A DNA stretch of 64,000 nt. Origin: a virus. A program made the position numbers and the translations under genes. The DNA lies in the IMG/VR virus record IMGVR_UViG_3300031576_000023, positions 1 to 64,000 of that record. One strand, written 5' to 3'. The notes under the pieces were generated by a model. The model saw only the letters and a program-made list of their open reading frames with translations, did no database searches and was not told the DNA's origin. How positions within the stretch are numbered: the first letter of the stretch is position 1; each line of letters starts with the position of its first letter. Positions 1 to 64,000 of the stretch are shown here, piece after piece.

Positions 1-105
1 GGCGCAAGCGGCTCGTGGGGCCTGTTGGATCACATGTACGCGGACGAGGGCGCCAGCGTGAAGTGGAAGGCGTTAATCGGGGTTTGAGGCTGGAGGTACG
101 GAAGG

Positions 106-1461
106 ATGGCGCAACAGACGTACAAGGTAGTCTCTCTATTCTCTGGCGCAATGGGCTTGGACATTGGCCTTGAACGGACCAGCCGGTTCAAGGTTGTTGC
201 CTCTGTTGAGAAAGAACCCGCATTCTGCGAGTCCATTCGTGCGAATCAGAAGGCGGGCCGCCTTGCTCGCAATTTGGAACTGTTCCCGGTTCCTATCGAA
301 GACCTGGATCCGCAAGAGATTTTGGACCGAACGGGGCTCAAGCCTGGAGAGCTTGACGTGCTCGTTGGTGGTCCGCCTTGCCAGTCGTTCAGCACAACTG
401 GGCGACGGCGGACCACGCAAGACCAGCGCGGAACTATGATTTGGCAATTCCTGCGATTGGTTGAAGTGCTGCGCCCGCGGTTCTTTCTGATGGAAAACGT
501 GCGCGGCCTCTTGTCCGCCGCGCTTCGACATCGGCCGACAGCCGAGTGGCCCGACAAGGGCGGACCGGCACTGAAGCCTGATGAACGGCCAGGATCGGTA
601 GTTCGCGCCTTTGCGGAAGACGTACAGCGGCTTGCGGATGGTTCCTATCACATGGATTGTTTTGTGGTAAACGCCGTCAACTACGGCGCGCCACAACTTC
701 GTGAACGCGCTTTGTTCATTGGAAACCGATTCAATGCTGTGGTTGACTTTCCAGGTCCGACGCATGGGCCGCGCATCGAATCGAGTGGACCGCAAAAGCT
801 ATTCAATGGATTTGATTCGGAAGCATTTCAGCCGTGGCGAACTTTGCGGGATGCCATAGGAGATTTGCGCGAAGCCGAGCCAACTGTCTTGGACTTTAGC
901 CCGCGCAAGAAAGGCTACTTGGCGATGGTTCCGCCGGGGTCCAACTGGCGGAGCCTGCCGGTTGAAGTGCAAAAGGAATCAATGGGGGCGGCTTGGCGTG
1001 CAAAGGGCGGGCGTTCTGGCTGGTGGCGACGCCTTAGTTTCGACTTGCCTTGCCCTACACTATTGACCATGCCGAACCATGCGGGAACTTCCCTTTGCCA
1101 TCCTACCGAAGTTCGCGCCCTCAGCCTGAAAGAGTACGCCAGAATCCAAGAGTTTCCCGATGCTTGGGAATTCTGTGGGACAACCGCAGAGAAGTACGCG
1201 CAAGTTGGGAATGCGGTGCCTGTTCGCCTCGGGCGCGTCGGTGGCGAAGTGATCGCGGCACAACTGGACGAGCTTCAGCGGCGAAAGTGGAAACCTGCGG
1301 CCATAAAGCCGGAAACGTACCGCATTCAGTACGTGCAATCTCACGTCCGAACGCGGCAATGGTTCAAGGGCGGCGACACTTTTGTTTGGTCCGATGGGGA
1401 CAACAATGGTCACGCAACCTATGCCGCGCCGAAAACGAAGCGTAAAACTAAGAAGATTTGA
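106..1461 (+). CDS. dcm: DNA (cytosine-5)-methyltransferase, apparently orphan
   Basis: Motif I SLFSGAMG, catalytic GGPPCQSFS, ENV, QLRER, RALSLKEYARIQEFPD, YAQVGNAVP; GGAGG RBS upstream. Confidence 0.96.
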   Translation: MAQQTYKVVSLFSGAMGLDIGLERTSRFKVVASVEKEPAFCESIRANQKAGRLARNLELFPVPIEDLDPQEILDRTGLKPGELDVLVGGPPCQSFSTTGRRRTTQDQRGTMIWQFLRLVEVLRPRFFLMENVRGLLSAALRHRPTAEWPDKGGPALKPDERPGSVVRAFAEDVQRLADGSYHMDCFVVNAVNYGAPQLRERALFIGNRFNAVVDFPGPTHGPRIESSGPQKLFNGFDSEAFQPWRTLRDAIGDLREAEPTVLDFSPRKKGYLAMVPPGSNWRSLPVEVQKESMGAAWRAKGGRSGWWRRLSFDLPCPTLLTMPNHAGTSLCHPTEVRALSLKEYARIQEFPDAWEFCGTTAEKYAQVGNAVPVRLGRVGGEVIAAQLDELQRRKWKPAAIKPETYRIQYVQSHVRTRQWFKGGDTFVWSDGDNNGHATYAAPKTKRKTKKI

Positions 1462-1543
1462 GGAATGGGTGCAATGGCACGGCGACGCGCAGCAGGCAAC
1501 GAGCTGTTTGACGTTTGCAGTTAACACCACAAAAAGGAGAATC

Positions 1544-1843
1544 ATGCAACGCACAAAGACGCCAGACGAACAAGGCTGGTATTGGATCGAGGATGCCTGC
1601 GGCGGTTGGTCGATGGGCTGCTTGCTGCTCAACCACGATGAACCGCTGCTGCTATTGGCAGACGAGGCGCCACGCCCGCCGGCGGAACTGACGCATTACA
1701 CGGAACGCGATGGCGTGTGGTGCGACATGAGTGAGTACAACGACCTGCGCCCAGAAGCGATCCGCCCTGTGCGATGGATCGGTCCTCTTGGATGCCCAGG
1801 CGGCGATTTTCACGAGAATATCGCGGAAACGGCCTGCCCATGA
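1544..1843 (+). CDS. Hypothetical protein
   Basis: ATG at 1544 just after AGGAGA; in frame with listed ORF 1382..1843. Confidence 0.6.
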   Translation: MQRTKTPDEQGWYWIEDACGGWSMGCLLLNHDEPLLLLADEAPRPPAELTHYTERDGVWCDMSEYNDLRPEAIRPVRWIGPLGCPGGDFHENIAETACP

Positions 1844-2025
1844 ATGGTGGCTCAGACCAGCAACGCTCGCAGCTCGTCATGCTGCGAGCCAAGCTCCATG
1901 AAATCCGCGATCTGTGCAACAGGTGCGACGATAAATTCGTGCAGACGACCGTGCAAGAACTGGCGCGGAAAATCCGCGCGATTATCGACCGACCGGAGAA
2001 ATACGCAAGCGACCGAGAAGATTGA
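1840..2025 (+). CDS. Small hypothetical protein
   Basis: ATGA overlap with upstream gene; helical; ends DRPEKYASDRED. Confidence 0.5.
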   Translation: MNGGSDQQRSQLVMLRAKLHEIRDLCNRCDDKFVQTTVQELARKIRAIIDRPEKYASDRED

Positions 2026-2487
2026 GGCAACGGGCTTCAAGAAACGGTTGGTGGTGTTCGCTTCTTGGGTCTGGAGGAAGAGTGGGTGACAGTATGACCG
2101 AAACCAAAGCCTTCATCGACGCCTGCTGTAGACGTTGCCATGCCAGAATCGGCTGGTACGGAACCGTTCTAGAGCATCCCGGTTGTCCTCGCTGCGGATG
2201 GAAGCCAGACCAGGCGAACCTCAAAGCCGATCACGAGGAAATGGTCAACTTCCGTGAGCTACTGGTCGAACTGCGGCACGCAAATCCTAAATGGGACAAG
2301 TGGCAGAAAGCCAGAGTTGCTGCCGGTCTGACATTGCGGCAAGCGGCAAAACTGTTGGAGATTACACCAACAACGCTTTCGGAGATCGAGCGAGGCGAGA
2401 ACAGGCCGTCAGAGGCATTGGCGGGAAGAATGGCAAGATGCTACGGCGACCGACCGGAGAAATACGACCTAGAAGATTGAGGAAACC
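1986..2487 (+). repeat. Imperfect ~40 bp direct repeat flanking the Zn-finger/HTH gene
   Basis: CGACCGACCGGAGAAATACG identical at 1986-2005 and 2447-2466, each followed by GACC(G/T)AGAAGATTGAGG(C/A)AAC; shorter copy AGAAGATTTGAGGA at 1451-1464. Confidence 0.85.
2094..2480 (+). CDS. Zn-ribbon + XRE-family helix-turn-helix protein
   Basis: CCRRC...CPRC followed by AGLTLRQAAKLLEITPTTLSEIERGENRPS (classic XRE HTH). Confidence 0.8.
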   Translation: MTETKAFIDACCRRCHARIGWYGTVLEHPGCPRCGWKPDQANLKADHEEMVNFRELLVELRHANPKWDKWQKARVAAGLTLRQAAKLLEITPTTLSEIERGENRPSEALAGRMARCYGDRPEKYDLED

Positions 2488-3783
2488 ATGAATCATCGCC
2501 TTGCCATTCAGCAGCTTGAATCCCGCGACTTGCTCACGAACTTTCTGGTGATTCTGACCGACGACCAGCGGGTGGATACTCTGGCCGTCATGCCGAAAAC
2601 CACGGCCATTCTTGGGAGCAGCTACAGCGAGGCCCGTGTGACTACGCCTCTCTGCTGCCCTTCGCGGGCCAGCATCTTGACCGGCCGATATGCACACTCG
2701 CATGGCGTGCACAGCAACGCGGGGGCTGAAGGCGGGTTCGCCGCCTTTGACGACTCGCTAACGATCGCCACGGCCCTTGACGCAGCCGGCTACAATACGG
2801 GGTTGATCGGGAAGTATCTCAACGGCTACCCGAAAGCCAGCCCGCCTTACGTACCGCCAGGCTGGGACACCTGGCGAGCCTTCTCGGGCACCGCGAAGTA
2901 TTACAATTATGTGCTGACGAATGTGGTGGACGGGGTTGTCGGGCCGAACGAGTCACATGGGATTCTTGCGGCTGATTATTCGACGGACGTGATTTCCGCA
3001 AAGGCCGTGGACTTTATCATGGCTGCTGAGACCAATGACGCACAGCCTTGGTTTCTGTACGTGGCGCCTAATGCTCCGCACGGACCCTATACACCAGCGC
3101 CAAGGCACGTCGGAGTGAACGTATCTTTGCCGCCACAGCCACCGTCGTTCAACGAAGCCGATGTATCCGATAAGCCAGCCTGGGTTCAAGCCCTGCCGTT
3201 ACTGAACGACTCGGAAATTTCAAGAACCAATAAGAACCGCAAGAACGTCCTGCGAATGCTCATGGCCGTGGATGACATGGTGCAGACGATCCACGCGGCT
3301 TTACAGGCGAACGGAGAGCTTGCTGATACACTCATTATCTACACGAGCGACAATGGTTACCAGTGGGGCGAACATCGGCACAGAGGCAAGGACGCTCCCC
3401 ATGAGGAAAGCCTGCGAGTACCGTTCCTGACGAATGCACTTGTTGCTGATCTCTCGGCTTTGGTATTGAACATCGACATCGCTCCCACCTTGGCGGCCGC
3501 GGCTGGGATCAGCATGCCAGGCGCGCACGGCGAGAATATCTTGGACGGCGTGAGTCGGACGGATTTCCTGATAGAGGGTTGGTCAAAAGTGGTCGAGGGT
3601 AAACCCGCCGTGGTGTACGTGGGCCTGCACACCGGTGGTACTGTGTTTGTTGATTACATGACTGGTGAGGTAGAATACTACGACCTGGCCGCCGATCCTT
3701 ACCAGCTCGTCAGCGACCCGCTGGCGGTGGATGTGGCGGCCAAACGGGTGAGGATCGCGCAGCTCCTACTGGAGACGCCATAG
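2488..3783 (+). CDS. Formylglycine-dependent sulfatase (GlcNAc-6-sulfatase-like) with planctomycete export motif
   Basis: ILTDDQ, TTPLCCPSRASILTGRY (CxPxR), GKYLNGY, PHGP, TSDNG, NIDIAPT, EYYDLAADPYQL; N-terminal HRLAIQQLESRDLL resembles the planctomycete RRLxxExLExRxLL signal. Confidence 0.93.
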   Translation: MNHRLAIQQLESRDLLTNFLVILTDDQRVDTLAVMPKTTAILGSSYSEARVTTPLCCPSRASILTGRYAHSHGVHSNAGAEGGFAAFDDSLTIATALDAAGYNTGLIGKYLNGYPKASPPYVPPGWDTWRAFSGTAKYYNYVLTNVVDGVVGPNESHGILAADYSTDVISAKAVDFIMAAETNDAQPWFLYVAPNAPHGPYTPAPRHVGVNVSLPPQPPSFNEADVSDKPAWVQALPLLNDSEISRTNKNRKNVLRMLMAVDDMVQTIHAALQANGELADTLIIYTSDNGYQWGEHRHRGKDAPHEESLRVPFLTNALVADLSALVLNIDIAPTLAAAAGISMPGAHGENILDGVSRTDFLIEGWSKVVEGKPAVVYVGLHTGGTVFVDYMTGEVEYYDLAADPYQLVSDPLAVDVAAKRVRIAQLLLETP

Positions 3784-5946
3784 ATGGCTCACAACACGAT
3801 TTTAACTCTGGGGACCACCGGCGACACGATGGTCACGGTGGACCTGTCGCTGGCTACATACCCCAGCGCGACAGGCAAGGCTCCCGTCTCCTGTATTTAC
3901 GTCAGTGCGAATGCTACGACCGCCCCTACGGCATGCCTGCCGACGAACCCGCTAGCCATCCGTTTATGCGGAGCGTCTGGTTTTTCTGATGCCGTGACGG
4001 AGGCCAGTGGCACAGCAATCAAAACGGCCGTCGAGCTGCTTGACGATGCGGTAGCAACCGTTGCCGCGGCCGTGCCGACGAAGGGCGTAGCCGCAGCGGG
4101 CACGGATGGCACGAATGCGCGGCTGCTCAAGACCGACGCCAGCGGTGAGCTGCAAATCGACGTGCTCACCTTGCCCGCACTGGTTGCCGGGACAGCCAAT
4201 ATCGGCGACGTGGATGTGTTGACGGTTCCGGCCGATCCATTTGGACTGAACGCCGACGCGGCGTCCGCTACCGGCAGCATTAGCGCCAAGCTCCGCCATC
4301 TTGCAGCCACAGGCATTGCCGGTGCTACGTCTCTCCCAGGAGGTACGAACAATATCGGGGACGTCGACGTGCTCACGCTGCCCAGCACGACGAACGCCGG
4401 GGCAACAGTGAAGACGAGCGACTTCGACACCGGAGTCGGCACGGACACGGTTACGATGTTCGGCCTGGCGCTTCCGGCGTCCGGCGGCGCCGTGGCCGGC
4501 GGAACGAGCACGAACCCAGTGCGGACCGATCCAACGGGCACGACGACGCAGCCAGTTTCAGGTACTGTCGCCGTTACGGGAGTCGCGACTCTTTCCGAAC
4601 AGCAAACTCAGACGACGGCGCTGCAACTTCTGGACGACGTGGTGGCCACGGACGGATCGGCCGTCGTCGCGAAACTGCTTCAGGTTGGCGGTACGGATGG
4701 CACGAACGCGCAGACGTTCTCCGTCGATACAGCGGGCCGGCTCAACGTCAACAATGTGGCCGGGACCGTCAGCCTCCCGACTGGCGCGAGTACGCTGGCC
4801 GAGCAGCAGACACAAACAACCGCCCTGCAACTGATCGACAACCTTGTCTTGATCGAGGACGCGGCCCACGTCAGTGGCGATTCTGGCGTGCAAATGCTGG
4901 CGGTTCGCAAGGACGCTGGCGCGGCTATCGCTGGGACGGACGGGGACTATTCTCCGCTCCAGGTGGACGCCAGCGGAAACTTGCGAGTGACCGGCGGCGG
5001 TGGCGGAACGCAGTTCGCGGAGGATGCAGTTCATGCAACCGGCGACCTCGGGACTATGGCTCTAGGGGTGCGCAAGGACACTGCTACGGCTCTAGCCGGG
5101 CTGGACGGCGACTACATCCCGTTTATCTTCGACTCGACCGGCCGCGTCCATGCGAACGTGAGCAACACGGTGACCGTAGACACGGAGCTACCAGTTGCCG
5201 CCGCGCTTGCCGACGCAGCGGGCAACCCAACGACGGCGCTCATAGGCGGCTGCCTGCACGTGTTCAACGGGACTACATGGGACCGCGCGCGGGGGGACAC
5301 GACAAACGGGTTGGACGTGGACGTGACGCGCTTGCCGGCATTGGTCGCCGGCTCGGCGAACATCGGCGACGTGGACGTTCTGACGCTGCCAGCGCTCGTT
5401 GCAGGGACCGCGAACATCGGTGGTGTAGCAGGGGACGTGGCCCACGACGGCGTGAACAGCGGCAACCCGTTCCAGCTTGGGGCCGAGGCGATCGCCCACG
5501 GCACGAATCCCACGGCCGTTGCGGCCGGCGACCGCACCAAGTTATACGCCAACCGCGCCGGGGTATTGTTCTTCATCGGAGGGCATCCGAACGTGCAGAC
5601 GTTTCGTCTGCGTTGGACTGCCGCACAAACAGACGTGGCTCTTGCGACCGTGGCGGCCGGGCTGAAGATCGTCGTCACGTCCAGCACGCTTACCATGGAC
5701 GAGGCGACAACCGTCGGCGTGGCGGTGCGCGTCGGGTTCGGTGCCGTGACGACTCCAGCTAACACGGCCACGAGCGGTGTCGTTCTGGACCACGACGGGA
5801 CCATCCCCGGCGGCGGGCTGCATCGCGGGGACGGCGCTGGAATCCTTGGGATCGGGGCCGACGGAGAGGACTTGCGCGTCACTGCCGAAGCGCCCACGAC
5901 CGGCAGCGCGATCATTTATGGCTCGTTTTACACGGTCGAATCGTAG
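3784..5946 (+). CDS. Repeat-rich Ala/Thr/Gly virion fibre or decoration protein
   Basis: NIGDVDVLT x3 plus a variant, EQQTQTTALQL x2, GTDGTNA x2, EDAxHxxGDxGxxxLxVRKD...DGDY x2; starts directly after the sulfatase stop. Confidence 0.6.
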   Translation: MAHNTILTLGTTGDTMVTVDLSLATYPSATGKAPVSCIYVSANATTAPTACLPTNPLAIRLCGASGFSDAVTEASGTAIKTAVELLDDAVATVAAAVPTKGVAAAGTDGTNARLLKTDASGELQIDVLTLPALVAGTANIGDVDVLTVPADPFGLNADAASATGSISAKLRHLAATGIAGATSLPGGTNNIGDVDVLTLPSTTNAGATVKTSDFDTGVGTDTVTMFGLALPASGGAVAGGTSTNPVRTDPTGTTTQPVSGTVAVTGVATLSEQQTQTTALQLLDDVVATDGSAVVAKLLQVGGTDGTNAQTFSVDTAGRLNVNNVAGTVSLPTGASTLAEQQTQTTALQLIDNLVLIEDAAHVSGDSGVQMLAVRKDAGAAIAGTDGDYSPLQVDASGNLRVTGGGGGTQFAEDAVHATGDLGTMALGVRKDTATALAGLDGDYIPFIFDSTGRVHANVSNTVTVDTELPVAAALADAAGNPTTALIGGCLHVFNGTTWDRARGDTTNGLDVDVTRLPALVAGSANIGDVDVLTLPALVAGTANIGGVAGDVAHDGVNSGNPFQLGAEAIAHGTNPTAVAAGDRTKLYANRAGVLFFIGGHPNVQTFRLRWTAAQTDVALATVAAGLKIVVTSSTLTMDEATTVGVAVRVGFGAVTTPANTATSGVVLDHDGTIPGGGLHRGDGAGILGIGADGEDLRVTAEAPTTGSAIIYGSFYTVES

Positions 5947-5955
5947 GAGGAATAC

Positions 5956-6294
5956 ATGTCGGTAGTCGAACTAGCGAACGCCGCTCTCACACTTGATTCC
6001 GTAGAGGAGCGGTTGAAGGCTAGGCTGGCGGCCCTCGAAGCGGCACGAGCCGAGGAGGCTGCCCTGCAAGCCAAGATCGTGTCGGTGCGCTCTATGCTTT
6101 TGTCTGTCGTCGAGGAGTACGGTCTTAAACGGCTGGAATGCGAACGCCATTACCTGGAGGCAGCCACCCGCGTGGAGAAAGAATACGCTGAGAAAGTCGC
6201 CGGCTTTAAGCGCCACGTCGCGGAACTGAGAGCCAGCGCGGAGTCAGCTAGGGCTGCGCTGGCGGAGATCAAAAAGGCGGCGGATGTCCCGTAA
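5956..6294 (+). CDS. Coiled-coil hypothetical protein
   Basis: AGGAGG RBS; heptad-rich E/A/L/K sequence. Confidence 0.7.
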   Translation: MSVVELANAALTLDSVEERLKARLAALEAARAEEAALQAKIVSVRSMLLSVVEEYGLKRLECERHYLEAATRVEKEYAEKVAGFKRHVAELRASAESARAALAEIKKAADVP

Positions 6295-6964
6295 CTTCAA
6301 CGGTGCGAACGACGTAATCAACTACGGCAGCGATGCCTCGATCGACAACTTTGCGCAGAAGTCAATCGGTTTATGGCTGCAAAGATCATCTATCGACACG
6401 AATGATTTTATCTTTGGGAAGGACAGGGCTATTGCCAATTGGGGCTGCACTATTCGCGGTGCCGCAGCGCCGGCAAACGTATTTAGCTTCGAGCACGGAT
6501 TTTCAGTCACGGATGGTGAATGGAGGGCGAGTACGGTAATTTCCACCGGCGTGCTGCACCACGTTGTGATCACCTATAACAACGCATCAATCCTGAATGA
6601 TCCAGTGGTGACGATCAATGGTATCGATGACACGATTACGGAAGCAACATCGCCGGCTGGGGCGGCTGATTCGGATGCGACGCCGAATTTGCTGCAAGGT
6701 GAGAACGGCGGAGGAGTGGCGGACTTCGGCGGTGATATGGGTTGGCTTGTGTACGCGAGCGGAATCTGGGACGCCGCGCAGAAGAACCGCCATCGCTGGT
6801 GGGGCACTCCGGGCGGGGCGGTTGCGCTGAACCACCCGCTAGTGACCAGCAACCTCACGAACAAGGGGACCGCCACTGCCAACGGAACGGCGACCGGAAC
6901 CACGATGAGCAGTATTCCGCGCGTTGAGCGTAACTTGGGAACCATGATGGGCTGCGGGAGGTGA
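6284..6964 (+). CDS. LamG / concanavalin-A-like lectin domain protein
   Basis: RNFNGANDVI, SIGLWL, LHHVVITYN, VTING, FGGDMGWLVY pattern typical of LamG jelly-roll domains. Confidence 0.75.
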   Translation: MSRNFNGANDVINYGSDASIDNFAQKSIGLWLQRSSIDTNDFIFGKDRAIANWGCTIRGAAAPANVFSFEHGFSVTDGEWRASTVISTGVLHHVVITYNNASILNDPVVTINGIDDTITEATSPAGAADSDATPNLLQGENGGGVADFGGDMGWLVYASGIWDAAQKNRHRWWGTPGGAVALNHPLVTSNLTNKGTATANGTATGTTMSSIPRVERNLGTMMGCGR

Positions 6965-7155
6965 GCTTGGGGTTCATCACGGTCTACATGGGAATCTACG
7001 GGGGCGGCGGGACTGTCGCGGCGATCGCCGGGTCGGTGGACGGCGTCGTCGGAGTAAGACCGACCGTGTTCGGGGTGCCGAGCGTGAGGCCCACGGTGTT
7101 CGGGGTGGTCGGCGCCCGCCCGACGCCATACGGAGTGGTGGGGAAAGACCCATGA
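6961..7155 (+). CDS. Small protein with 10-aa repeats (GVxxVRPTVF)
   Basis: GTGA overlap with upstream gene; three ~30 bp repeat units. Confidence 0.5.
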   Translation: MSLGFITVYMGIYGGGGTVAAIAGSVDGVVGVRPTVFGVPSVRPTVFGVVGARPTPYGVVGKDP

Positions 7156-7454
7156 TCTTGATTGGCGCTGACAACGACGTGTATTGGGACGCGCTGCGGT
7201 TCTCCAAGAACGGCACGTACATCAATGACGCCACGATGACTTTCACGCTCAAGGACTCCGCCGGGGTAAACGTGACCGGGGCCGTCAGCGTGGCCATGAC
7301 CTACCAGACGGCCTCGAACGGCGACTACGTGGGGGTGCTTCCAAGCAGTGTCACGGCCGCGCTTACGGATGGGGCGGCGTATGAGTTCGTGATCACAGCC
7401 ACGAACTACAACCTGCAACGGCGCAAGTGGGACGTGGCCGGGAAGTCCGCGTAA
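7152..7454 (+). CDS. Hypothetical beta-rich (Ig-like) virion protein
   Basis: ATGA coupling; INDATMTFTLKD...GDYVGVL pattern. Confidence 0.55.
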   Translation: MILIGADNDVYWDALRFSKNGTYINDATMTFTLKDSAGVNVTGAVSVAMTYQTASNGDYVGVLPSSVTAALTDGAAYEFVITATNYNLQRRKWDVAGKSA

Positions 7455-7502
7455 CAAGCCGACCACCAAGCACCAAACGTATCGCCGTGATATATTTGGT
7501 CT

Positions 7503-8180
7503 ATGGGAGCGATTGACCCGCAAGTTGCGCTTTCGCTGGAAGACCGCCGCACAAAGGTCGCAGACCTCTACTGCCGCGGCTACCGGATCAACGACATCGC
7601 GTCCTTGATCCCAACCGGCCTGCACCAGATACAGAACGATTTGGAGCACATTCGCTCCGAGTGGCGCGTCAGCCGTATAAGGGACCTAGACGCGCACATG
7701 GAGGAGGAGCTAGCGAAGATCGACAACCTGGAGCGCCAGGCGTGGGCGGAATGGGAGCGCAGCCAGAAGGACGCCGAACAGACGCGGATGCGGCAGAAGA
7801 CCAAACCTGGAGATCAGCCGGTGGTCAGCGAGCAAGAGGCGGTGAAGGTCAAGACCGGCCGCCTCGGCGACCCGCGGTATCTCGAACGGGTGGCCTGGTG
7901 TATCGCCAAGCGCTGCGAGCTGCTGGGCCTGGACCCGGAGAAGCGGCTGCATATCACCGGCTCGGTCGCCGCCATCACGCTGCAGGACATGATCGGCATG
8001 ATCGAGGGCAAGCGGGCGACGGTCGTGGACGACGAGTACGTCACGCTCGCGATCGAGAACCTCGTCAAGAAAGCCGAGCAGCTCACGGCGCTGACTGACG
8101 CTGCGCTGTCCGAGGACGGGTCTGCCAACGGTCAGCCAGAGGAGCCTGACCTTGGCGGCGAGGAGAACGGTGCGCCATGA
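7503..8180 (+). CDS. Putative terminase small subunit (N-terminal HTH)
   Basis: RRTKVADLYCRGYRINDIA HTH, coiled coil, GDPRYL...RCELLGLD; directly upstream of and overlapping TerL. Confidence 0.7.
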   Translation: MGAIDPQVALSLEDRRTKVADLYCRGYRINDIASLIPTGLHQIQNDLEHIRSEWRVSRIRDLDAHMEEELAKIDNLERQAWAEWERSQKDAEQTRMRQKTKPGDQPVVSEQEAVKVKTGRLGDPRYLERVAWCIAKRCELLGLDPEKRLHITGSVAAITLQDMIGMIEGKRATVVDDEYVTLAIENLVKKAEQLTALTDAALSEDGSANGQPEEPDLGGEENGAP

Positions 8181-9814
8181 TCGCGGACCAACTTGCGCGC
8201 GGCGCGGAGATCATGGCGTCGGACCCGCTGGCGTTCTGCGGGCTGTTCTGGCCCGACATGCGGCTGTACGACAAGCAGCGCGAGATTCTCCTGAGCGTGA
8301 GGGACAACAAGCAGACGATAGCATACGGGGCGAACACGATGGGCAAGGACCGCATCGCGGCGGTGGCGGCCCTGTGGTTCTTCTGCACCAGACAGCCGGC
8401 GAAGGTGATCACGACCAGCAGCTCGAACCACCAGCTCAAGCACGTGTTGTGGGGGGAGATCGACTCGCTTGTGAGGTCGGCGAGCAGGCCAATCGACATC
8501 GCCCTGGACACGCTCCAGGCTCGTAAGCCGCTTCCAGGAAAACCGGGGGAGCACCAGCCGAATACCTATATGATCGGCTTGGTGACGAACGAAATCGAGA
8601 ACTTCCAGGGCCACCACCTCGACGGCTCTGCGTTGCCCCGCGTGCTGTTTCTATTCGACGAGGCCAGCTCATGCCCGGACCAGTTCTTCGAGGCTGCCGA
8701 GTCGCAGTTCCACCGGATGCTAGCGATAGGAAATCCGCTGAACACGCGCACGTGGTTCTACCGCGCCAGGCGGGCCGGCGACGCTCCGATAACAGGCTGG
8801 ACTGGGATGGCGCGGAAGATCATCCACATAGATGGCAACCTCAGCCCTAACGTCGTAGCGGCCAAGAAGTTCTACGCGGCTGGCTTGACTGGAACCCCGC
8901 CGATGGTGATTCCCGGTATCCTGTCATACGAGGAGTACCTGCACCGGCTGGAGTGGCCTCGCCGGATGCGGCACGTCCGCTTGGACGGTGAGTTCCTCGA
9001 CGACGAGGGAGAACGCTTGTTTTCGCAGGCGACCATCGACTTGGCGCAGAGAGTGTGGATTGCCGTAGATGCAGCCAAGAAGCTGAAAAGAACGGTCACG
9101 CGCCGCGGCAAGCAGGTCAAGAGGCCGATGGTCAACCACGGACCAAAGGCCATGGGCATCGACTCAGGGGAAGGCGGAGACTTGACAGTGTGGGTTGTGA
9201 CGGGAAAGTACGGCGTAGTACAGATCGTCGCAAAAAGAACTCCCAACACGGCCGAGATACGCGGCATCACCATCAGGCTGATGCGGCGCCACAAGATCGA
9301 CCCCAGGTTCGTCGCCTTTGATTCTGGAGGCGGCGGAAAAGAACACGCAGACGCCCTGCGCGACAGGGGGTACAACGGGATCATGGACGTGCACTTCGGT
9401 GCCGCCCCAGACAGCGACTGCAAGGGCGAGTACCGAAACATGCGAGCCCAACTCTACGGCCAGGCGGCTGCCCGACTGGTGCCGACAAGCAGCCAGGCAC
9501 GTTTGCTAGCCACCCCTCCAGATGGGTGGCATTCTAGGTGGTCGGCCTGTGGGATTCCGCCGGAGGCCAACCTGTTGGCCGAGGACCTACTGGTGCTTCC
9601 TGTCCAGCGAGATTCAGAGGGTCGTTTGGTACTCCCGCCCAAGGACGCCAGGCCGCACCAGGAGCGACACAGCGGCGTTCAGGGGCCTACGATTCGCGGG
9701 CTGCTGGGACGCAGTCCTGACCACGGAGACGCCTTCGTGCTGGCGTGCTACGCTTATTCGCGCCTGGAGGCGTACTCGGCGATTGAGCGCGTCCGCGGGA
9801 GCGTCGTGCACTGA
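8177..9814 (+). CDS. terL: Terminase large subunit
   Basis: Q motif LYDKQREIL, Walker A-like GANTMGKD, Walker B LFLFDEASS, AIGNP, RNase H-fold MGIDSGEGGD and RSPDHGDAFVLA. Confidence 0.93.
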   Translation: MIADQLARGAEIMASDPLAFCGLFWPDMRLYDKQREILLSVRDNKQTIAYGANTMGKDRIAAVAALWFFCTRQPAKVITTSSSNHQLKHVLWGEIDSLVRSASRPIDIALDTLQARKPLPGKPGEHQPNTYMIGLVTNEIENFQGHHLDGSALPRVLFLFDEASSCPDQFFEAAESQFHRMLAIGNPLNTRTWFYRARRAGDAPITGWTGMARKIIHIDGNLSPNVVAAKKFYAAGLTGTPPMVIPGILSYEEYLHRLEWPRRMRHVRLDGEFLDDEGERLFSQATIDLAQRVWIAVDAAKKLKRTVTRRGKQVKRPMVNHGPKAMGIDSGEGGDLTVWVVTGKYGVVQIVAKRTPNTAEIRGITIRLMRRHKIDPRFVAFDSGGGGKEHADALRDRGYNGIMDVHFGAAPDSDCKGEYRNMRAQLYGQAAARLVPTSSQARLLATPPDGWHSRWSACGIPPEANLLAEDLLVLPVQRDSEGRLVLPPKDARPHQERHSGVQGPTIRGLLGRSPDHGDAFVLACYAYSRLEAYSAIERVRGSVVH

Positions 9815-10059
9815 TGCCGTGCAGGCCGATGGACACACGGAAAGTAGGCGACCCGGTAATGAGGGCCAGACTTGAGACCCCGCTAGCGAGAATCGTGTCC
9901 ACCAGGCTGACTGGAATCCTGGAGAGAAGAGGGATCACCACCGTTAACGAAGTGCTACACTTCACCGAGCGCGAGTTGCGGGCGCTGCCGAGCGTGAGCA
10001 GCGCGGCCATTCGCGAGCTCTTGGAGGCCCTTGGCAGACTCGGGTTCAAGCGGCAATGA
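9814..10059 (+). CDS. Stand-alone RNA polymerase alpha-CTD-like (HhH) protein
   Basis: STRLTGILERRGITTVNEVLHFTERELRALPSVSSAAIRELLEALGRLG aligns by eye with the alphaCTD consensus LSVRxxNCLKRAGIxTVGDLxxxTExDLLKIxNFGxKSLxEIKExL; start may be 9829 or 9859. Confidence 0.75.
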   Translation: MPCRPMDTRKVGDPVMRARLETPLARIVSTRLTGILERRGITTVNEVLHFTERELRALPSVSSAAIRELLEALGRLGFKRQ

Positions 10060-10328
10060 TAAGGAACGTACCTGTAATCGGCACAGTGGTAGGATTGTCC
10101 AAGCGACCGGGCAGCATTCTGCTGACGGTCGAAGACCACGAGGCAACGCTGTATCCGGTCAGGATCGCCGTAACCGACGAGAAGCAGGATTACATGTTCC
10201 TCGGCTTCGAGGCAGAGGCGGCGCAGGAATACGTGCTGCTATGGCCGCCAGTGACTGGTTCTGACCACCCGGCGATGCGGTTCAGAAGGTGTTACGGTCC
10301 TAAGGAGGTCGCCAAGTGGTCTGGCTGA
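10056..10328 (+). CDS. Hypothetical protein
   Basis: ATGA coupling within operon. Confidence 0.6.
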   Translation: MIRNVPVIGTVVGLSKRPGSILLTVEDHEATLYPVRIAVTDEKQDYMFLGFEAEAAQEYVLLWPPVTGSDHPAMRFRRCYGPKEVAKWSG

Positions 10329-10660
10329 TCAGGAAGTTCGCCGAGCGAAAGACGCGGGCTTCGAACGAGGCCCTATCGCGCGCAGCCGGCGAAGCGCTTC
10401 TGGCTGCTAAGAGGGCGACCGCGCTTGCCCAGAAGGCGTCCGAGGACTTGCAGGAGTTGCGTGACGACTTGTCAGCTGCGAACGGCCAGCTTAGCACGGC
10501 CGTGGCGGAGCTAGAGGTAGCAAAAGCTCAGAACAGGACACTGTGGAAGATGCACGAGCGGTTCGCCGCCAGGGTGGACAGGGACACGGCGCTCTTGCAG
10601 CGCGAGATGACAGATGCGCAGAATGCAGCGATGAGTCGAACCTATGACGAGCCTGAGTAG
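10316..10660 (+). CDS. Coiled-coil hypothetical protein
   Basis: AAGGAGG RBS with GTG start; heptad pattern. Confidence 0.65.
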   Translation: MVWLIRKFAERKTRASNEALSRAAGEALLAAKRATALAQKASEDLQELRDDLSAANGQLSTAVAELEVAKAQNRTLWKMHERFAARVDRDTALLQREMTDAQNAAMSRTYDEPE

Positions 10661-10687
10661 ACGGGCCTGAGTAACTGAGGCATAGCG

Positions 10688-12859
10688 ATGTTCACTTCCG
10701 AGCGTTCGGCGGCGGCAGCGGAGGTTGCCGCGAGTCTCAACTTGTGCAAGCAGGCCGGGCCGGTCGAGTCGCACTTAGTCGAGGGGCGAAGGTCTACAGT
10801 CGGCGGCGAGCAGCGCGCAGCGCGCGAGAGCTACGAGCACTACCACGGCCACGTGTTCACGAGCGTCAGACCGATTGCTCAGCGGTGCGCCGGCCAGCCT
10901 GTCCGCGTCGCGCGGTTGCTAGCACCGGGGAAGCGCCCGCCAAGCTCTAAGGCCGTGAGCGACGAGACCTGGGAGCGCAGCTCATGGCTGAGGTCGGCAG
11001 CGCTGGATGATCCAGGCAGGATAGCCGTCCTGGACCAGCACCCGCTGTTGGACGTGCTGTCGAAGCCGAACCGCGTGGGCAACGAGTTCGCGCTCAAGTA
11101 CGTCACGATCGTCAGCCTGGAGATGACCGGCTGGGCGTTCTGGTGGATCACGAGAGATGAGAAGGGCCGACTTTCAATCTGGCACATGCCGACGCACCTC
11201 GTGGAGCCGAAGCACGAGGGGCGGATATTCAGCGGCTGGAAGATTTTCCAGCCCAGCGGCGGCATGCAAGGGAAGGACGTGCCCGCTGAGGAGATTGCAC
11301 CGTTCTGGTATCCGTCCCCCACGGACCCGGTCGGCGCCGTATCACCCCTGAGCGCCAACCGCCGCGCAGTCTTGATCGACGAGTACATCCAGGAGGCCCA
11401 GCAGCGCGCCTTCCAGCAGGGGATCAATCCCGGTATGGCGGTGATCGTCGGCGAGCAGACCGGCAAGGGCGGCGTCAAGTCCCGTCCCAGGCTGACCAGA
11501 AGGCAGCGCAACAGCATTCGCGGCGCGGTGCTGAACCGCATGCGCGGCTTGGCGCACTGGTACGAGCCGCTGATCTTCGACAGGGTTGTTAGCGACGTCA
11601 AGAAAATCAGCAACATTCCCAGCGAGATGGACTTTGCGGGGTCCACGGCCATCAGTCAGTCGCGCGTTGGCCAGGGGTTCGGCGTTGGCAAGGCGCAGAC
11701 TGGAGCCGTGGATGGCATGACCTACGGCGCGCTGGGGGCCGCCGACGCGTTGTTCGTGGACAATACGGTGAACCCGAAGCTGGACTTGCTCGGGCGGTGC
11801 ATCACCGGATTCGTGCTACCGGCGTTCGACAAGACGCCAGGCGTGTTCGTGTTCATCGAGCCGGCCAGGTCTAACGACTCGGTGCAGAGGTTCAACGAGT
11901 TCCGCGCTGGCGTCGCGGGTGGCTTGGTAACGCGCGAGGAGTTTCGCTCGAAGGTCCTGCACATCGCACCTAAGCCCACCGACGGCGAGACCTTGATGAT
12001 GCCGATGGGCGTGCAGGAGGTCGTTGTCGGCCAGCCGCCGCCGGCCGCACCTCCGCCAACTACGCAACTAGGACAGCCGGCGCCGACGGAGCTACCGGCT
12101 CAAGTCGGCGCCCAGAACGGACAGCCAAAGCCGGAAGGCAAGGAGGATAGCGCCGATCAGGCGCTACCCTTTCGCGGTAAGCAAGCAGGCTGGCAGGCGC
12201 TGGCTGGCACAGAGCCGCTGGTAGGATCGGCTCGCGTATTTGACGAAGCTGAACATCCGCGCGACGAGGGAGGCAGGTTCTCGTCTGGTGGAGGCAGTGC
12301 TTCGGCGGAGGCCGCTGATGTTGCCAGGGGACGGCCGACAATACCTAGCGAACGGATCGATCATGAGCCACCGAAGCAGAAGATGGTCGCGCCGCCCCAG
12401 CCGAGCGGAAAACCAGGCAGGGCGGCCGGTGGGTTCACGGCGACGGGCCAGACCAACACGGAGCTCGGCGACATGGCCGAGAAGGTCGCGGAGCAGTACG
12501 GGCTGCGCAGGATCATCCCAGAAGGCGAGCGGCGGAACCCGCTCGACCTCGAGTGGGATCACTCAGGCATGGCGTTTGAACTGAAGGCCGTTACCACCGC
12601 GAGCACAGAGTACAAGGTCCGCATGAAGGCCAAGGAGGCCGCCAGCAAGCGCGCCTATGCGAAGCGCAACAAGCTGAAGGCCGGAGTGATGATCATGGTC
12701 ATGGACACGAAGGCGCGGCGCGCATACACCTACTGGCGCAATGGCATCGGGCAATACCGTTTGTCGAAGGGGAACCTGTCTGAGTGGAACTACATGGGCA
12801 GCGTGAAATATTCCGGCAAGGCCAAGAAGGCGTTTTGCCCGACTGGTGAGGGCATCTGA
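10688..12859 (+). CDS. HK97-family portal protein fused to a C-terminal PD-(D/E)XK nuclease-like domain
   Basis: Portal motifs HPLLDVLSKPN, SLEMTGWAFW, GAVSPL, EMDF, LVTREEFRS; then Pro-rich linker, FDEAEHPRDEGGRFSS, and E..LG...E / PLDLEW / FELK nuclease pattern. Confidence 0.88.
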   Translation: MFTSERSAAAAEVAASLNLCKQAGPVESHLVEGRRSTVGGEQRAARESYEHYHGHVFTSVRPIAQRCAGQPVRVARLLAPGKRPPSSKAVSDETWERSSWLRSAALDDPGRIAVLDQHPLLDVLSKPNRVGNEFALKYVTIVSLEMTGWAFWWITRDEKGRLSIWHMPTHLVEPKHEGRIFSGWKIFQPSGGMQGKDVPAEEIAPFWYPSPTDPVGAVSPLSANRRAVLIDEYIQEAQQRAFQQGINPGMAVIVGEQTGKGGVKSRPRLTRRQRNSIRGAVLNRMRGLAHWYEPLIFDRVVSDVKKISNIPSEMDFAGSTAISQSRVGQGFGVGKAQTGAVDGMTYGALGAADALFVDNTVNPKLDLLGRCITGFVLPAFDKTPGVFVFIEPARSNDSVQRFNEFRAGVAGGLVTREEFRSKVLHIAPKPTDGETLMMPMGVQEVVVGQPPPAAPPPTTQLGQPAPTELPAQVGAQNGQPKPEGKEDSADQALPFRGKQAGWQALAGTEPLVGSARVFDEAEHPRDEGGRFSSGGGSASAEAADVARGRPTIPSERIDHEPPKQKMVAPPQPSGKPGRAAGGFTATGQTNTELGDMAEKVAEQYGLRRIIPEGERRNPLDLEWDHSGMAFELKAVTTASTEYKVRMKAKEAASKRAYAKRNKLKAGVMIMVMDTKARRAYTYWRNGIGQYRLSKGNLSEWNYMGSVKYSGKAKKAFCPTGEGI

Positions 12860-15800
12860 TGGCGTTTGTCTTGTGGACTAGCGAAGAGGACGGCATCGAC
12901 CTCGGCAATCCGCTCGACCTATTCATCGCGTTCGCGGAGGTTGGCGATGTCGCGAGCGGCGACGAGTACGAGGAGCTGCGCGGCGTCCCGCTCGCTGGCG
13001 AGGACACGGTAAGCGCGGAGTACGCCGACAAGGTATCCCGACAGGCAGCCGACGCCCTAAAGCTAGGCGGCATTGGCGATCACGGACGATGGATTCTCGG
13101 ACGGCTTGCTGGAACGACCTCCGACGAAAAGGCTGCCGCGTACTTGCACCACGGCGACACGTTTCGGACGGCGTTCACGAGGGCGTGGCTCAAGCGCGCC
13201 GACGAGCGAGAGGAGCGGCTCGTAGCGGTAGTGCGCCGGTTTCTATCTGAGCAGGCAGCCGAGATCGTCCGCAAGCTGCCGTCGATCGGGCTGAACGCCG
13301 ACCCGACGTCCGCTGCCAAGCGCGCGTTCAAGGCAAAGAAGTGGAACGACAGGCTGCGCAGGGAGATGGGCGTCTGGCTGGCCGACACGATGGCGCAGGG
13401 GGCGGCGCTGGAGCTGAACGCGACCGAGAAGCGGCGTGCCGCTGCGGGGACGATCGAGAAAGCCGAGGGCTGGGAGATCAGCCCCGAAGACCTGCTGGAC
13501 CTCTCCGTTGACATCCCGCAGCAGGTGCTCGACGGGATTGTGGGCCACACGAACGACATCCTGGAGCAGGACTACTGGGACGACATCAACGAGACCACGC
13601 TCGACAAGCTGACGCTGGCTATTCGCGACGGGATCGACGCCGGAGAGACGCGGCGGGAGATCACGGCGCGTGTGCAGGAGGCCCTGGGGGAAGAAGGAAA
13701 CCTGGCGCGGGCGCGGGCGATCGCCAGGACTGAGTCAACGGGGGCGATGAACGCCGGACACCAAGAAGCGCGCAGCTACTTAGAAGACGAAGGCGTCATC
13801 GAGGGAAAAACGTGGCTCAGTACGAGGGATGCCCGCACGCGAGAGACGCACCTGGAGATGGACGGCCAAGAGCGCGAGAACGATGAGATGTTCGACCTGC
13901 CGGACGGGGAGCAAGCCTTGTATCCTGGCGCGCACACGCTTAGCGCTGGTGAACGAATCAACTGCCGCTGCGTGGCTTCAGCTAGCACTGTATTCAGTAA
14001 GGGTTGGCGCCTCGGTTGGTTGAAGGCTGAGCGCGTGTCCGACGACGCGGACTCTAAGGCGTTTTGTCCTACCGGCCCCGGCGGCGGGATAGACCCAACG
14101 TGCTCGCCAGGCACTGGCAGCCAAGCAGGCGGAACACAGGGTTTCTCCGCCGGGATTGACACGAGCAAGTGGTCGCCGACGCATTCCTCGGCCAAAGCGG
14201 CGAAGAACAAGATCGGCGCCATGGAGGCGCTGGCCGGCACGGGCGACGTCGAGAAGTTGCTGGCTGCGAAGCCGTCGTTTGGGAACAACCCGAACAGCTA
14301 TCAGAAAGCGGTCATCAAGGCGCACGAAACCCTTGTCGCGCAGGTGCAGGCCAGCGCGCTGGTCAACTCGCCGATGGCGGACGCAGCCGAGGAGGCCGAG
14401 GGTGTTCTCAATATATCTTCGTGGACTAAATCTGGTCCGCAGCTCGGCTCCAACAAGGGCGGACAGTACCTGGCCGAGGACGGGACTAAGTATTACGTGA
14501 AATTCCCGAAGGACGAAGCGCGGGCTAGAAACGAGGTACTGGCGTCCAAGCTGTACCAGGCGGCGGGCAGCAACGCGGCAGAATTGAGCCTGGTCGAAAC
14601 ATCCGGCAATATCGGCGTAGCGTCCAAGTGGATCGACGACAGCAAGGAGGCAGAATTGGGCGACGCGGCCTCGCGAGAGTTGGCGCAGCAGAGCTTTGCC
14701 ACGCACGCCTGGTTGGCGAACTGGGACGCGGTCGGAGACGTGTCGCAGCCGGACAACATCAGGATTGTCGGAGAAGGCGCGGCGGCGCACGCCGTCACGA
14801 TGGATGTTGGCGGGTCGCTGGAGTACAGGGCGCAAGGCGGCGAAAAGGACTTTGGAGATCTGACCGGCGAGTGGAACACGCTTCGGAACTCCACAATCAA
14901 TTCGACCGGCGCAGTCGTATTCGGTGATATGACGCCGCAGCAGTTGGTCGAGAGCGCTGCCAAGGTGTCAGCGGTCGATGACACGACCATCCGCGCCTTG
15001 GTAGAAAAGTATCACCCCGGAATCGCGAGCAAGAAAACCGCGCTTGCCGATACGCTCATCTCTCGCAGGGACGACATCACCAGTCGCGCAGCGGCGCTTG
15101 GCTTGCCGGCTGGAGTAATCGAGGCCGGGCAGTCGGCGGCAGACTCGGTCCCGCCAGCCGTGCCGCCTCCGCCTAAGTTCGGTGGGGCTACGACTGCGAT
15201 GTACCAGGCCAAGGTCAACACAATCCACGAGCTTGCGAAGGCCGGAGACATAGCCGGTATCGAAGCGATCAAGACAACGGCTGACGCGAAACAAGGATAC
15301 ACGAAGAAAATTCACGCCTACAAGGCGGAGGTCCTGGCATCGCTCGGCGCTGGCGGTAAGGTGTCCGCCGCGACAGAGGCGCAGTCGGCGCTCAAGGCGG
15401 CGTCGGCCGTAAAGATCGACGCGACTGTGCTTGCAGAGCCTCCAGAATTCTTCGGGACCTACGCATCCGCGAATGCCGTCATCGTCGCCGAGGTGCAGAA
15501 GGTCGCCGCCACTGGAGACCTGGATGCCCTGAAGGGCATGGCTTTCAAGAGTCCGAAGCTGACGGAGTGGCACGCGAGAGTTGTGCACGACGTTGCCAGC
15601 CAGCTTAACCAGCCGCCTCCGTCGAAGTCGCTGAACAGCAAGCTAAGTGACTTGGCGGCGGCGGCGCGCGTTGTCAAGGGCGGTACCGCCGAGAAAATCG
15701 GCCACTACAGTGTGCTCGCAAAGTCTGCAGGTATACCAGCGGAGTTTGAAGGGACAGGCGCGACACTTACGACGAAAGACTGGCTGGACGGGCACCAAGC

Positions 15801-16332
15801 GTGGCAGAACCTGCCGTTGGCCGAACAGAAAGCCGTTTCGAATTACACCGAAGATGGCTACATCACAACGAACAAGATTCTTCGCGGTGGAAACCCAACT
15901 GGCTCGCCAGGAGAGAGGAAGATAGCGAGAACAGAAGCGCTTGACACAGCGAACGGCGTAACGAAGGCGTCGATTGTCCTCAAGCCTGGCATAACGCTGA
16001 CGAGATTCCACAACCTAGGAGATGACGACGTGAATAAGCTGGTAGGCGCCGTCGGATCGGTGGTGCAGGACGCGGGAGTCATAAGCACTAGTACAAGTTC
16101 CGATGTGTTCTCAGGCGGCAAAGTACATTGGACGCTTACCGTTGGCGAAGGCGTGCGCGGGCTGCCAGCCGAAGGCTTCTCGGAGGAAGATGGGGAGATG
16201 GAGGTAATGCTGCCACCAAACACTAGGTATCTGATAACAAGCGCCAAACGCCCCACTACTTTGGGCTACAGAGCCATCGACGTCACGGCGGTCATCTTAC
16301 CGTTCCAGCCGGGCCAGTGCTGCCCGCCATAG
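12859..16332 (+). CDS. MuF (minor head morphogenesis) polyprotein with PI3/4-kinase/HipA-like kinase and ADP-ribosyltransferase domains
   Basis: MuF: RARAIARTE, KTWLSTRDARTRETH, INCRC. Kinase: QLGSNKGG, YYVKF, NEVLASKLY, WLANWDAVG, DNI, MDVGGSL. ART: YTEDGYITTNKILR, TR, ISTS, EMEVMLPPNTRY. Confidence 0.88.
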   Translation: MAFVLWTSEEDGIDLGNPLDLFIAFAEVGDVASGDEYEELRGVPLAGEDTVSAEYADKVSRQAADALKLGGIGDHGRWILGRLAGTTSDEKAAAYLHHGDTFRTAFTRAWLKRADEREERLVAVVRRFLSEQAAEIVRKLPSIGLNADPTSAAKRAFKAKKWNDRLRREMGVWLADTMAQGAALELNATEKRRAAAGTIEKAEGWEISPEDLLDLSVDIPQQVLDGIVGHTNDILEQDYWDDINETTLDKLTLAIRDGIDAGETRREITARVQEALGEEGNLARARAIARTESTGAMNAGHQEARSYLEDEGVIEGKTWLSTRDARTRETHLEMDGQERENDEMFDLPDGEQALYPGAHTLSAGERINCRCVASASTVFSKGWRLGWLKAERVSDDADSKAFCPTGPGGGIDPTCSPGTGSQAGGTQGFSAGIDTSKWSPTHSSAKAAKNKIGAMEALAGTGDVEKLLAAKPSFGNNPNSYQKAVIKAHETLVAQVQASALVNSPMADAAEEAEGVLNISSWTKSGPQLGSNKGGQYLAEDGTKYYVKFPKDEARARNEVLASKLYQAAGSNAAELSLVETSGNIGVASKWIDDSKEAELGDAASRELAQQSFATHAWLANWDAVGDVSQPDNIRIVGEGAAAHAVTMDVGGSLEYRAQGGEKDFGDLTGEWNTLRNSTINSTGAVVFGDMTPQQLVESAAKVSAVDDTTIRALVEKYHPGIASKKTALADTLISRRDDITSRAAALGLPAGVIEAGQSAADSVPPAVPPPPKFGGATTAMYQAKVNTIHELAKAGDIAGIEAIKTTADAKQGYTKKIHAYKAEVLASLGAGGKVSAATEAQSALKAASAVKIDATVLAEPPEFFGTYASANAVIVAEVQKVAATGDLDALKGMAFKSPKLTEWHARVVHDVASQLNQPPPSKSLNSKLSDLAAAARVVKGGTAEKIGHYSVLAKSAGIPAEFEGTGATLTTKDWLDGHQAWQNLPLAEQKAVSNYTEDGYITTNKILRGGNPTGSPGERKIARTEALDTANGVTKASIVLKPGITLTRFHNLGDDDVNKLVGAVGSVVQDAGVISTSTSSDVFSGGKVHWTLTVGEGVRGLPAEGFSEEDGEMEVMLPPNTRYLITSAKRPTTLGYRAIDVTAVILPFQPGQCCPP

Positions 16333-16337
16333 CCGAC

Positions 16338-16835
16338 ATGTCAAGCGAAAAACCGATCACCAAGGGCACCGAGCCAGACGTCTTCGGGCGAACTCTATTG
16401 GATGCTGGTTCGTCCGACGAGCATCAGTACCTTGCGGATCCGCGCGTAGCACATGCCCTGCTGTCAGACGTCCTCCAGCAGGCAATGTTTGCCGTGGACT
16501 CGGAACGTTTCGCGGCCTTGGTCGAGACAATAGCGATGCGCACTGCACGGACGTTTCTAGGCGGCCAGGCTGACTATGTTCCGCTGAGGAAATGGAACGA
16601 GCCTGGCGGTATAGACGTGTTTCTCGCGAAATGGCTCGGTGTTGATGAACTAGACCCGACGCGAAGGGTGGCGGGCGCGATCGTGGCCATGTTGGAGGAA
16701 GCAATGGATATTGCGGTTGATGCCTCCAGCATGGCCGCCAAAGCGCGCGACTGGCAGTGGCGGATAGACGAACTCCTGGACAGGTACGCCGCGCTGTTCA
16801 TCGGACTGGACCAGACCACGATGATGATTCTTTAA
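16338..16835 (+). CDS. Hypothetical helical protein, candidate immunity/partner of MuF cargo
   Basis: Starts 5 bp after the MuF-ART stop; acidic and helical; function inferred from position only. Confidence 0.55.
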   Translation: MSSEKPITKGTEPDVFGRTLLDAGSSDEHQYLADPRVAHALLSDVLQQAMFAVDSERFAALVETIAMRTARTFLGGQADYVPLRKWNEPGGIDVFLAKWLGVDELDPTRRVAGAIVAMLEEAMDIAVDASSMAAKARDWQWRIDELLDRYAALFIGLDQTTMMIL

Positions 16836-16894
16836 TGCCCTTGCCAGCCAACCGGTCTTGACGTGCAAGGGGTAGCTGCGTCAGAGTAGACAAC

Positions 16895-19800
16895 ATGCCG
16901 AAGCTGCGCCACCATCCGGCCGACTTGAGTAGCCTCTTGGCCGTGATCCGTCACCGGGACTATCGTGGCGGGATCACCACGGCCCACGCCTACCTCAAGG
17001 ACTTGGAGGGCTGCCTCGTCGGCGAAGCCTGCCCGACCAGGTTTCTCGGTGGGACTAGCGAGTCGCACTGGCGGCGTGCGCTCAAGGAGAGCCGAGCCAG
17101 GCTGGTCTACAGCCACAAGGACATGGCCGTCGTGAATTCCTCGCGGGTAGCCGGCGCGTTCGAGTCGGCCATCGATCAGTCTATGTTCGAGGGCGTCCCG
17201 GCGAACGCCTGCGCCGTGTTCGACTGCGTGGTTACCAGCAAGCGGAAGGACCGAGACGGGGACGTGCTGGAGACGGTCGGGGCCAAGCTGGACCCCGCGG
17301 CGCCGCTCTTGTGGCAGCACCTGCCGTTCGAGCCGATCGGGAAGGTGATCCGCGAGCTGTCGCGCTCCGGCAACCTGATGCAAGCCAGGCTGGCAATTAT
17401 CGACAATGCGCTGGGCCGCGACGCCAATGAGCTGCTGGAGTTCGGGGCGCTGCGAGTCAGCCACGGGTTCATCCCGGAGCTGTTCGAGCCGCTGGACCCG
17501 CAAGACCCCTGGGGCGGATTCAGGATCAAGAAGTTCGAGATCATGGAGGTTAGCCTGGTCTCCGTGCCTTCTAACACTGACTCCGTGGTGACCGCGTTCT
17601 CGCGCCGCAAGCTGCACCACCCGCTGGTCAAGCAGTGGGCCGGCAATCTGTTCGCAGCCAGGCCAGCGCAAGGCAAGGGGAGGCCGGCGGCGCGCGGTAA
17701 CAGCGTTGACCTGCTGGAATCGACGGCCGTCATCGCAATCGACAAGCTTGAGGCCATCTGCCCGGAGTGCGCGGCGCGCGCGAAGAAGCTTGGGCTAACC
17801 GGTCTGAAGGTCTCGGCGCTCGCCAAGCAGATACCAGCGCACCTGCTCGAAGGGCTATGCGATCGTCTGTCAGGCGAGGAGCATCCCTGGGAGGCTTGCA
17901 TGGACATGGACTTCGGCGAGTTCCAGCCGGAGGACCAGGAGGCGTTCTGCGCGTTCCTCAAGCGGGAATGCGGGCTGGACGAAGACGAGGAGAAAGAAAA
18001 GGCCGGGCCGCGCCGGACGCGCGCCGGCCAGCCCATCACGCGAACTATCGGGCACATAGACATCGCTAGCGCTGTGTTCGAGCCGCAGCAGAGAATCCAC
18101 GAGATCGCGGCGTCGTTCATCGGATGCCGCCTGCGCGACTTGAGGCTGTCTGGCACATTCGCGCCCACCTACCGCATGGGCGGGTTTCTATCCGCCGCCA
18201 AGGAAGTTCTGTCCGAGCACGCGCTGGTCGACATGCGCCGCCTGAGCGACGGCGGCTACGAGGGGCCGCCGAAGTACGAGACGATCCAGCTCAACTCGAA
18301 GAAGCGCGCCGAGTTTCTGGTGGAGGGGATCGAGTTCAGGAGTTCCGAGCGGGCAGGACCGTTCCTGGTCTGCTATGACAGGAACTACGGCGGCATCTCG
18401 CTGACGACGTACTGCCACCAGGACAAGTCCGAGGTCTTGCAGGCCGCCGTAGACCGTGCCTGGGAGCTGACCAAGACGACCTACTGTTTTCTGAGGGGCG
18501 AGGCGTTCTCCCTGACTGGCGACTTCCTGGAGCGCACGGACGAGACCTGGAGCGACGTGTTCCTGGAGCCGGTGAACGAGAAGGCGCTGCGCGTCGTGGC
18601 GAAGCAGTTCAACGAGAAGGGCCGGAGGTTCGTGAACCGCGGCATGCTGATGATGGGGGCTCCGGGAACTGGCAAGACGCTGTCGGTCCGCATTCTGCGC
18701 AACGAGTGTCATGGCACATTTATCTGGTGCAGCGCCAAGGACTTCTGGCACACGGGCGGCATGGGCGGCGTCGCGTCGGCGTTCGAGACGGCCAAGGAGC
18801 TGGCGCCCTCCATCGTGTGCTTCGAGGACATCGACAACTGGATCAGCGGCAATGTCATCGACCTGCTCAAGAGCGAGATGGACGGGGTTGGACGGTTCTC
18901 TGGCGTGCTGACGGTCATGACGACCAATTATCCGGAACTCCTGCCAGAGGCGCTGATCGACAGGCCGGGCAGGTTCCATGACGTGCTCAAGTTCGGCTTG
19001 CCGGACCAGGCAGTACGGCTTGACATGCTGCGCAAGTGGCTGCCAGACTTAAACGAGGAGGCCCTGGCTAGCGCCGTGATCGGCACGGACGGGATGAGCG
19101 GGGCGCACCTGTACGAGCTGGCGCAGTTCGCCAGGACGATCCAGGAGCAGGAAGACGGGCCGCCCAGTCAGCTCGGCGTGGCGGTCAACGAGGCCCTGCG
19201 GAAGGTGTCAGAGCAACGTGAGCTGATCGACGAAGTGCAGCGCGGCGGCGGATACAGCAGGCTGAACCGTGGCTTCGAGCTGAACGCTAAGGGGATCGAG
19301 ATGGCAAAGAAGATTGCAAAGAACATTGCGAAGGCGAAGAAACCGGCACCTGGCAAGGATGACGAAGAAGCCGTAGCAGCCTGTGACGAGTGCGGCGGCG
19401 AGATGGTGGACGGGGAGTGCCAGGACTGCGGTATTAAGCTCAAGCCGGACGGCGAGAAGGAGCCGGTCGGTGCTGGCGACCACGGCGTACCAGATACCTG
19501 CCCGGCCTGCGGTACCCCTATGGCGGGGGCCGCCAAGTGCCCGGCTTGCGGGGCCGCCCGCAGCGAGCAGCCCGGCATGAAGGCCAAGGGCGAGGAAGAC
19601 GGCGAGAAAACCAAGGAGGACGCCCCGAACTACCGGGATGCCGGAACGGAGAGTGAGAGTTGCGGGGCCTGCGGAAACTTCGAGCTGAACAGCAGCACCT
19701 GCCGCAAGTTCGGGTTCATCACCGAAAAAACTAAGCTCTGCGACGCATTTCAGCCGGCCGAGGTCACGTCCGATGACCGCGAGACAGCCAAGGCTGTGTC

Positions 19801-20200
19801 TCCTAGGATGGTAACAGCCAAGTCGGGCAGAACACTGAGCACGAAGAACGAGCAGTCCATCAAGGACGCCAGGGACGACGTGCACGAGATCACCAGGCAC
19901 GAGGCGCTGCCAAGGACCGTCGTATCGCTGGCCAAGGGGGCGGTCGCCAAACTCGATAGCGTGCTGGCCAGCGTAGCCAGGCCAGTGCCGCAGCAGGAGG
20001 CCACGGCTGAGGTCGTCACGGCTGGGATCGGCGGAAAGAGCCATGAGGAGGCCCTTGCAGAGTGGTTGGTCTATCACTTGCCGGGCACCGACAGTAAGAT
20101 GCTAGGGACGCTCGGCGACGCGATCGTAGCTGAGCTTGATCGGCGAGGGGTCGAGGAGATCGGTCTGGGACTAGAAGAATTGATGCTGGCTACAGTTTAG
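16895..20200 (+). CDS. HK97-type prohead protease fused to an AAA+ ATPase and Cys-rich domains
   Basis: Protease: KDRDGDVL, LLWQH..PIG, VSHGF, EVSLVSVPSN. AAA+: RGMLMMGAPGTGKT, IVCFEDID, TTNYPELL..ALIDRPGRF. CxxC pairs; APNYR..CGAC..C..CDAF; KSGRTLSTKNE. Confidence 0.9.
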   Translation: MPKLRHHPADLSSLLAVIRHRDYRGGITTAHAYLKDLEGCLVGEACPTRFLGGTSESHWRRALKESRARLVYSHKDMAVVNSSRVAGAFESAIDQSMFEGVPANACAVFDCVVTSKRKDRDGDVLETVGAKLDPAAPLLWQHLPFEPIGKVIRELSRSGNLMQARLAIIDNALGRDANELLEFGALRVSHGFIPELFEPLDPQDPWGGFRIKKFEIMEVSLVSVPSNTDSVVTAFSRRKLHHPLVKQWAGNLFAARPAQGKGRPAARGNSVDLLESTAVIAIDKLEAICPECAARAKKLGLTGLKVSALAKQIPAHLLEGLCDRLSGEEHPWEACMDMDFGEFQPEDQEAFCAFLKRECGLDEDEEKEKAGPRRTRAGQPITRTIGHIDIASAVFEPQQRIHEIAASFIGCRLRDLRLSGTFAPTYRMGGFLSAAKEVLSEHALVDMRRLSDGGYEGPPKYETIQLNSKKRAEFLVEGIEFRSSERAGPFLVCYDRNYGGISLTTYCHQDKSEVLQAAVDRAWELTKTTYCFLRGEAFSLTGDFLERTDETWSDVFLEPVNEKALRVVAKQFNEKGRRFVNRGMLMMGAPGTGKTLSVRILRNECHGTFIWCSAKDFWHTGGMGGVASAFETAKELAPSIVCFEDIDNWISGNVIDLLKSEMDGVGRFSGVLTVMTTNYPELLPEALIDRPGRFHDVLKFGLPDQAVRLDMLRKWLPDLNEEALASAVIGTDGMSGAHLYELAQFARTIQEQEDGPPSQLGVAVNEALRKVSEQRELIDEVQRGGGYSRLNRGFELNAKGIEMAKKIAKNIAKAKKPAPGKDDEEAVAACDECGGEMVDGECQDCGIKLKPDGEKEPVGAGDHGVPDTCPACGTPMAGAAKCPACGAARSEQPGMKAKGEEDGEKTKEDAPNYRDAGTESESCGACGNFELNSSTCRKFGFITEKTKLCDAFQPAEVTSDDRETAKAVSPRMVTAKSGRTLSTKNEQSIKDARDDVHEITRHEALPRTVVSLAKGAVAKLDSVLASVARPVPQQEATAEVVTAGIGGKSHEEALAEWLVYHLPGTDSKMLGTLGDAIVAELDRRGVEEIGLGLEELMLATV

Positions 20201-20229
20201 CCGGCTCGGCTTACCACGAGGAGCAATCC

Positions 20230-21831
20230 ATGTTCGAGATACTTAAGGCGTACCTTGTCGAGAAGCACGGTATGGCGCAGGACGCTACCGAAGAGGACGT
20301 GCGCAAGCAGGCGTACAGCCTGATGGCCGCCGGAACGCTGTCGCACGAGAAGTACGTCGAGCTGACGGCCAAGAATCCGTCAGGTACAGGCGCCTCGCTA
20401 GAGAGGCTGGGAGCGCTGATCGGCGCCGGGGTGCAGAAGGCCGTCGAGCCGCTGGTGAAGAGGCTTGAGGCCGTGGAGTCGCAGGCGATCCCGGCAAAGA
20501 CCTCGGAGGCGATCGGCAGGATTTACGAGCGCGCAGGGCGCGACGAGCCGGCGGGAGTCAGCGAGGCGGAGAAGTTCATCGCCGAGGGGGCCGCGAAGCA
20601 GCCGGCTGGAGGCGTGCGCGTCAAGCGCGCCAGCGAGTCGTACTCGCACACGAAGAGCGCCGCCGTGTACCCCAAGTACCTTAACCGCAACGACAATCGG
20701 CCGCACCCGTTCGCCGGAGAGCAGCTCACGTTCGAGGGGCGCGCGCTCGACGTCGCCAGCCAGGCCGATAGGGCGCTGGCCGGGGCCGTCGTGAAGTGGA
20801 ACCTCGCGCATCAGCTTAAGCAGCAGCACAAGCTCACCGACCACGACGTCGACCTGTTCAATGAGGCCGTGCGGGAGGGACGGTGGTGCGGCGACTTCAA
20901 GGGGCCGGATGGCTTCGAGCGGATTCTCTACGGGGCGAGGCTCGATCCTGCCTGGCACAAGACGATCTTCGCCGACGCGACCAGCGGCGGCACGAACCTG
21001 GTACTTCAGGTTCTTGAGGACGAGATCATCCGCCAAGCGATCCTGTTCGGAGAGCTGTTCCCTTGGGTGGATGTGAAGCCGCTCACCAAGGGCACCTCCG
21101 TGGACACGACCACGCTGGTAAACCTGACAATCACGAGCACAGCCGACGAGGCGACGGCGATGACCGCGCAGTCGACGGCGTCGCTGATCACCAAGCTCAA
21201 CAGCGCCGTGCGCGTGGCCACCGGGACCGTAAAGCTCGGCAGAGATTTTCTGTCCGACATCACGCCGGACATCATGACGGCGATCAACGACAGCTACGCC
21301 GAGCAGTTGCAGTTCTACCTGGACGACAACATCGCCAACGGGGACGGCACGACCGAGCCGCTTGGAATCTTCGTGGCGGCCAGCACGACCAGCGTGAGCA
21401 ACGCCAGCCCGTCTCCGTCCGGCTGGGACGTGGTCGACGTTGAGAACATGGTCAAGGGCCTGGGAAAGCAGTACCGCAACATGGGCAACCCGAGCGTCAG
21501 GTGGGTGTCGAACGACACGACCTACTTTCGGGTGCGCGGCATGAAGGTCAGCACGACGGACGAGCGGAGGATTTTCGGCTACACGCACGAGGACTACAAG
21601 GTCATGGATCGGGGCTGGTCGATCCAGAACTCGATCGCCAACGCGAAAGTGGCCTTCGGGGACCTCAAGAAGTACCGCCTGTGGCGCCGGCTCGGCATGG
21701 AAATGATTGTGGACGAGAGCGGCCAGGCGCTACGCTTAGAGAACTCGGTATTGATCGTCGTGCGGTCGCGATGGGCAGGACGGCCGGTGCTGCCACAAGC
21801 GTTCGCGGTAATGACGAATGCCCAGGCTTAG
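20230..21831 (+). CDS. Major capsid protein, HK97 fold, long N-terminal scaffold (delta) domain
   Basis: Follows protease; KTIFADATSGGTNLV, LDDNIANGDGTTEPLGIF, VAFGDLKKY, final AFAVM. Confidence 0.9.
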   Translation: MFEILKAYLVEKHGMAQDATEEDVRKQAYSLMAAGTLSHEKYVELTAKNPSGTGASLERLGALIGAGVQKAVEPLVKRLEAVESQAIPAKTSEAIGRIYERAGRDEPAGVSEAEKFIAEGAAKQPAGGVRVKRASESYSHTKSAAVYPKYLNRNDNRPHPFAGEQLTFEGRALDVASQADRALAGAVVKWNLAHQLKQQHKLTDHDVDLFNEAVREGRWCGDFKGPDGFERILYGARLDPAWHKTIFADATSGGTNLVLQVLEDEIIRQAILFGELFPWVDVKPLTKGTSVDTTTLVNLTITSTADEATAMTAQSTASLITKLNSAVRVATGTVKLGRDFLSDITPDIMTAINDSYAEQLQFYLDDNIANGDGTTEPLGIFVAASTTSVSNASPSPSGWDVVDVENMVKGLGKQYRNMGNPSVRWVSNDTTYFRVRGMKVSTTDERRIFGYTHEDYKVMDRGWSIQNSIANAKVAFGDLKKYRLWRRLGMEMIVDESGQALRLENSVLIVVRSRWAGRPVLPQAFAVMTNAQA

Positions 21832-21858
21832 GTTTGTTCGCCACCTACGCCGGCTCTC

Positions 21859-22416
21859 TCATTTCACAACGTATCTGGCGCGCACGTGTCCGCGGGCTTT
21901 CATCCACTCGGCCAACGACGTTGGCCCCTCCGGCCCGGTCGGGTCTACGGTGAGCACGGCCAGCAGTCGGCCGTAGGTATCGTGTTCCCTCGCGACAGGC
22001 GAGGCCGTCACGTTCTCCGCGCTGGCCAGCAGGGCCTGGAGGTCAACGGTCGCCAGCTTGCCCAGGCGGATTTCCTCGTCGGTGACCTCGACGCTGCGCC
22101 TGGCGCGCGTCTTCTCCCAGGCGTCGTAGTCGGCGGCCCGGATGGTCCTGCCGCTGAGCGTGACGCCCCACGGCATCAGCACGTCCGCCTTGATCGTGTC
22201 GCCGTCGATAACCACCACGTTGGCGAGGCGGAACTGGCCAGAAGGCTCGTCGATTGCCGCTGCTTCAAACGCTTCTTCTGGTTGCCTTTGGGCAATCTTT
22301 TGACCGAACGGCCAGCGAAGGTAGAGGAGGGCGACGCACCCAATGGAGAGCACAGAGATGAGGGTGATACCAAATCGCTTGCTAGTCAGATGGTAGGTTT
22401 GACAGCCGTCTCCCAT
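21859..22416 (-). CDS. Thermonuclease (SNase-like) with N-terminal membrane segment
   Basis: VIDGDTI, IRAADYDAWE, DTYGRLLA, LAEWMKARGH; hydrophobic FGITLISVLSIGCVALLYL. Confidence 0.82.
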   Translation of the reverse strand: MGDGCQTYHLTSKRFGITLISVLSIGCVALLYLRWPFGQKIAQRQPEEAFEAAAIDEPSGQFRLANVVVIDGDTIKADVLMPWGVTLSGRTIRAADYDAWEKTRARRSVEVTDEEIRLGKLATVDLQALLASAENVTASPVAREHDTYGRLLAVLTVDPTGPEGPTSLAEWMKARGHVRARYVVK

Positions 22417-22468
22417 ACGGGGTAGAGTTTAGCGTCGATTGTCGCGGTGTTCAAATGGAGAGAGCCAA

Positions 22469-22921
22469 ATGGAAGTGATTATCGAAGTCGCCACGCCCCC
22501 TGGCGCCGAACGGCCCAACTGTCCGCTGTACTGCGCGCCGCTGGGCAGCCACCTGATCGGGCGGATCAGGGTCGCAGACAACCCCATTCCAGTCCATGAG
22601 GACTTGCAGGCCCTACCGGAGATTCCAGGCCACCGTGTTTCTCTGGACGTCAAGAAGCGCCGCGTGCGAGTCTACCATCCGCTGGCCGATCCGAAGATGG
22701 CCGACCGACTGGAGAAAATACAGGCCCACCAGAAGCGCGAGTTCGGCAGCGAGCGCTCGCCACCGCGAGAGATAGTTCTGGAAAATATGACCGACGCTGC
22801 CACGAGAGAATGGGCGCAGTGGCTGGAGGCGTGCGTGGCCGGAAAGCTTGTCACACTGCTCCAGGGCGAGCTTCCTCCGCCAGAGCTGAGGGACGCCGAG
22901 AGCAAGCAGCCGGTGGCTTAG
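22469..22921 (+). CDS. Hypothetical protein
   Basis: ATG 22469 after GGAG; in frame with ORF 22439..22921. Confidence 0.6.
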   Translation: MEVIIEVATPPGAERPNCPLYCAPLGSHLIGRIRVADNPIPVHEDLQALPEIPGHRVSLDVKKRRVRVYHPLADPKMADRLEKIQAHQKREFGSERSPPREIVLENMTDAATREWAQWLEACVAGKLVTLLQGELPPPELRDAESKQPVA

Positions 22922-22932
22922 CAGGTGGCCTG

Positions 22933-23874
22933 ATGCGCGTCGCGGTCGTCAGCCCTTTGCCGGCAGCCCTCAAGCACGACAAGTACGCGTGGGTCGCGGA
23001 GGGCGTGCTGGACGCCGGCCACGAGTGCGAAAGGGTCCACGGGCTGCCGGCGCTTCGGCAGGCCGATAAGTCTTGCGAGTTAGTGCTGTTCTGCCAGTAC
23101 GCGGGCGGCCTCAACCCGCGCGATGTGGCGGATATCACTGCCACAAAGCGTGCTACCTGGGCGGTCTGGTGGTTCGACCTGCTGGCCGTGGACGCGTCGC
23201 GCCAGCTTGCCGAGCAGGACCATGTGCAGACCTACCTGCCGTTCCTCTCGGCGATGGATGTCGCGTTCGTCAAGGAGCGCGGCATGCTGGGCGAGTATGC
23301 GGCCCTCGGGGTTCGGGCGGCCTGGCTCGACCAGTGCTGCTGGCGCGGCATGCCGATGGCGTCTCTCTCCGAAAATCCCGAATGCGACGTGCTGGTGGCC
23401 GGGCGGAGCACGAACGAACGGCGGTGGCGCGATGTGGCGCTTCTGGTGCACGCGGGGTTCCGCGTTGCGTGGCTCGGACCATCCGGCGGGGGCCGGCTCC
23501 CGGACGGGCTAGCGGCCGTGTGGCCGTGGGTCAAGCCTGAATTGATGCCTGCCTACGCCGGCAGGTGCAAGGTCGCGCTTTCCGTGGACGCAAGGCAGGA
23601 CGTGGACGGGTACACCAGCGATCGCCTGCACTTGCTCTGCGGGATGGGCGCTACGACCCTCCACCGACGTGGCTGCTGGGCGCCAGACTGCCGGGCGTTC
23701 TTCTACCAGTCCGATGACGAGATGGTCTCGCTCTGCCGTGCTCTGTGCGACACGACTATTCAGTACCGGCGCGCGAACGCCTCCGGGACAAGGGCAGTCG
23801 AGATGGACCGCCACACCTACGGCGACCGCATCGGCGAGATCGTCGCCTGCTTGAGTGCGAGCTGCGCTACATGA
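22933..23874 (+). CDS. Glycosyltransferase, CgeB / Glyco_trans_1_2-like (GT-B)
   Basis: WWFDLL, DVLVAG, CKVALS...YTSDRLHLLCGMG, HTYGDRIGEI C-terminal motif. Confidence 0.75.
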   Translation: MRVAVVSPLPAALKHDKYAWVAEGVLDAGHECERVHGLPALRQADKSCELVLFCQYAGGLNPRDVADITATKRATWAVWWFDLLAVDASRQLAEQDHVQTYLPFLSAMDVAFVKERGMLGEYAALGVRAAWLDQCCWRGMPMASLSENPECDVLVAGRSTNERRWRDVALLVHAGFRVAWLGPSGGGRLPDGLAAVWPWVKPELMPAYAGRCKVALSVDARQDVDGYTSDRLHLLCGMGATTLHRRGCWAPDCRAFFYQSDDEMVSLCRALCDTTIQYRRANASGTRAVEMDRHTYGDRIGEIVACLSASCAT

Positions 23875-24035
23875 TAAAGCCTTCGGATGGAACGCGATGC
23901 CTCGGCTGCCACGGCGCAGGGTCGCTGAAGCTCCTCAACCGCGCCGTGTTCCTGGCGACGGGTAGGAAGAAGTACGCTGTGATGCAGTGCCCGCGCTGCG
24001 GCGGGACAGGCAAACACGGCCTCCGTGTCAAGTGA
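23871..24035 (+). CDS. DnaJ-type zinc-finger miniprotein
   Basis: CLGCHGAG ... CPRCGGTG; ATGA coupling. Confidence 0.65.
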   Translation: MIKPSDGTRCLGCHGAGSLKLLNRAVFLATGRKKYAVMQCPRCGGTGKHGLRVK

Positions 24036-24423
24036 CGGTAGTGTCCTAGGACTGTGTTGCTGCTGACGTTCGGTGCGCACGGTCCAGGCCATCAAACACC
24101 CTAGCCTGTCAGTGCATAAACATCGGAATCTCGTACCGGAAGGCACAGGATCACAACCAACGGAGAGAATCTGGTGATCGGCAAGCAACACGGAACAGAG
24201 GAAATGCAGAGTTAGAATAAAACGGCTGGTTGCGGCGCGGGAACGCTGCAACCAGCCCGGAACGATCTAAGCCTCAGAACGTCAATCCGGAGGGATGCGC
24301 CCATGTATGGACGCACACAGTCAGGGTCCGTCTTTAGTTTAGCCAGACCGCCACCATTTGCAAACGGAATCTCACCGTGCCTGCCGACTAGACGTTGGGC
24401 CGCCGACGCAGCATACTGGTGGC

Positions 24424-24669
24424 ATGCCTAAACGCTCAAGCAAGCAGAAAGACACCCAGCAGATGGCCAGAGCCATTCTAGACCAGGTAGTGCCCGATGC
24501 CGAGCCGGCCCTGCTCACGAAGCCAGAGAAGGCCAAGAATCCGGCCGCCGTCGCGCTGGGGCGGCTGGGGGGCCTCAAAGGTGGCAAGGCGCGGGCCAAG
24601 AAGTTGAGCAAGGTGAAGAGGGCAGAGATCGCGCGTAAAGCTGCTCGCGCACGCTGGAAGCCGGAGTAG
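24424..24669 (+). CDS. Small basic protein of the KNPAAVALGRLGGLKGGKARA family (often labelled histone-H1-like)
   Basis: KNPAAVALGRLGGLKGGKARAKKLS..RAEIARKAARARW. Confidence 0.8.
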   Translation: MPKRSSKQKDTQQMARAILDQVVPDAEPALLTKPEKAKNPAAVALGRLGGLKGGKARAKKLSKVKRAEIARKAARARWKPE

Positions 24670-24679
24670 GAACCGCCCC

Positions 24680-24925
24680 CTATTCGTCTTCATCGTCAAC
24701 ATCCGGCAGCGGTCCCGGATCGTACTCTGTGCCGTGCTCCATTTCAGCCAGGTCCGGCTCGTAGTTGAAACTCAACATGATCTGCGCCCCGTGCGGGTTA
24801 TTATCGTTATACGAGTCCTGGTCGATCTTCAACTGGCGATTGGCGCCCAAGATTGCTTTGCGGCGCTGCTGAAATGAACGGTGCATGAGATCGGGAATCG
24901 CGGAGCGGTCGAACCAAAGTGTCTT
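24680..24925 (-). pseudogene. Probably N-terminally truncated conserved hypothetical passenger gene
   Basis: QKTLW..HRSFQQRRKAI..QLKIDQDSYNDNN..IMLSFNYEPDLAE looks like a real protein C-terminus; upstream frame lacks a credible start or RBS. Confidence 0.45.
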
Positions 24926-24997
24926 TTGGACCAGCTTGCAAAGGCAGATCCGCTGGGGTGGGCGAGGCTTGCTCAATTCTTGAATCGTCGACGCCGC

Positions 24998-25046
24998 AGG
25001 GACTTATAAGCCCATGCGTCCGCGTTCAACTCCCGGCAGGTCCACC
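24998..25046 (+). pseudogene. Degenerate tRNA 3' half (Ile-like anticodon loop CT-TAT-AA)
   Basis: GGGA-CTTATAA-GCCC anticodon arm, CCGCG-TTCAACT-CCCGG T-arm, CAGGTCC-A-CC acceptor 3' strand; no D-arm or 5' acceptor strand. Confidence 0.4.
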
Positions 25047-25143
25047 GAACTCACCGCGCCTTGCGGCCACGGTCGTTTCGCACGCTAGTATAGCAACTCG
25101 CAGAGCGGCCAGCAACACAGAGCTAGGACACTACCCACTACAC

Positions 25144-25164
25144 GGTAGTGTCCTAATTTGAAAT
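25144..25164 (+). repeat. Third IS1-like terminal repeat, inverted relative to the cassette right end with an 8 bp spacer
   Basis: TAGGACACTACC-CACTACAC-GGTAGTGTCCTA (25124-25155), continuing ATTTGAAAT. Confidence 0.75.
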
Positions 25165-25562
25165 CCAGCAAGACGACGAAGGCCGCTGGAAGGTGAAGGA
25201 ATAGAACGGCTCGGCGACCTACGGGGGTAAGTCGCTGAGCCGCCAAGGATGAACCCCCGCTGCTGTCGTGTCGGCTGACGCCTAGGAACGCTTCCGACCT
25301 GCCAGCCTTACAAGGAGGGCCACGCTATGCGCTGGTTTCTGCCGTTCCTGTTGCCGATCATCCGGCAACGGGACGGCTCCGGTTGAAGCCGGAAGACGCT
25401 TTGCCGCAGGGCCGAAGACCTGCGGCACTTTCCTGCTTCCCCGTGCCCCCATCATAGAATTCGGTCCGATGCAGGTCAAACTGTAAGTGACGGAGGGCGG
25501 CCCGCGTCTTGCCGGTGCAGCGGCCGTGGCGGCGTGATAGAATGCACGTAGGAGGCCCTACA

Positions 25563-26282
25563 GTGGAACTGTGCATCGTGACCCCGACCAGGAACCGCTG
25601 GCGCTGGCTACGCAGCCAAGCCGAGGCGCTGGCACCGCAGCTCGCCGACGGCGACCTGTGGGTCGTAGTGGCGGACTCCTGCCCAGTCGACGTCGAGGTC
25701 ATGGACCAGGTGGCCGGGTGGCTCGGAGAGAGGATGGCCGTAGTAGAGCTGAGCTACGCCAGACGCGGTGACCGCGGCTGCGTCAACCGCGCCAGAAACG
25801 TCGGAACCCAGTTCGCAAAGAGCAACCAGTCCATTGTCGAGGTAGACGACCACGACATTGTGACGCCTGGCTGCCTCGACGCGCTCAGGGAAGCTATCGG
25901 GTGGGCGGGCTATGTGTACGGAGACTGCCACCAGGAAGCCGTTCTGCGGAGCCCAGGCGGCGACTTTCAGTTCATCGAACCCTGGCCGGACGTGACCGGA
26001 GAATACGGCTGCGGCGGAAGGGATGTCATCGGTGTGCGCGCCTTTCGCAAGCAGCTCTGGGACTCTCTAGGAGGCTGGCGAGAGGACGTGTGGCCGGGCG
26101 GCGACTGGGACTTTTTCCAGCGCGCGGCGCACGAGTTGGAAGGGGTTGACCCTGGTATTGTCCACCTAGAACAAGCGCTGTGCACGGTGCTCGTGGACGC
26201 CGACAGCATATCGGGGCACAACAGGAGCGCAGGTGAACAGGCTACTGGTGAACAGGCTACTGGTGAACCATGCCGATCGTAG
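25563..26282 (+). CDS. Glycosyltransferase family 2 (GT-A)
   Basis: LCIVTPTRNR, VVVADS, ARNVG, IVEVDDHD (DxD), YVYGD, GGW, DWDFFQR; AGGAGG with GTG start. Confidence 0.85.
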   Translation: MELCIVTPTRNRWRWLRSQAEALAPQLADGDLWVVVADSCPVDVEVMDQVAGWLGERMAVVELSYARRGDRGCVNRARNVGTQFAKSNQSIVEVDDHDIVTPGCLDALREAIGWAGYVYGDCHQEAVLRSPGGDFQFIEPWPDVTGEYGCGGRDVIGVRAFRKQLWDSLGGWREDVWPGGDWDFFQRAAHELEGVDPGIVHLEQALCTVLVDADSISGHNRSAGEQATGEQATGEPCRS

Positions 26283-27016
26283 ACATCGCCGAGGCGAAGG
26301 CCGTAGTCGGCCGGGCTACCACGATCACTGACAGGGACAGCGAGCTGATCGGCTTGCTGCTGCCGGTCGCCGAAGCGAACCTTGAGGACCACCTGGGAAT
26401 TTCTGTGGCCCAGCAAAATATCACCGAGTATTACCCGCACGATGAGGAGCATGCGATCGTCTACGACTACCAGGAAACGTTCGTGGTCCAAGGCGACAAG
26501 GTTTACATCGAGCGCGGCGAGGTGCGCGGAAGTCTGCTGCACCTGCGAAAAACTCCGGTGCGCTCCATCACCACGTTGCACGAGGACCGCGAGGGGTACT
26601 TCGGTCAAGTGGCCGGATCGTTCGCTGCGGCGACCCTGCTGGTTTCCGGGACGGACTACTACTTGGCGCTTGACGAGCCCGGCATCTCGTTCGCGGGAAA
26701 CCTGTGGCGGAGATATGCGAACTGGCCAACGCAGCTCGGCTCGATCAAGGTCGTGTACGTGGCCGGGTTCACGGCGGCAGAGCTGGCGAACAGGTACAGC
26801 GCGTTCAAGTGGGGCGCTTTGAGAACTTTCGCCGACTTGTGGAGCCGCAGCAAGGCCATGCACGGCGGGCAGCGCAGCGACCAGATGTCGAGTGAGAGCA
26901 TCGGCGGCGGGGTGTCGGCCGGGTACGTGAACGAGCACCTGCGCGGCCTGCCTGTGCCGGACGACGTGGCGGACAAGCTGGCGCGGTACGAGTCATACGA
27001 CGAGCTGGGAATCTGA
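26270..27016 (+). CDS. Head-tail connector (gp6-like)
   Basis: IVDIAEAKAVVG...DSELIGLLL..AE..LE.HLG, PVRSIT, IKVVYVAGF, SESIGG; position after capsid. Confidence 0.75.
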   Translation: MPIVDIAEAKAVVGRATTITDRDSELIGLLLPVAEANLEDHLGISVAQQNITEYYPHDEEHAIVYDYQETFVVQGDKVYIERGEVRGSLLHLRKTPVRSITTLHEDREGYFGQVAGSFAAATLLVSGTDYYLALDEPGISFAGNLWRRYANWPTQLGSIKVVYVAGFTAAELANRYSAFKWGALRTFADLWSRSKAMHGGQRSDQMSSESIGGGVSAGYVNEHLRGLPVPDDVADKLARYESYDELGI

Positions 27017-27020
27017 GCAT

Positions 27021-27374
27021 ATGCCGCTTGGCCAGGCAATGACGGCGGAGCTGAAGGTTGGAACCCGCACGAGCGCGCAGGGCGCGACGGGCGAGGTCAC
27101 CTGGAGCTACTCGTACACCAACGTGGACGGGATTCCGTGCCGCTTCCACGACAGCGGTGCGATGGTTCGACAGGCCAGCTTCGGGCAGAACCAGCAGGTG
27201 GACGCCGTGGCGATCATCGACGCGAACGAGACTGTGGGGCCGGTGATTTTGACGACGGATACCGGCGAGCGCCGGCAGGTCCAGATCGACGGCGTAGCCT
27301 GGGAGGTCACGAAGGTGGCCGACCTTGGAAACATCGGCAGGCTGAAGCTCGTCTCGCTGCGGAAATGGAAGTGA
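27021..27374 (+). CDS. Head closure / head-tail adaptor
   Basis: Size, position, and VQIDGVAWEVTKV C-terminal pattern. Confidence 0.65.
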   Translation: MPLGQAMTAELKVGTRTSAQGATGEVTWSYSYTNVDGIPCRFHDSGAMVRQASFGQNQQVDAVAIIDANETVGPVILTTDTGERRQVQIDGVAWEVTKVADLGNIGRLKLVSLRKWK

Positions 27375-27377
27375 CGC

Positions 27378-28034
27378 ATGGCAGTTCAGTTCAGCGCCCA
27401 GGCCGGAGTCGGTGCTAAGCTGCAGATCAACCAGCAGGCGTTTCAGGCCCTCGGCAACGCCGTAAAAGAGGGCGGCGAGCAGGCGCTGAAGGACGCCGTG
27501 AAGGTCATGCGGATCGGCGCCCAGGAGCTGCGCAGGCGCGTGCAGAGGGTGTCCCCGGTCAAGGAGGGCCACATGCGCCAGAGCTGGCAGGTACACGAGA
27601 GAGCCGAGCCAGGCAAACACATCATCGACATGGGCACAAGCGTCAAGAGCAAAGAGAATTACCCGTACCCTCTGTATCTCGAGCTCGGAACTCACCTGAT
27701 CGCCGGCGGGGCCGTGATGGCCTGGCAGCCCGGCGACCCTCCGATCACGGAGTGGAAGGCCAAGCTCCAGGACATCCCCTCGTTCAAGCTCGCGGGCGAC
27801 GTGCGCGGCCGCACGGGAAAAGTCAAGGAGTTCGGCGCCGGCAAGCCAGGCAGTCCGAAGTTCGAGCGGTCCGTCAAGATCGCCACGGGGGCGTTTACCG
27901 GCGGCCAGGGCGAGCAGATGCCGATGATCCGGCCGGTGGCGTGGGAGCTGATGCCCGTGGTCCTCCAGGGGATGATAGAGGCCGCACAGAAGGGGCTTAA
28001 GACGTGGATGGAAGGCAAGAAGTTCGGTAAGTAA
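27378..28034 (+). CDS. HK97 gp10-like tail completion protein
   Basis: SPVKEGHMRQSW, YPLYLELGT, PMIRP. Confidence 0.8.
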   Translation: MAVQFSAQAGVGAKLQINQQAFQALGNAVKEGGEQALKDAVKVMRIGAQELRRRVQRVSPVKEGHMRQSWQVHERAEPGKHIIDMGTSVKSKENYPYPLYLELGTHLIAGGAVMAWQPGDPPITEWKAKLQDIPSFKLAGDVRGRTGKVKEFGAGKPGSPKFERSVKIATGAFTGGQGEQMPMIRPVAWELMPVVLQGMIEAAQKGLKTWMEGKKFGK

Positions 28035-28054
28035 GAATTAAGAGGACTGGCGGC

Positions 28055-28549
28055 ATGGCGGCGAACGACTACGGCGGTGTACTCAGTATCGTCGTAACCG
28101 GCTTGAAGGCCAGGACTGCGCTGACTACGCTACTCGCCACCCGCAATATCGCCGGCACATCCAGCAAGGCCAACTCGATCTTCTACGCGACCCACGCCCC
28201 ACTGCCGCCCTTGTTTCCGTGCATCGCCATGCGGGACTTCGGGCCGTTCGCGGCCGACCCGACCAAGCATGAGCTGCCCATGTTGCTCTGTCGCGTGGCC
28301 GTCGAATTGTCTATATTCGGTAGGAGCCAGGACATCAGGGCGATCCAGTCGGAGATCGACCTGTACCTGGAGAGCGCGGAGTACAGCGGAGCGCTTGACA
28401 CGGCGTCCTGGGCCATCAAGGATATCGACACGAGCGGAGGCTGGGTGAACGTACAAGTCCCCAAGGAGCTGACGGCCGACGGGAGCACGACGAACCTGGA
28501 GCAGCGAGCGAAGACGTTTGACGTGGTCGCGGCCAACAAGCTCGACTAA
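28055..28549 (+). CDS. Putative tail terminator
   Basis: Position between gp10-like and tail tube; LTTLL..IFY..PP.FPCI pattern. Confidence 0.6.
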   Translation: MAANDYGGVLSIVVTGLKARTALTTLLATRNIAGTSSKANSIFYATHAPLPPLFPCIAMRDFGPFAADPTKHELPMLLCRVAVELSIFGRSQDIRAIQSEIDLYLESAEYSGALDTASWAIKDIDTSGGWVNVQVPKELTADGSTTNLEQRAKTFDVVAANKLD

Positions 28550-28560
28550 GGAGAATATCA

Positions 28561-29106
28561 ATGCCTACTAGTCCCGGCCAAGTCGGAGAGGTCACCAACG
28601 TGCGCGTTGGCGCCCATAAGATCACAATTGATCCGACTGGCGTCTCGAAGATCGCCGGTTTCACGACAGGGTCCGTTGCGCTCTCGTGGGGCGTCCAGAG
28701 CAGGTTCGTATTGGCCAATGAGTTCGGCGGCACGCCAATCGACGAGGAGATATTCGGCCTCCAGCTCGGCATCTCGTTCTCGATGCTAGAGCGCGCCCTG
28801 CGCGTATTCGACATTGCGCTGAACGGGCTATACCCAAGCGTCGCGGTGGCCAACGCCAGGACTCTGATACGCGGCGGCATCGTCACTGCCCAGGATCGCG
28901 GCAAGGCAATCCTGCTGCACCCGATCAAGGAGGGCGCCAGCACGCAGCGCGACATCACGCTTCGCAAGATACTCCTGCGGCCGACAGGCAACTACGAGCT
29001 GTCCGACCAAGGCAACCAGATCATGCAGGTGACCGGGACGTGCGTCGTCGACATGGCGCAGTCCGACGGCCAGTTCCTGGCGCAGTTCAGCGAGCCGACG
29101 GCATGA
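28561..29106 (+). CDS. Major tail tube protein
   Basis: TAAGGAG RBS; NVRVGAHKI, GFTTGSVAL, beta-rich; upstream of chaperone and TMP. Confidence 0.7.
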   Translation: MPTSPGQVGEVTNVRVGAHKITIDPTGVSKIAGFTTGSVALSWGVQSRFVLANEFGGTPIDEEIFGLQLGISFSMLERALRVFDIALNGLYPSVAVANARTLIRGGIVTAQDRGKAILLHPIKEGASTQRDITLRKILLRPTGNYELSDQGNQIMQVTGTCVVDMAQSDGQFLAQFSEPTA

Positions 29107-29624
29107 CCATGAGCGCGCCTGCGAGCGCAGTGACCATGTCGGACGGAAAGACCGTCGCCGTCAACCCGCCAAGGTTCGACGGGTTCCTGCGGTTCATGGA
29201 GGCACTCGGCGACGAGAACCTGCCCATGCCGGACCTGGCGAAGTCGGGGGTGAACGAGTGGCTCGACCAACTGAAGCAGGACGTGTCGCGCGCGGCTGGA
29301 CAGGACGAGATTCGCGCCATGGCCATCCGGCAGCAGGTGATCCTGGTGGGCCTTCTGGCGGACGTCGTGTCTCACAACCTGGAGACGCTCTGGCGGTGGT
29401 TGCTGCGGTCGCCGTCGCTGCTTGCCATCCTCGTCACGTCTTGCACCGGTAAGACCCAGGCCGAGCTGGACCAGCACTCGGCAGGGGAGTTCATGCGGCT
29501 CGCAACCGCCTCGTGGCTCGCGATGCGCCAAGACGGCGTGCTGGAGGGCTTCGGCAGTTTTTTCGGCGCGTTGCTTCCGCGCCTGTCAAGCCGCCCTGGG
29601 AGCACGACGCAGCAGGCCGCGTGA
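29103..29624 (+). CDS. Tail assembly chaperone (gpG-like)
   Basis: Between tail tube and TMP; in-phase slippery T TTT TTC at 29558-29564. Confidence 0.7.
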   Translation: MTMSAPASAVTMSDGKTVAVNPPRFDGFLRFMEALGDENLPMPDLAKSGVNEWLDQLKQDVSRAAGQDEIRAMAIRQQVILVGLLADVVSHNLETLWRWLLRSPSLLAILVTSCTGKTQAELDQHSAGEFMRLATASWLAMRQDGVLEGFGSFFGALLPRLSSRPGSTTQQAA

Positions 29625-30091
29625 CCGAAACCGTGTACACGGGCAGCTACGGCGTCGCGGCCAGGAGAATCCTCGTCACGCTCGCGAGCGTCACGGGGTG
29701 GGGGCTGGCCGAGCTGGAGGGACTCATGGCAAGCCGCGCACTTAGACTTTCTCTGTCGTGCCTTGAGCACCTGGCGGACGAGCTGGAGGCGCAGCTCACG
29801 GCCGCGGCGATGCCGGTCGCGCTGTTGGCTGGCAAGAGCGAGGCGTTCGACCACGCTTGGCACCGTATACTCAGGATGCGCGGCGGCGAGGTCGTCTGGG
29901 ACCCGCAGGAGGCCGCCGGGATCAAGGAGATCGAGCGCGAGATGTGCGAGGCGTATCCGTGGTACGAGGACTCGCTGCGGCTCGACAGAGTGTGGCGCGA
30001 GTACGGCTCGTCCGGACCGAAGCGGAACCCGGACCAGCACAGCCGTATGGTGACGCCGCCGGGGTTCCCGAACTTGATAACGGGGATGTGA
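29558..30091 (+). CDS. Tail assembly chaperone gpT part, reached by -1 frameshift
   Basis: ORF 29513..30091 is in the -1 frame relative to gpG and is open across the slippery heptamer. Confidence 0.65.
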   Translation, partial: FFRRVASAPVKPPWEHDAAGRVTETVYTGSYGVAARRILVTLASVTGWGLAELEGLMASRALRLSLSCLEHLADELEAQLTAAAMPVALLAGKSEAFDHAWHRILRMRGGEVVWDPQEAAGIKEIEREMCEAYPWYEDSLRLDRVWREYGSSGPKRNPDQHSRMVTPPGFPNLITGM

Positions 30092-30092
30092 C

Positions 30093-30470
30093 GTGCCCCT
30101 GGCCATCACAGTGACACTGGTGAGCGGCGCCGACACTGCGACGTTCCGCGCGCTGCCGCCGAGTACCGAGGCGCCGGTCAGCGTGCCGGGCGTCATCCAC
30201 AGGTCGGCCGGCGGCGCCCTCGTGCACTACAAGGTCGGCGCGGCATACCACGAGGTCGTCCTTCAGGTGCAGCACATGACCAACGCGCAAAAGGACACTC
30301 TGGAGAGCTTCTTCCGCACGCACTGGAGAGACGCAATCACTTACACGGACGAGAACGGAAACGCCTTCGCCGCGTGCAAGATCATGGAGGGCTCGCTCGC
30401 GCTGCGCAAGGACTACAAGAACAGTTGGCACTGCTCGCTCAGGATGCAGCTCCCGAGCGTGCTGAAGTAA
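30093..30470 (+). CDS. Minor tail protein (distal-tail-like)
   Basis: MTNAQKDTLESFF...ITYTDENG pattern; tail operon. Confidence 0.5.
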   Translation: MPLAITVTLVSGADTATFRALPPSTEAPVSVPGVIHRSAGGALVHYKVGAAYHEVVLQVQHMTNAQKDTLESFFRTHWRDAITYTDENGNAFAACKIMEGSLALRKDYKNSWHCSLRMQLPSVLK

Positions 30471-30486
30471 CAGACACCAGGTCTTT

Positions 30487-33264
30487 ATGGCAGCGACGAT
30501 CTTCGAGGTCCTGGCAGGCAGGCTGAGCTTGGAGACTGGCCCGTTCGAGCAGTCCCTCCAAAAAGCCAGGGGCGCGATGTCGTCGTTCACCGCCGGCCTA
30601 GCCAGCGCCGCCGGGATCATCACCGGCTTCGGCGCTGCGCTGGCCGGGCTGGCCGGCATCGCGACCGGTATCGGCCTGATCAAGGAGGCCATTTCGTCTG
30701 CTGCCGAGGCGGAGGTAGTCCAGGTGCGCCTCGGCATCGCCGTGCGCAACATGGGCCAGGCGGCCGGCGTCACGAGCGAATTCCTGAACGACCTCGCCAA
30801 CCAGCTACAGCGCACGACAGTCGCCACGGACGACGCGATTATCGAGATGGGCACGATGCTCTTGAAGATGGAGAACATCAAGGGCACGGACATGTTCGAG
30901 CGGGCCATCCGCGGCGCGCTCGACCTCTCGGCCGCGACCGGTCAGGACGCGACCGGCGCGATGAACATGCTGGCCAGGGCGATGGAGGACCCGGCCCACG
31001 GAATGATGATGCTCAGAAGGTCGGGCATCATGTTCTCCGAGGAGATCAAGGAGGCGATGCAGGTCCTGGTGCTGGAGGGCCGGCACGCAGAGGCGCAGTT
31101 GATCCTGCTTGGCGAGGTGAACAAGCGATTCGTCGGTGCCGCCGAGGAATACGCCAAGACCTTCCAGGGCGAGTTCATGAACTTTCGCAAGATGGTCGGC
31201 GAGGCCCTGGAGGCGCTCGGCAAGCCACTCATCGAAGTGCTCACGCCCTACATGGCGCGGTTCAAGGAGTGGGCTACGTTCGCCGCCGACTGGATCACCG
31301 AGAATCAGCCAATTATCAAACGGTGGATCGCAACCACGATTCGAGACATCGAAGACGGCTTGCGCTCGATCATACATTTCTTCGACAGACTGATTGTGAG
31401 CGCCAGGACCTTCCGTCTTCTGATGGGGGGAGTGGTGGGATGGGCCGCGCTAGCTTACGGCGAACCTGTTGTTGCCCAGATTAGAGGCGCCGCGCCGGAC
31501 GGTACGCCGGACGGTACGCCGATGGCACCGCCTCCTCCACCCGCGCAGCCCGGAAAAGAACCAGGGGATGTTGAATGGACGGCAGCTATTCGCGCTTTAG
31601 CCGCCGGCCGCCCTGCCGAGGCTCCAGGCGGCGTGGATATCAAGGGCCTGCCCAGCCTGGAAACGGCCAAGGCCCGCAAAGCCCTGATAGACGTCGAGAA
31701 GGAAATCGCCGAGCACCCAGAGGCAGCCGCCCTCATCGGCCTCGGGCTGCCGACGCAGGACGCCGTGCAGAAACTGAAGCAGCGGCAGCAGGCTCTGCAG
31801 GAGATCAAGCAGCGCGCCGTCCAGAGCGAGGGGCAGGCCGGCATATTCGGGGCCGAGGGCCTGTTCGGCGCCAGCCCAGACAAGAACAAAGCCGTGGCCG
31901 GAAAGCTCCTCAACCAGCTCGGAGATGCGCTCAAGCAGCAACTCAGCGGCGAGACGTTCGACCCGGTGTTCACGGAGGGCCTGCTGCTGGCGTACCGCGG
32001 CGCTCTTGAGAAGATGCCGGGCGTCACCGAGGACCAGCTAGACGACATCGAAAGGTCTGTCCGCAAGACCATCGACAAGCTGATGGAGATGCCGCCGGCC
32101 CTCAGAGGCGCGTTCAGCGACGCCTTCAGCGGGATCGCGCAGGACGCAGCCACGCTCGGGAAACAGATCGACCAGCAGACATCGATCTTCGTCAAGGATG
32201 AAGACCCAGTCATGGGCATGCTCGGCCTGGTCGGGAGATCAGGAGGAGAGGTGACCAGGCAGGGCCGGCGCGGCGCTGCCGGCGAGATGCGCCGCATGAT
32301 CAAGGAATCTGGCGGCTCGGGGGCCACCAACGAGCAGTTGGACCAGCTCCGCATGATGCGCCAAGGCGTCCTGGAAGCCATGCAGGCCATCAACGTCGCA
32401 GAGGGGGCTGCCAGGGAGGTCGCCGTCAAAAACGCGATGGGCATGCAACAGGCGTTCCTGGGGGCGTTCCAGAACATCGCGCAGGGCGGCACAGGACTGT
32501 TCCAGGGGCTCGTGGATGACGCGCAGAAGGCGGCTGCGGGCGTGCAGGGGGCCGCGAACCGCATGGGCGGGGCCTTCGACGACGCGCGCGCCAGGAGGTC
32601 GCAGCGCGCGGCCATGCGTGGGCCTGGCGTCGGCGCCGCCGGGTTCGGGCTTGTCAGCGGCATAGGCAGTATGTTGCAGCGCGCCTTCAACAGCAGCCTT
32701 GGGAATGCGTTCGGCGGGCTGGGCATGCTGGAGCACATCCAGGCCCTGATGTCCATTGATCCGGCTGCCGGCCTCGACCTGGCCATCTCGAACACGAACG
32801 CGCAGCTCCAAGCCTTGTACGGAAACCTGGTTCGCACTGGCGAGTCCGGCGGCTTCGGAGCCGGGTTTCCAGGCTCCAGTAACCTTCCCTACCTGCTGAC
32901 GCTTCCAACGCAGGCTTCGCAGACGGCTGCCTGGCTCAAAGACCTGCTGGATACGCTCTTGCAGCAGCGGTCCATGCTGGGTTCGGCGCATGGCATGGCT
33001 GGCGGAGGAGTAGTCACGCGGCCCACGTTCGCCATGCTGGGCGAGTCTGGGCCGGAGGCGGTGATACCGCTCAGCGGTCCTCGCACCTACATGGGCGGCG
33101 TCAACGTGACCGTGAACCTCCCGAATGCCAGGGTCACTCCGCAGTTGGCCGGCGACATAGCCGACGCCCTTGAAAGAGAGCTGGCGCGCCGCGGGACCGA
33201 TGGCCTTGGACGAAGCCCGCTCAGGTCTCCCAGGAACACGAGCAGCAGATTCGTCAACAGGTAA
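30487..33264 (+). CDS. Tail tape measure protein
   Basis: 925 aa, Ala/Gly-rich helical; N-terminal LAGRLSLETGPFEQSL; C-terminal MAGGGVVTRPTFAMLGESGPEAVIPL. Confidence 0.9.
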   Translation: MAATIFEVLAGRLSLETGPFEQSLQKARGAMSSFTAGLASAAGIITGFGAALAGLAGIATGIGLIKEAISSAAEAEVVQVRLGIAVRNMGQAAGVTSEFLNDLANQLQRTTVATDDAIIEMGTMLLKMENIKGTDMFERAIRGALDLSAATGQDATGAMNMLARAMEDPAHGMMMLRRSGIMFSEEIKEAMQVLVLEGRHAEAQLILLGEVNKRFVGAAEEYAKTFQGEFMNFRKMVGEALEALGKPLIEVLTPYMARFKEWATFAADWITENQPIIKRWIATTIRDIEDGLRSIIHFFDRLIVSARTFRLLMGGVVGWAALAYGEPVVAQIRGAAPDGTPDGTPMAPPPPPAQPGKEPGDVEWTAAIRALAAGRPAEAPGGVDIKGLPSLETAKARKALIDVEKEIAEHPEAAALIGLGLPTQDAVQKLKQRQQALQEIKQRAVQSEGQAGIFGAEGLFGASPDKNKAVAGKLLNQLGDALKQQLSGETFDPVFTEGLLLAYRGALEKMPGVTEDQLDDIERSVRKTIDKLMEMPPALRGAFSDAFSGIAQDAATLGKQIDQQTSIFVKDEDPVMGMLGLVGRSGGEVTRQGRRGAAGEMRRMIKESGGSGATNEQLDQLRMMRQGVLEAMQAINVAEGAAREVAVKNAMGMQQAFLGAFQNIAQGGTGLFQGLVDDAQKAAAGVQGAANRMGGAFDDARARRSQRAAMRGPGVGAAGFGLVSGIGSMLQRAFNSSLGNAFGGLGMLEHIQALMSIDPAAGLDLAISNTNAQLQALYGNLVRTGESGGFGAGFPGSSNLPYLLTLPTQASQTAAWLKDLLDTLLQQRSMLGSAHGMAGGGVVTRPTFAMLGESGPEAVIPLSGPRTYMGGVNVTVNLPNARVTPQLAGDIADALERELARRGTDGLGRSPLRSPRNTSSRFVNR

Positions 33265-33282
33265 GGTGAAACGGAGAACCAC

Positions 33283-33492
33283 ATGGACGAGGCGCACCAC
33301 AAGCAGTTCGTGGAGGCCATGAGCAGGGCGACGGCGCGCGACGGGCAGATGGCTGCGTACACGGGGATCGTGCGGTCGATAGTCAACCCTGACGTCTGGA
33401 TGCTGATTACCAGGCGGGCCGTCGAGCTGGCGGTGATCGGCGACGCCAATGCGCGGGACTGGCTCACTGAGATACTTTTCCATGGAGAGTAG
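33283..33492 (+). CDS. Hypothetical protein
   Basis: GGAG RBS; operon spacing. Confidence 0.5.
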   Translation: MDEAHHKQFVEAMSRATARDGQMAAYTGIVRSIVNPDVWMLITRRAVELAVIGDANARDWLTEILFHGE

Positions 33493-33512
33493 GGGAGACT
33501 AAGGAGACGACG

Positions 33513-34007
33513 ATGGCAACCAAGGTCGAGTACGCCGCCAAGGTCACGGTGCTGGAGACGCTCTCGACAGCCGTTCCGGGCGCGGCCGACCCTACCCTCA
33601 CCCAGGCGGGCTACAACACCGAGGGCTCTTTCAGCTCGACGAGTACGCCCCCGACTACCAAAAGCGTCGTGAACACTGTCGCCCTGGTCGCCGGCGCCAA
33701 GACGATCGACCTGACGGCGCTGACCGGCATCAACGGCGCGACCGTGGACTTCACTGGCCTCAAGGTGCAGTTCGTGAAGTGCCGCAACCCGTCGGCCAAT
33801 ACCGGCGCGATCACGGTCCAGGCCGGCGCAGCCAACGCCTACAACCTGCTGGGCGCCTCGTGGAAGGTGATCCTCCAGACCGGCGACGAGTTCACATGGA
33901 AGGGCAGCGATGACTCTGGCGTGCCGGACGTGGCTTCCGGCGTCAAGAACATCGACTTGGCGGGGACCGGTACGGAGAGCCTTGAGGTCGTCCTCGTAGC
34001 CGGCTGA
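33513..34007 (+). CDS. Hypothetical beta-rich virion protein
   Basis: TAAGGAG RBS; TIDLTALT, VDFTGLKV, VASGVKNIDL. Confidence 0.7.
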   Translation: MATKVEYAAKVTVLETLSTAVPGAADPTLTQAGYNTEGSFSSTSTPPTTKSVVNTVALVAGAKTIDLTALTGINGATVDFTGLKVQFVKCRNPSANTGAITVQAGAANAYNLLGASWKVILQTGDEFTWKGSDDSGVPDVASGVKNIDLAGTGTESLEVVLVAG

Positions 34008-34038
34008 CGAAAAGGCAACTGAAAGGCTAGCGATAACG

Positions 34039-34500
34039 ATGGCACTTTTGCAGTTCACCGTGATCGAAAAGTTCGTGATCCAGGCTGGGGTGCCTGTTAC
34101 GGTGCTTCTCTGGCGAGACAACCAAGTGTCAGCCGCAGGGTTGGCTGCGCCAACCGTATTGCCGCGAAAGCAGTACGCCGACATCGTGCAATCGGTGAAC
34201 CACGAGTTCCAAACGCTGATCAAACAGGGGAACCCCGGCCTCACCGCAGTTCCGATCACCGACAAAATACACTTCCGCCACGAGGTCGAGGCCGACGGCC
34301 GATGGCACTTGCACGCGAAGTGCGGCCAGGGACAGCTAGCCTTAACGTATGACGTCTACTGGAATCCGGCGGACGACACGATCCGCCAGGAGCGTCCCAA
34401 GGCGTTCCAGGTCGAGTATGCGACGTACCTGCTCTCGATTCAGCAGTTGACCGGATTCCTGAATGGGATCGCGCACATAGCCGGAACTGCTACTCTATAG
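34039..34500 (+). CDS. Hypothetical tail-region protein
   Basis: ORF in tail operon, 2 bp before the next gene. Confidence 0.6.
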   Translation: MALLQFTVIEKFVIQAGVPVTVLLWRDNQVSAAGLAAPTVLPRKQYADIVQSVNHEFQTLIKQGNPGLTAVPITDKIHFRHEVEADGRWHLHAKCGQGQLALTYDVYWNPADDTIRQERPKAFQVEYATYLLSIQQLTGFLNGIAHIAGTATL

Positions 34501-34502
34501 CC

Positions 34503-36767
34503 ATGGCGCGCACTTTTCCGGCAGACTTCACGGCGGTCATGGATGACAAATCATCGGCGCCGTACATGATTCTGGAAATTCAGTGGGCGGGGGTAACTTT
34601 AACAAAGTACTACCTGGACCGCGGGAGCACGGACTTCACGGCCAGCGGGACCAGAGTGCCTACCAGCGGTATCGGAACGTCGAAGGTCATGGAGTGGGGG
34701 GGTATCGGCCTGTCGCTCAAGGAGGGCCAGGTCGGGGCCGTGGATCAGACGGCCATCAAGCTCGACGACGCGGCTGGCGAGCTGACGGCGATCCTGAACC
34801 TGGAGTGCAAGCAGCGCAAAACCATCAAGGTCTGGCGCATGTTCGACGACGCTACGGTCACTTGGCCAGCAGATGCCGCGCTGATGCTCCAGGGGACACT
34901 GCGGCCGTTCGACTGGTCAGGCGCTGACAACCAGCTCACCTTGAACATCCGTGACGGGTCGGACCTGCTGACGCACGACGTGAGCTGCATCGCCAAGCAA
35001 GCTGTGTTCACGACGATCCCCAAGGAAAGCCGCGACCGAAACATCCCGCTGGCCTGGGGGAACGCCAAGCGCGTCGAGGCTCTGCTCGTAGGCCGGCCGT
35101 GGGAGACAAGAATACTCCAGGGGATCGACGGCAGCTACGACCAGGACGTGGCGATCTCGGACCACCCGACCGACCTCGGCGTGACGCCGGAAGTCAGCAT
35201 GCAGGCGTGGCTGAACGGCGATCCGGTGACGGTGACTTTTCACCAGTCGGCCGACCCGGACAACGTCTACTCGACGGTCACGGTTAAGTCCACGGCCAAC
35301 CAGGTCGTCGCCACGGCCGTCGCCGTCTACACGTTCGACACGGCCACGAATAGGTTTATGGTCATCCCCACGGCGGCCGTGACGCCCTACGAGCGCCGCG
35401 ACGTGCTGACCAGCCTGATCCGCGCGGGCGATCCGGTCCTGGTGTTCTTGTCCGACACGACTCTCAGCTCGACCACGACGCCGCCCTACGGCTGGAACCA
35501 GACGACGGTCAACCAGCTCACGGCTCACACTCCCTGGCCGGACCACTACAAGCTGACCGTGACTGATGCCAACGTGAACCTGAAGGCCCTGCCTGGCGCG
35601 CACGTCAAGTTTCAGATGGGCACGACCAACAGGCCGCCGGCGCCGGCCGGCTCGCTGCTGACGGCCTACGATGGCAAGTACATCTACGCCGCCAGCGCGC
35701 TGCCCAGCAAGGCGGTGGACATCGTCGAGGGGTACGGGCAGTTGCCGGACCAGTTCGGCGAGCGGCGCAAGGACTTCATCGTCATCGGAAACTTCATCGG
35801 GGACGAGCTGCAATCCGGGACGTGCTTCGAGAACCAGCTCAACCCGGACGGGTATTTCACGATCAACCTGGACGACGACACCTGGGCTTCGGCGCCGGGC
35901 GGCGGCCTCGGTCGAAACATCACGACGATCACGTTTCCTCTGGCGCCGCGGTTCATGTGCCCGCAGCTCGACGACAACAGAATCTGGGTGACGCTCAAGG
36001 GAGTCGAGGACGTCGGGGACTCGTTCGGAAACTTGATTACGAATCCGGCGCGCGTGATCCAGAAGTATCTGGAGCACGCCAAGCTGATGAACGTCGGCGC
36101 GGCGAACGTGAACCAGGCCAGCTTCAACACGGCCGCGACTACCCTGACGGCTTTCAAGGTCGGCTGGGCGCAGACAGAGCCGATGGAGGGTCTGGCCCTA
36201 TTGCAGGAGCTGGCGCGGCAGTGCCATTCCGTCGTGTTCTTCGACCAGGGCCAGGTATACATAACAGTCTTGCGCAACACGGCCGGCACGAGCGCCAAGA
36301 CGTTCGACACGGTCGCCAACGACAACATCCTGCTGGGGGCCGTGTCCCTGGAGGAGAGCCCGGTCGAGGACGTGGTCAACGAGCTGACGTTTAAGTGGCG
36401 GCAGGCGTGGGACGACATCACCGGGCACAAGCCGATGGACGTGAAGGGCAGCAACGCGGCCAGCGTCACGGCATTCGGCAAGATGGCCAGGGAGATGGGG
36501 TTCGACCTGTACTGGCGGCGCGCGGACGTCGAGAGCGAGGTCGCGTTCTGGCTGGCGCGGTGGACGACGATCTACCGGCACGTCAAGCTGAGCGTGTTCC
36601 ACGACGGGTTGAGCCTCCAGCCGGGCGACTGGATAACCGTCAGCTACATCGACGGCGAGGCCCGCACGATCCTCTCGGCGCAGGTGATGGAGGTCAGGTC
36701 TGTGCGTGACACCGGCTTGCAGGGGCTCGTCGAGATCGAAGGCAGATTCGCGAAGTACACGTACTAA
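34503..36767 (+). CDS. Tail tip / baseplate hub protein
   Basis: 754 aa after TMP; IPLAWG, ITNPARVI..YL, VVNELTFKW, LQPGDWITV typical of siphovirus hub proteins. Confidence 0.75.
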   Translation: MARTFPADFTAVMDDKSSAPYMILEIQWAGVTLTKYYLDRGSTDFTASGTRVPTSGIGTSKVMEWGGIGLSLKEGQVGAVDQTAIKLDDAAGELTAILNLECKQRKTIKVWRMFDDATVTWPADAALMLQGTLRPFDWSGADNQLTLNIRDGSDLLTHDVSCIAKQAVFTTIPKESRDRNIPLAWGNAKRVEALLVGRPWETRILQGIDGSYDQDVAISDHPTDLGVTPEVSMQAWLNGDPVTVTFHQSADPDNVYSTVTVKSTANQVVATAVAVYTFDTATNRFMVIPTAAVTPYERRDVLTSLIRAGDPVLVFLSDTTLSSTTTPPYGWNQTTVNQLTAHTPWPDHYKLTVTDANVNLKALPGAHVKFQMGTTNRPPAPAGSLLTAYDGKYIYAASALPSKAVDIVEGYGQLPDQFGERRKDFIVIGNFIGDELQSGTCFENQLNPDGYFTINLDDDTWASAPGGGLGRNITTITFPLAPRFMCPQLDDNRIWVTLKGVEDVGDSFGNLITNPARVIQKYLEHAKLMNVGAANVNQASFNTAATTLTAFKVGWAQTEPMEGLALLQELARQCHSVVFFDQGQVYITVLRNTAGTSAKTFDTVANDNILLGAVSLEESPVEDVVNELTFKWRQAWDDITGHKPMDVKGSNAASVTAFGKMAREMGFDLYWRRADVESEVAFWLARWTTIYRHVKLSVFHDGLSLQPGDWITVSYIDGEARTILSAQVMEVRSVRDTGLQGLVEIEGRFAKYTY

Positions 36768-36776
36768 GTTGGCAAC

Positions 36777-37451
36777 ATGGCCTGCCTCCCGCTGATCCCT
36801 GACGCGACGCCTTGGCACGGGCCGCTACAAGGCGGAGGCAGTGTTTCTACGCCGGAGTTGGACTTCGGATTCATGGTATTCGGCCAGGCTGCTGGCCAAG
36901 CGATCTCTGGGACTTCTGATGTCAAGATTCTTTTCCTGGGCGTGATGGGGCGAAATATAAGCTTCGTCACAAACGGAATACAGGTTACGAACGCTGGGTA
37001 CTGGCTCGTCATGGCGCGCGCGGATGTATTTGGAACTGATGTGACTTCATGCACGATGTGGATTTACAAGAACGGATTCAGGTTTGCCGCTAACGGCTAC
37101 ACAACCATCCAGTTTAATGCTACGTCGCCGGGATACGCCACGATCTGCGTCATGCAGGTGATGAACCTAGCCGCCAACGACAAGGTACACATCTATCTGC
37201 AATACAGCACCAACAACGTCAATCACGCGATGCGAGAAGGTGCAACGTTCGCCATCGCGCGACTGGCGACCAATGCAACGGTGTTCGGTAGCGGCGGCAG
37301 TGGTGGCGGCTCGAACCCTCCGTCAACCGGCGGCTCTGGAACCGGCGGCCCGACTCCGTCAGCGCCGTCGCCGACCGGCAGCCCGGATGTCGCACGGTTC
37401 GGCAGCGGCACGAGCGGCGCCGGCGGCGGGCCAGGACACGCCAGGGGCTAG
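36777..37451 (+). CDS. C1q/TNF-like jelly-roll tail fibre / receptor-binding protein
   Basis: IQVTNAGYWLV, IYKNG, MNLAANDKVHIY, TFAIARL; G/S/P-rich tail. Confidence 0.6.
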   Translation: MACLPLIPDATPWHGPLQGGGSVSTPELDFGFMVFGQAAGQAISGTSDVKILFLGVMGRNISFVTNGIQVTNAGYWLVMARADVFGTDVTSCTMWIYKNGFRFAANGYTTIQFNATSPGYATICVMQVMNLAANDKVHIYLQYSTNNVNHAMREGATFAIARLATNATVFGSGGSGGGSNPPSTGGSGTGGPTPSAPSPTGSPDVARFGSGTSGAGGGPGHARG

Positions 37452-37498
37452 GCAAGCATGAGACTTTTCGAGTAACCTTCCACACGGAGATAGCTCAC

Positions 37499-37951
37499 AT
37501 GGCTGGAATCTTTTGGTCCGCGCAGACCGCCGAGATCACGACCGGCACAACAGTCAAGACGCTCTTGCAGGTAGCGTCAGGAGCGGCCGTCAACCTGATG
37601 GTCAAGGAGATTATCTGCTCGTTCAAGGGCACGGTGAACACCGACGCGCCAATCCTCGTCGAGGTTCTCAAGCAGACGGGCGCCGGAACCATGTCTGCCC
37701 TGACAGTGCGCAAGATCAACAATAACGCGGCGTCGCTCTCCATGACGGCGCTGCACACTGCAACCATTGAACCAGTCGACGGCGGCGTTGTCCTGGACAG
37801 ACAAGAGGTCCATCCGCAAGGCGGCAGGTACTACTGGGTGCCTCCCAACAACTGCCCTGGCCTGGAGGTCGAAGCCGGTGCCAGGCTTGGCCTGCGCGTG
37901 ACGGCCGCAGTCTCCGTCTCCGCGCTCGCCTCCATGAAGGGCGAGGAGTAA
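37499..37951 (+). CDS. Hypothetical virion protein
   Basis: GGAG RBS; KTLLQV..EIICSFKG..PILVEV..ARLGLRV..EE. Confidence 0.65.
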   Translation: MAGIFWSAQTAEITTGTTVKTLLQVASGAAVNLMVKEIICSFKGTVNTDAPILVEVLKQTGAGTMSALTVRKINNNAASLSMTALHTATIEPVDGGVVLDRQEVHPQGGRYYWVPPNNCPGLEVEAGARLGLRVTAAVSVSALASMKGEE

Positions 37952-37959
37952 CAGCAACA

Positions 37960-38154
37960 ATGACGACATGGCAAGCGCTCTCCGACCGCCTGGACTCCGG
38001 CGATACCCAAGCTGCCGCGCTCGTGACCGAGACGGTCCTGAAAGCCCTGGCCGAGCTGTTCGTCGCGGACTTCTCCTCCTGGCAGGAGTTCAGCCGCCTC
38101 GTCAACAAGTCCTGGAGTCTCGGTCGCGTCTGCACGGAGTGCGACGAGGAGTGA
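37960..38154 (+). CDS. Small hypothetical protein
   Basis: GAGGAG upstream; protein-like composition. Confidence 0.45.
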   Translation: MTTWQALSDRLDSGDTQAAALVTETVLKALAELFVADFSSWQEFSRLVNKSWSLGRVCTECDEE

Positions 38155-38165
38155 GGGCCGGCTGA

Positions 38166-38300
38166 GTCAAGTACCGCCGGCTGAAGCCGGCGGCTTGTAA
38201 GTAGTCTCAGCCGCAATCCCGGAGTAGTCCAGTTTTGGCTTCATCGACCCCTACCATTGGTGCCTTGACAGACGCCTTGGCCCGGATGTTCCGGGCCGCG
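38166..38300 (-). ncRNA. Predicted TnpB omegaRNA scaffold (5' limit uncertain); guide taken from flank starting at 38165
   Basis: Known TnpB architecture: omegaRNA overlaps tnpB 3' end and the right-end hairpin; predicted guide UCAGCCGGCCCUCACU... Confidence 0.55.
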
Positions 38301-39313
38301 TTAAAATCGGCGTTCGTGGAGTAACCACAGTGCTTGCAGACAAACTCGGACTGAGATTTTCGATTGGCCTTCTCGCAATGCCCGCACTTCGAACAGGTGC
38401 GAGACGTATTGCGGGGGTCAACCGTCGGGACCTGGATGCCGGCCAGTGCTGCCTTGTACTCCACGAACGCACGAAGTTGAAAGAATGCCCAACTACCGAG
38501 GCGATTCCGCTGCCGGCGTTTAACCGTAACCCGATCCTTGATGCCTTTGAGGTTTTCAAGGGCGATCGCGGAATCGGTTGCCTTGGCCTTCACAACGAGT
38601 CGCTTGCTGATGCGGTGGTTGGTGTCGCGGCGGAAGTTAGCTTCTCGCTTTCGAATCTTGCAGAGTCTTCGCCGGGCACTCTTGGTCCCGGTGCGATTGA
38701 GCTCTGCCCGGCGCCGAGCATAGCGCTTTCTGAGCTTCTCAACCCCTTCCCCGGAGAATACTTCCCCGGTCGAATCGGTAGCGAGATTCACGACGCCCAG
38801 GTCAATGCCAAGCACGTTAGTCGGTTCGATCATGGCGCCCTCGGGCATCTCGATTGTGCAGAGCAGGTAGAACTTGCCCTGGCGGAAGACAAGATCCGCT
38901 TGCCCTTTGATCCGCCCTTGGCGCTCTTTCTGGTATGCACCGCAGACGAATGGGATCAGGAGTCGGCCGGACAAAGCCCACAGGCTGACGGTGGTCAACC
39001 CTTTGAAGCTCAAGACCCGTTGGTCATAGCAGATAGCCGCGCGCGCCTTGAAGACGGGGCACTTCGTCTTGTCCCTCTGGAAGCACTCGACTGCCTTGGC
39101 GATTGCTCTGACCGCCATCTGGCTCGACAACCGAAACTGCTCACGGATCTTCCGATAACAGAGACGATGGAGCGTCACCTGCCCGAAGATTTTGGCCTCG
39201 AATCCGACCTTGGCTGCGTAAGTGGAAGCGGCATTGAACCGCTCTATCGTGGCCAGGAGATCGGCTTTCTGCCCAGTAGTTGGAAGCAGTTGGAGCTGAA
39301 GAGTCAGTTTCAT
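38207..39313 (-). CDS. tnpB: RNA-guided endonuclease TnpB
   Basis: MKLTLQLQLLPT start; RuvC D (GIDLG), E (IALENL), D (NADFNAARNI) all intact; Zn finger CSKC...CKHC. Confidence 0.95.
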   Translation of the reverse strand: MKLTLQLQLLPTTGQKADLLATIERFNAASTYAAKVGFEAKIFGQVTLHRLCYRKIREQFRLSSQMAVRAIAKAVECFQRDKTKCPVFKARAAICYDQRVLSFKGLTTVSLWALSGRLLIPFVCGAYQKERQGRIKGQADLVFRQGKFYLLCTIEMPEGAMIEPTNVLGIDLGVVNLATDSTGEVFSGEGVEKLRKRYARRRAELNRTGTKSARRRLCKIRKREANFRRDTNHRISKRLVVKAKATDSAIALENLKGIKDRVTVKRRQRNRLGSWAFFQLRAFVEYKAALAGIQVPTVDPRNTSRTCSKCGHCEKANRKSQSEFVCKHCGYSTNADFNAARNIRAKASVKAPMVGVDEAKTGLLRDCG

Positions 39314-39403
39314 ACGTGTACTGTAACCGGATTTAATCTCACAAGCAAGAGGAGCGGCAATTCCTCCATCGCCTGAAGGCGATGGTCTCCTTGCCGAAAC
39401 TCC

Positions 39404-40318
39404 ATGAAGGTCCTGTACCTGGGCAGCTTCGACTTCGACTGGAACACCGAGTCGTATGTCGCCAGGGCCTTCGAGCGGCTTGGCCACGAAGTCCGCAGGC
39501 TCAACGAGGCGGACACGAACGAGCACCAGCTCGGCATGGCCATACGCGAGACCCAGCCGGCCTTGTTTCTATTTGCGAAGGGCCGGCTGAACGGAAACTT
39601 CGATCCGGCCGTATCCGGTGTCAGGCAGGCCCTGCACGACGTGCGCGGCCTGTGCAGGAACGTCTGCTGCTGGGTGTTCGACCTGCTGGCGCACGAGTAC
39701 AGCCGGCAGCGCTGGACCTGGGCCAGGTCGGTGAACGAGCTGGTAGACACGTTCTTTGTGACCGACGGCTACTCGGCCACGAAGCTAAGCCGGGCCGTGG
39801 TGCTGAGGCAGGGCGTGCCTGACGACTACAGGACCGGGATGCGGCGCCCGGAGTGGATAGCCCCTGTAGCGTTCCTGGGCGGCGCGTACGGCGAGAGAAA
39901 GCCGCTCTTGGACTTGGTTGCCACGGAGGTCAAAAACCGCCTAGGAACGCCGCTATTGCACGTACAGACCGTCCGTGGGGCCGACCTGTCCGACATGATG
40001 GCCTCTGTCGGGTGCGTTTTTGGCCCGCACTGGCCAGCTTACCCATCTTACGGCTCGAACCGTGCCTATGTCGTGGCAGGGTACGGCGGCTGTTTTGTCT
40101 GCCCAGTAGCCGACTGGATGACCGAGGAGGGCTGGGTGGCAGGCGAGCACTACAGGCCGTACGACCCTGGCAACCGGTGGGACGCCGTCGAGCAAGTCCT
40201 CGTAGCCGTAGGGGACCGTGAGGGCTCCGCGGCGATCGCGGCCCGTGCCGCCAAGTTCGCGCGCAGCTCGTTCTCATACGACCGGCGCGTCCAGCAGCTT
40301 GTGGACAACCTCAAATGA
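39404..40318 (+). CDS. Glycosyltransferase, CgeB / Glyco_trans_1_2-like
   Basis: MKVLYLG..TESYVARAFERLGHEV, WVFDL, VAFLG, YGSNRAY..AGYGG, FSYDRRVQQL. Confidence 0.82.
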   Translation: MKVLYLGSFDFDWNTESYVARAFERLGHEVRRLNEADTNEHQLGMAIRETQPALFLFAKGRLNGNFDPAVSGVRQALHDVRGLCRNVCCWVFDLLAHEYSRQRWTWARSVNELVDTFFVTDGYSATKLSRAVVLRQGVPDDYRTGMRRPEWIAPVAFLGGAYGERKPLLDLVATEVKNRLGTPLLHVQTVRGADLSDMMASVGCVFGPHWPAYPSYGSNRAYVVAGYGGCFVCPVADWMTEEGWVAGEHYRPYDPGNRWDAVEQVLVAVGDREGSAAIAARAAKFARSSFSYDRRVQQLVDNLK

Positions 40319-40662
40319 CTCAAAGTCTCGAAACGGAAAACTGGTTTATCGAGCATTCAATCTCCATCGAGCACGGAAGGCTTCTCTACAGGCTCGCGCC
40401 TGGCGGAACGGCCGAGATCGTGGACATCATGGTCACTGGCGAGCACCGCCGAGAGGGGTTCGGCAGGGCCATGTTCGAGCGCCTGCTGCGCGAGCTGCCG
40501 GACTCCGTGCGGACGGTGTATGCCTTTGTGCGCTGCGGCAACGGGATCGCCTGCGACTGGTACTGGGCGCTGGGGTTCGCGGACTGGCCGGTCCCTGGGT
40601 TCTACGGAGACGACGATGGGCTCGTCATGGTGTATAAGAGGCTGCCGGAGGACGGGCCATGA
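40315..40662 (+). CDS. GNAT-family acetyltransferase
   Basis: EIVDIMVTGEHRREGFGRAM (acetyl-CoA motif A), V..GN..A..WY.ALGF. Confidence 0.85.
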   Translation: MTQSLETENWFIEHSISIEHGRLLYRLAPGGTAEIVDIMVTGEHRREGFGRAMFERLLRELPDSVRTVYAFVRCGNGIACDWYWALGFADWPVPGFYGDDDGLVMVYKRLPEDGP

Positions 40663-41363
40663 ACGTCTGCGCCTTCACTAGCGTCTGTGAGGAGGACGCC
40701 TGCTGGTTGCCGCAGTACCTCGCGGAGGCCGAGCGGATCGGCATTCAGTTCGTCATGCACCTTGACCGCTGCTCGCGCGAGACAGCGCGTATCGTCGAGT
40801 CCCACCGCCTCTTGGCGGGAATCACGCGGCAGGACAATCACGCCAAGCAGTTCTCCGAGACGGACAAGCAAGCTGCCCTCGATGTCGTCGTGTCATCTGG
40901 CTGCCGCTGGGCGCTCGCGTGGGACGTGGACGAGACGTACGCGCAAGACGCGCGCCGGCACCTGGAGAATCTTGGGAACTACTTCGCAGACCTCTTGCAG
41001 GTCCGCATGGTCAATCTCTGGGGCGATGACCTGCACGCCAGGGTTGACGGCCCGTTCTCATCCGCGTGGCGGTGCAAGCTTTACCGGATCGGCGCCGGTA
41101 ACTCGTGGGCGTTCAGGCATCCGCTCGTCAACGGCGCCGTGGACCTCAGCGGCCGACACGCCAACGGTACGGAGCAGAGAACCGGCCTCGTCTGCCTGCA
41201 CCACGGGTTTAAGACGCAGACGCTGAGGCTGGCGCATCGCGAGCGGTGGAACAGTATTTATGGCGCGGCCTTCGGCTATAATCCGTACGGAACGTGGGAC
41301 TGGGTCTGCGACGAGACAATCGCGCCCACCGTCAGGGAACTAGTCGAGGAACTTGCGTGCTGA
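40659..41363 (+). CDS. Glycosyltransferase family 2-like
   Basis: EEDACWLPQYL, HLDRCS, WALAWDVDE (DxD), CLHHGF. Confidence 0.75.
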   Translation: MNVCAFTSVCEEDACWLPQYLAEAERIGIQFVMHLDRCSRETARIVESHRLLAGITRQDNHAKQFSETDKQAALDVVVSSGCRWALAWDVDETYAQDARRHLENLGNYFADLLQVRMVNLWGDDLHARVDGPFSSAWRCKLYRIGAGNSWAFRHPLVNGAVDLSGRHANGTEQRTGLVCLHHGFKTQTLRLAHRERWNSIYGAAFGYNPYGTWDWVCDETIAPTVRELVEELAC

Positions 41364-41881
41364 GCGACCCCGCAACACTGGAATACTGGGATGCGCGCAC
41401 CAAGGCGCACGGCGGCGGCGCTCCGCGCGAGCTGTACTTCAAGAGCGAGGCGTGGGCCAGGTACGACCGAAACGTGCTGGCGTTCATCGCCCGCTTCGTG
41501 CGCCGCGGGGTCCGCGTGCTCGATCTCGGGTGCGGTTTCGGGCTGTACGGGCCACACGTCGAGGCAGCGCGAGGCTCGTGGACCGGAGTTGACTTCTGCG
41601 CCGGCATGCGGGACTTATGGCGCACAAGGGGCGGCATGGTCGGCCGGTTCGTGCAAGCTGACGTGCGGGACGTGGCGGAGCTGCTGAATCTCACCTGGAA
41701 GCATGACGTGGTAATGCTCGGCTGCATTCGCAGAATCCTCGGGCTGAGCCCGGAGGATATGCGCGACAAGTACCTGCCGCTAGTGGCGAACGGGGGCGTG
41801 CTGGCCAACGTCGAGGCCAGCGAGTGCCACGTGTGGGACCAGGACGGTGCGCCGGTCCAATGGAGCATACCAGGAGCCTGA
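41357..41881 (+). CDS. Class I SAM-dependent methyltransferase
   Basis: YWDAR, RVLDLGCGFG, WTGVDF, FVQADV; GAGG with GTG start. Confidence 0.85.
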   Translation: MLSDPATLEYWDARTKAHGGGAPRELYFKSEAWARYDRNVLAFIARFVRRGVRVLDLGCGFGLYGPHVEAARGSWTGVDFCAGMRDLWRTRGGMVGRFVQADVRDVAELLNLTWKHDVVMLGCIRRILGLSPEDMRDKYLPLVANGGVLANVEASECHVWDQDGAPVQWSIPGA

Positions 41882-41884
41882 CCA

Positions 41885-42934
41885 ATGAACGCGATGCTGC
41901 AAGTAGCTGACTGCGGGCCACTGGAAAGCCTGGCGACGATGTTCCGCGCGATCGGATGGGATTGCTTCGTGCCAGACGCGGGCTTGCGGGCGCGGCTCGT
42001 GGCGGCCGGCTGCGACACAGTCCTGGACCCGGAGTTTCTGTTCAGAGAGATGGGCTACGACCGTCCGCGCGGCGTCCAGCAAAGCGGAGACCTCGACAGC
42101 ATGGACCTGTACGTTGATGTCAAGGCGCAGCGCAACGCGGAAAAAGCCTGGAAGCTTCACCGGCGCTTCGAGGGTCGCACAATCTGGTATCGCATCAACG
42201 GCGGTCTGCCTGAAATAACTCCTCAAGGCGGGGACGAGCTGAACTTCAACTTTCCGATTATCACGCCGAACAGGTACTATCTCGACAGTCCCACGGCATA
42301 CAAGAACCACGTCGGCTCTCGGCGGGATGCGAACTGGGGTGGACTGGCCTACGTCATGTGGCCCCCTTTCGCGCGCGCCTCTGATTATTCTGTGCGCGCC
42401 CCGAATTACGACGGGTACTGCAATCCAGTCTGCTTGATCCACAACGTCACTGGCTGGGGGTACTCCGACCTCGTCGAGCCGCTTCGCCGAGAGGCCAGGC
42501 TGCTGTGCTTCGGGTCGCACGGCAGCCCGGACGGGCTTATCCCGCACAGCGGCGTCCCCGGACTTCTGGCCGCGGCGCTGTGCATGGTCCACCTCAAGAG
42601 CAACGACTGCCCAGGATACGCCCTCTACGAGGCCCTGCATGCCGGCTGCCCGCTGATCGTTCCGCGCAGACTGATAAAGCGCATGCGGATGGCAGACCTG
42701 CTGGTGGAAGGCGCGACGTGCCTCTGCTTCGACATCGAGGGAGATGAGCGCGGGTGCGGCGCCCTCGACGTCGCGGCCTGCGTCGCCGAGGTCCGCGCTG
42801 CCACCAAGCAACTCATGGACTCGGCAGAGAACGAGCGAATCGGGAATGCCGGGAAGCGCGCGCTGGCCGAGCTGATATGGAATCCAGAGCGCGACGCAGA
42901 GTCGTTCAAGGCGTTTTTGCGCAGATACGGTTGA
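41885..42934 (+). CDS. Glycosyltransferase (GT-B, GT4-like)
   Basis: VHLKSNDCPGYALYEALHAGCPLIV, LVEGATCL, ENERIGNAG. Confidence 0.7.
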   Translation: MNAMLQVADCGPLESLATMFRAIGWDCFVPDAGLRARLVAAGCDTVLDPEFLFREMGYDRPRGVQQSGDLDSMDLYVDVKAQRNAEKAWKLHRRFEGRTIWYRINGGLPEITPQGGDELNFNFPIITPNRYYLDSPTAYKNHVGSRRDANWGGLAYVMWPPFARASDYSVRAPNYDGYCNPVCLIHNVTGWGYSDLVEPLRREARLLCFGSHGSPDGLIPHSGVPGLLAAALCMVHLKSNDCPGYALYEALHAGCPLIVPRRLIKRMRMADLLVEGATCLCFDIEGDERGCGALDVAACVAEVRAATKQLMDSAENERIGNAGKRALAELIWNPERDAESFKAFLRRYG

Positions 42935-42949
42935 TCCGGTGTACCGCTC

Positions 42950-43510
42950 ATGACCAGTTTCGAGGAAACCTGGAGCCTCCTGCCTGGGAACGGCTGGCTC
43001 GACCGCGACGAGGCCGAACTGCTATGGAACGCCGTCAAGCTCGAAGATGACGTGCTTGAGGCCGGGGTGTACTGGGGCAGGTCGGCCGTGCTGCTGGCGC
43101 ACCGGCTCGCGGAGGGTTCCGGCAAGTTCTGGCTCTGCGACCCGTTCATCGACGGCCACCACTTCGACACGCTGGCCGAGGGAGCGGTGGCGTGGCAGTG
43201 CGTCCTGGCAACTGTCGAGGACATCCTGCCGGCGGAGCGGCTCTGCCTCGTGCCGTGCTCCGAGAGCGATCTGCACGTCTTGGCTGCCGGGACCCTGCGG
43301 CCGGGCCTGGTTTACCTTGACGCAGACCACTCCTACGAGGCGACGAGCGCCGCGCTGGCTAGGTGGTCGCCGCTCGCTGGGGCCGTGGCGGCGCACGACT
43401 ACGCCGGGACCGGTGGCGGGGCCGAGGTCAAGCGCGCCGTTGACGAACTGCCTGGCTGGAGGATCAAACAGCGAGCGTCGCGGATGGTCGTGCTTGAAAG
43501 ACACGCATGA
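42950..43510 (+). CDS. Methyltransferase (Methyltransf_24-like, sugar O-methyltransferase type)
   Basis: GWLDRDEA, VLEAGVYWGRS, VYLDADHSYEA, AHDY, VKRAVDE. Confidence 0.85.
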   Translation: MTSFEETWSLLPGNGWLDRDEAELLWNAVKLEDDVLEAGVYWGRSAVLLAHRLAEGSGKFWLCDPFIDGHHFDTLAEGAVAWQCVLATVEDILPAERLCLVPCSESDLHVLAAGTLRPGLVYLDADHSYEATSAALARWSPLAGAVAAHDYAGTGGGAEVKRAVDELPGWRIKQRASRMVVLERHA

Positions 43511-44457
43511 GCAAGCGCGCGCTGATCACCGGCGTCTCCGGCCAGGACGGCTCGTACCTCGCCGAGTACCTGCTGGGGCTTGAGTACGAGGTCTACGGGC
43601 TCGTGCGGCCGCGCGCGTGCGCGACCAACCACAACCTCGCGGAATGCCGCAAGCACACGGGCTTCTGCGAGCTGGAAGGAGACCTACTCGACCAGCCGTC
43701 TCTGGACGCGGCAGTCCAGGGCGCGCGACCGCACGAAGTGTACAACCTCGCCGGCCACACCTTCGTGGGCAGTAGCTGGGACAGCCCGGAGCACGTTTTC
43801 CAGGTCAACGCCCTCGGCACGCTGCGAATGCTGCAGGCGGTCCAGCGGCACGCGCCGTCCGCGCGGTTCTACCAGGCCAGCACCTCCGAGATGTTTGGAA
43901 ACCAGCCGGCGCCGCAGAGCGAGGCCACGCCGTTCGTGCCGTGCAGCCCCTATGGAATCGCCAAGCTGGCAGCACACTGGTTCACGGTAGAGTTTCGCTC
44001 CCGAGGTCTGTGGGCCTGCTGCGGAATCGCGTTCAACCACGAGTCTGCGCGGCGCGGCGGCCAGTTTGTGACCGGCAAGCTAGCCAGCCACGCGGCGTTC
44101 AAGCAGGCCACCAACAGCAGCCAGAAGCTCCAGGTCGGCAACCTGCACGCCAGGCGGGACTGGGGCCACGCGCGCGACTATGTGCGAGCCATGCACGCGA
44201 TGATGCAGGCCAATGCGCCCACCGACTACGTCATCGGTACGGGAAGGTCGCTCTCCGTCTTGGAGTTCGCGGAACTCGTTGGCCTCGGTACTGACGACCT
44301 TGAAGTCACTAGCAAGCACATGCGCCCGACCGACATCGCCGAGCTCCGAGCCGACGCCAGCAAGATCAAGGCGGCGGTCGGCTGGTCGCCCAGCGTCGCC
44401 GTGGAGCAGCTCGCCGCCGAGATGCTTCGGCATCACGCCGACTGCTGGAAGCGATGA
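43507..44457 (+). CDS. gmd: GDP-mannose 4,6-dehydratase
   Basis: ALITGVSGQDGSYLAE, YNLAG, YQASTSEMFG, SPYGIAK, FNHES, FVTGK, GNL.ARRDWGHARDYV. Confidence 0.96.
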   Translation: MSKRALITGVSGQDGSYLAEYLLGLEYEVYGLVRPRACATNHNLAECRKHTGFCELEGDLLDQPSLDAAVQGARPHEVYNLAGHTFVGSSWDSPEHVFQVNALGTLRMLQAVQRHAPSARFYQASTSEMFGNQPAPQSEATPFVPCSPYGIAKLAAHWFTVEFRSRGLWACCGIAFNHESARRGGQFVTGKLASHAAFKQATNSSQKLQVGNLHARRDWGHARDYVRAMHAMMQANAPTDYVIGTGRSLSVLEFAELVGLGTDDLEVTSKHMRPTDIAELRADASKIKAAVGWSPSVAVEQLAAEMLRHHADCWKR

Positions 44458-45440
44458 AACTGGCCGTGCTCGGACGCGCCGACCCGACCGGCCTGGGCGC
44501 TATGACCGACGACTTCTGCCGCGCCATGGACCCCGATCTCGCCCTCGTCGTGGACTACTCCACCAGAGGCAAGACTGATCCAGGGCTGGTCCCCGGCAGC
44601 ATTGTACTGCCCCAGACTGAGCTTCGGTTCAGCGACTTCTGGGCCGAGATGCTGGCCGGCTACGACGCTCTCGTGGGCTTTGAGACGTTCTACGACGAGG
44701 CCGTCCTGCGCGGCGCCAAGCTGGCGGGATGCAAGACGATCCTGTTTCCGATGTGGGAGTGTACGCAGCCGTGGTGCGACGCCGCAGATGTGATGGTCTG
44801 CCTGAGCCCAGCCGACGAGGCGAGGTATCCGCGCGGGATCCCGATGCGGTGGGCCGTGGACCCCAGGCGGTTCCAGCCTCGCACTGACATATGTTGGCCG
44901 CCGAAACTGATCCAGCACAATGCCGGCACGCTCGGCCTGAACGGGAGGAACGGGACGGAGGAGTTCTTGCAGGCGGCCAGGTATCTCTCTGGAACTGGCG
45001 TCGCGGTGCTCGTGCGCGCACAGGAGCAGATTCCAACGGAGTGGCGGACGCCCGACGCCTACTATGCGGGCATGGTGGACCAGCGGGAGGACTTGTGGAG
45101 GGAGATGGACCTGTTCGTCTTTCCTCTGAAGATTCCTGGCCTTGCGTTGCCGCTAATCGAGGCCGCTGCCGTCGGCATCCCGACTCTGATCGTCGATATC
45201 GCTGAGCGACGCGACTACCACGCGGACTTTCGAGTCCCAATCGGCCGGACGTACCGCTGTCGGATCGGCGGTAACGAGGTCGAGTACCGCGCCGCGGACG
45301 TAGAGGCCCTGGGTAGGCGGATGCGGTCCATGGCGCTCGGGAACGTCCGCGTGCGAGTCCCGCCACATCCTCCGACGTGGCACAAGTTCAAGACACGGTG
45401 GCAGAACACCGTCACGCCACTGATCGGAAGAACGCCGTGA
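44454..45440 (+). CDS. Glycosyltransferase (GT-B, GT4-like)
   Basis: RADPTGLG, FETFY, PMWE, HNAG..RNGT, DLFVFP..GLALPLIEAAAVGIP. Confidence 0.78.
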   Translation: MKLAVLGRADPTGLGAMTDDFCRAMDPDLALVVDYSTRGKTDPGLVPGSIVLPQTELRFSDFWAEMLAGYDALVGFETFYDEAVLRGAKLAGCKTILFPMWECTQPWCDAADVMVCLSPADEARYPRGIPMRWAVDPRRFQPRTDICWPPKLIQHNAGTLGLNGRNGTEEFLQAARYLSGTGVAVLVRAQEQIPTEWRTPDAYYAGMVDQREDLWREMDLFVFPLKIPGLALPLIEAAAVGIPTLIVDIAERRDYHADFRVPIGRTYRCRIGGNEVEYRAADVEALGRRMRSMALGNVRVRVPPHPPTWHKFKTRWQNTVTPLIGRTP

Positions 45441-46545
45441 TGACCTCGCACACGTAGTCAACCGCCCCATCCTCTAGCATCCCCTGGTACAGCGGCAGGT
45501 ATAAGCCGCGCGCAGATAGGTCGTCGGCGACGGGATAGTCGCACTCGCATGCGTAATGACGCAGGTGGTTCTGCCTGTGCATCGGCACGAAGTAGGTCCG
45601 TGTCTCAATCCCGTGGTGCGCCAGCTCGCTCCGCAGGTCGTCGCGCCAGAACGGCGCGTCGCGAGTCACCAGTAGCGGGAAGACCCACCAGACGCTTCCA
45701 GCAGGACGCGAGGGGAACTCGATCCAGCGCGTATGGCGTAGGTTGTCTCGATACGCGGCGGCGATCATCTCGCGCTCACTCAAGATCGCGCTAAGGCGCT
45801 TCGTCTGTGAGTAGCCGAGCGCAGCCTGCATGGCCGTCATGCGGTAGCCGTAGGCCAACTCAGTATGTCGAAAATGCTCGTCATTGCTGAAGGCGTGCGC
45901 TTGCAGTTTTCGCAGCCATATGGCACTTTCCAGGTCGCGACACACCACCATTCCGCCTTCGCCAGTGGTGATGATTTTGTTCCCGTAGAAACTGTACGTT
46001 GCCAGGCTGCATGTTGCCAGGTCGCGAAGCCCTGCCGTTGCGCCGTGCGCCTCGGAGTTGTCCAGGATCAACGGGCATCCTTGCGCATTCGCCACGACAG
46101 TAGCCTCGTCTGCCGGAACACCGTATAGCGCTACCGGCATGACGGCCGCTGGCCTATGCTCGCGAATCAGTTTGTCGAGCACCTTCGGGTCCATGTTGCC
46201 CGTTGCCGGCTCGCTGTCGCAAAATACAGGGATCGCCCCGCAGTAAAGCACGGCGTTGGCGCAGGCCACCATCGTTAGCACTGGCAGTATTACCCTGTCG
46301 CCAGGCCGGACCAACGCCGCTCGCAAGGCCAGATGCAGTGCTGTGGTTCCGCTGTTGCAGGCTACGCCGTGGGCATAACCGCTGGCCGCGGCGAACGCTC
46401 GCTCGAACTGTTCGACGTATGGACCGCCGCTGACCCAACCGTCCTTTAGGCACGCGGCAACGGCCTGCCTATCGTTAGCCGTGATCTTCGGCCTGGCGAC
46501 TGGTACGTACTTCTCAGCGCTAATGTTGACGATCGGGTCAGGCAT
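45412..46545 (-). CDS. per: GDP-perosamine synthase-like PLP aminotransferase (DegT/DnrJ/EryC1/StrS)
   Basis: GWVSGGPYVEQFE, NSGTTALHLAL, SEAHGA, SFYGNKIITTGEGG (PLP lysine), YRMTAMQAALG, GIETR..F.PMH.Q, GLYLP. Confidence 0.9.
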   Translation of the reverse strand: MPDPIVNISAEKYVPVARPKITANDRQAVAACLKDGWVSGGPYVEQFERAFAAASGYAHGVACNSGTTALHLALRAALVRPGDRVILPVLTMVACANAVLYCGAIPVFCDSEPATGNMDPKVLDKLIREHRPAAVMPVALYGVPADEATVVANAQGCPLILDNSEAHGATAGLRDLATCSLATYSFYGNKIITTGEGGMVVCRDLESAIWLRKLQAHAFSNDEHFRHTELAYGYRMTAMQAALGYSQTKRLSAILSEREMIAAAYRDNLRHTRWIEFPSRPAGSVWWVFPLLVTRDAPFWRDDLRSELAHHGIETRTYFVPMHRQNHLRHYACECDYPVADDLSARGLYLPLYQGMLEDGAVDYVCEVITAFFRSVA

Positions 46546-46856
46546 GTTTCAATCTGCCTCGCCGCAGAGAGGAATATGCCGTTCTCTCAGGCGTCGCAAC
46601 CGATAGCGATGCGCCGCAAGCTTCGGAGATTTGGCGGCCTTGGTAAGCAGATTGACAAATGTAGTCATGGAATCTCCTTGTGTTACAAAACTGATGCTAA
46701 CTGCCGGTCGCCGCACCACGGGTCGAGCCGGCACAACTCTGGTTCATGTCGTGCACGACATTCTTCATGCAGGAATAACAGTACCGGCCGTCTCGTGTTA
46801 CTGCGATTTTCTCTCCGCATGCGCCGCATATTCCGTCTTTGCGAGCCTCCGGTAAC

Positions 46857-47504
46857 TCACACATGGTAGTCAACCGCCACCAACATGGTATCGGGTGCCA
46901 GGGGTCGAATGAACCTTGCGTAGTACAGCTCCTGCCAGCGATCGTTTCTATCCTCGTCGAAGCTGACGATCTTTGCGTCGGTCTCCTTGCAGGTCACGAG
47001 GCACCGACCGGCGTACTCCATCCCCTTGTTCTCAGCCGTGATCTCGCACTCAGTCGCTGCTGTCATGCCGAAGAACCCGAGTCGTGCTTTCTCGTGCCAT
47101 ACTCGGTTTCTGAGAAACGCATAAGCTATGATAGGAGATTCGCGCGCTGTCCGATCCAGCAGCGATTCCAGGCTGTCAACGCCATCGAGACCATATAGGA
47201 AATGTTGCGTAACCTCATCCTTATGTAGCTCGCGCTCCCATGCTTTCCACAGTTTACGGGATCGTTCCAAGCTCGCCTCGTGGCACGCTTCCTCCGTCAG
47301 CTCTACGCGGCGCGCAGCGTTCTTGCCGAGCAGCGCCCCCTCGTACCTGCCACCAATCGTCCAATAGTCCCAGCGAGAGCCGTCCTTGAACCACTTGTCC
47401 TCTTCATCGAACGGGTCCATCTGATACCCAACGGCTTTCGCCAACTCGTCTGCTGACAGCGACACCGCTTGTTCCAGCGCGACAATAACAAGCCCGTGTG
47501 ACAT
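46857..47504 (-). CDS. Conserved phage hypothetical protein
   Basis: RWDYWTIGGRY, GFFG, LVAVDYH motifs; AAGGAG RBS. Confidence 0.75.
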   Translation of the reverse strand: MSHGLVIVALEQAVSLSADELAKAVGYQMDPFDEEDKWFKDGSRWDYWTIGGRYEGALLGKNAARRVELTEEACHEASLERSRKLWKAWERELHKDEVTQHFLYGLDGVDSLESLLDRTARESPIIAYAFLRNRVWHEKARLGFFGMTAATECEITAENKGMEYAGRCLVTCKETDAKIVSFDEDRNDRWQELYYARFIRPLAPDTMLVAVDYHV

Positions 47505-47525
47505 CGCGACTCTCCTTGTTTTATT

Positions 47526-47972
47526 CTAACAACTGGCTGATAGCTGCTGTACCGTTACTTCCACGCCTGCCGTCTCGCCGCCGGCCGCGACGAACTTGCT
47601 GCATACGAGTTTCGCTACGTGCGAGTCGTTGCTCCAGGCTAATCCGGTCAGCGCGTCGCAGGTGGACTTTGCAAGGTTGTCCAAGTCCTTCCCGCCTGCC
47701 AGCCATGCGCGCGGCGTCGCGCGTCTCTTCCAGCACATCGCTTGCGGTCGCGGGAACACGAACTCCAGAGTCACCGCGACCGGACCGGAGAACAGCCCCG
47801 CGCCGGATTGTTTCCAGGATAGCTGGACGGCAGCCTTGTAGGCGTTGACGGGGTGCTTCACTGGCGTGTAGTTCCTCGTGTACGCCTGGTTGCCGGTCGT
47901 GACGACGCGATATCGCTGGCGCGGCTGAGCCACCGGGACGCAGGGGACGCGGAAATTGACCGCTTGAACCAT
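47526..47972 (-). CDS. rusA: RusA-family Holliday junction resolvase
   Basis: PVAQPRQR, GPVAVTLEFVFPRP, KDLDNLAKSTCDALTG..WSNDSHV..K. Confidence 0.9.
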   Translation of the reverse strand: MVQAVNFRVPCVPVAQPRQRYRVVTTGNQAYTRNYTPVKHPVNAYKAAVQLSWKQSGAGLFSGPVAVTLEFVFPRPQAMCWKRRATPRAWLAGGKDLDNLAKSTCDALTGLAWSNDSHVAKLVCSKFVAAGGETAGVEVTVQQLSASC

Positions 47973-47993
47973 CGCGCCACTCCGCCCTAGCCC

Positions 47994-48347
47994 TCACTTG
48001 TTACCGTCATAAGTAGCGCTCGCGGCTTTCTCGTCGTCGTGCACCGCCGATTCTTCGTCCTCGGCGGCCCGCGCGTACGCCTCATTGATCAACTCGCTGC
48101 CGACCACGTAGTACCCGCTGGCTGCCAGGGCCACGTCGAGCGCCGGCCACTTGCGCAGCTCAAGAATCTCGTCGCCCTCATGGGCCACGACGTTTCCGTC
48201 CGCGCTCGCCTTCAGGCCACGCGAAGTGCGGGCCACGCGGCGAAACCAGCCGGGCTGGCCCTCCACGACGTACAGCCGCTTGCCGGTAAATCCGTCGCTG
48301 TCGCACGCTGTTACCAACCCGATCATCGTCGCCTCTGGGATCATCAT
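47994..48347 (-). CDS. Hypothetical protein
   Basis: AAGGAG RBS; overlaps upstream gene. Confidence 0.55.
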   Translation of the reverse strand: MMIPEATMIGLVTACDSDGFTGKRLYVVEGQPGWFRRVARTSRGLKASADGNVVAHEGDEILELRKWPALDVALAASGYYVVGSELINEAYARAAEDEESAVHDDEKAASATYDGNK

Positions 48348-48820
48348 GCAGTCTCCTTGCGTCTTTGTGACTTGCCCGCTTTTAGGCGTGTCAATCGCGT
48401 GCCTTTAATCACCTGGAAAATGCGCTGCCTGGTAACGCCAGTCGCGTCCGCTATCGCCTGGTAGGTGGCGCCGCCACGGCGCATTTGTTCGGCGACGCCG
48501 CGCCATGCGGCAGTCCGTCTGACGGTCGCGGCGCTCATGACGCCAAGCCGCTTAATGTTGCACAGCCAGCACGTCTTCTTCGCCGCACTAGTCTTTGTTC
48601 GTTCGCATGCGTACCGCCTGGCGGCTTTCACGCAGGCGGCGCACAGCCAGCGCTTGCGTAGCTTGCGAACGCCTGCCCTGCGCGCCGCCCGAACTACCTT
48701 GCTAAGAACTACATTGTTAACCTGCACCGCCTTGTCGCTGAACTCCTCATGGTGCCCGCACGCCTGGCAGATGACGGTTAGAGTAATCAGTCGCGGCGGT
48801 AGACGATGGTTTGTATCCAT
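48344..48820 (-). CDS. Cys-rich protein with C-terminal sigma70-region-4-like HTH
   Basis: CQAC, CAAC, CWLC; MRRGGATYQAIADATGVTRQRIFQVI. Confidence 0.65.
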   Translation of the reverse strand: MDTNHRLPPRLITLTVICQACGHHEEFSDKAVQVNNVVLSKVVRAARRAGVRKLRKRWLCAACVKAARRYACERTKTSAAKKTCWLCNIKRLGVMSAATVRRTAAWRGVAEQMRRGGATYQAIADATGVTRQRIFQVIKGTRLTRLKAGKSQRRKETA

Positions 48821-48864
48821 GCCCGGTATTTTACCGGTTGGGCGCAAGGCTGTTGGGCGAAACT

Positions 48865-50172
48865 TCAAGGCCGAAAGCAAGCAAACCGCAGGCGTTCCGC
48901 AGCCCTGGTAGCGGCTGTGTAAGACCAGCGAACCTGGTCCCAGAGGATGTTCTTCTGCTCCAGGACGGCAACCTTGTCCCACTCGCTGCCCTGCGCCTTG
49001 TGACACGTAATGCAGTAGGCGTACTCGACTGGAATTTCATTCCGGCTCTTGATAGCAAACGTCTCGTCCGTCGTGATTCCGTTCGAGCGCCCGAGGCAGG
49101 TCGTGTTCAGCTTGCACAGCCCCATGTCTCGCCCGTCGTCTCCGACGCAGCGCGCCTCAACGACGTCCCTTTCCTCCTTGACGATTTCTACGACTTCGAG
49201 CTGCATCCCGTTGAACACGCCAAGGCGCGTGTCGTTCGCCAATACCATGAGGCGCTCACCTGGCTCTAGTAGCCCGCGCCGGCCCTTGAGGGACCGGACC
49301 GCCTCGTTGGTTCTCACGCGCGTCGCGTTCCGCCCGCAGATCAACTGGTCGGCCCAGCCGTAGGACTCCTCGAATGACTCCGGCGGTACGACGTCGACTT
49401 CGCCCTTCGTGCCGTATTTGTATGGCCTGCGCTGACGGAGCACCGTCGCGAACTCAATGATGGCGGACTGCTCTTCCTGCCTGTGAATTTCCTGGAGCAC
49501 GATATCGGGGTCTTTCATCAGGCGCGGATCGTCCCCGATAGGTTCGAGCTGGCCGCAGTCCCCGCACACTACGACCGGCAAGCGGAACGAGCGCAGGTCC
49601 TTCCACAGCTCGGTGGAAACCATCGAGCCTTCGTCCAGCAACACCCAGTCGCATTCCAGGCTGCGGCGCCTCGTGAATGCGCCGTCGTTCCAGGTATAGA
49701 TCAGGCTGTGCATGGTGCTGACGGCGCCGCTGATGCCCTTGCGCCGCAGGACGTGTACGGCCTTGCCGGTAAAGGCGCAGGCAGCTCCGCCGGGCACGGC
49801 AGCGAAGATCGCCCTGGCGACCGACGTCTTACCGGTCCCGGCGTAGCCGCCGATCCGAAAAAGCTGCTGGCCTTTGCGCACGCTGGCGACCGCCATCTCG
49901 ATCGCCCGCTCCTGCTCGTCTGTATAGCAAAGTCCAGGAGCCGCTGGCCGCTTGGCTGGCACGCCCTTCGGGAGCGGGATGCCTCTGGCCGCCAGGAGCT
50001 GCCTGGCGGCCAAGATCAAGCTGTTCAGCTCTCGCTCTTTCGTCGTGGGGGCCAGACCGGCGTCCGCGATTTCCTGTACAGTCCGCTTTGCCGCGAACTT
50101 GAGGAGCGTCTTGGGCCTCAACTCACCGAGGCGCCGGCTGCCGGCCAGCCCGGCCGGAAAACTCTCCAGCAT
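48865..50172 (-). CDS. RecD/Dda-like SF1B DNA helicase
   Basis: GGYAGTGKT, AFTGKA, STMHSLIY, LLDEGSMV, GDCGQLEPI, EIHRQ, YAYCITCHKAQGSEW; GGAGG upstream of ATG 50172. Confidence 0.92.
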   Translation of the reverse strand: MLESFPAGLAGSRRLGELRPKTLLKFAAKRTVQEIADAGLAPTTKERELNSLILAARQLLAARGIPLPKGVPAKRPAAPGLCYTDEQERAIEMAVASVRKGQQLFRIGGYAGTGKTSVARAIFAAVPGGAACAFTGKAVHVLRRKGISGAVSTMHSLIYTWNDGAFTRRRSLECDWVLLDEGSMVSTELWKDLRSFRLPVVVCGDCGQLEPIGDDPRLMKDPDIVLQEIHRQEEQSAIIEFATVLRQRRPYKYGTKGEVDVVPPESFEESYGWADQLICGRNATRVRTNEAVRSLKGRRGLLEPGERLMVLANDTRLGVFNGMQLEVVEIVKEERDVVEARCVGDDGRDMGLCKLNTTCLGRSNGITTDETFAIKSRNEIPVEYAYCITCHKAQGSEWDKVAVLEQKNILWDQVRWSYTAATRAAERLRFACFRP

Positions 50173-51029
50173 GGCAAGGTGTCCGCCCTTACCTCCCCGC
50201 TTGGAGTGGCAGACGCCCTGCCGACCTTCTTTTCTCCTTCGCATTGCCTTAATTTACCGCGCGAGGACCGGCCTGTTGGGCAAACTGCCGTCTTTTACGC
50301 CTGTTTTTAGCTGATTGCCAGGCCGGCTGCCCTATGCCCAGGATTGCGGTTTACTTTCGGCCGCCAACACGGTAACGTTTACCCGCCGGCCGCGAACGGC
50401 GGCCGGGGCTGAGATGGGTTGATATGCAAAAGCGATCAACAAAACGAGCCGGCGCAACAGCTACGCCGGCTCTCATGTCTTTGACGCTGGTTTGGCCGCC
50501 GCCGTCAAAACACGTGCATCTCAATTTAGTCTAACAGCCCCTGTTTGGCAAGGCCACGGTTATCAGGTTCCGCCGAGATCGCGCCTTTTTTCGGCCAGCT
50601 CCAAGGGAACCCGCGGCAAAGACCTGAAGCCCCCGGTCGCCTAAAGCACGTGGGCGGGCACAGAAGTATCAACTATTCTGTCGCTGCGCGGCGTTCCAGC
50701 CGCGCGGCGAACGTCGTAGGGAAAACGGTACGCGACGGCAAAAACAAAGCGGGTGGCTTGCACGGCGGGATTGCGCGCGCAAACGACTTTTTGCCAGTGT
50801 TCTTCGCGCTTTACGCTCGTTTTTCCCTTTACAGAAGTAGCGCGCCGCACGTTTTTCATTGCAGCACGTTTTCTCGCTTTCCTTGTCCCCCTTCTTCGTC
50901 TTTCTTGGCGCGCAGCGTGACCTAAGCGCGCATAGCGCCAGCGCGAGAAAAGTCGCCCAACAGCCGGGCCGGCTAGGGTAGAATCTCCCGCAGTTTGTTG
51001 ACACGTTCCAGTCACGGAATGGCCTGGAG

Positions 51030-51863
51030 ATGCCGCGAGAGTTAACGATCGACGCCGAGTTCAAGGGCCAGTGCCCTGCGCACTCCGAGGAAGAACTAAA
51101 GCTGCTGCGCGAGCAGATCGAGGAGGAGGGGTGCATCGCGCCATTGGTCGTGTGGGCTGGGGAGGGGATCATCCTCGACGGGCACACGAGGTACGCGATG
51201 TGCCTGGACCTCGGTATCGAGTTCAAGGTTCACGAGAAGCAGTTCGCCAAGCGAGAGGCGGCAATGGCGTGGATACTTCGGCATCAGCTCGGAAGGCGGA
51301 ACTTGCTGCCGGAGCAGCGCGCTGTCTTGTTGGGGAATTATTACAACCTACTGAAGTCGTCTCGCGGGAAGCGCACCGGAAGAGGGTTGACGGCCGAGCT
51401 GATCGCGGTCGAGCAGGGCGTGTCCGTCCCCACGATCCTGCGGCACGCGCGGTACGCCGACGCGATGCAGGAGCTGAAGCGCCGCGGCAGCGGGGACATC
51501 GTCAAGGCGATCCTGGACGGCGACGTGCGGGCTAACGTGGACGCCCTGAAGCTTCTGTCACGGCGACCGAAGGCCGATCTTGAGCGTGCCAGCGTTCTCT
51601 TGAAGCGCGGAGATCTACACGACGTGGCGGACTTGCTGCCGGACGGCGGGCGCCGAAACAAGCAGGTGGCTGGGCAGGGGATGGCGGGTGGCATGCTGGG
51701 CGTGAGCTTCGGCGCCGTCGAGACGGTGCTAGCGAAGTGCGCGCGGCTCGTGGAGGAGCTGGCGCACAAGATGGGCGGCCCTTCGGTGCGATCGCGCGGG
51801 ATCGTGGGCAAGCTTCGAGAGGTCACCGGCGACGTGCTGGCATGGAAACGCAGCTTTCGGTAG
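51030..51863 (+). CDS. ParB/Srx N-terminal domain protein with HTH
   Basis: IDAEFK..P..SEEELKLL, PLVVW, ILDGHTRY, QLGRRNL, TAELIAVEQGVSVPTI. Confidence 0.85.
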   Translation: MPRELTIDAEFKGQCPAHSEEELKLLREQIEEEGCIAPLVVWAGEGIILDGHTRYAMCLDLGIEFKVHEKQFAKREAAMAWILRHQLGRRNLLPEQRAVLLGNYYNLLKSSRGKRTGRGLTAELIAVEQGVSVPTILRHARYADAMQELKRRGSGDIVKAILDGDVRANVDALKLLSRRPKADLERASVLLKRGDLHDVADLLPDGGRRNKQVAGQGMAGGMLGVSFGAVETVLAKCARLVEELAHKMGGPSVRSRGIVGKLREVTGDVLAWKRSFR

Positions 51864-51874
51864 GCGGTATTTCG

Positions 51875-51892
51875 GCCCAATAGCTATTGAGC
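51875..51892. promoter_or_regulatory. Palindrome between tandem ParB-like genes (candidate operator/parS)
   Basis: Perfect CAATAGCTATTG (51878-51889) inside a longer imperfect stem GGCGGTA...TACCGCC. Confidence 0.3.
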
Positions 51893-51948
51893 TAGCCGGT
51901 AAAATTACCGCCGGACGACCATTTGACCGTTTTCATAGGAGCGAGCGC

Positions 51949-52848
51949 ATGGCGAAAGCCAAAGAATTCGAGCTGCATCCAGCGGCGGAGATCTTCCCTT
52001 TGTTGAAGCACTGCGACCCTGAAGTCTGGAAAGAATTTCTCGACGACATGCGCGAGAACGGCCAGCAGGAGCCGATCGCGCTCTGTGAGGGGAAGGTGCT
52101 GGACGGACGCAACCGCCTGCTTGGCTGTCAGGCGCTGGGCTTGGAGCCAAAGACAATCAACGTCCGGCCTGCTAGCCCTGTCAAATACGTGATTTCGCGC
52201 AACTTGCACCGCCGGCACTTGACCATCGGGCAATACTCGGGGTGCGCTGCGCGATCTATATCGATGTTCGAGGCGGAAGCGGCGGAGCGCAAAGCGAAAG
52301 GCCAGAAAAAAGGCGGGGCAGCCACGGCGAAAAAGGCTCTAGGCAAACATTTGCCTCAAGCCATTGAGGCTGACGGGACTGTGGCAGACGAAGCTAACGC
52401 GAAGCTTGCGGAGGCAGCGACCGGCAAGGCCGTAGACATGGCTGGCAAAGCGTTTGGCGTGAGCGGCGAGAATGTCCGCAAGGCTGCTGCGGTGATTGGA
52501 CAAGCGTCTCCGGAAGTCACAAGACTCATGGATCATGGCGAAATTACGGTGAACGTTGCTACCAAGCTTGCCGACTTACCGAAGGCCAAACAGGCGGAGG
52601 CGGTCGCCCAGATCAAGCGCGGCGAGAAACCAAAGGCCCTGAAGATCAAGCGCGCGAAGTCCGGCGGCGTAGCTGTGACGCACAAGGACTTGAGGGAGCA
52701 GCTTGGCAAGCTGGCCCGGCTGGTTGACGCGCTGGAGAAAAAACACCCTGGCGGGAAGTTCAGTCGCGGGATTCACGACAGGCTCAAGGCGTGCCATGGG
52801 CTGGTCGCCGACTGGCAGCGGTCGCCGAACTCAGCGCAGAAAGATTGA
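51949..52848 (+). CDS. ParB/Srx N-terminal domain protein with HTH (paralog)
   Basis: HPAAEIFPL, NGQQEPI, VLDGRNR, SRNLHRRHLT, AGKAFGVSGENV. Confidence 0.85.
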   Translation: MAKAKEFELHPAAEIFPLLKHCDPEVWKEFLDDMRENGQQEPIALCEGKVLDGRNRLLGCQALGLEPKTINVRPASPVKYVISRNLHRRHLTIGQYSGCAARSISMFEAEAAERKAKGQKKGGAATAKKALGKHLPQAIEADGTVADEANAKLAEAATGKAVDMAGKAFGVSGENVRKAAAVIGQASPEVTRLMDHGEITVNVATKLADLPKAKQAEAVAQIKRGEKPKALKIKRAKSGGVAVTHKDLREQLGKLARLVDALEKKHPGGKFSRGIHDRLKACHGLVADWQRSPNSAQKD

Positions 52849-52857
52849 CGGGCAGGC

Positions 52858-54375
52858 ATGGCTGAGCGCTGGCATCATCAAACGCGCGCCCTCACTGAAA
52901 CCGTCGCGGCCTTGGACGAGGGCGTCAAGCGCATCTGTGTGACTGCTCCTGCTGGTGCCGGGAAGAGCGCTATCGCCTGCGATCTTATGACGGAGATCGC
53001 GAAGCCGCGCGGCTGGAACGTAGCGGCCTACACGAATCGCAAGATGCTCCTGGAACAATGGTGCCGAGTGCTCGACGCGGCAAATATACCATTCGGCATT
53101 CGGGCAAGCGGACATCCTCCAGCATACCTGCGGCAAGTACAGCTTTGCATGGTCCAATCAGAAAGCGCAGCAGTCTACGAGTCCGAGAGGCGCGATTTGC
53201 ACGAGGCGCGGCTCGTCATTATCGACGAGGTGCATTTGAACAAGGCAGCCACTATGCAGCAGCTTGTCGCTGACCACGAGAAGCTTGGCGCGCAGACAGT
53301 TGGGTTTACCGCGACGCCCATGGACCTGGGGCCAATGGCGATCAGGCTGATTATCGGCGCCAAGACAAGCGAGTGCCGGGCGTGCGGCGCAATCGTACCA
53401 TGCACGACATACGCCCCAGACGAACCGAGCGCCAAAGGGTTGCACCGCGAGGCGACGGGGGAATACTCCGAGGCCGACGTGCGCAGACGGATCATGACCC
53501 CGACAATCTTCGGGCGGGTGCACGATCACCTGCTACGACTCAACCCGGACTTGCTGCCGACGTTGCTGTTCGCGCCTGGCGTAGCCGAGTCCATCTGGTT
53601 CTGCGAGCAGTTCGCAGCGAAGGGCCTGCGCGCGGCGCATTTAGGCGGCGAGGAAATCTGGATAGATGGCGAACGGCACGCGGGGACGCCGGAGCTGCGA
53701 GCACAGATCATCAAGGAGCACCGCGACGGGGAGATAGCCGTCCTGTCCAACCGATTCGTTCTTCGCGAGGGGCTCGACCTGCCATACGTCCGGCATGTCG
53801 TATTCGCGACGATTTTCGGGGGCCTTCAGAGTTTTTTGCAAGCCGGAGGCAGAGGGATGCGCGCATATCTTGGAAAAGCCCGCTGTTGCGTGCAGGACCA
53901 CGGTGGAAACTGGCACCGCCACGGGAGCCTTAATGCCGACCGGGACTGGCAGCTGGGCGACTCGAACTACGTGCTGTCGGAGATGCGCGATGATGCCCTG
54001 CGCGAGCATACGATTCCCGATCCAATCCGCTGCCCGAAATGCGGCCTGGTACGGGTGCGCGGGCCGGTATGTTTCGGGTGCGGCTACCGCCACGCCAGGG
54101 GCAGCCGTATGGTTGTTGAGCTGGATGGCCGGCTGCAAAAGGTTGAGGGCTATATCTTGCGCAAGAAGTCCCGGCAGAAGCGGCACGACACGGAGCACAT
54201 CTGGAAGCAGTGCTACTACCGGTGCCGCAAGGCGGAGAAGACGTTTCGTCAGGCGGAGGGTTTATTTGTGCATGAGAATGGATACTGGCCGCCCAGGACT
54301 CTGCCGCTGATGCCGCGCGACGCCTACGACTGGTTTCGAGAAATTCAGGCCGTACCCGCGGAGGCTTTGCTGTGA
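52858..54375 (+). CDS. SF2 DExH helicase with C-terminal Zn ribbon (YejH/RadD-like)
   Basis: APAGAGKS, IIDEVH, GFTATP, LREGLDLP, QAGGRGMR, QDHGGN..RHG, CPKC..CFGCG. Confidence 0.92.
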   Translation: MAERWHHQTRALTETVAALDEGVKRICVTAPAGAGKSAIACDLMTEIAKPRGWNVAAYTNRKMLLEQWCRVLDAANIPFGIRASGHPPAYLRQVQLCMVQSESAAVYESERRDLHEARLVIIDEVHLNKAATMQQLVADHEKLGAQTVGFTATPMDLGPMAIRLIIGAKTSECRACGAIVPCTTYAPDEPSAKGLHREATGEYSEADVRRRIMTPTIFGRVHDHLLRLNPDLLPTLLFAPGVAESIWFCEQFAAKGLRAAHLGGEEIWIDGERHAGTPELRAQIIKEHRDGEIAVLSNRFVLREGLDLPYVRHVVFATIFGGLQSFLQAGGRGMRAYLGKARCCVQDHGGNWHRHGSLNADRDWQLGDSNYVLSEMRDDALREHTIPDPIRCPKCGLVRVRGPVCFGCGYRHARGSRMVVELDGRLQKVEGYILRKKSRQKRHDTEHIWKQCYYRCRKAEKTFRQAEGLFVHENGYWPPRTLPLMPRDAYDWFREIQAVPAEALL

Positions 54376-55175
54376 ACGATATCAAGCCGCACCTGAGCCA
54401 CAGCCAGATGATGACCTTTCTGCGGTGCCCGGAGGCGTGGCGCCGCAGGTACGTCGAGGGCCACAAGGTCCCTCCCGGCATCGTCGCGTTCATTGGCTCC
54501 GGCGTGCACGCGGCCGACAGCATGAACTTCGTGCAGAAGATCGAATCGCATGTTGATCTTAAGCCGAGCGAGTTCCGCGACGCGGCCGTGGCGGAGCTCG
54601 ACGCGCGGATTGAGGACGAGGGCGTGTCTTTGCAGGAGGAAGACGGCAGCCTGGAGAGCGTCGTCGGCAAGGCGCGCGACCAGACGGCGGCCTTGGCGTT
54701 CCTGCACGCGACCCAGGTTGCGCCTGACTACCAACCGGCGCACGTCGAGCGCGAGTTTCGCATCGATCTTCCGAAGAACAGTTTCGATCTGGTGGGATTT
54801 ATCGACCTGGAGGACGACAAGGGCCGCGTGGTGGATTTCAAGACGACCGGCCGGCGAAAACAGCAGGCTGAGGCCGACCGTTCATTGCAGTTGTCCGTGT
54901 ACGCGGCGGCGCACGCGGTGCAGACTGGCAAGCTGCCTGGTTCCCTGGTCTTGGACGTGACGATGCGGACGGACAATCCGAGCCGGTACACGCTGGAGAC
55001 GCACCGCGACAAGGCTGACTTGCAGGTGCTGGCGAACACGGTCGCGGTGGTGTCGCGCGGCATCGAGAGCGGGGTGTTTCCGCCGGCGCCAGAGGGTAGT
55101 TGGTGGTGTTCTAAGAAATTCTGCGGCTACTGGAGTACGTGCGCGTTCGTGAACGCGAAGAAACTAAAGCCGTGA
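54372..55175 (+). CDS. PD-(D/E)XK RecB/Cas4-like nuclease
   Basis: HLSHSQ..CP, GSGVH, VEREF, GFIDL, VDFKT, QLSVY, WCSKKFCGYWSTC. Confidence 0.9.
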   Translation: MNDIKPHLSHSQMMTFLRCPEAWRRRYVEGHKVPPGIVAFIGSGVHAADSMNFVQKIESHVDLKPSEFRDAAVAELDARIEDEGVSLQEEDGSLESVVGKARDQTAALAFLHATQVAPDYQPAHVEREFRIDLPKNSFDLVGFIDLEDDKGRVVDFKTTGRRKQQAEADRSLQLSVYAAAHAVQTGKLPGSLVLDVTMRTDNPSRYTLETHRDKADLQVLANTVAVVSRGIESGVFPPAPEGSWWCSKKFCGYWSTCAFVNAKKLKP

Positions 55176-55377
55176 TATTTTGGGCCTGACTATGCCGAAG
55201 ATGGGCGTCAGAACCGCTGTTATTGCCAGCGTGGAGGCTGGGCAATTCGTGTGGTCGCTCGTGGGATGGCGCAAAGGGGCAAGTCGGCTGGCAAGTCCGG
55301 TCCACCGAGCTAAAGAGCTTGGCGCGCTGCTGCGTTACGCGATGGCCGGGCACGGCAGTACGAAACGGAGGACGCTA

Positions 55378-55875
55378 GTGAAGGTTGAAGAGCTGGTTGA
55401 ATCGTGGATCGAGGCCGTTGTCGGAATGTGCCTGGCGCATACGAAGGACGACTACGACGCGCACGACGCGAAGGCTGACGAGCTGCTCGGGCCGCTATTG
55501 GCGGCGCCGATTCGGCAGGTGCGAGAGTTCTACCATCGGCTGCTGGAGCGGATGAAGACCGACAAGCGAGTTCCCATGCTCGTGTGGATGGGGTTTGAGG
55601 CGTGGGGCGAGATCATGGTAAAGAATGCGCCGGACGAGGGCATCAAGCGGCTCAAGAACAAGCTTGCCGGCGAGATTGCTGACTTGGTCGAGGAGCCGTT
55701 GCGGGACCAAATTCCAGGCGCGGTAGCCCGTGCCTTGCGCTGGCGCGATCCAGAGACGCTAGAAGCGGTGAAGAAAGCTTTGGTGGCCGGAGTCAAACCG
55801 AAGCTTCGCGGTCGGCAGAGCTGCTTGTTCATGGAGATGGGGCGCGGCAAGCGGCAGGTCAGCGTGATGCTGTGA
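55378..55875 (+). CDS. Hypothetical protein
   Basis: GGAGG with GTG 55378, in frame with ORF 55180..55875. Confidence 0.6.
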   Translation: MKVEELVESWIEAVVGMCLAHTKDDYDAHDAKADELLGPLLAAPIRQVREFYHRLLERMKTDKRVPMLVWMGFEAWGEIMVKNAPDEGIKRLKNKLAGEIADLVEEPLRDQIPGAVARALRWRDPETLEAVKKALVAGVKPKLRGRQSCLFMEMGRGKRQVSVML

Positions 55876-55930
55876 GGCGTGAGGAAACTCAAGCCATAAC
55901 GTCGAGTGGGCACAGAAAGCGGGAGTACAA

Positions 55931-56383
55931 ATGACGGCCAGGACCAAAACTAAGATTACAAAGCGTGTGAGCCTGCCGAGCGTCCCACACAAGTTGCTGG
56001 ACGTGGCAATCCGCGACCTGAGGGCGGCAAGTCGGAAGAGTGGCGTGGTGGTTGATCCGGCTGTGTGGCTTCGGCAATGTGTTAAAGATTGCGTGTACTG
56101 CTTGGCCGGAGCGGTGATGCTGTGCACATTGCGCGGGCGAACTATGCAGGCTTGGCGGTCTAACAAAAATGTGTACCCATGCAACTTTTCTCTGCGAATA
56201 GCGAAAAAACTCCATGCGCTAAACTCTTTTTCCAGGGGGTATTGTAACGACGCATTCCGTTACCTGCGACTGAACGACGCGATCGGGCGTAACTTCAATC
56301 GTGACATGCCTGACATGCGAACGTCGAAATTCCTGCCGTCCCTGGAGAAACTGCGCGACGATTTGAAGGCTGAGGGGTACTAA
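55931..56383 (+). CDS. Hypothetical protein
   Basis: GGGAG RBS; C..CLAGAVM motif; slightly lower GC. Confidence 0.65.
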   Translation: MTARTKTKITKRVSLPSVPHKLLDVAIRDLRAASRKSGVVVDPAVWLRQCVKDCVYCLAGAVMLCTLRGRTMQAWRSNKNVYPCNFSLRIAKKLHALNSFSRGYCNDAFRYLRLNDAIGRNFNRDMPDMRTSKFLPSLEKLRDDLKAEGY

Positions 56384-56564
56384 GTTATTGGCCGCCATCG
56401 AACGGGCGGCAACCTGGAGCGATGGGCGTAACGAGCCTGCCATGATGCTTCGCTCCTCGGGCCGCGTGGGTGAAGCGCGGCTACTTTTGCCCAACAGACG
56501 TTCTGGAGTAGAGTAGAATAATCGGCGATCGGTGTAGCGAGCGCTGAAACAGAGTCCTGTGATG

Positions 56565-56614
56565 GGAGCCCGGCGCGGCTCGTAACTACACTGCGGCCCG
56601 CCGGGCTTCTTTTT
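56565..56614 (+). terminator. Intrinsic terminator / attenuator hairpin upstream of the gp3-like gene
   Basis: GGAGCCCGGCG...CGCCGGGCTTC followed by a T-run, immediately before AGGAG RBS. Confidence 0.55.
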
Positions 56615-56625
56615 AGGAGATACAA

Positions 56626-57618
56626 ATGGCATTGCTTGACTTGGTACGGCCTCGCGTTACAGAACTCGGCAAGATCAAAATTGGTGGGAAGGACGAGAAG
56701 GTTCGCCAGTCGAAGGGCGGCGGAACGTGGCGCGCCCCGAAGAAGCTGGATCACTTCCTGATTACTGGCATGGCGCGTACTGAGGCTGGCGACCTCGTGC
56801 AGGATATCGAGCTGATGGATCGGCTGGCGCAGAAACACGCTGACGCCGACGGAAAACTGCGGAAGTTGCCGATTATCTTGTGCTCTAACGACATTGAGGA
56901 CATCATGCAGGCCAGGTATGTTTGGTACGGCGGGAAGCGAGTAGCTGGTCGCAGTGACGGTAAGACTGTCGTGTGGTACGGTAATCCGAAGACGATGAAG
57001 TTCAGAAACGAAGGGCCTATCGAGGAGCCATGGAAGGACGAGTACCTTGACCTGGCTGGTCCGAACGGCTCAAAGCTTTTCAAATTGCACTCCGTATTCA
57101 ACTGCATGATCGCATCGGACGTGGCCAGGTGGGGAGGGCTATACAAATTCCGCACGACGAGCCGGATTACCGCGAGCCAGTTGCTTGGGAGCATGATGCA
57201 CATTCATCAGTTGACCGGCGGTGTCCTGCGAGGTCTGCCGATGCAGCTTGTGATCCGGCCGATGATGGTCGAGCCGGACGGCAAGCCGACCAAAGTTTTC
57301 GTCGTGCACTGTGAGCTGACTGGCGCCGACCTGCTGGCGATCCGCGGGTGCGCCCTGGAGCTGGCGAAGTCGGAAGCCGAGAACTCCCGGCAGCTTCGGA
57401 CCGCGCAGATAGAGTACCGCAGGTTGCTCTCCGCGCCGGGCGAGGACGAGACCTACGAGGAGTCCACGGACGTGGCCGAGGAATTTCATCCCGAGACGAT
57501 TGACCAGGAGGGAGTTGACCAGCCGGCGCCGGAGGAGGAGTCGCAGGTTGGCCTGGACGATTTCCTTGGCCAGGAAAACGGCTCGCCGGATCAGAAGGAA
57601 GCAGCCGCAGACGTATGA
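56626..57618 (+). CDS. Gp3-like (recombination directionality factor-like) DNA-binding/recombination protein
   Basis: LGKIKIG...PKKLDHF, G.YKFRTTS, GGVLRGLPMQLVIRP, acidic C-terminal tail. Confidence 0.7.
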   Translation: MALLDLVRPRVTELGKIKIGGKDEKVRQSKGGGTWRAPKKLDHFLITGMARTEAGDLVQDIELMDRLAQKHADADGKLRKLPIILCSNDIEDIMQARYVWYGGKRVAGRSDGKTVVWYGNPKTMKFRNEGPIEEPWKDEYLDLAGPNGSKLFKLHSVFNCMIASDVARWGGLYKFRTTSRITASQLLGSMMHIHQLTGGVLRGLPMQLVIRPMMVEPDGKPTKVFVVHCELTGADLLAIRGCALELAKSEAENSRQLRTAQIEYRRLLSAPGEDETYEESTDVAEEFHPETIDQEGVDQPAPEEESQVGLDDFLGQENGSPDQKEAAADV

Positions 57619-57851
57619 TGGACTTCTCGGAACCGTCCCAGCAGTATGTCGTGATGGAGTACCGCAGCGGCATCGTCGTCTATAGCGGCCCTTCGGAATT
57701 CCGCGCTGCCGTTGCCTTGGACCCAGGCACTCAGTACGCGAAGCACGGGCTGCTCGACACTGCGCGGGCACTGTGCGAGGCGGCGTGCGCGAGGGCGCGG
57801 GAGAGCCAGGGCTGTTACGGTGCTATTATCACGCGAAAGGTGGAAGTATGA
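57615..57851 (+). CDS. Hypothetical protein
   Basis: ATGA coupling on both sides. Confidence 0.55.
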   Translation: MMDFSEPSQQYVVMEYRSGIVVYSGPSEFRAAVALDPGTQYAKHGLLDTARALCEAACARARESQGCYGAIITRKVEV

Positions 57852-58150
57852 GCGAATCCCATAAGCAGCGCACGGCAGCCCTGCGGCATGCTGCCGTAGC
57901 CCTAGAAAGCCTAGCTGGCACGATCCTGGAATGGAAAGACGACCTGGAGATGCATGCAGATGACGACGACCGCGACGTGTTGACGGACGTGCAGGGCGTG
58001 ATGGACGCCTACACTTTTTGCCGTGAGGTCGAGGAAGCGTGGTGCGGTATTGCCGCGCCTTGCACGGACCTGTCTGGCGCCTGGGGTGAGGCGATGGCGG
58101 ACTTGCAGGCGATGTTGGACGACTTGCAATCTATGAGGATGCCGCAATGA
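57848..58150 (+). CDS. Acidic hypothetical protein
   Basis: ATG 57848 overlapping upstream stop. Confidence 0.55.
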   Translation: MSESHKQRTAALRHAAVALESLAGTILEWKDDLEMHADDDDRDVLTDVQGVMDAYTFCREVEEAWCGIAAPCTDLSGAWGEAMADLQAMLDDLQSMRMPQ

Positions 58151-58316
58151 AGCTCTACGACGACACTGAGAAGTGCGTGGGCAAAGTTCTTAAGACCCCG
58201 GACGGATATGCAGCGTATCAATTCCGCACGTTCTCTTTCCGACGCTGGTCTGTGTTTTTGGGTTATTTCTCCACGCTGAAATGCGCCCGTGAGCAAGTTC
58301 TGAGGGACATAGGAAC

Positions 58317-58817
58317 ATGCTGACATCCATAAAGAGCCAGGCGGTGCGGCGCAAGTTCGCGGGCGAGTTCTGGCATTGCTGGGCTTGTGGGATATGCATG
58401 TCCATGCGCACGCCGGACATAGACTACCCGCGCTGGCTGGAGACGCACCATATCGTGAAGCGCGGCCGGTCGGACTCGCGCGCCAATCTGTCTCGCCTCT
58501 GCAAATTGTGCCACGACGTGGTGGAGGGCTTGCAGGTGCGACTCGCAAACGGAGAGCGCATGCCGCCGCTGCCGTTGTCAGCCGTGCTCTGGCTGAAGTC
58601 GCGGTGGGACGCCGAGCACTACGACAGGCCGCTGCTGGCAGCCTTGGCTGGCAGGGCTGTTCCGCGCGCGACGCGCCCGAGTGAGTGGTACATGCGCCAG
58701 CTTCGGGACCGGGCGAAATCTGCTTCGACCGGTGGTTGGCGCAGCCGTGAAGTCTTGCTAGACTGCCCTGCGGCGGCAGGCCAATATCACGGAGCGAACA
58801 ATGAGTGCCACGGCTAG
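58317..58817 (+). CDS. HNH endonuclease-like protein
   Basis: CWACG...LETHHIVKRG....NLSRLCKLCH. Confidence 0.75.
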   Translation: MLTSIKSQAVRRKFAGEFWHCWACGICMSMRTPDIDYPRWLETHHIVKRGRSDSRANLSRLCKLCHDVVEGLQVRLANGERMPPLPLSAVLWLKSRWDAEHYDRPLLAALAGRAVPRATRPSEWYMRQLRDRAKSASTGGWRSREVLLDCPAAAGQYHGANNECHG

Positions 58818-59127
58818 CGCGTTTACGTCAATGGAGCAGGCCGCCGCGATCGGCGACCGCCTGCGGCTTATCAAGGGCCTGATCGACTTTCTGCGGTCGC
58901 TTGGCCTCGACAAGGGGGAGCTGCTCGCGATCGTGAAGGACGCCATCGGGCTGTTCACCGACTTCTCGATAGACAAGCTGCTGGCGTTCATTGAACGGCT
59001 GCTGGGGGCCATCGGCCAGCCAGGCACGTCCGCTGTCGGCGCGGTGGACGCAGCCGCGATCGACTGGCAGAAGATTCTTCAGTTCATTTTGATGCTGATC
59101 GAGATGCTCACGAAGTCCCCCGCGTGA
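58801..59127 (+). CDS. Amphipathic-helix small protein
   Basis: FSIDKLLAFIERLL and IDWQKILQFILMLIEML helices. Confidence 0.65.
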   Translation: MSATASAFTSMEQAAAIGDRLRLIKGLIDFLRSLGLDKGELLAIVKDAIGLFTDFSIDKLLAFIERLLGAIGQPGTSAVGAVDAAAIDWQKILQFILMLIEMLTKSPA

Positions 59128-59140
59128 CCGGAGCGCAGGC

Positions 59141-60187
59141 ATGCCGCTGCACAGGTTACCTCCATACATCGTGCACTCGATGATCGAGGCGGACGAGCTG
59201 GCCCAGGTGATCGACTGGGGGCTAGCGTTCGGCGGCGTCCCGGATGCCTGGAAGGTGACGCGCGGCGAGGGGATCGTCGTCGGCGTCGTTGACACCGGCT
59301 GCCAGAGCGACCACCCGGACCTTGCCGGCCAGCTCGCCATCCCGCCGGTCGATTTTACTGGCAGCGCAGTTGGCGGAGAAGACCTGAGCGGGCATGGAAC
59401 GCACGTCGCAGGAACCGTGGCTGGCAGCGACAACCAGACTGGCGTTGTGGGCGTCGCACCGGCCTGCAAGCTGGTGATCGCTAAGGGCCTGGGGGACGAC
59501 GGCAGCGGCCTCGGCGAGTGGATCGCGGCGGGGGTGGACCACTGCGTCGCCAACGGCGCGCACATCGTGAGCATGAGTCTCGGCAGTCCGGTGCCAGACC
59601 CCTTCATTCACGCGGCGATCAAGCGCGCCGTGGCGGCCGGCCGAATCGTGATTTGCGCGGCTGGAAATTCTGGCCCTAGCAATCCGACAGATATCGAGTA
59701 CCCAGGTAGGTTTGAGGAGGTCATCGCGATTGCAGCGAGCAACAAAGACGGCAAGATCAGCCGGTTCTCCTCGCGCGGGCCGAGCGTGGCGTTCGCGTTT
59801 CCGGGTGAGAACATCCTGAGTTGCTACCCGACGAACAGGTACGCCAGATTATCGGGTACGAGCATGGCCTGCCCTTTTGCGGCCGGCGCGATCGCCCTGC
59901 TGCTGGCGAAGCACAGGACGCACGGCGGGTCTACCCCGGTGACCACTCGGGAGCACGTGATCGAGCACTATCGCCGGTTCGCCAAGGACGTGGGGGAACC
60001 AGGGCGGGACTTCGAGAGCGGGTGGGGTATCGGCCTGGTCGGGGAAGTGATTGGCGAGCAGGAGCCTCAACCTATCCAGCCGGTACCAGGAGACGCAGCG
60101 AAGGAGTATACCTATCACATCGGGGGAGCGACTTTTGTCGTGCACGTGCCGTCTGTCCTGCTGGACAGGGCGTCAGTTACCTGGTAG
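59141..60187 (+). CDS. Subtilisin-family (S8) serine protease, intracellular-subtilisin-like N-terminus
   Basis: VGVVDTG (D), HGTHVAG (H), AAGNSG, LSGTSMACP (S); N-terminal RLPPY similar to the ISP LIPY motif; no signal peptide. Confidence 0.95.
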   Translation: MPLHRLPPYIVHSMIEADELAQVIDWGLAFGGVPDAWKVTRGEGIVVGVVDTGCQSDHPDLAGQLAIPPVDFTGSAVGGEDLSGHGTHVAGTVAGSDNQTGVVGVAPACKLVIAKGLGDDGSGLGEWIAAGVDHCVANGAHIVSMSLGSPVPDPFIHAAIKRAVAAGRIVICAAGNSGPSNPTDIEYPGRFEEVIAIAASNKDGKISRFSSRGPSVAFAFPGENILSCYPTNRYARLSGTSMACPFAAGAIALLLAKHRTHGGSTPVTTREHVIEHYRRFAKDVGEPGRDFESGWGIGLVGEVIGEQEPQPIQPVPGDAAKEYTYHIGGATFVVHVPSVLLDRASVTW

Positions 60188-60197
60188 GAGCGCTGGG

Positions 60198-61130
60198 ATG
60201 CTGGTCTTGCTGCTCGCGCTGTGTGCCGACCCGATGATGCCGATACCGTCTGACAACCCGCTGACGCCGGCCAAGGCGGCCCTGGGGCGCAAGCTGTTCT
60301 TCGACGGCCGGCTGTCGGCGGACGGGACGGTAAGCTGCGCCACCTGCCACCAGCCCGCTAGGGGATGGGCTGACGGCCTTCCCGTCTCAAAGGGCTCCCA
60401 GGGGCGCCAGGGAACGCGCAACGCCCCCACGATCGCCAACGCGGCCTGGGAGCGCCTGATGTTCCGGGACGGCAGGGCGGCCCTCCTGGAGGGCCAGGCG
60501 CTGCTCCCGCTGACGAGCGCGTCCGAGATGGGCAATCGGAGTCTGGGCCAGGTAGTCTCCAGGCTGAACGCGACCGGCTACCGCGAGGAGTTCCGGGAGG
60601 CGTTCGGGACCGAGGTCACTGCCGACGGGATCGCCAAGGCGATAGCCTCCTTCGAGCGGACGGTGGTTGCCAGGGACGCCCCGGTAGACGAGTTTCTGGC
60701 CGGGCGGACCTGGGCGCTGACGAGGGCGCAGAAGCACGGCATGCGGGTATTTGAGCGGTCTGGTTGTCGGTCATGCCACGCCGGGCCGGATTTTCGGGAC
60801 GGGCAGTTTCACAACACGGGGACTTCGGTCGGCGAGCGGGACCAGGGCAGGTTTACGATCACCGGCAACCGTACCGACTTCGACGCCTTCAAGACTCCGA
60901 CTTTGCGGGAGGTTGGCAGGACGGCGCCGTACTTTCACTCCGGGCGCGCGGCGACGCTGCGGGACGTCGTGGAGCACTACGACGCGGGAGGCGTAGCAAC
61001 AACAGGGCTTGATCCGAGGGTAAGGCCGCTCGGGCTTCCAGAAAATGACAAGCAGGCGCTGGTAGAGTTTCTGACCGGTGCGTTCCTGTCTGGATCACTG
61101 GTCATAGAGAAGCCGGAGCTACCGCAATGA
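60198..61130 (+). CDS. Di-heme cytochrome c peroxidase / MauG-family protein
   Basis: Short hydrophobic leader, DNPLTPAKAALGRKLFFD.RLS, CATCH, RNAPT, EMG, CRSCH, FKTPTLR, PYFHSG, VVEHY. Confidence 0.92.
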   Translation: MLVLLLALCADPMMPIPSDNPLTPAKAALGRKLFFDGRLSADGTVSCATCHQPARGWADGLPVSKGSQGRQGTRNAPTIANAAWERLMFRDGRAALLEGQALLPLTSASEMGNRSLGQVVSRLNATGYREEFREAFGTEVTADGIAKAIASFERTVVARDAPVDEFLAGRTWALTRAQKHGMRVFERSGCRSCHAGPDFRDGQFHNTGTSVGERDQGRFTITGNRTDFDAFKTPTLREVGRTAPYFHSGRAATLRDVVEHYDAGGVATTGLDPRVRPLGLPENDKQALVEFLTGAFLSGSLVIEKPELPQ

Positions 61131-61777
61131 ATGTGATTCTTCTGCTGGTGCTGTCTGCCGCGCCGGTCGCAAAAATTGAAGGCCCGGAGTCTGCAAGGAT
61201 CGGCGACCTGGTTGTGGTGGCGTCAGCCGGGGAGGCGCACTCGTACAAGTGGGCCGTGCTCCCGAAAGGCACGCAGGGCTGGCGCGAAATAGACGGCGGG
61301 CGCCGGCTGGTGTTCAGCAGCCACGAGCCGCGGACTTACACGTTCGTGCTAGCGATCGGATCGTCCGACGGCGCGGTAGACGTGAGCACGCACGAGGTAG
61401 TGCTTGGCGAGGCGCACCTGCCGCTGGTTTCCAGAGCCAAGTCGAGCACGGTACAGGCCATGACACCCCGCCCGCCTTCGTGGACCAGACTCGTGCAGGG
61501 CGCCGGCACGGAGGAGGCTGGCAAGCTGGCCGGTGCTTTTCGGATGGCGGCGAGCATGATCGACACGGAGCACGTCGGGGACGCCGCCGAGTTGTTCGCG
61601 GCGACCGGTGAGCTGTCGCGCGGCGCTGTCGGGGACAGGATCGAGGCGTGGCAGCCTTGGCTGGACGCAGTGGATGAGTGGGTGGAAGGGTTGGAAGAAT
61701 CCGGCGACCTCGATACAATTGCCGAGTATGCTGAACGCTGGCGCGAGCTGGCAAAAACCCTGGGAGCGAAACGATGA
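61127..61777 (+). CDS. Secreted protein with an Ig/PKD-like N-terminal domain
   Basis: MNVILLLVLSAAP leader; AKIEGPES..GDLVVV, SYKW, YTFVL. Confidence 0.65.
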   Translation: MNVILLLVLSAAPVAKIEGPESARIGDLVVVASAGEAHSYKWAVLPKGTQGWREIDGGRRLVFSSHEPRTYTFVLAIGSSDGAVDVSTHEVVLGEAHLPLVSRAKSSTVQAMTPRPPSWTRLVQGAGTEEAGKLAGAFRMAASMIDTEHVGDAAELFAATGELSRGAVGDRIEAWQPWLDAVDEWVEGLEESGDLDTIAEYAERWRELAKTLGAKR

Positions 61778-61986
61778 ACGCGCTGATTCTCGCGGTTGGG
61801 TTGCTGTCTGGCGGGCAGGTAAGCACGTCTGCCGCCGTTGCGGCACCCTCGACGGCTGAGGTGATCCGGTCGAGCCAGGTTGGCCAGCGCAGGTACGATA
61901 ACTGGCTGAGCGGGCGTAGCCGCGGGTACTATAGCGCGCGGCGCGTCGGGCCGCTGCGGAGACTGCTGTTCGGACGATTGAACTGA
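61774..61986 (+). CDS. Small secreted peptide
   Basis: Signal-like MNALILAVGLL; ends GPLRRLLFGR. Confidence 0.55.
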   Translation: MNALILAVGLLSGGQVSTSAAVAAPSTAEVIRSSQVGQRRYDNWLSGRSRGYYSARRVGPLRRLLFGRLN

Positions 61987-61997
61987 AATACAAACAC

Positions 61998-62426
61998 ATG
62001 AAGGAGAGCGATCCCATGATGCGAATCATTTTGTTCTTGACTGCCAGCGCGTTCTGCTCTGAGGTCATGGCCGGCAACCGATTTCAGGCTGCTGCATCAA
62101 GCGTTTCCGGCGCCGCGTCTGCAAGCGCCGCGGCGGCACCAGCCGTGGTCATCCACGACGCCAGCGCAGCCGTGGCGGCGGTGCAGCAGGCTGAGGCGCA
62201 GCTAGCCGGCGCGCGTGCTCAACTCGCGGCCGTCCAGTTTGCCGCTGTGCAACAGGCCGCTTCGACGAGTGCGTCGGCCGCTGCGTCGGCGCCCCAGGTA
62301 GCGGTAGCACCGCTGGCCGTGAGAGCGTGCCCAGCTTGCGCCGCGAGCCGTCCCGGTTTGCTTGCGCGGCTTTTCGGCCGACGGACGGTCAGTCGCAGTC
62401 GCGCGGTAGTTGTGCAGTTCCCTTGA
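61998..62426 (+). CDS. Ala-rich secreted peptide
   Basis: Signal-like MRIILFLTASAF (start possibly 62016); ends GLLARLFGRRTVSRSR. Confidence 0.55.
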   Translation: MKESDPMMRIILFLTASAFCSEVMAGNRFQAAASSVSGAASASAAAAPAVVIHDASAAVAAVQQAEAQLAGARAQLAAVQFAAVQQAASTSASAAASAPQVAVAPLAVRACPACAASRPGLLARLFGRRTVSRSRAVVVQFP

Positions 62427-62511
62427 AAGTGTGCGACGCTTCCCGGCGTCCGTGTGCCCTGCGCCGGCAGAATAGGTCGGCGCAGGGCGTTTATTTGCGC
62501 TTGAGGTGTCT

Positions 62512-63156
62512 ATGCCAGCCGCTGATATTACTGGACCGCTCAAGATTGTGATGCGGAAGCTTGCCGACTTGCGGCCTGCGGACTACAACCCGCGGCAGTT
62601 GACGGAGAAGCAGTTCGCCGATATTCGCGCTAGCCTGGTGCGGTTTGGGTTCGTTGACCCGCTCGTAGTTAATGTGCACCCGGAGCGAGCCAACGTAATC
62701 ATCGGTGGACACCAGCGCTGGCGCATTGCGGCCGACCTCGGGATCACGGACGTGCCGTGCGTGGAGGTGCGCCTCGAGCCTTCTCTGGAGCGCGAGCTGA
62801 ACGTGCGCTTGAACAAGAACTCAGGAGAGTGGGACTGGGACGCGCTGGCTAATCAGTTTGACTTCGCCGAGTTAATGGACTGGGGGTTCACGGAACGCGA
62901 ACTGGCCGGCTCATTTCCGCTGCCGAATCTTGGAGGTGATCAAGCCGCGCGGGCCGTCGGCAGTGAACTCGGAGAATCGCACGTGCGGATGTTTCAGTTG
63001 TTTTTTGACGTTGCTGGGTATGAGGAGTTTACGCTGCTGGTGGAGCAGTGTTGCCGTGAGCGTGGGCACTCGAACCCGAGTGACGCCGTGTTGGTTTGTT
63101 TGCGAGAGGCGGCTGCTGGTCATGAAATGCCATCTTGTGCAGAAGGCGCTGTCTGA
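62512..63156 (+). CDS. ParB-like nuclease-domain protein of the type found with phage DNA-modification genes
   Basis: LRPADYNPR, SLVRFGFVDPLVVN, IIGGHQR, ERELNVRLNKNSGEWD. Confidence 0.9.
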   Translation: MPAADITGPLKIVMRKLADLRPADYNPRQLTEKQFADIRASLVRFGFVDPLVVNVHPERANVIIGGHQRWRIAADLGITDVPCVEVRLEPSLERELNVRLNKNSGEWDWDALANQFDFAELMDWGFTERELAGSFPLPNLGGDQAARAVGSELGESHVRMFQLFFDVAGYEEFTLLVEQCCRERGHSNPSDAVLVCLREAAAGHEMPSCAEGAV

Positions 63157-64000
63157 CAAGGCAGCCAGTGAGCTGGCCGGCACGTTGTTGGGCGCGAGTG
63201 CTTACGATGTGCTGGTGCAAGAGTCCGCCGCGGTCCGGGATGTTGATGGGCAGCTCATGCTCAAATACATCCAGGGGGCCATCACTGAGGACTTGTGCTT
63301 GGCGGCTTATAGTGGTTTGCGCAACGCGGCAGTGCTGACAGAAAACCGAGGCATGGCGGCCGGCGTGATTCCAAGCGCGATAGGCGCGATCGCGGACGTC
63401 GGACGTATTGGCAGCCGCTCTAGGACGCGGTTCCGCGTAGCGAAAAAGGATGGTACTCTTTCCAACACGACCCGTGCGATTGTAGTGCACAGCGGCATCG
63501 TGGGTTATTTTGACAGGTCGGCTCGGGCACCGTATTGCCGTCAGACGGCGTATACGGCACAGCAAGCCGCCAAGTACGAGCGAGCCCTACCGTTCTTCCA
63601 GGCTGCGAGTCGGCTGTTTGCTGAGCATGTACCTGAGCGCTACGCCGTGCAGGCTGAAGTTGTGTCTGTGACGAGTCCCGCATTCGTGATACCGGGGACT
63701 GTGTTTACGACGGTCACGGTGAACCGTAACTGGCAGACGGCGGTGCACAGGGATGCTGGCGATCTCGAAAGCGGTTATGGAGTGATGGCGGTGCTTGATG
63801 TAGGCCAGTACGGAGGCTGCTACTTGTGCTTTCCGCAGTACCGGTTTGCCGTGGACATGAGACGCGGAGGAGTGTGTTTAGCTGACGTGCATCAGTGGCA
63901 TGGCAACACGCCCTTCGTGCGCAAGAGGGGTCGCTACGAACGCTTGTCCCTGGTGCTTTACTACCGGGAGCGCATGATGGAGTGCGGGAGCCCGGCGGAG
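63122..64000 (+). CDS. TET/JBP-family 2OG-Fe(II) 5-methylpyrimidine dioxygenase (3' end beyond window)
   Basis: Hand translation gives 293 open codons from ATG 63122: NRG, SGIVGYFDR, PYCRQTA, FTTVTVNRNWQTAVHRDAGD (HxD), DVHQWHGNT, ERLSLVLYYRE; absent from ORF track because no stop lies in the window. Confidence 0.9.
   Translation, partial: MKCHLVQKALSDKAASELAGTLLGASAYDVLVQESAAVRDVDGQLMLKYIQGAITEDLCLAAYSGLRNAAVLTENRGMAAGVIPSAIGAIADVGRIGSRSRTRFRVAKKDGTLSNTTRAIVVHSGIVGYFDRSARAPYCRQTAYTAQQAAKYERALPFFQAASRLFAEHVPERYAVQAEVVSVTSPAFVIPGTVFTTVTVNRNWQTAVHRDAGDLESGYGVMAVLDVGQYGGCYLCFPQYRFAVDMRRGGVCLADVHQWHGNTPFVRKRGRYERLSLVLYYRERMMECGSPAE

Follow-up and report, generated by a model that had tools for sequence, protein, structure and literature searches.

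Introduction

Effectors fused to portal and MuF proteins, and their delivery by the phage head, are already in print in sections of three papers (PMC5512222, PMC5576092, PMC9503650). In the passages on polyvalent proteins (Iyer 2017, PMC5512222; Iyer 2022, PMC9503650), enzymes are fused to portal and MuF near the terminase-portal module, ADP-ribosyltransferase (ART) and kinase domains are typical, and head packaging and injection are proposed; parts of the 2022 paper name Alt/VIP2 ARTs on MuF, and Nudix domains on MuF, on the portal and on a capsid-processing serine peptidase (PMC9503650). The MuF polymorphic toxins, as set out in portions of Jamet 2017 (PMC5576092), carry C-terminal toxin domains on a MuF protein encoded directly after the portal gene; ARTs account for 14% of 191 MuF toxins, delivery with the DNA is hypothesised, and the toxins are tied to temperate phages and bacterial competition. 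In the capsid-targeting-sequence (CTS) system of T4 (Alt, the internal proteins and the gp21 protease), sections of PMC5512222 describe an R-S-E ART loaded in the prohead behind a short leader, and partial accounts of the ejection proteins of T4 and SPN3US/phiKZ have the prohead protease trimming cargo that is injected with the DNA. In the HK97 gp4-type arrangement, the gene for the S78 protease immediately precedes that for an HK97-fold major capsid protein (MCP) with an N-terminal delta domain, and FtsH, Lon and Yme1 combine a classical AAA+ domain and a protease in one chain. The locus analysed here shares features with each of these systems.

The window is a 64,000-nucleotide stretch of IMG/VR record IMGVR_UViG_3300031576_000023, which represents an uncultured phage of 85 kb; the record, bounded by 127-bp terminal repeats, is rated as complete. 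Four co-directional, uninterrupted ORFs (portal, MuF, protease gene and MCP) were found between positions 10688 and 21831, where a reading of the sequence alone had placed them. That sequence-only reading had proposed that the portal, MuF and protease genes all carry enzyme cargo, and the enzyme domains on all three proved to be real by Pfam, AF2, Foldseek and conserved residues. The cargo assignment stood for the portal and for MuF but not for the AAA+ domain of the protease, which is constant, untagged and not exchangeable. We consider it fairly probable that the portal and MuF are tagged, exchangeable effector carriers and that the protease-AAA+ fusion is a head-assembly module, the two lying side by side. 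Loading by three head proteins had also been taken as undescribed, a claim that is not supported, since passages of PMC5512222 and PMC9503650 already report effectors on MuF, on the portal and on a capsid-processing serine peptidase.

The portal protein carries a nuclease-like domain

The portal gene and its parts are as follows.

10688-12859, + strand: portal gene (P0001); Phage_portal at residues 114-422, E 1.3e-24 (Pfam)
10688..12217, + strand: portal core, residues 1-510; Phage_portal; phrog_2662 positions 66-479
12239..12280, + strand: HPR tag FDEAEHPRDEGGRF, residues 518-531, then a Gly/Ser-rich linker
12455..12820, + strand: PD-(D/E)XK nuclease-like cargo domain, residues about 590-711 (AF2, Foldseek, conserved residues)
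12824..12856, + strand: shortened CPTG tag at the C-terminus (KAFCPTGEGI, then stop); pLDDT <50

The C-terminal domain was modelled with a pLDDT of 90 (AF2), and its best Foldseek matches were Hje/Hjc resolvases and restriction enzymes (1ob8_A, E 4e-4). Across 30 sequences, E598, D620, E631-x-K633 and K654 were invariant or nearly so. The domain is found in 195 representative clusters at E<=1e-3, and a Pfam scan of 60 members, out of 88 listed with at least 300 aa, placed it with portal domains (7 members, from four families), MuF (5), a 2H family (6), and Zeta toxin, NUDIX and ART (3 each). Portal and nuclease domain are likewise joined in one protein in P0154.

The portal stop overlaps the MuF start codon (TGATG), and both the end of the portal ORF and the start of the MuF ORF lie within a tag copy in which the words GGCGTTT and GGCATC are repeated. 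This junction looks rearranged, and the record is a metagenome assembly, as would be expected if the fusions were assembly or frameshift artefacts. However, no ORF is interrupted, the record with its terminal repeats is rated complete, and the architectures recur in independent sequences of 40-60% identity (P0005, P0066, P0154). Since independent homologues have each architecture, we regard an artefactual origin, which the sequence-only reading had named as a way to be wrong, as extremely improbable.

The MuF protein carries a kinase-like domain and an ADP-ribosyltransferase

The MuF gene and the ORF that follows it comprise these features.

12859-16332, + strand: MuF gene (P0002); Phage_Mu_F at residues 250-373, E 4.8e-16 (Pfam)
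12859..13158, + strand: acidic N-terminal region, residues 1-100; no Pfam family at E<=5
13159..14034, + strand: MuF head-morphogenesis domain, residues 101-392; Phage_Mu_F; positions 472-707 of phrog_2662, a portal-MuF profile that also matches the portal
14056..14109, + strand: CPTG tag KAFCPTGPGGGIDPTCSP, residues 400-417; disordered in the AF2 model
14146..15099, + strand: protein-kinase-like (CtkA/HipA-like) domain, residues about 430-747; HipA_C E 0.059; AF2; Foldseek
15136..15738, + strand: helical spacer region, residues about 760-960, kept with kinase and ART in homologues
15781..16329, + strand: R-S-E ADP-ribosyltransferase, residues 975-1157; C-terminal end QCCPP
16338..16835, + strand: small helical ORF (ATG at 16338) that follows the ART and precedes the protease gene; may encode a partner or immunity protein; Pfam and PHROGs give no family

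The middle domain (pLDDT 86, AF2) matched the H. pylori kinase CtkA first in Foldseek (3akl_C, E 9.5e-7) and protein kinases next, and K548, E559, D623, N633 and D649 were invariant in 26 sequences. At the C-terminus, ADPrib_exo_Tox was found at residues 982-1145 (43.1 bits, cut-off 23.4; Pfam), with PDB profile matches to Lmo0066, Tre1, C3, Vip2 and iota toxins and with the residues R1049, STS 1076-1078 and E1113-M-E1115. We class this ART as Alt/VIP2/C3-type. The spacer is conserved alongside both enzymes in P0065-P0068 and in 11 of 84 IMG/VR ORFs. By a reading of the homologue table, the 89 homologues of the kinase-like region beyond the query include 30 that list MuF, 5 with a portal family and 39 with PF03496; of the 372 pattern matches in IMG/VR, 360 encode a relative. 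P0066 joins portal, MuF, tag, kinase and ART in a single chain of 1595 residues, while P0065 (787 aa) and P0068 (759 aa) are without MuF in the Pfam column and begin with a leader of 25-31 residues, then the tag. The nearest relative apparently has the kinase-ART unit as a separate protein (P0065), so tethering to MuF is not required. Compared with the Jamet MuF toxins, two enzymes are present here on one MuF, parted by a tag and a helical spacer, and no immunity gene was identified; the words "kinase", "linker", "cleavage" and "motif" do not occur in the Jamet text (PMC5576092).

The nuclease, kinase and ART domains were found in none of 39 related loci. Ten portal/MuF ORFs of relatives were scanned, of which some have no extra domain (L042) and others carry DUF559/REase, Hint or an ATLF-like match, or extensions of unknown kind. 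What the portal and MuF carry therefore differs among relatives, as is expected of effectors of the polyvalent or MuF-toxin type (Iyer 2017, Jamet 2017, Iyer 2022).

Short tags open the cargo modules

In this phage, each module begins with a short, disordered tag: HPRDxxGRF precedes the nuclease and KAFCPTGxGGGxDxxC precedes the kinase-ART unit. These two leaders had been pointed out beforehand; both are present, and both recur elsewhere far above chance. The pattern [HQ]PRxxxGx[FWY] had 34 sites, spread over 26 of 149 homologues, compared to 0.1 in shuffles, and a further count gave 16 sites (0.1 in shuffles); the CPTG tag gave 12 sites (0.0 in shuffles) and 11 sites (0.01 in shuffles). The tags sit between domains, as many as four in one protein, and the CPTG tag stands at the module start in P0065, P0066, P0068, P0071, P0074, P0076 and P0151 (11 sites). 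In 10 of the 84 IMG/VR ORFs, an HPR tag precedes the kinase domain by at most 13 residues, in the place that the CPTG tag occupies in this phage. As judged from sequence comparison, the tags HPRxxxGxF and KxFCPTGxGGGxDxxC are widespread and strongly non-random, and in many phage proteins they stand at the start of cargo modules. A full-text literature search gave no paper on these tags or on the protease-AAA+ fusion, and the portions of PMC5512222 and PMC9503650 covered contained no mention of the tags, of this PD-(D/E)XK family on portals or of AAA+ on a prohead protease; "AAA+" occurs nowhere in the 2017 text (PMC5512222).

Alternatively, the tag might have no part in signalling, as a flexible linker or as a joint at which domains recombine and are shuffled, and the extra domains might not be delivered to the next host but work in the producing cell or on the particle itself, for example with the nuclease targeting DNA of the host or DNA being packaged, the kinase and ART modifying proteins of phage or host late in infection, and the AAA+ serving as an assembly chaperone. 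The modules are found in many combinations, the portal/MuF junction in a tag copy with repeated words looks like a rearrangement at the tag, and, as part of the 2022 paper suggests, ARTs near packaging genes might counter immunity against the packaging apparatus (Iyer 2022, PMC9503650). However, the presence of the modules on four portal families and on MuF would be difficult to account for if their position in the head were of no importance, the MuF-free P0065 and P0068 keep an N-terminal leader and tag that a pure linker would not need, and the amino-acid sequence of the tags is conserved among very diverse proteins. We therefore find this alternative quite improbable, and retain the reading of portal and MuF as effector carriers.

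The prohead protease is fused to an AAA+ ATPase

The protease gene is divided as follows.

16895-20200, + strand: protease gene (P0003); Peptidase_S78, AAA (Pfam)
16895..17674, + strand: N-terminal region and S78 prohead protease, residues 1-260; Peptidase_S78
17675..18031, + strand: variable Cys-containing linker, residues 261-379, differing among homologues
18032..18604, + strand: family-specific N-domain, residues 380-570; FL[KR]GEAFSL block
18605..19294, + strand: classical AAA+ ATPase, residues 571-800; Pfam AAA at 584-701, E 6.6e-18
19295..19714, + strand: three Cys4 zinc-ribbon-like motifs, residues about 830-936; DZR E 3.7e-4, below cut-off
19715..20197, + strand: C-terminal tail, residues 941-1101; K-[AS]-G-R-x-L-S-x-x-N-E block; candidate scaffold or capsid-docking region

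Peptidase_S78 was found at residues 136-237 (32.7 bits, cut-off 21; Pfam), and the blocks WQH (140-142) and SHGF (189-192) are conserved in alignment A1. The AAA+ domain matched Cdc48/p97/NSF (E 1e-30) and YjoB (E 5.8e-19) in PDB sequences and has invariant Walker A (588-595), FEDID (643-647), TTN (676-678), DRPGRFHD (689-696) and SGAH (735-738) motifs, with E-D in place of D-E in Walker B. Unlike Cdc48/p97 and the YjoB/Bcs1-type ATPases, its N-domain is without a detectable PDB sequence relative, and sequence searches of PDB and Pfam gave no match. As a lead only, Atlas neighbours carry the name YjoB family. In contrast to FtsH, Lon and Yme1, the protease here belongs to the unrelated prohead serine proteases and is usually N-terminal; the N-terminal position in P0003 also differs from the systems of Iyer 2017 and 2022. 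Compared with HK97, P0003 is longer by about 840 residues, which make up the N-domain, AAA+, zinc ribbons and tail, and the delta domain has 244 residues.

P0005 matches P0003 over 99% of its length with 52% identity. Protease, N-domain and AAA+ occur together in 33 of 45 database relatives (phmmer), and N-domain with AAA+ in 8 more, 3 of which list PF04586 in the precomputed column; loci scanned with Pfam likewise carry protease and AAA+. The AAA+ part is the best-conserved portion, and the fusion is retained in relatives whose portal and MuF have no cargo. Across the family there was one HPR match (0.03 in shuffles) and no CPTG tag. The order is permuted to N-domain-AAA-protease(-MCP) in P0036, P0037 and L050, the nearest AAA-free proteases are MCP fusions (P0047-49), and shorter forms of 445-600 aa exist, most on contigs <3 kb that may be fragments. 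The tail block is common to P0005, P0006, P0016, P0022, P0023 and P0026-29, and in the protease-MCP fusion P0049 it stands between protease and MCP. Since the fusion is constant, untagged, kept without portal or MuF cargo and permutable in order, we read it from these conservation patterns as a morphogenetic and probably ATP-using module. Against this reading, the place of the AAA+ between protease and tail means that it would be packaged in the head, and it might yet be an effector that is ejected.

The proposed lysine cleavage pattern is at chance frequency

The MCP gene follows directly.

20230-21831, + strand: MCP; Phage_capsid at residues 254-529, E 2.6e-25 (Pfam)
20230..20961, + strand: delta (scaffold-like) domain, residues 1-244, ending in the invariant K244
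20962..21828, + strand: mature HK97-fold major capsid protein; Phage_capsid

The sequence-only reading had picked out K244 as a maturation site, and this Lys is indeed invariant in 7 of 7 MCPs of the lineage; it occupies the position at which HK97 is cut. The broader pattern it had proposed, cleavage after Lys followed by a small residue, did not hold up: in the four proteins, K followed by A/G/S/T was observed 13, 24, 18 and 8 times, against 12.6, 24.8, 19.2 and 9.4 by composition.

These counts bear on the original model, in which portal, MuF and protease are all polyprotein carriers and an HK97-type protease, cutting after Lys, frees a stoichiometric set of ejected effectors. Besides K244, it is favoured by the K at position -3 of the CPTG tag (11 of 11 sites in the kinase set), by the K before [AS]GRxLS in 6 of the 7 tails having the block, and by the place of the AAA+ between protease and tail, so that it would lie inside the procapsid. 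Moreover, a passage of PMC9503650 mentions Nudix on a capsid-processing peptidase as probable cargo, prohead proteases process packaged proteins in T4 and SPN3US according to partial accounts, and the lambda connector is cleaved (PMC3185693). Against it, Lys with a small residue is at chance frequency, CPTG-type tags of other proteins have N at -3, no Lys was seen near HPR tags, and the AAA+ is the constant, untagged and most conserved part, found also where relatives lack cargo on portal and MuF. We consider the all-carrier model unlikely and prefer the division into effector carriers and an assembly module.

Discussion

Under the preferred division, tethering to portal and MuF, or else the tag, would bring the effectors into the procapsid, and they would probably be trimmed at or near the tag. 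Such processing, which we infer, would differ from that of T4, where the protease is of gp21 type rather than S78, the leaders and cut sites are different and neither portal nor MuF carries the cargo as a fusion. The protease and tail would put the ATPase inside or at the procapsid, where the AAA+ most likely contributes to maturation through an ATP-using step of unfolding or remodelling; one possible task is clearance of the 244-residue delta domain and of internal proteins. The effectors would then exit with the DNA and may act on the newly infected cell.

Organization of the head module

The IMG/VR source record of this uncultured phage, whose first 64 kb make up the window, is 85,328 bp long, is rated complete and has 127-bp exact repeats at both termini. 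Within it, the portal and MuF genes sit in the terminase-portal packaging module, in order after TerL, and the protease and major capsid protein (MCP) genes follow. The coordinates of these features, as positions in the window, are as follows.

Features of the head module
8177-9814, TerL (phrog_2)
TerL-portal interval, three small ORFs
10688-12859, portal (P0001), Pfam Phage_portal at residues 114-422
12859-16332, MuF (P0002), start overlapping the portal stop, Pfam Phage_Mu_F at residues 250-373 and ADPrib_exo_Tox at residues 982-1145 (43.1 bits against a cut-off of 23.4)
16338-16835, small ORF beginning with ATG, 3' of the ADP-ribosyltransferase (ART)
16895-20200, protease gene (P0003), Pfam Peptidase_S78 at residues 136-237 (32.7 bits, cut-off 21) and AAA at residues 584-701
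20230-21831, MCP (P0004), Pfam Phage_capsid at residues 254-529

The ORF adjoining the ART, a candidate for a cognate immunity gene, belonged to no family in Pfam or PHROGs, and one of the small ORFs between TerL and the portal (9814-10059) gave a weak, below-cut-off match to the C-terminal domain of the RNA polymerase alpha subunit (E 6e-4). Elsewhere in the window, a C-5 cytosine DNA methyltransferase is encoded at its start (106-1461, E 1e-50), and two glycosyltransferase genes lie within the virion module (22810-23874 and 25509-26282). A related metagenome locus, L005, carries a GT1+GT2 fusion upstream of the portal (2541-4241), and genes for glycosylation may characterize this lineage.

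Among deposited phages, megablast found no DNA-level relative of the region and tblastn found no full-length relative of P0003; the search returned 141 records, none covering at least 80% of the query, with matches confined to the AAA part and reaching at most 19% of it. Pattern scans of IMG/VR with P0003 or P0004 singly gave nothing useful, and a scan of genome contigs recovered one 27-residue match and one true relative; the latter comes from a Thermoanaerobaculia metagenome-assembled genome (MAG), where it sits on a contig of 7.6 kb. Hints as to the host were limited to the Pirellulales MAG names on four database relatives of P0003 (P0038 and P0047-49) and to a sulfatase gene in the phage itself (2488-3783; Pfam Sulfatase, E 7e-40). 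A sulfatase is an unusual gene for a phage, and its presence would fit a sulfatase-rich candidate host such as Planctomycetota.

Enzyme domains on the portal and MuF proteins

The sequence-only reading had listed a nuclease on the portal, a kinase-like domain and an ART on MuF, and an AAA+ ATPase on the protease, and this list proved correct. Pfam recognized the carriers and two of the passengers; for the two passengers that had no Pfam match (nuclease and kinase-like), structures were predicted from alignments of homologues and then compared using Foldseek. A PDB sequence search with the nuclease or the kinase region alone gave no match.

The model of the portal C-terminal domain (pLDDT 90) had the alpha-beta-beta-beta-alpha-beta core fold of the PD-(D/E)XK nucleases, and its top Foldseek matches were the archaeal Holliday-junction resolvases Hje and Hjc, restriction enzymes and the SPARDA nuclease (three matches at E<=1e-3, TM 0.46-0.55). 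The PD-(D/E)XK catalytic residues E598, D620 and E631-L-K633 were invariant or at least 90% conserved in alignments of 30 and 60 sequences, and K654 was likewise kept. The middle domain of MuF (pLDDT 86) was predicted to adopt a bilobal kinase fold, with 90 Foldseek matches at E<=1e-3; the Helicobacter pylori kinase CtkA (E 9.5e-7, TM 0.43-0.55) was followed by dozens of protein kinases. In this domain K548, E559, D623, N633 and D649-x-G-G were invariant among 26 sequences, and by analogy we take them to be the ATP-binding Lys, the helix Glu, the catalytic Asp and Asn, and the metal-binding Asp of a kinase. The domain fell below the Pfam HipA_C cut-off (E 0.059, 13.4 bits against 30.5), and PF07804 was listed in the precomputed Pfam column for two homologues of the kinase region.

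The third enzyme is an R-S-E ADP-ribosyltransferase of the Alt/VIP2/C3 type (PF03496). In addition to the Pfam score, its motifs are present on P0002 as R1049, S-T-S at 1076-1078 and E1113-M-E1115, and also in the A4 alignment consensus; its profile matched C3, Vip2, iota toxin, Tre1 and Lmo0066 in the PDB. The kinase-ART modules of P0002, P0065, P0066 and P0067 end in a common Q-C-C-P-P C-terminus (window 16315-16329 in P0002), whose Cys residues, with the two in the N-terminal tag described below, could make up a four-Cys site.

These fusions are not assembly or frameshift errors, since the same architectures recur in independent database proteins. P0005 aligned with P0003 over 99% of its length at 52% identity, P0154 has the nuclease domain seen in P0001 placed after a portal, and P0066 is a single chain of 1595 residues containing portal, MuF, tag, kinase-like domain, helical spacer and ART.

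Exchange of the passenger domains among carriers

The passengers of the portal and MuF are exchangeable tagged modules, with nuclease, kinase and ART found in many architectures. The nuclease domain occurred in 195 representative clusters at E<=1e-3. Pfam was run on 60 of the 88 listed members of at least 300 aa; among these 60, seven carried one of four portal families and five MuF, while six carried a 2H phosphoesterase family and three each Zeta toxin, NUDIX and ART, with other enzymes, including Acb1 and GNAT, on single members. For the kinase-like region there were 89 homologues besides the query, of which 30 list MuF, five a portal family and 39 PF03496. In IMG/VR, a relative was encoded in 360 of 372 pattern matches, and an ART also lay downstream in 24 of 84 ORFs (80 loci kept). 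For the kinase-like polyvalent proteins P0074, P0093, P0099 and P0130, the precomputed Pfam column lists Intein_splicing or a second ART family (PF01129, PF18760). Thus the C-terminal enzyme domains also appear in further conflict proteins and differ from one relative to the next, as in MuF polymorphic toxins and phage polyvalent effectors.

To sample the lineage of the phage, 39 related loci were taken from IMG/VR and from JGI/ENA metagenomes; no ORF in any of them was matched by the queries for nuclease, kinase-like domain, spacer or ART (E<=1e-4). Ten portal or MuF ORFs of these loci were scanned with Pfam. L042, L003 and L005 had portal-MuF without a further domain, L063 had only HEAT repeats separating portal and MuF, L056 had a 410-residue extension without family assignment, and L057 gave a weak match resembling anthrax lethal factor (E 1.5e-4, below the cut-off); the scanned ORFs of L061, L044, L049 and L039 had no Pfam family. 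In L046 (5212-8433) the portal-MuF/MuF protein carries a DUF559/REase domain and a Hint/intein-like match at its end, and in L040 (1962-3770) it ends in a Hint-like match; such an end is either an intein bearing a homing nuclease or a module that releases a toxin by self-cleavage. Since the extensions differ or are absent among the lineage loci, the cargo varies, as it does in polymorphic toxin and polyvalent systems.

Two short tags open the cargo modules

The passengers on the portal and MuF open with short leader peptides, the HPR and CPTG tags. Both had been noticed in the sequence-only reading and are real sequence tags, recurring far more often than in shuffled sequences. In the nuclease-domain set (149 proteins) the pattern [HQ]PRxxxGx[FWY] was found 34 times, spread over 26 proteins, and in the kinase-domain set (89 proteins) 16 times, over 14 proteins (0.1 in shuffles for each set); C[PGA]TGxGG was found at 12 sites in the nuclease set and 11 in the kinase set (0.0 and 0.01 in shuffles, respectively). 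Long proteins contained up to four copies, which separate domains and lead into Gly-rich stretches, and across the whole 85-kb genome there were only three tag sites, all within the portal and MuF genes. In 10 of the 84 IMG/VR ORFs an HPR tag precedes the kinase-like domain by at most 13 residues, at the place where P0002 has a CPTG tag, indicating that the two tags are interchangeable in position. P0065 and P0068, for which the precomputed Pfam column gives no MuF, begin with a leader of 25-31 residues and then a CPTG tag. In the structure models of the portal and MuF domains the tags were disordered, as would be expected of linear peptide signals. The possibility that the Cys-containing tag derives from an intein or Hint domain was rejected for this phage, as only 11 residues separate its Cys residues and a Hint domain is absent downstream. 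The tags were not found in published full texts, a weak test, as the motifs may be spelled otherwise.

The protease and AAA+ domains form a conserved fusion

P0003 is an HK97-type prohead protease (Peptidase_S78) by its Pfam score, by the conserved WQH and SHGF blocks, in whose His and Ser we presume the catalytic residues to lie, and by its adjacency to the MCP gene, which starts 30 nt 3' of it. The sequence-only reading had treated its AAA+ domain as cargo like that of the portal and MuF, and this part of the reading was not supported as stated, because the domain is untagged, constant and the best-conserved part of a fusion carried by the lineage. Among the 45 database relatives (P0005-P0049), phmmer found protease, N-domain and AAA+ in one chain in 33 and N-domain with AAA+ in eight more, for three of which the precomputed column lists PF04586; the remaining four had a protease without the ATPase, three of them fused to the MCP. 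Because the protease-AAA+ module served to fetch the 39 lineage loci, all of them necessarily contain it; in all eight loci with a recognized MCP it directly precedes the MCP. The tags yielded a single HPR match in the protease-AAA+ family (0.03 in shuffles) and no CPTG match.

The ATPase belongs to the classical clade of AAA+ proteins, with Walker A and B, sensor 1, a second region of homology with Arg fingers, and sensor 2. In 18 sequences the motifs GxPGTGKT (Walker A), FEDID, TTN, DRPGRFHD and SGAH were invariant; FEDID is the Walker B motif (P0003 residues 643-647, window 18821-18835) and reads E-D where D-E is the usual order. Its best PDB matches were Cdc48/p97/NSF (E 1e-30). A match to YjoB (7w42, E 5.8e-19) started about 60 residues ahead of Walker A (query residue 137), and Atlas neighbours carry the YjoB name, which is a lead only. 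The N-domain had no Pfam match, and its profile found nothing credible in the PDB.

In P0036, P0037 and L050 (1500-4757), the order is permuted, with N-domain, AAA+, protease and then Phage_capsid (precomputed Pfam column) in one chain. The occurrence of the same partners in two orders argues for functional coupling and against a passenger. In a subset of the family, the tail that follows the zinc ribbons contains a K-[AS]-G-R-x-L-S-x-x-N-E block, which in P0049 sits between protease and MCP, and we take the tail of P0003 as a candidate scaffold-like or docking region. Overall, we read protease-AAA+ as a conserved morphogenetic fusion, not interchangeable cargo. One conceivable arrangement is an ATP-dependent prohead protease ring (Lon/FtsH-like or Bcs1/YjoB-like) at or inside the procapsid, which would unfold the long delta domain, remove it and process the portal and MuF modules at their HPR and CPTG tags; we consider this arrangement improbable. 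We know of no ATP-using head-maturation step in textbook assembly pathways. A prohead protease-AAA+ fusion was not found in the literature as judged from titles and abstracts, and supplements could hold such architectures.

Hints of proteolytic processing

The sequence-only reading had also placed cleavage sites in the linkers, after a Lys followed by a small residue. Such sites occurred at chance frequency in the four proteins (13, 24, 18 and 8 observed versus 12.6, 24.8, 19.2 and 9.4 expected). Its unifying model, in which all head proteins are polyproteins bearing cargo that the prohead protease frees by cutting after Lys, is not supported as stated. At the MCP, K244 was invariant in seven of seven lineage MCPs and directly precedes the conserved [TA]-[IVL]-x-x-D-x-x-S-G-G stretch with which the capsid fold opens, a place that we take to be equivalent to that at which HK97 is cut after a Lys. 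Around the tags, all 11 CPTG tags in the kinase set have a Lys three residues ahead of the tag Cys; this position is occupied by N in the CPTG-type tags of the nuclease set, and Lys is absent near the HPR tags. In lambda, the portal is described as processed by a head protease (PMC3185693), and packaged proteins are reported to be processed in T4 and SPN3US. For cleavage, such observations are hints, not proof.

A tag lies at the junction of portal and MuF

At the junction (window 12824-12900), the portal ORF runs into a copy of the CPTG tag and terminates within it, reading KAFCPTGEGI and then stop, and the MuF ORF starts at an overlapping ATG (TGATG), reading MAF...GID. Across this stretch two short words, GGCGTTT and GGCATC, recur. 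Portal and MuF form one polypeptide in L003, L005, L046, L056 and L058 (phmmer), in L042 and L063 (Pfam) and in P0066, and PHROG 2662 covers both proteins of the present phage. It is reasonable to infer an ancestral portal-cargo-MuF polyprotein that was later split at the tag. A programmed frameshift joining portal and MuF was rejected, as a slippery site is absent at 12845-12862.

Relation to known systems

Effectors fused to MuF and portal, with ART and kinase components, appear in Iyer et al. 2017 (PMC5512222) on polyvalent proteins, where assemblin-like peptidases are described as rare and C-terminal in position. Jamet et al. 2017 (PMC5576092) on MuF toxins count 14% of them as ARTs and propose delivery from the head, and Iyer et al. 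2022 (PMC9503650) place Alt/VIP2 ARTs often on MuF and describe Nudix fused to MuF, portal and capsid-processing serine peptidase. Since fusions to MuF, portal and a capsid-processing peptidase have been published, all three carriers are already in print, and one phage with three enzymes on its portal and MuF is a further instance of a published kind of carrier. In the capsid targeting system of T4, an N-terminal CTS is removed by a gp21-type protease at a consensus site; in contrast, the present phage has an S78 protease and different tag peptides, and is thus not a member of that system and at most alike in its working. The observations of the sequence-only reading, its domains and leaders, largely stood, and its interpretation stood in part, for the cargo on the portal and MuF: these extensions are tagged effectors, probably packaged in the head, with tags that we did not find described.

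Implications for head maturation and host takeover

Effectors packaged in the head are the first phage proteins to meet the cell, ahead of phage gene expression. If delivered together, the nuclease, the kinase-like enzyme and the ART would make a compact take-over or anti-defence kit. The tags offer a simple handle for finding such cargo in metagenomes, and are a candidate capsid-loading or processing signal that can be tested. The conservation of the protease-AAA+ fusion suggests that ATP is used during head maturation in some phages, and an ATP-dependent prohead protease, if it exists, would mean that the maturation of heads and the release of cargo include a step that consumes energy, one unknown in the phages studied.

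What the first reader, a model, noticed from the sequence alone, without database searches (positions are those of the whole stretch)
22933..46545. Phage-encoded GDP-perosamine-type pathway with six glycosyltransferases embedded in the virion operon
Seen: two GTs between capsid and head-tail connector (22933, 25563). Directly after the tail genes lies a coupled run GT-GNAT-GT2-MTase-GT-MTase-gmd-GT (39404-45440), plus a perosamine-synthase-like aminotransferase. No flippase, Wzy or GtrAB-type membrane genes were seen, and the GTs lack obvious TM segments. Known: Gmd then Per convert GDP-mannose to GDP-perosamine, which is commonly N-acylated; capsid glycosylation is known in some mycobacteriophages and giant viruses. 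Inference: a cytoplasmic line that builds a methylated, N-acetylated deoxy-amino-sugar glycan on virion proteins. A tailed phage making its own rare nucleotide sugar for this would be notable. Alternative acceptor: TET-generated hydroxymethyl bases in DNA.
Basis: partly seen in the sequence, partly recalled or inferred. Interest (0 to 1): 0.8.

Follow-up and report, generated by a model that had tools for sequence, protein, structure and literature searches.

The report
Phage sugar-coating genes beside capsid and tail
An uncultured phage of planctomycete bacteria carries two sugar-adding enzymes inherited together with its capsid gene and a cassette that makes a rare amino sugar, most likely to coat its own particle with sugars, which has so far been shown only for a few mycobacterial phages.

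Summary
Gmd (43507-44457) and a perosamine-synthetase-like aminotransferase (45412-46545, minus strand) are solid. Of the six glycosyltransferase (GT) candidates, four are well supported and two are weak. No polytopic membrane protein was found in the 85-kb genome.

New here:
- The host lineage is Pirellulales.
- The GT at 22933 sits right after the capsid gene in two clades of relatives. The GT2 at 25563 follows it in two relatives.
- The post-tail cassette varies. One relative has Gmd, an aminotransferase and a sulfotransferase; another has heptose-type genes.
- An IS605-type TnpB gene on the opposite strand separates the tail genes from the cassette.
- The genome has a separate DNA-modification set: C5-methyltransferase, TET, a GT-B with T4 alpha-glucosyltransferase among its best fold matches, and an epimerase.
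- TET was not found in any relative record searched.

Best reading (about 0.5): soluble enzymes build a perosamine-containing, methylated glycan on virion proteins, as in mycobacteriophages Corndog and Che8. The GTs show no sequence similarity to those systems, and no acceptor is shown. N-acetylation of the sugar is weakly supported.

Cyanophage genomes in GenBank already hold Gmd-aminotransferase-GT-methyltransferase cassettes, so gene content alone is not new.

The parts
20230..21831 (+). Major capsid protein (HK97 fold in residues 254-529, long N-terminal extension); candidate acceptor
   Evidence: PF05065 2.6e-25; 35 homologues. Residues 289-318 are 47% Ser/Thr.
22439..22921 (+). Conserved head-module ORF between the capsid gene and the GT; weak paralogue of the neck/tail-completion protein at 27378
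   Evidence: tblastn hits at the same position in L007, L016, L019, L020, L053-L056 and G001; blastp to 27378-28034 at 4e-4.
22933..23874 (+). Capsid-linked GT-B glycosyltransferase (Glyco_trans_1_2 family)
   Evidence: PF13524 5.2e-6, above cut-off. AF2 pLDDT 94.6. Foldseek top hits are GtfC/Gtf3 protein-glycan GTs, TMq 0.62-0.69. Syntenic homologues at 32-42% identity.
23871..24035 (+). 54-aa double CxxCxGxG zinc-ribbon mini-protein; its start overlaps the GT stop by four bases
   Evidence: PF00684 DnaJ_CXXCXGXG 5e-4, below cut-off. The same kind of mini-ORF follows the GT in L015 and L012 but not in L055, L053 or L007.
25563..26282 (+). Second head-module glycosyltransferase, GT2-like (marginal)
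   Evidence: PF00535 7.9e-5, 23.1 against 23.3 bits. Homologues follow the first GT in L053 (43%) and L055 (37-46%).
26270..27016 (+). Head-tail adaptor; marks the end of the head-module GT pair
   Evidence: phrog_442 1.1e-11; syntenic in L055 at 44%.
39404..40318 (+). First cassette GT; distant paralogue of the capsid-linked GT
   Evidence: hhalign to the 22933 family: probability 92.5%, E 4.9e-7. 40% homologue in the post-tail region of the G039 prophage-like relative.
40315..40662 (+). Short GNAT acetyltransferase (115 aa); substrate open (amino sugar or protein N-terminus)
   Evidence: PF00583 1.3e-6. Nearest named relatives are RimI type (TIGR01575 6e-7; PDB 5isv 1.3e-5).
40659..41363 (+). 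GT-A (GT2-like) glycosyltransferase
   Evidence: No Pfam hit. Atlas features 0.97 and structure TM 0.80-0.84 to GT2 clusters.
41294..41881 (+). SAM methyltransferase (start codon uncertain)
   Evidence: PF13649 4e-6, PF08241 8e-5.
41885..42934 (+). Putative GT (weak)
   Evidence: PF13524 9e-4, 19.6 against 25 bits; no hhalign match to the 22933 family.
42950..43510 (+). Methyltransf_24 methyltransferase, the Pfam family of TylF-type sugar O-methyltransferases
   Evidence: PF13578 7.9e-6. Same family in Corndog gp35 and Che8 gp108, in G001 and in G039. A PHROG labelled 'DNA methyltransferase' also hits at 2.9e-9.
43507..44457 (+). GDP-mannose 4,6-dehydratase
   Evidence: PF16363 2.4e-94. PDB 1n7g 5e-75 and 1rpn 4e-73 with conserved motifs. 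TIGR01472 303 bits, below the 415 equivalog cut-off.
44454..45440 (+). GT-B type glycosyltransferase (group 1)
   Evidence: PF13692 2.5e-6, above cut-off.
45412..46545 (-). Perosamine-synthetase-like PLP aminotransferase; converges on the cassette
   Evidence: PF01041 7.5e-89. Best PDB matches are perosamine synthetase 3bn1/3dr4/3dr7 at about 1e-66, next 1e-44. The Lys of the GNK motif aligns.

Best explanation
This is a phage-encoded cytoplasmic glycosylation system in two tiers.

Tier 1 is a GT-B enzyme (22933) and a GT2-like enzyme (25563). They sit between the capsid gene and the head-tail adaptor and are inherited with the capsid gene.

Tier 2 lies at the end of the late gene block.
- Gmd and a perosamine-synthetase-like aminotransferase turn host GDP-mannose into a GDP-4-amino-4,6-dideoxyhexose, most likely GDP-perosamine.
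- Two SAM methyltransferases tailor the product, and perhaps the small GNAT does too.
- Four more soluble GTs extend the glycan.

The most likely acceptor is one or more virion proteins (capsid, tail tube or fibres), modified in the cytoplasm before or during assembly. This gives the particle a sugar coat, as shown for mycobacteriophages Corndog and Che8.

Shown here: the enzyme families, their soluble nature, their synteny and their co-inheritance with the capsid gene. Inferred: the sugar's identity, the order of the steps and the acceptor.
For: Pathway:
- Gmd matches PF16363 over its full length (2.4e-94). Motifs aligned with 1n7g/1rpn are conserved.
- The aminotransferase's three best PDB matches are perosamine synthetases (about 1e-66 against 1e-44 for the next). 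The GNK lysine aligns.

Link to the virion:
- GT_22933 homologues lie right after the capsid gene in 5 of 33 IMG/VR relatives with at least 1.5 kb of flank (3 distinct phages).
- They also do so in 3 of 4 Pirellulales MAG loci.
- L055 keeps the order capsid, 22439 homologue, GT, GT2, adaptor, tail genes.
- GT identity (32-42%) tracks capsid identity (33-42%).
- On a capsid tree of 28 rows the trait needs only 2 changes. None of 500 label shuffles needed as few (quick tree).
- Both complete genomes that carry this GT (G000 and G001) also carry Gmd, a DegT aminotransferase and many GTs after the tail genes.

Fold:
- The best PDB matches of the GT_22933 model are GtfC/Gtf3, cytoplasmic GTs of serine-rich adhesins.

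Precedent:
- Corndog gp35-38 (methyltransferase plus three GTs) lie between gp34, which I take to be the portal gene (recalled; the record names no function), and the capsid gene.
- These enzymes are reported to modify capsid and tail tube (PMC11600133 and PMC12363180, passages read).
- Corndog gp35 and Che8 gp108 carry the same TylF/Methyltransf_24 family as 42950-43510.

Against the rival acceptors:
- No polytopic membrane protein was found in the genome.
- TET has its own adjacent GT.
- TET was not found in the 6 GT-bearing relative records searched (G001-G003, G039, G040, G042) nor in G004-G008 and G041.
- No ThyA homologue was found in G000, G001 or G006-G008 (0 of 5).
Against: - No acceptor is shown by any search.
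- The GTs have no detectable similarity to Corndog gp36-38 or Che8 gp108-110 (blastp, nothing below E 0.02).
- The GT-B fold is generic. T4 alpha-glucosyltransferase also matches the GT_22933 model (rank 49, TMq 0.66).
- The cassette sits at the border with the DNA-metabolism genes. The aminotransferase is the last gene of a minus-strand run that also holds RusA and a helicase.
- In G001 the cassette is interleaved with a DNA methylase, a helicase-like gene and a dCMP deaminase.
- A minus-strand TnpB gene separates the cassette from the tail genes.
- The capsid C-terminus is not Ser/Thr-rich.
- The Ser/Thr-rich capsid stretch is only slightly richer in GT-bearing relatives (0.24-0.40 in 7 rows against 0.14-0.35 in 21 rows). 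That difference is confounded by relatedness.
- The 42950 methyltransferase also hits a PHROG labelled DNA methyltransferase.
- Gmd misses NCBIfam's equivalog cut-off (303 against 415 bits).
- Most relatives' records are fragments or incomplete MAGs, so absence of TET there is weak evidence.
Confidence: 0.5

Rival explanations
1. Host-envelope remodelling. The soluble GTs and the GDP-amino-sugar branch act on host lipid-linked or other host glycoconjugate intermediates at the cytoplasmic face. They rely on the host's own initiating transferase and exporter, and they change LPS or another surface glycan, for example to block superinfection or in lysogens.
For: - Relatives occur inside Pirellulales genomes: L055 lies in a 415-kb contig, and G002 is classed as a provirus. 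The lineage can therefore be temperate.
- Perosamine is known mainly from O-antigens (general knowledge).
- DegT homologues at E<=1e-40 are present in 35 of 61 Pirellulales genomes sampled, so related substrates and exporters may exist in hosts.
- Comparable cyanophage cassettes sit among auxiliary metabolic genes.
Against: - No Wzx, Wzy, GtrA/B or phosphoglycosyl-transferase-like membrane protein was found in the genome.
- The genes lie in and at the end of the late structural block, not beside an integrase. No integrase domain turned up in the ORFs scanned.
- The head-module GT is co-inherited with the capsid gene, which a lysogenic-conversion moron would not be expected to be.
Confidence: 0.2
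2. DNA hypermodification. The cassette extends or diversifies a glycan on 5-hydroxymethylcytosine made by the phage's C5-methyltransferase and TET. The result would be a perosamine-containing, methylated oligosaccharide on DNA that blocks restriction.
For: - The genome encodes a C5-cytosine methyltransferase (121-1239; PF00145 1.2e-51) and a TET/JBP dioxygenase (62930-64045; PF12851 1.7e-24).
- Phage GT clusters that put mono- to trisaccharides, including heptose, on 5hmC are described, some with their own sugar-activating enzymes and some near structural genes (bioRxiv 10.1101/2023.12.21.572611; abstract, sections 5 and 9 and passages read).
- Phage-made UDP-arabinose for DNA polyarabinosylation is described (PMC13326640; abstract and outline only).
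- G001's cassette holds a DNA methylase and a dCMP deaminase.
- 42950-43510 hits a PHROG labelled DNA methyltransferase.
Against: - TET already has its own neighbours: a GT-B whose best fold matches include T4 alpha-glucosyltransferase bound to DNA (TMq 0.67) and BshA, followed by an SDR epimerase. That is the 'GT plus epimerase' layout of the preprint.
- The cassette ends 16.4 kb before TET.
- TET was found in G000 only. It was absent from G001 (a complete genome with the same kind of cassette), G002-G008 and G039-G042.
- No ThyA homologue in G000, G001 or G006-G008 (0 of 5).
- The TET-adjacent GT family and the capsid-linked GT family are unrelated by hhalign.
Confidence: 0.15
3. Split function. 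Only the head-module GT pair acts on virion proteins, using host nucleotide sugars. The post-tail cassette is an unrelated, exchangeable accessory island with another target.
For: - The cassette content differs between relatives that share the head-module GTs. The window has GDP-perosamine-type genes. G001 has Gmd, DegT, a sulfotransferase and a radical SAM enzyme. G039 has a kinase/nucleotidyltransferase gene, a GT9 domain and a TylF-type methyltransferase.
- A TnpB element borders the cassette here.
Against: - The first cassette GT (39404) is a paralogue of the capsid-linked GT, and it is conserved in G039's post-tail region.
- Both complete GT-bearing genomes have a cassette, while the complete relatives G006 and G007 have no PF13524-family GT. 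No other GT family was searched for in those genomes.
- However, G008 has a Gmd without the head-module GT.
Confidence: 0.1

Closest known systems
Mycobacteriophage virion glycosylation cassettes (Corndog gp35-38, Che8 gp108-110; Freeman et al. 2023. That paper is not held, so it is known here only through passages in PMC11600133 and PMC12363180)
   Same: - Soluble GTs plus a TylF/Methyltransf_24 methyltransferase.
- In Corndog the genes lie inside the structural block, just upstream of the capsid gene.
- GT-A type enzymes are present in both systems.
   Different: - No sequence similarity between the GTs.
- This system adds GT-B enzymes of the Glyco_trans_1_2 family, its own nucleotide-sugar branch (Gmd plus aminotransferase) and a GNAT.
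- The host is a planctomycete, not an actinobacterium.
- Nothing here has been tested at the bench.
Cyanomyovirus sugar cassettes (Synechococcus phage ACG-2014f gp219-231; also S-SKS1 and S-CAM7)
   Same: - The ACG-2014f cassette is annotated as two nucleotide-sugar epimerases, aminotransferase, GT, methyltransferase, GT, sulfotransferase and a further GT, close to a tail fibre gene.
- gp219 is the Gmd homologue, 41% identical to the window's Gmd.
   Different: - The aminotransferases are only 26% identical, so a different amino or deoxy sugar may be made.
- No other cassette protein matches.
- There the cassette lies among auxiliary metabolic genes, and no GT is linked to the capsid gene.
- I found no paper on its function.
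Phage 5hmC DNA glycosylation clusters (C5-MT, TET-type dioxygenase, GT; Burke 2021 seen as a search listing only; Pyle 2023 preprint read in part)
   Same: - The genome has a C5-MT, TET, an adjacent GT-B and an epimerase.
- Such systems can include several GTs and sugar-activating enzymes.
   Different: - The perosamine cassette and the head-module GTs are not adjacent to TET.
- Relatives carry them without TET.
GDP-perosamine pathway of O-antigens (Gmd and Per; Caulobacter crescentus perosamine synthetase, PDB 3bn1/3dr4)
   Same: - The same two enzyme families, one gene apart.
   Different: - No lipid-carrier, polymerase or export genes.
- The acetyltransferase is a short GNAT. The left-handed beta-helix type of PerB/WbdR is recalled, not tested here.
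Giant-virus capsid and fibril glycosylation (chlorovirus PBCV-1 Gmd, mimivirus amino-sugar pathways; recalled, apart from a mention of a PBCV-1 capsid GT)
   Same: - Virus-encoded nucleotide-sugar synthesis plus cytoplasmic GTs, and methylated sugars on capsid proteins.
   Different: - Those are eukaryotic viruses with unrelated capsids. No sequence comparison was made here.

Membership tests
GDP-mannose 4,6-dehydratase (Gmd) | Full-length match to the family profile | tested here: met
   PF16363 2.4e-94, residues 6-306 against profile positions 1-332 of 332.
GDP-mannose 4,6-dehydratase (Gmd) | Nucleotide-binding glycine motif and the catalytic Thr/Glu and Tyr-x-x-x-Lys positions (residue roles recalled) | tested here: met
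   GVSGQDGSYL, ASTSEMFG, SPYGIAKL and FNHES align with the same motifs of 1n7g and 1rpn.
GDP-mannose 4,6-dehydratase (Gmd) | NCBIfam equivalog score (TIGR01472, cut-off 415 bits) | tested here: not met
   303.3 bits. It is by far the best family (next is 94.5 bits), so this is a divergent, short-form member.
GDP-perosamine synthase (Per) | DegT-family PLP aminotransferase with the Schiff-base lysine | tested here: met
   PF01041 7.5e-89. YSFYGNKIITTGEGGM aligns with FSFFGNKIITTGEGGM of 3bn1. The lysine's role is recalled.
GDP-perosamine synthase (Per) | Closer to characterised perosamine synthases than to other sugar aminotransferases | tested here: met
   3bn1/3dr7/3dr4 at about 1e-66 against 1.2e-44 for the next chain. 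No NCBIfam equivalog is reached: LegC 245 bits against 420, PseC 234 against 423.5.
GDP-perosamine synthase (Per) | Accepts GDP-4-keto-6-deoxymannose and gives the C4 amine of perosamine configuration | not testable with these tools
   Needs an enzyme assay. Being one gene from Gmd is only suggestive.
Mycobacteriophage-type virion glycosylation system | GT genes within or next to the virion structural block | tested here: met
   Two GTs lie between the capsid gene and the adaptor. Corndog gp35-38 lie just upstream of the capsid gene.
Mycobacteriophage-type virion glycosylation system | Homology of the GTs to Corndog gp36-38 or Che8 gp108-110 | tested here: not met
   blastp best E is 0.029. 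Only the methyltransferase Pfam family is shared.
Mycobacteriophage-type virion glycosylation system | Glycans found on capsid or tail proteins | not testable with these tools
   Needs particles or co-expression, then mass spectrometry.
Phage 5hmC DNA glycosylation cluster | C5-methyltransferase and TET-type dioxygenase in the genome | tested here: met
   PF00145 1.2e-51 at 121-1239; PF12851 1.7e-24 at 62930-64045.
Phage 5hmC DNA glycosylation cluster | The GTs in question lie next to the dioxygenase | tested here: not met
   The cassette ends at 46545 and TET starts at 62930. A different GT (64042-65187) is the neighbour.
Phage 5hmC DNA glycosylation cluster | The GTs co-occur with TET or a ThyA homologue in relatives | tested here: not met
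   TET was found in G000 only, in three searches of 5 records each. ThyA was found in 0 of 5. Many of the records are incomplete.
Lysogenic O-antigen conversion (Gtr or Wzy type) | Polytopic membrane proteins (GtrA/GtrB/GtrC, Wzx, Wzy, acetyltransferase) | tested here: not met
   None of 548 ORFs has four or more hydrophobic 19-mers.

The most novel reading that the evidence does not exclude
A clade of Pirellulales phages runs a two-tier virion glycan system. A capsid-linked GT (with a GT2 partner in some members), inherited with the capsid gene, starts the glycan. An exchangeable cassette at the end of the tail block supplies a different rare sugar in each phage: perosamine type here, heptose type or sulfated in relatives. 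The cassette would work like a viral O-antigen locus and give each phage its own glycan coat. This phage also glycosylates its DNA through a separate C5-MT, TET, GT and epimerase set, so it would shield both its particle and its genome with sugars.
Probability: 0.3. Interest if true: 0.8.

Novelty: new variant of a known kind. Interest (0 to 1): 0.55.

Why it matters
Virion glycosylation by phage-encoded enzymes has been shown experimentally only in a few mycobacteriophages, where it is reported to shield particles from antibody binding. If the reading is right, three things follow.

- The strategy also exists in phages of a distant phylum, Planctomycetota. It would use unrelated GTs and a phage-made rare sugar.
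- The glycan supply genes are swapped between relatives while the capsid-linked GT stays. That pattern points to selection on what the particle surface looks like.
- One genome carrying both a DNA-glycosylation set and a probable protein-glycosylation set is a natural test case for how GTs are assigned to DNA or protein acceptors.

If the reading is wrong and the target is DNA or host LPS, the cassette is still an unusual sugar pathway for either role.

Tried and rejected
- Near-identity and protein searches of GenBank phages found no match. These used the cassette DNA, the capsid protein and GT_22933.
- Single-protein scans of IMG/VR found no capsid relative and only one distant aminotransferase locus. 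An alignment of capsid homologues was needed.
- blastp of all cassette proteins against Corndog and Che8 GTs found nothing significant.
- blastp against the cassettes of G001, G039 and ACG-2014f found only the pairs named in the report.
- Profile searches of the PDB with the two GT alignments gave nothing useful. A phmmer search with the 42950 methyltransferase also gave nothing.
- Complex prediction of the capsid domain (residues 254-533) with GT_22933 returned 'no answer'. This counts neither for nor against binding.
- The promoter and terminator scan of 36500-48500 gave no more sites than shuffled sequence.
- Two ORFs were rejected as probably spurious antisense reading frames.
  - The plus-strand ORF 38330-39376 has atypical codon-position GC and a low Atlas recognition value. 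A TnpB gene lies on the other strand.
  - The plus-strand ORF 21886-22425 has lower third-position GC than the minus-strand ORF over the same stretch (0.66 against 0.78) and a biased translation.
- The Ser/Thr content of the capsid stretch was compared between GT-bearing and GT-lacking relatives. The difference is small and confounded by relatedness.
- The key paper on mycobacteriophage virion glycosylation (PMC10527164) is not held. Its content is used only through citing papers.
- Supplements were not consulted.

Full report
WHAT THE WINDOW IS

The window is the first 64,000 bases of an 85,328-bp IMG/VR virus record rated 100% complete. The record has a 127-base terminal repeat, a length that could be an assembler overlap of a circular contig. 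G+C is about 62%. The DNA has no near match in GenBank phages, and neither the capsid protein nor the first GT has a tblastn match there.

The plus strand carries an ordinary late block:
- portal, 10688-12859
- MuF protein with an ADP-ribosyltransferase domain, 12859-16332
- prohead protease fused to an AAA ATPase, 16895-20200
- HK97-type major capsid protein, 20230-21831
- head-tail adaptor, 26270-27016
- neck proteins
- tape measure, 30487-33264
- distal tail proteins, up to about 38154

CHECK OF THE OBSERVATION

Gmd is unambiguous.
- PF16363 at 2.4e-94.
- PDB 1n7g at 5e-75 and 1rpn at 4e-73.
- The aligned nucleotide-binding and catalytic motifs are conserved.
- It falls short of NCBIfam's equivalog cut-off (303 against 415 bits).

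The aminotransferase is a DegT-family enzyme (7.5e-89).
- Its three best PDB matches are perosamine synthetases, at about 1e-66. The next chain is at 1e-44.
- The lysine of the GNK motif aligns.

The GT count needs care. Only 2 of 6 reach Pfam's gathering score (22933 and 44454). 25563 misses by 0.2 bits, 39404 and 41885 are below the cut-off, and 40659 has no hit. Extra evidence:
- 22933 is a confident GT-B model (pLDDT 94.6).
- 39404 is a full-length distant paralogue of 22933 (hhalign 92.5%).
- 40659 is a GT-A/GT2 fold by the Atlas (0.97, TM 0.80-0.84).

I rate four GTs solid and two (25563, 41885) weak.

The run 39404-45440 is tightly coupled, with four 4-base overlaps.

- An IS605-type TnpB gene on the minus strand (38207-39313) separates the tail block from the cassette. 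The plus-strand ORF 38330-39376 is probably its antisense shadow.
- The aminotransferase is on the minus strand. It overlaps the last GT by 29 bases and ends a leftward run of genes that also holds RusA and a helicase.
- Between the two head-module GTs lies a 1.5-kb stretch with two small ORFs. At the same place L055 has a gap of only about 500 bases.

The absence of membrane partners holds. None of 548 ORFs in the whole genome has four or more hydrophobic 19-mers.

RELATIVES AND HOST

A search with the capsid protein found 35 homologues, one of them named from a Pirellulales MAG. An alignment of 19 of them retrieved 39 IMG/VR loci. A smaller alignment retrieved 4 loci from GTDB genomes, all from Pirellulales MAGs. 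The host lineage is therefore most likely Pirellulales (Planctomycetota). A phage-borne sulfatase (2488-3783) fits that host, from my general knowledge of the phylum.

THE HEAD-MODULE GTs ARE INHERITED WITH THE CAPSID GENE

tblastn with the window's proteins found a GT_22933 homologue immediately after the capsid gene in L007, L011/L012 and L014/L015. That is 5 of the 33 IMG/VR loci with at least 1.5 kb of downstream sequence, representing three distinct phages. It was also found in 3 of the 4 MAG loci.

- L055 lies in a 415-kb Pirellulales contig. It keeps the full order capsid, 22439 homologue, GT, GT2, adaptor, neck and tail genes.
- L053 also has the GT2 homologue.
- L007 has a different, 556-aa GT2 protein at that place.

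GT identity tracks capsid identity:

| Locus | Capsid identity | GT identity |
|---|---|---|
| L007 | 40% | 42% |
| L053 | 42% | 36% |
| L054 | 42% | 39% |
| L055 | 41% | 36% |
| L015 | 34% | 36% |
| L012 | 33% | 32% |

On a capsid tree of 28 rows, the presence of the GT needs only two changes, and none of 500 label shuffles needed as few.
- Rows left out: L044 (partial), plus L009, L011, L014, L018, L022, L023, L025, L031, L033, L035, L038, L040, L042, L043 and L045 (duplicates or short flanks).
- L008 and L017 were labelled unknown and counted as non-carriers.
- This is the quick tree, because the careful search did not finish.
- Relatedness alone makes such clustering likely. The result therefore shows vertical inheritance with the capsid gene, not function.

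The GT family is small. Only 16 proteins were found, at 31-48% identity, and two are named from Pirellulales.

A 54-aa double CxxCxGxG zinc-ribbon ORF overlaps the stop of the GT (23871-24035). The same kind of mini-ORF follows the GT in L015 and L012 but not in L055, L053 or L007.

THE POST-TAIL CASSETTE IS VARIABLE

G001 is a complete 92,947-bp relative that carries the capsid-linked GT. After its tail genes it has GT2, GT1, a helicase-like gene, a DNA methylase, a methyltransferase, Gmd (40% identical), a dCMP deaminase, a DegT aminotransferase (30%), a sulfotransferase, a Methyltransf_24 enzyme, two GT1s, a radical SAM enzyme and two more Glyco_trans_1_2 proteins.

The prophage-like relative in G039 has a different set at the same place:
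- a 1279-aa protein with methyltransferase and GT9 (heptosyltransferase-family) domains
- a PfkB kinase fused to a cytidylyltransferase-like domain, the architecture of heptose-activating HldE (from my own knowledge)
- a TylF-type O-methyltransferase
- a 40% homologue of GT_39404
- a 51-residue fragment resembling the aminotransferase

Among the five near-complete relatives, only G000 and G001 have PF13524-family GTs, and both have Gmd and DegT. G006 and G007 have no PF13524-family GT; no other GT family was searched for there. G008 has a Gmd but no capsid-linked GT.

The aminotransferase is not a recent capture from the hosts sampled. Its best match in 61 Pirellulales genomes is 53% identical, in a MAG that also holds a related phage locus. 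The rest are 42% or less.

THE DNA ALTERNATIVE

The genome encodes:
- a C5-cytosine methyltransferase, 121-1239
- a TET/JBP dioxygenase, 62930-64045

TET is followed directly by a 380-aa protein (64042-65187), which I modelled (pLDDT 88). It is a GT-B. Its best PDB matches include BshA and phage T4 alpha-glucosyltransferase bound to DNA, the latter with the highest TM-score (0.67). An SDR epimerase comes next (65142-66206).

This is the 'GT plus epimerase next to the dioxygenase' layout of the Pyle et al. preprint (section 5). That preprint also reports BshA, MshA and T4 beta-GT as look-alikes of its DNA GTs.

DNA glycosylation therefore probably occurs in this phage, through a dedicated locus 16.4 kb from the cassette. 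TET was found in G000 only. It was not found in G001-G008 or G039-G042 (G000 served as the positive control). No ThyA homologue was found in G000, G001 or G006-G008. Many of those records are fragments or incomplete MAGs. G001 is the only complete GT-bearing relative. It has a dCMP deaminase and a DNA methylase inside its cassette, so the DNA reading is weakened but not excluded.

COMPARISON WITH KNOWN VIRION GLYCOSYLATION

In Corndog, a methyltransferase and three GTs (gp35-38) lie just upstream of the capsid gene. In Che8, three GTs lie at the right end of the genome. [quoted passage not shown] The primary paper is not held.

The window's GTs show no sequence similarity to them. The methyltransferase family is shared, however. 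Corndog gp35 and Che8 gp108 hit TylF/Methyltransf_24, as do 42950-43510 and the cassette methyltransferases of G001 and G039.

The best PDB matches of the GT_22933 model are GtfC and Gtf3. From my own knowledge, these are cytoplasmic enzymes that extend O-glycans on serine-rich adhesins. The TM-scores are modest (0.62-0.69), and T4 alpha-glucosyltransferase also appears (rank 49, 0.66), so this is a hint only.

The GNAT is short (115 aa), and its nearest named relatives are RimI-type protein N-acetyltransferases.

HOW NEW IT IS

Gene content alone is not new. 84 GenBank phage records hold a Gmd homologue, mostly cyanophages, and 80 hold a DegT homologue. Synechococcus phage ACG-2014f has a cassette annotated as two nucleotide-sugar epimerases (the first is the Gmd homologue), aminotransferase, GT, methyltransferase, GT, sulfotransferase and a further GT, close to a tail fibre gene.

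I found no paper that assigns a function to such cassettes or that links perosamine to phage particles. Subscription journals are mostly not covered.

What is new here:
- the capsid-linked GT-B family
- its co-inheritance with the capsid gene in planctomycete phages
- the exchangeable sugar cassette
- the coexistence with a separate DNA-glycosylation locus

VERDICT

- The phage makes a GDP-amino-dideoxyhexose: about 0.8.
- Virion proteins are the acceptor: about 0.5.
- Host envelope glycans are the acceptor: about 0.2.
- DNA is the acceptor: about 0.15.
- Split function: about 0.1.

This is a new variant of a known kind. It is of moderate to good interest, and all of it remains to be tested at the bench.

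Noticed in passing
window 38207-39313 (minus strand): IS605-family TnpB gene (Cas12f1-like TNB domain 7.2e-24, OrfB_IS605 3.6e-14) between the tail block and the sugar cassette, in a stretch of lower G+C (0.60). No TnpA or guide RNA was looked for.
   Followed up: partly
window 24036-25560: A 1.5-kb stretch between the two head-module GTs holds a basic 81-aa ORF (24424-24669, plus strand) and a 98-aa ORF (24680-24976, minus strand; it has a homologue elsewhere in G039). The 13-mer ggtagtgtcctag occurs at 24037-24049. A near-perfect hairpin of the same word lies at 25123-25155. L055 has only about 500 bases here. It looks like an inserted moron or small mobile unit.
   Followed up: partly
window 121-1239 (plus strand); genome 62930-66206 and 67701-68582: A likely DNA hypermodification set: C5-cytosine methyltransferase, TET/JBP dioxygenase, a GT-B with T4 alpha-glucosyltransferase among its best fold matches, an SDR epimerase, and a glutamine amidotransferase domain protein a little further on. 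TET was not found in any relative searched.
   Followed up: partly
window 21859-22416 (minus strand): 185-aa ORF on the opposite strand just after the capsid gene, with a hydrophobic N-terminal stretch. By eye it has a staphylococcal-nuclease-like DGDT motif (recalled). No Pfam hit even at E<=1. The overlapping plus-strand ORF 21886-22425 looks spurious.
   Followed up: partly
window 12859-16332: 1157-aa MuF-like head protein carrying a C-terminal ADP-ribosyltransferase exoenzyme domain (PF03496, 3.8e-11). The MuF part is conserved in relatives.
   Followed up: no
window 16895-20200: 1101-aa fusion of a prohead serine protease (PF04586) with an AAA ATPase (PF00004). Relatives have the two parts together, or matching as two separate tblastn pieces.
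   Followed up: no
window 2488-3783 and 60051-61130: Phage-borne sulfatase (PF00884, 7e-40) and di-haem cytochrome c peroxidase (PF03150, 7e-54). Both are unusual auxiliary genes. Relatives carry a sulfotransferase (G001) and an FGE-sulfatase-domain protein (G039).
   Followed up: no
L047/L048 (G001) about 11000-37500: A related complete phage has a cassette of about 26 kb with at least seven Glyco_trans_1_2 matches, Gmd, DegT, a sulfotransferase and a radical SAM enzyme. A DNA methylase, a helicase-like gene and a dCMP deaminase are interleaved.
   Followed up: partly
L055/L057 (G039 contig 26, about 207800-242000): Prophage-like relative in a 415-kb Pirellulales contig. Its terminase, capsid and tail genes match in several pieces in different frames. 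This means either decay or long-read indel errors; I did not decide which.
   Followed up: no
genome 79535-81493 (outside the window): 652-aa protein with G8 and right-handed beta-helix domains (PF24606, 1.2e-15). It is a candidate tail spike or glycan depolymerase, encoded far from the tail block.
   Followed up: no
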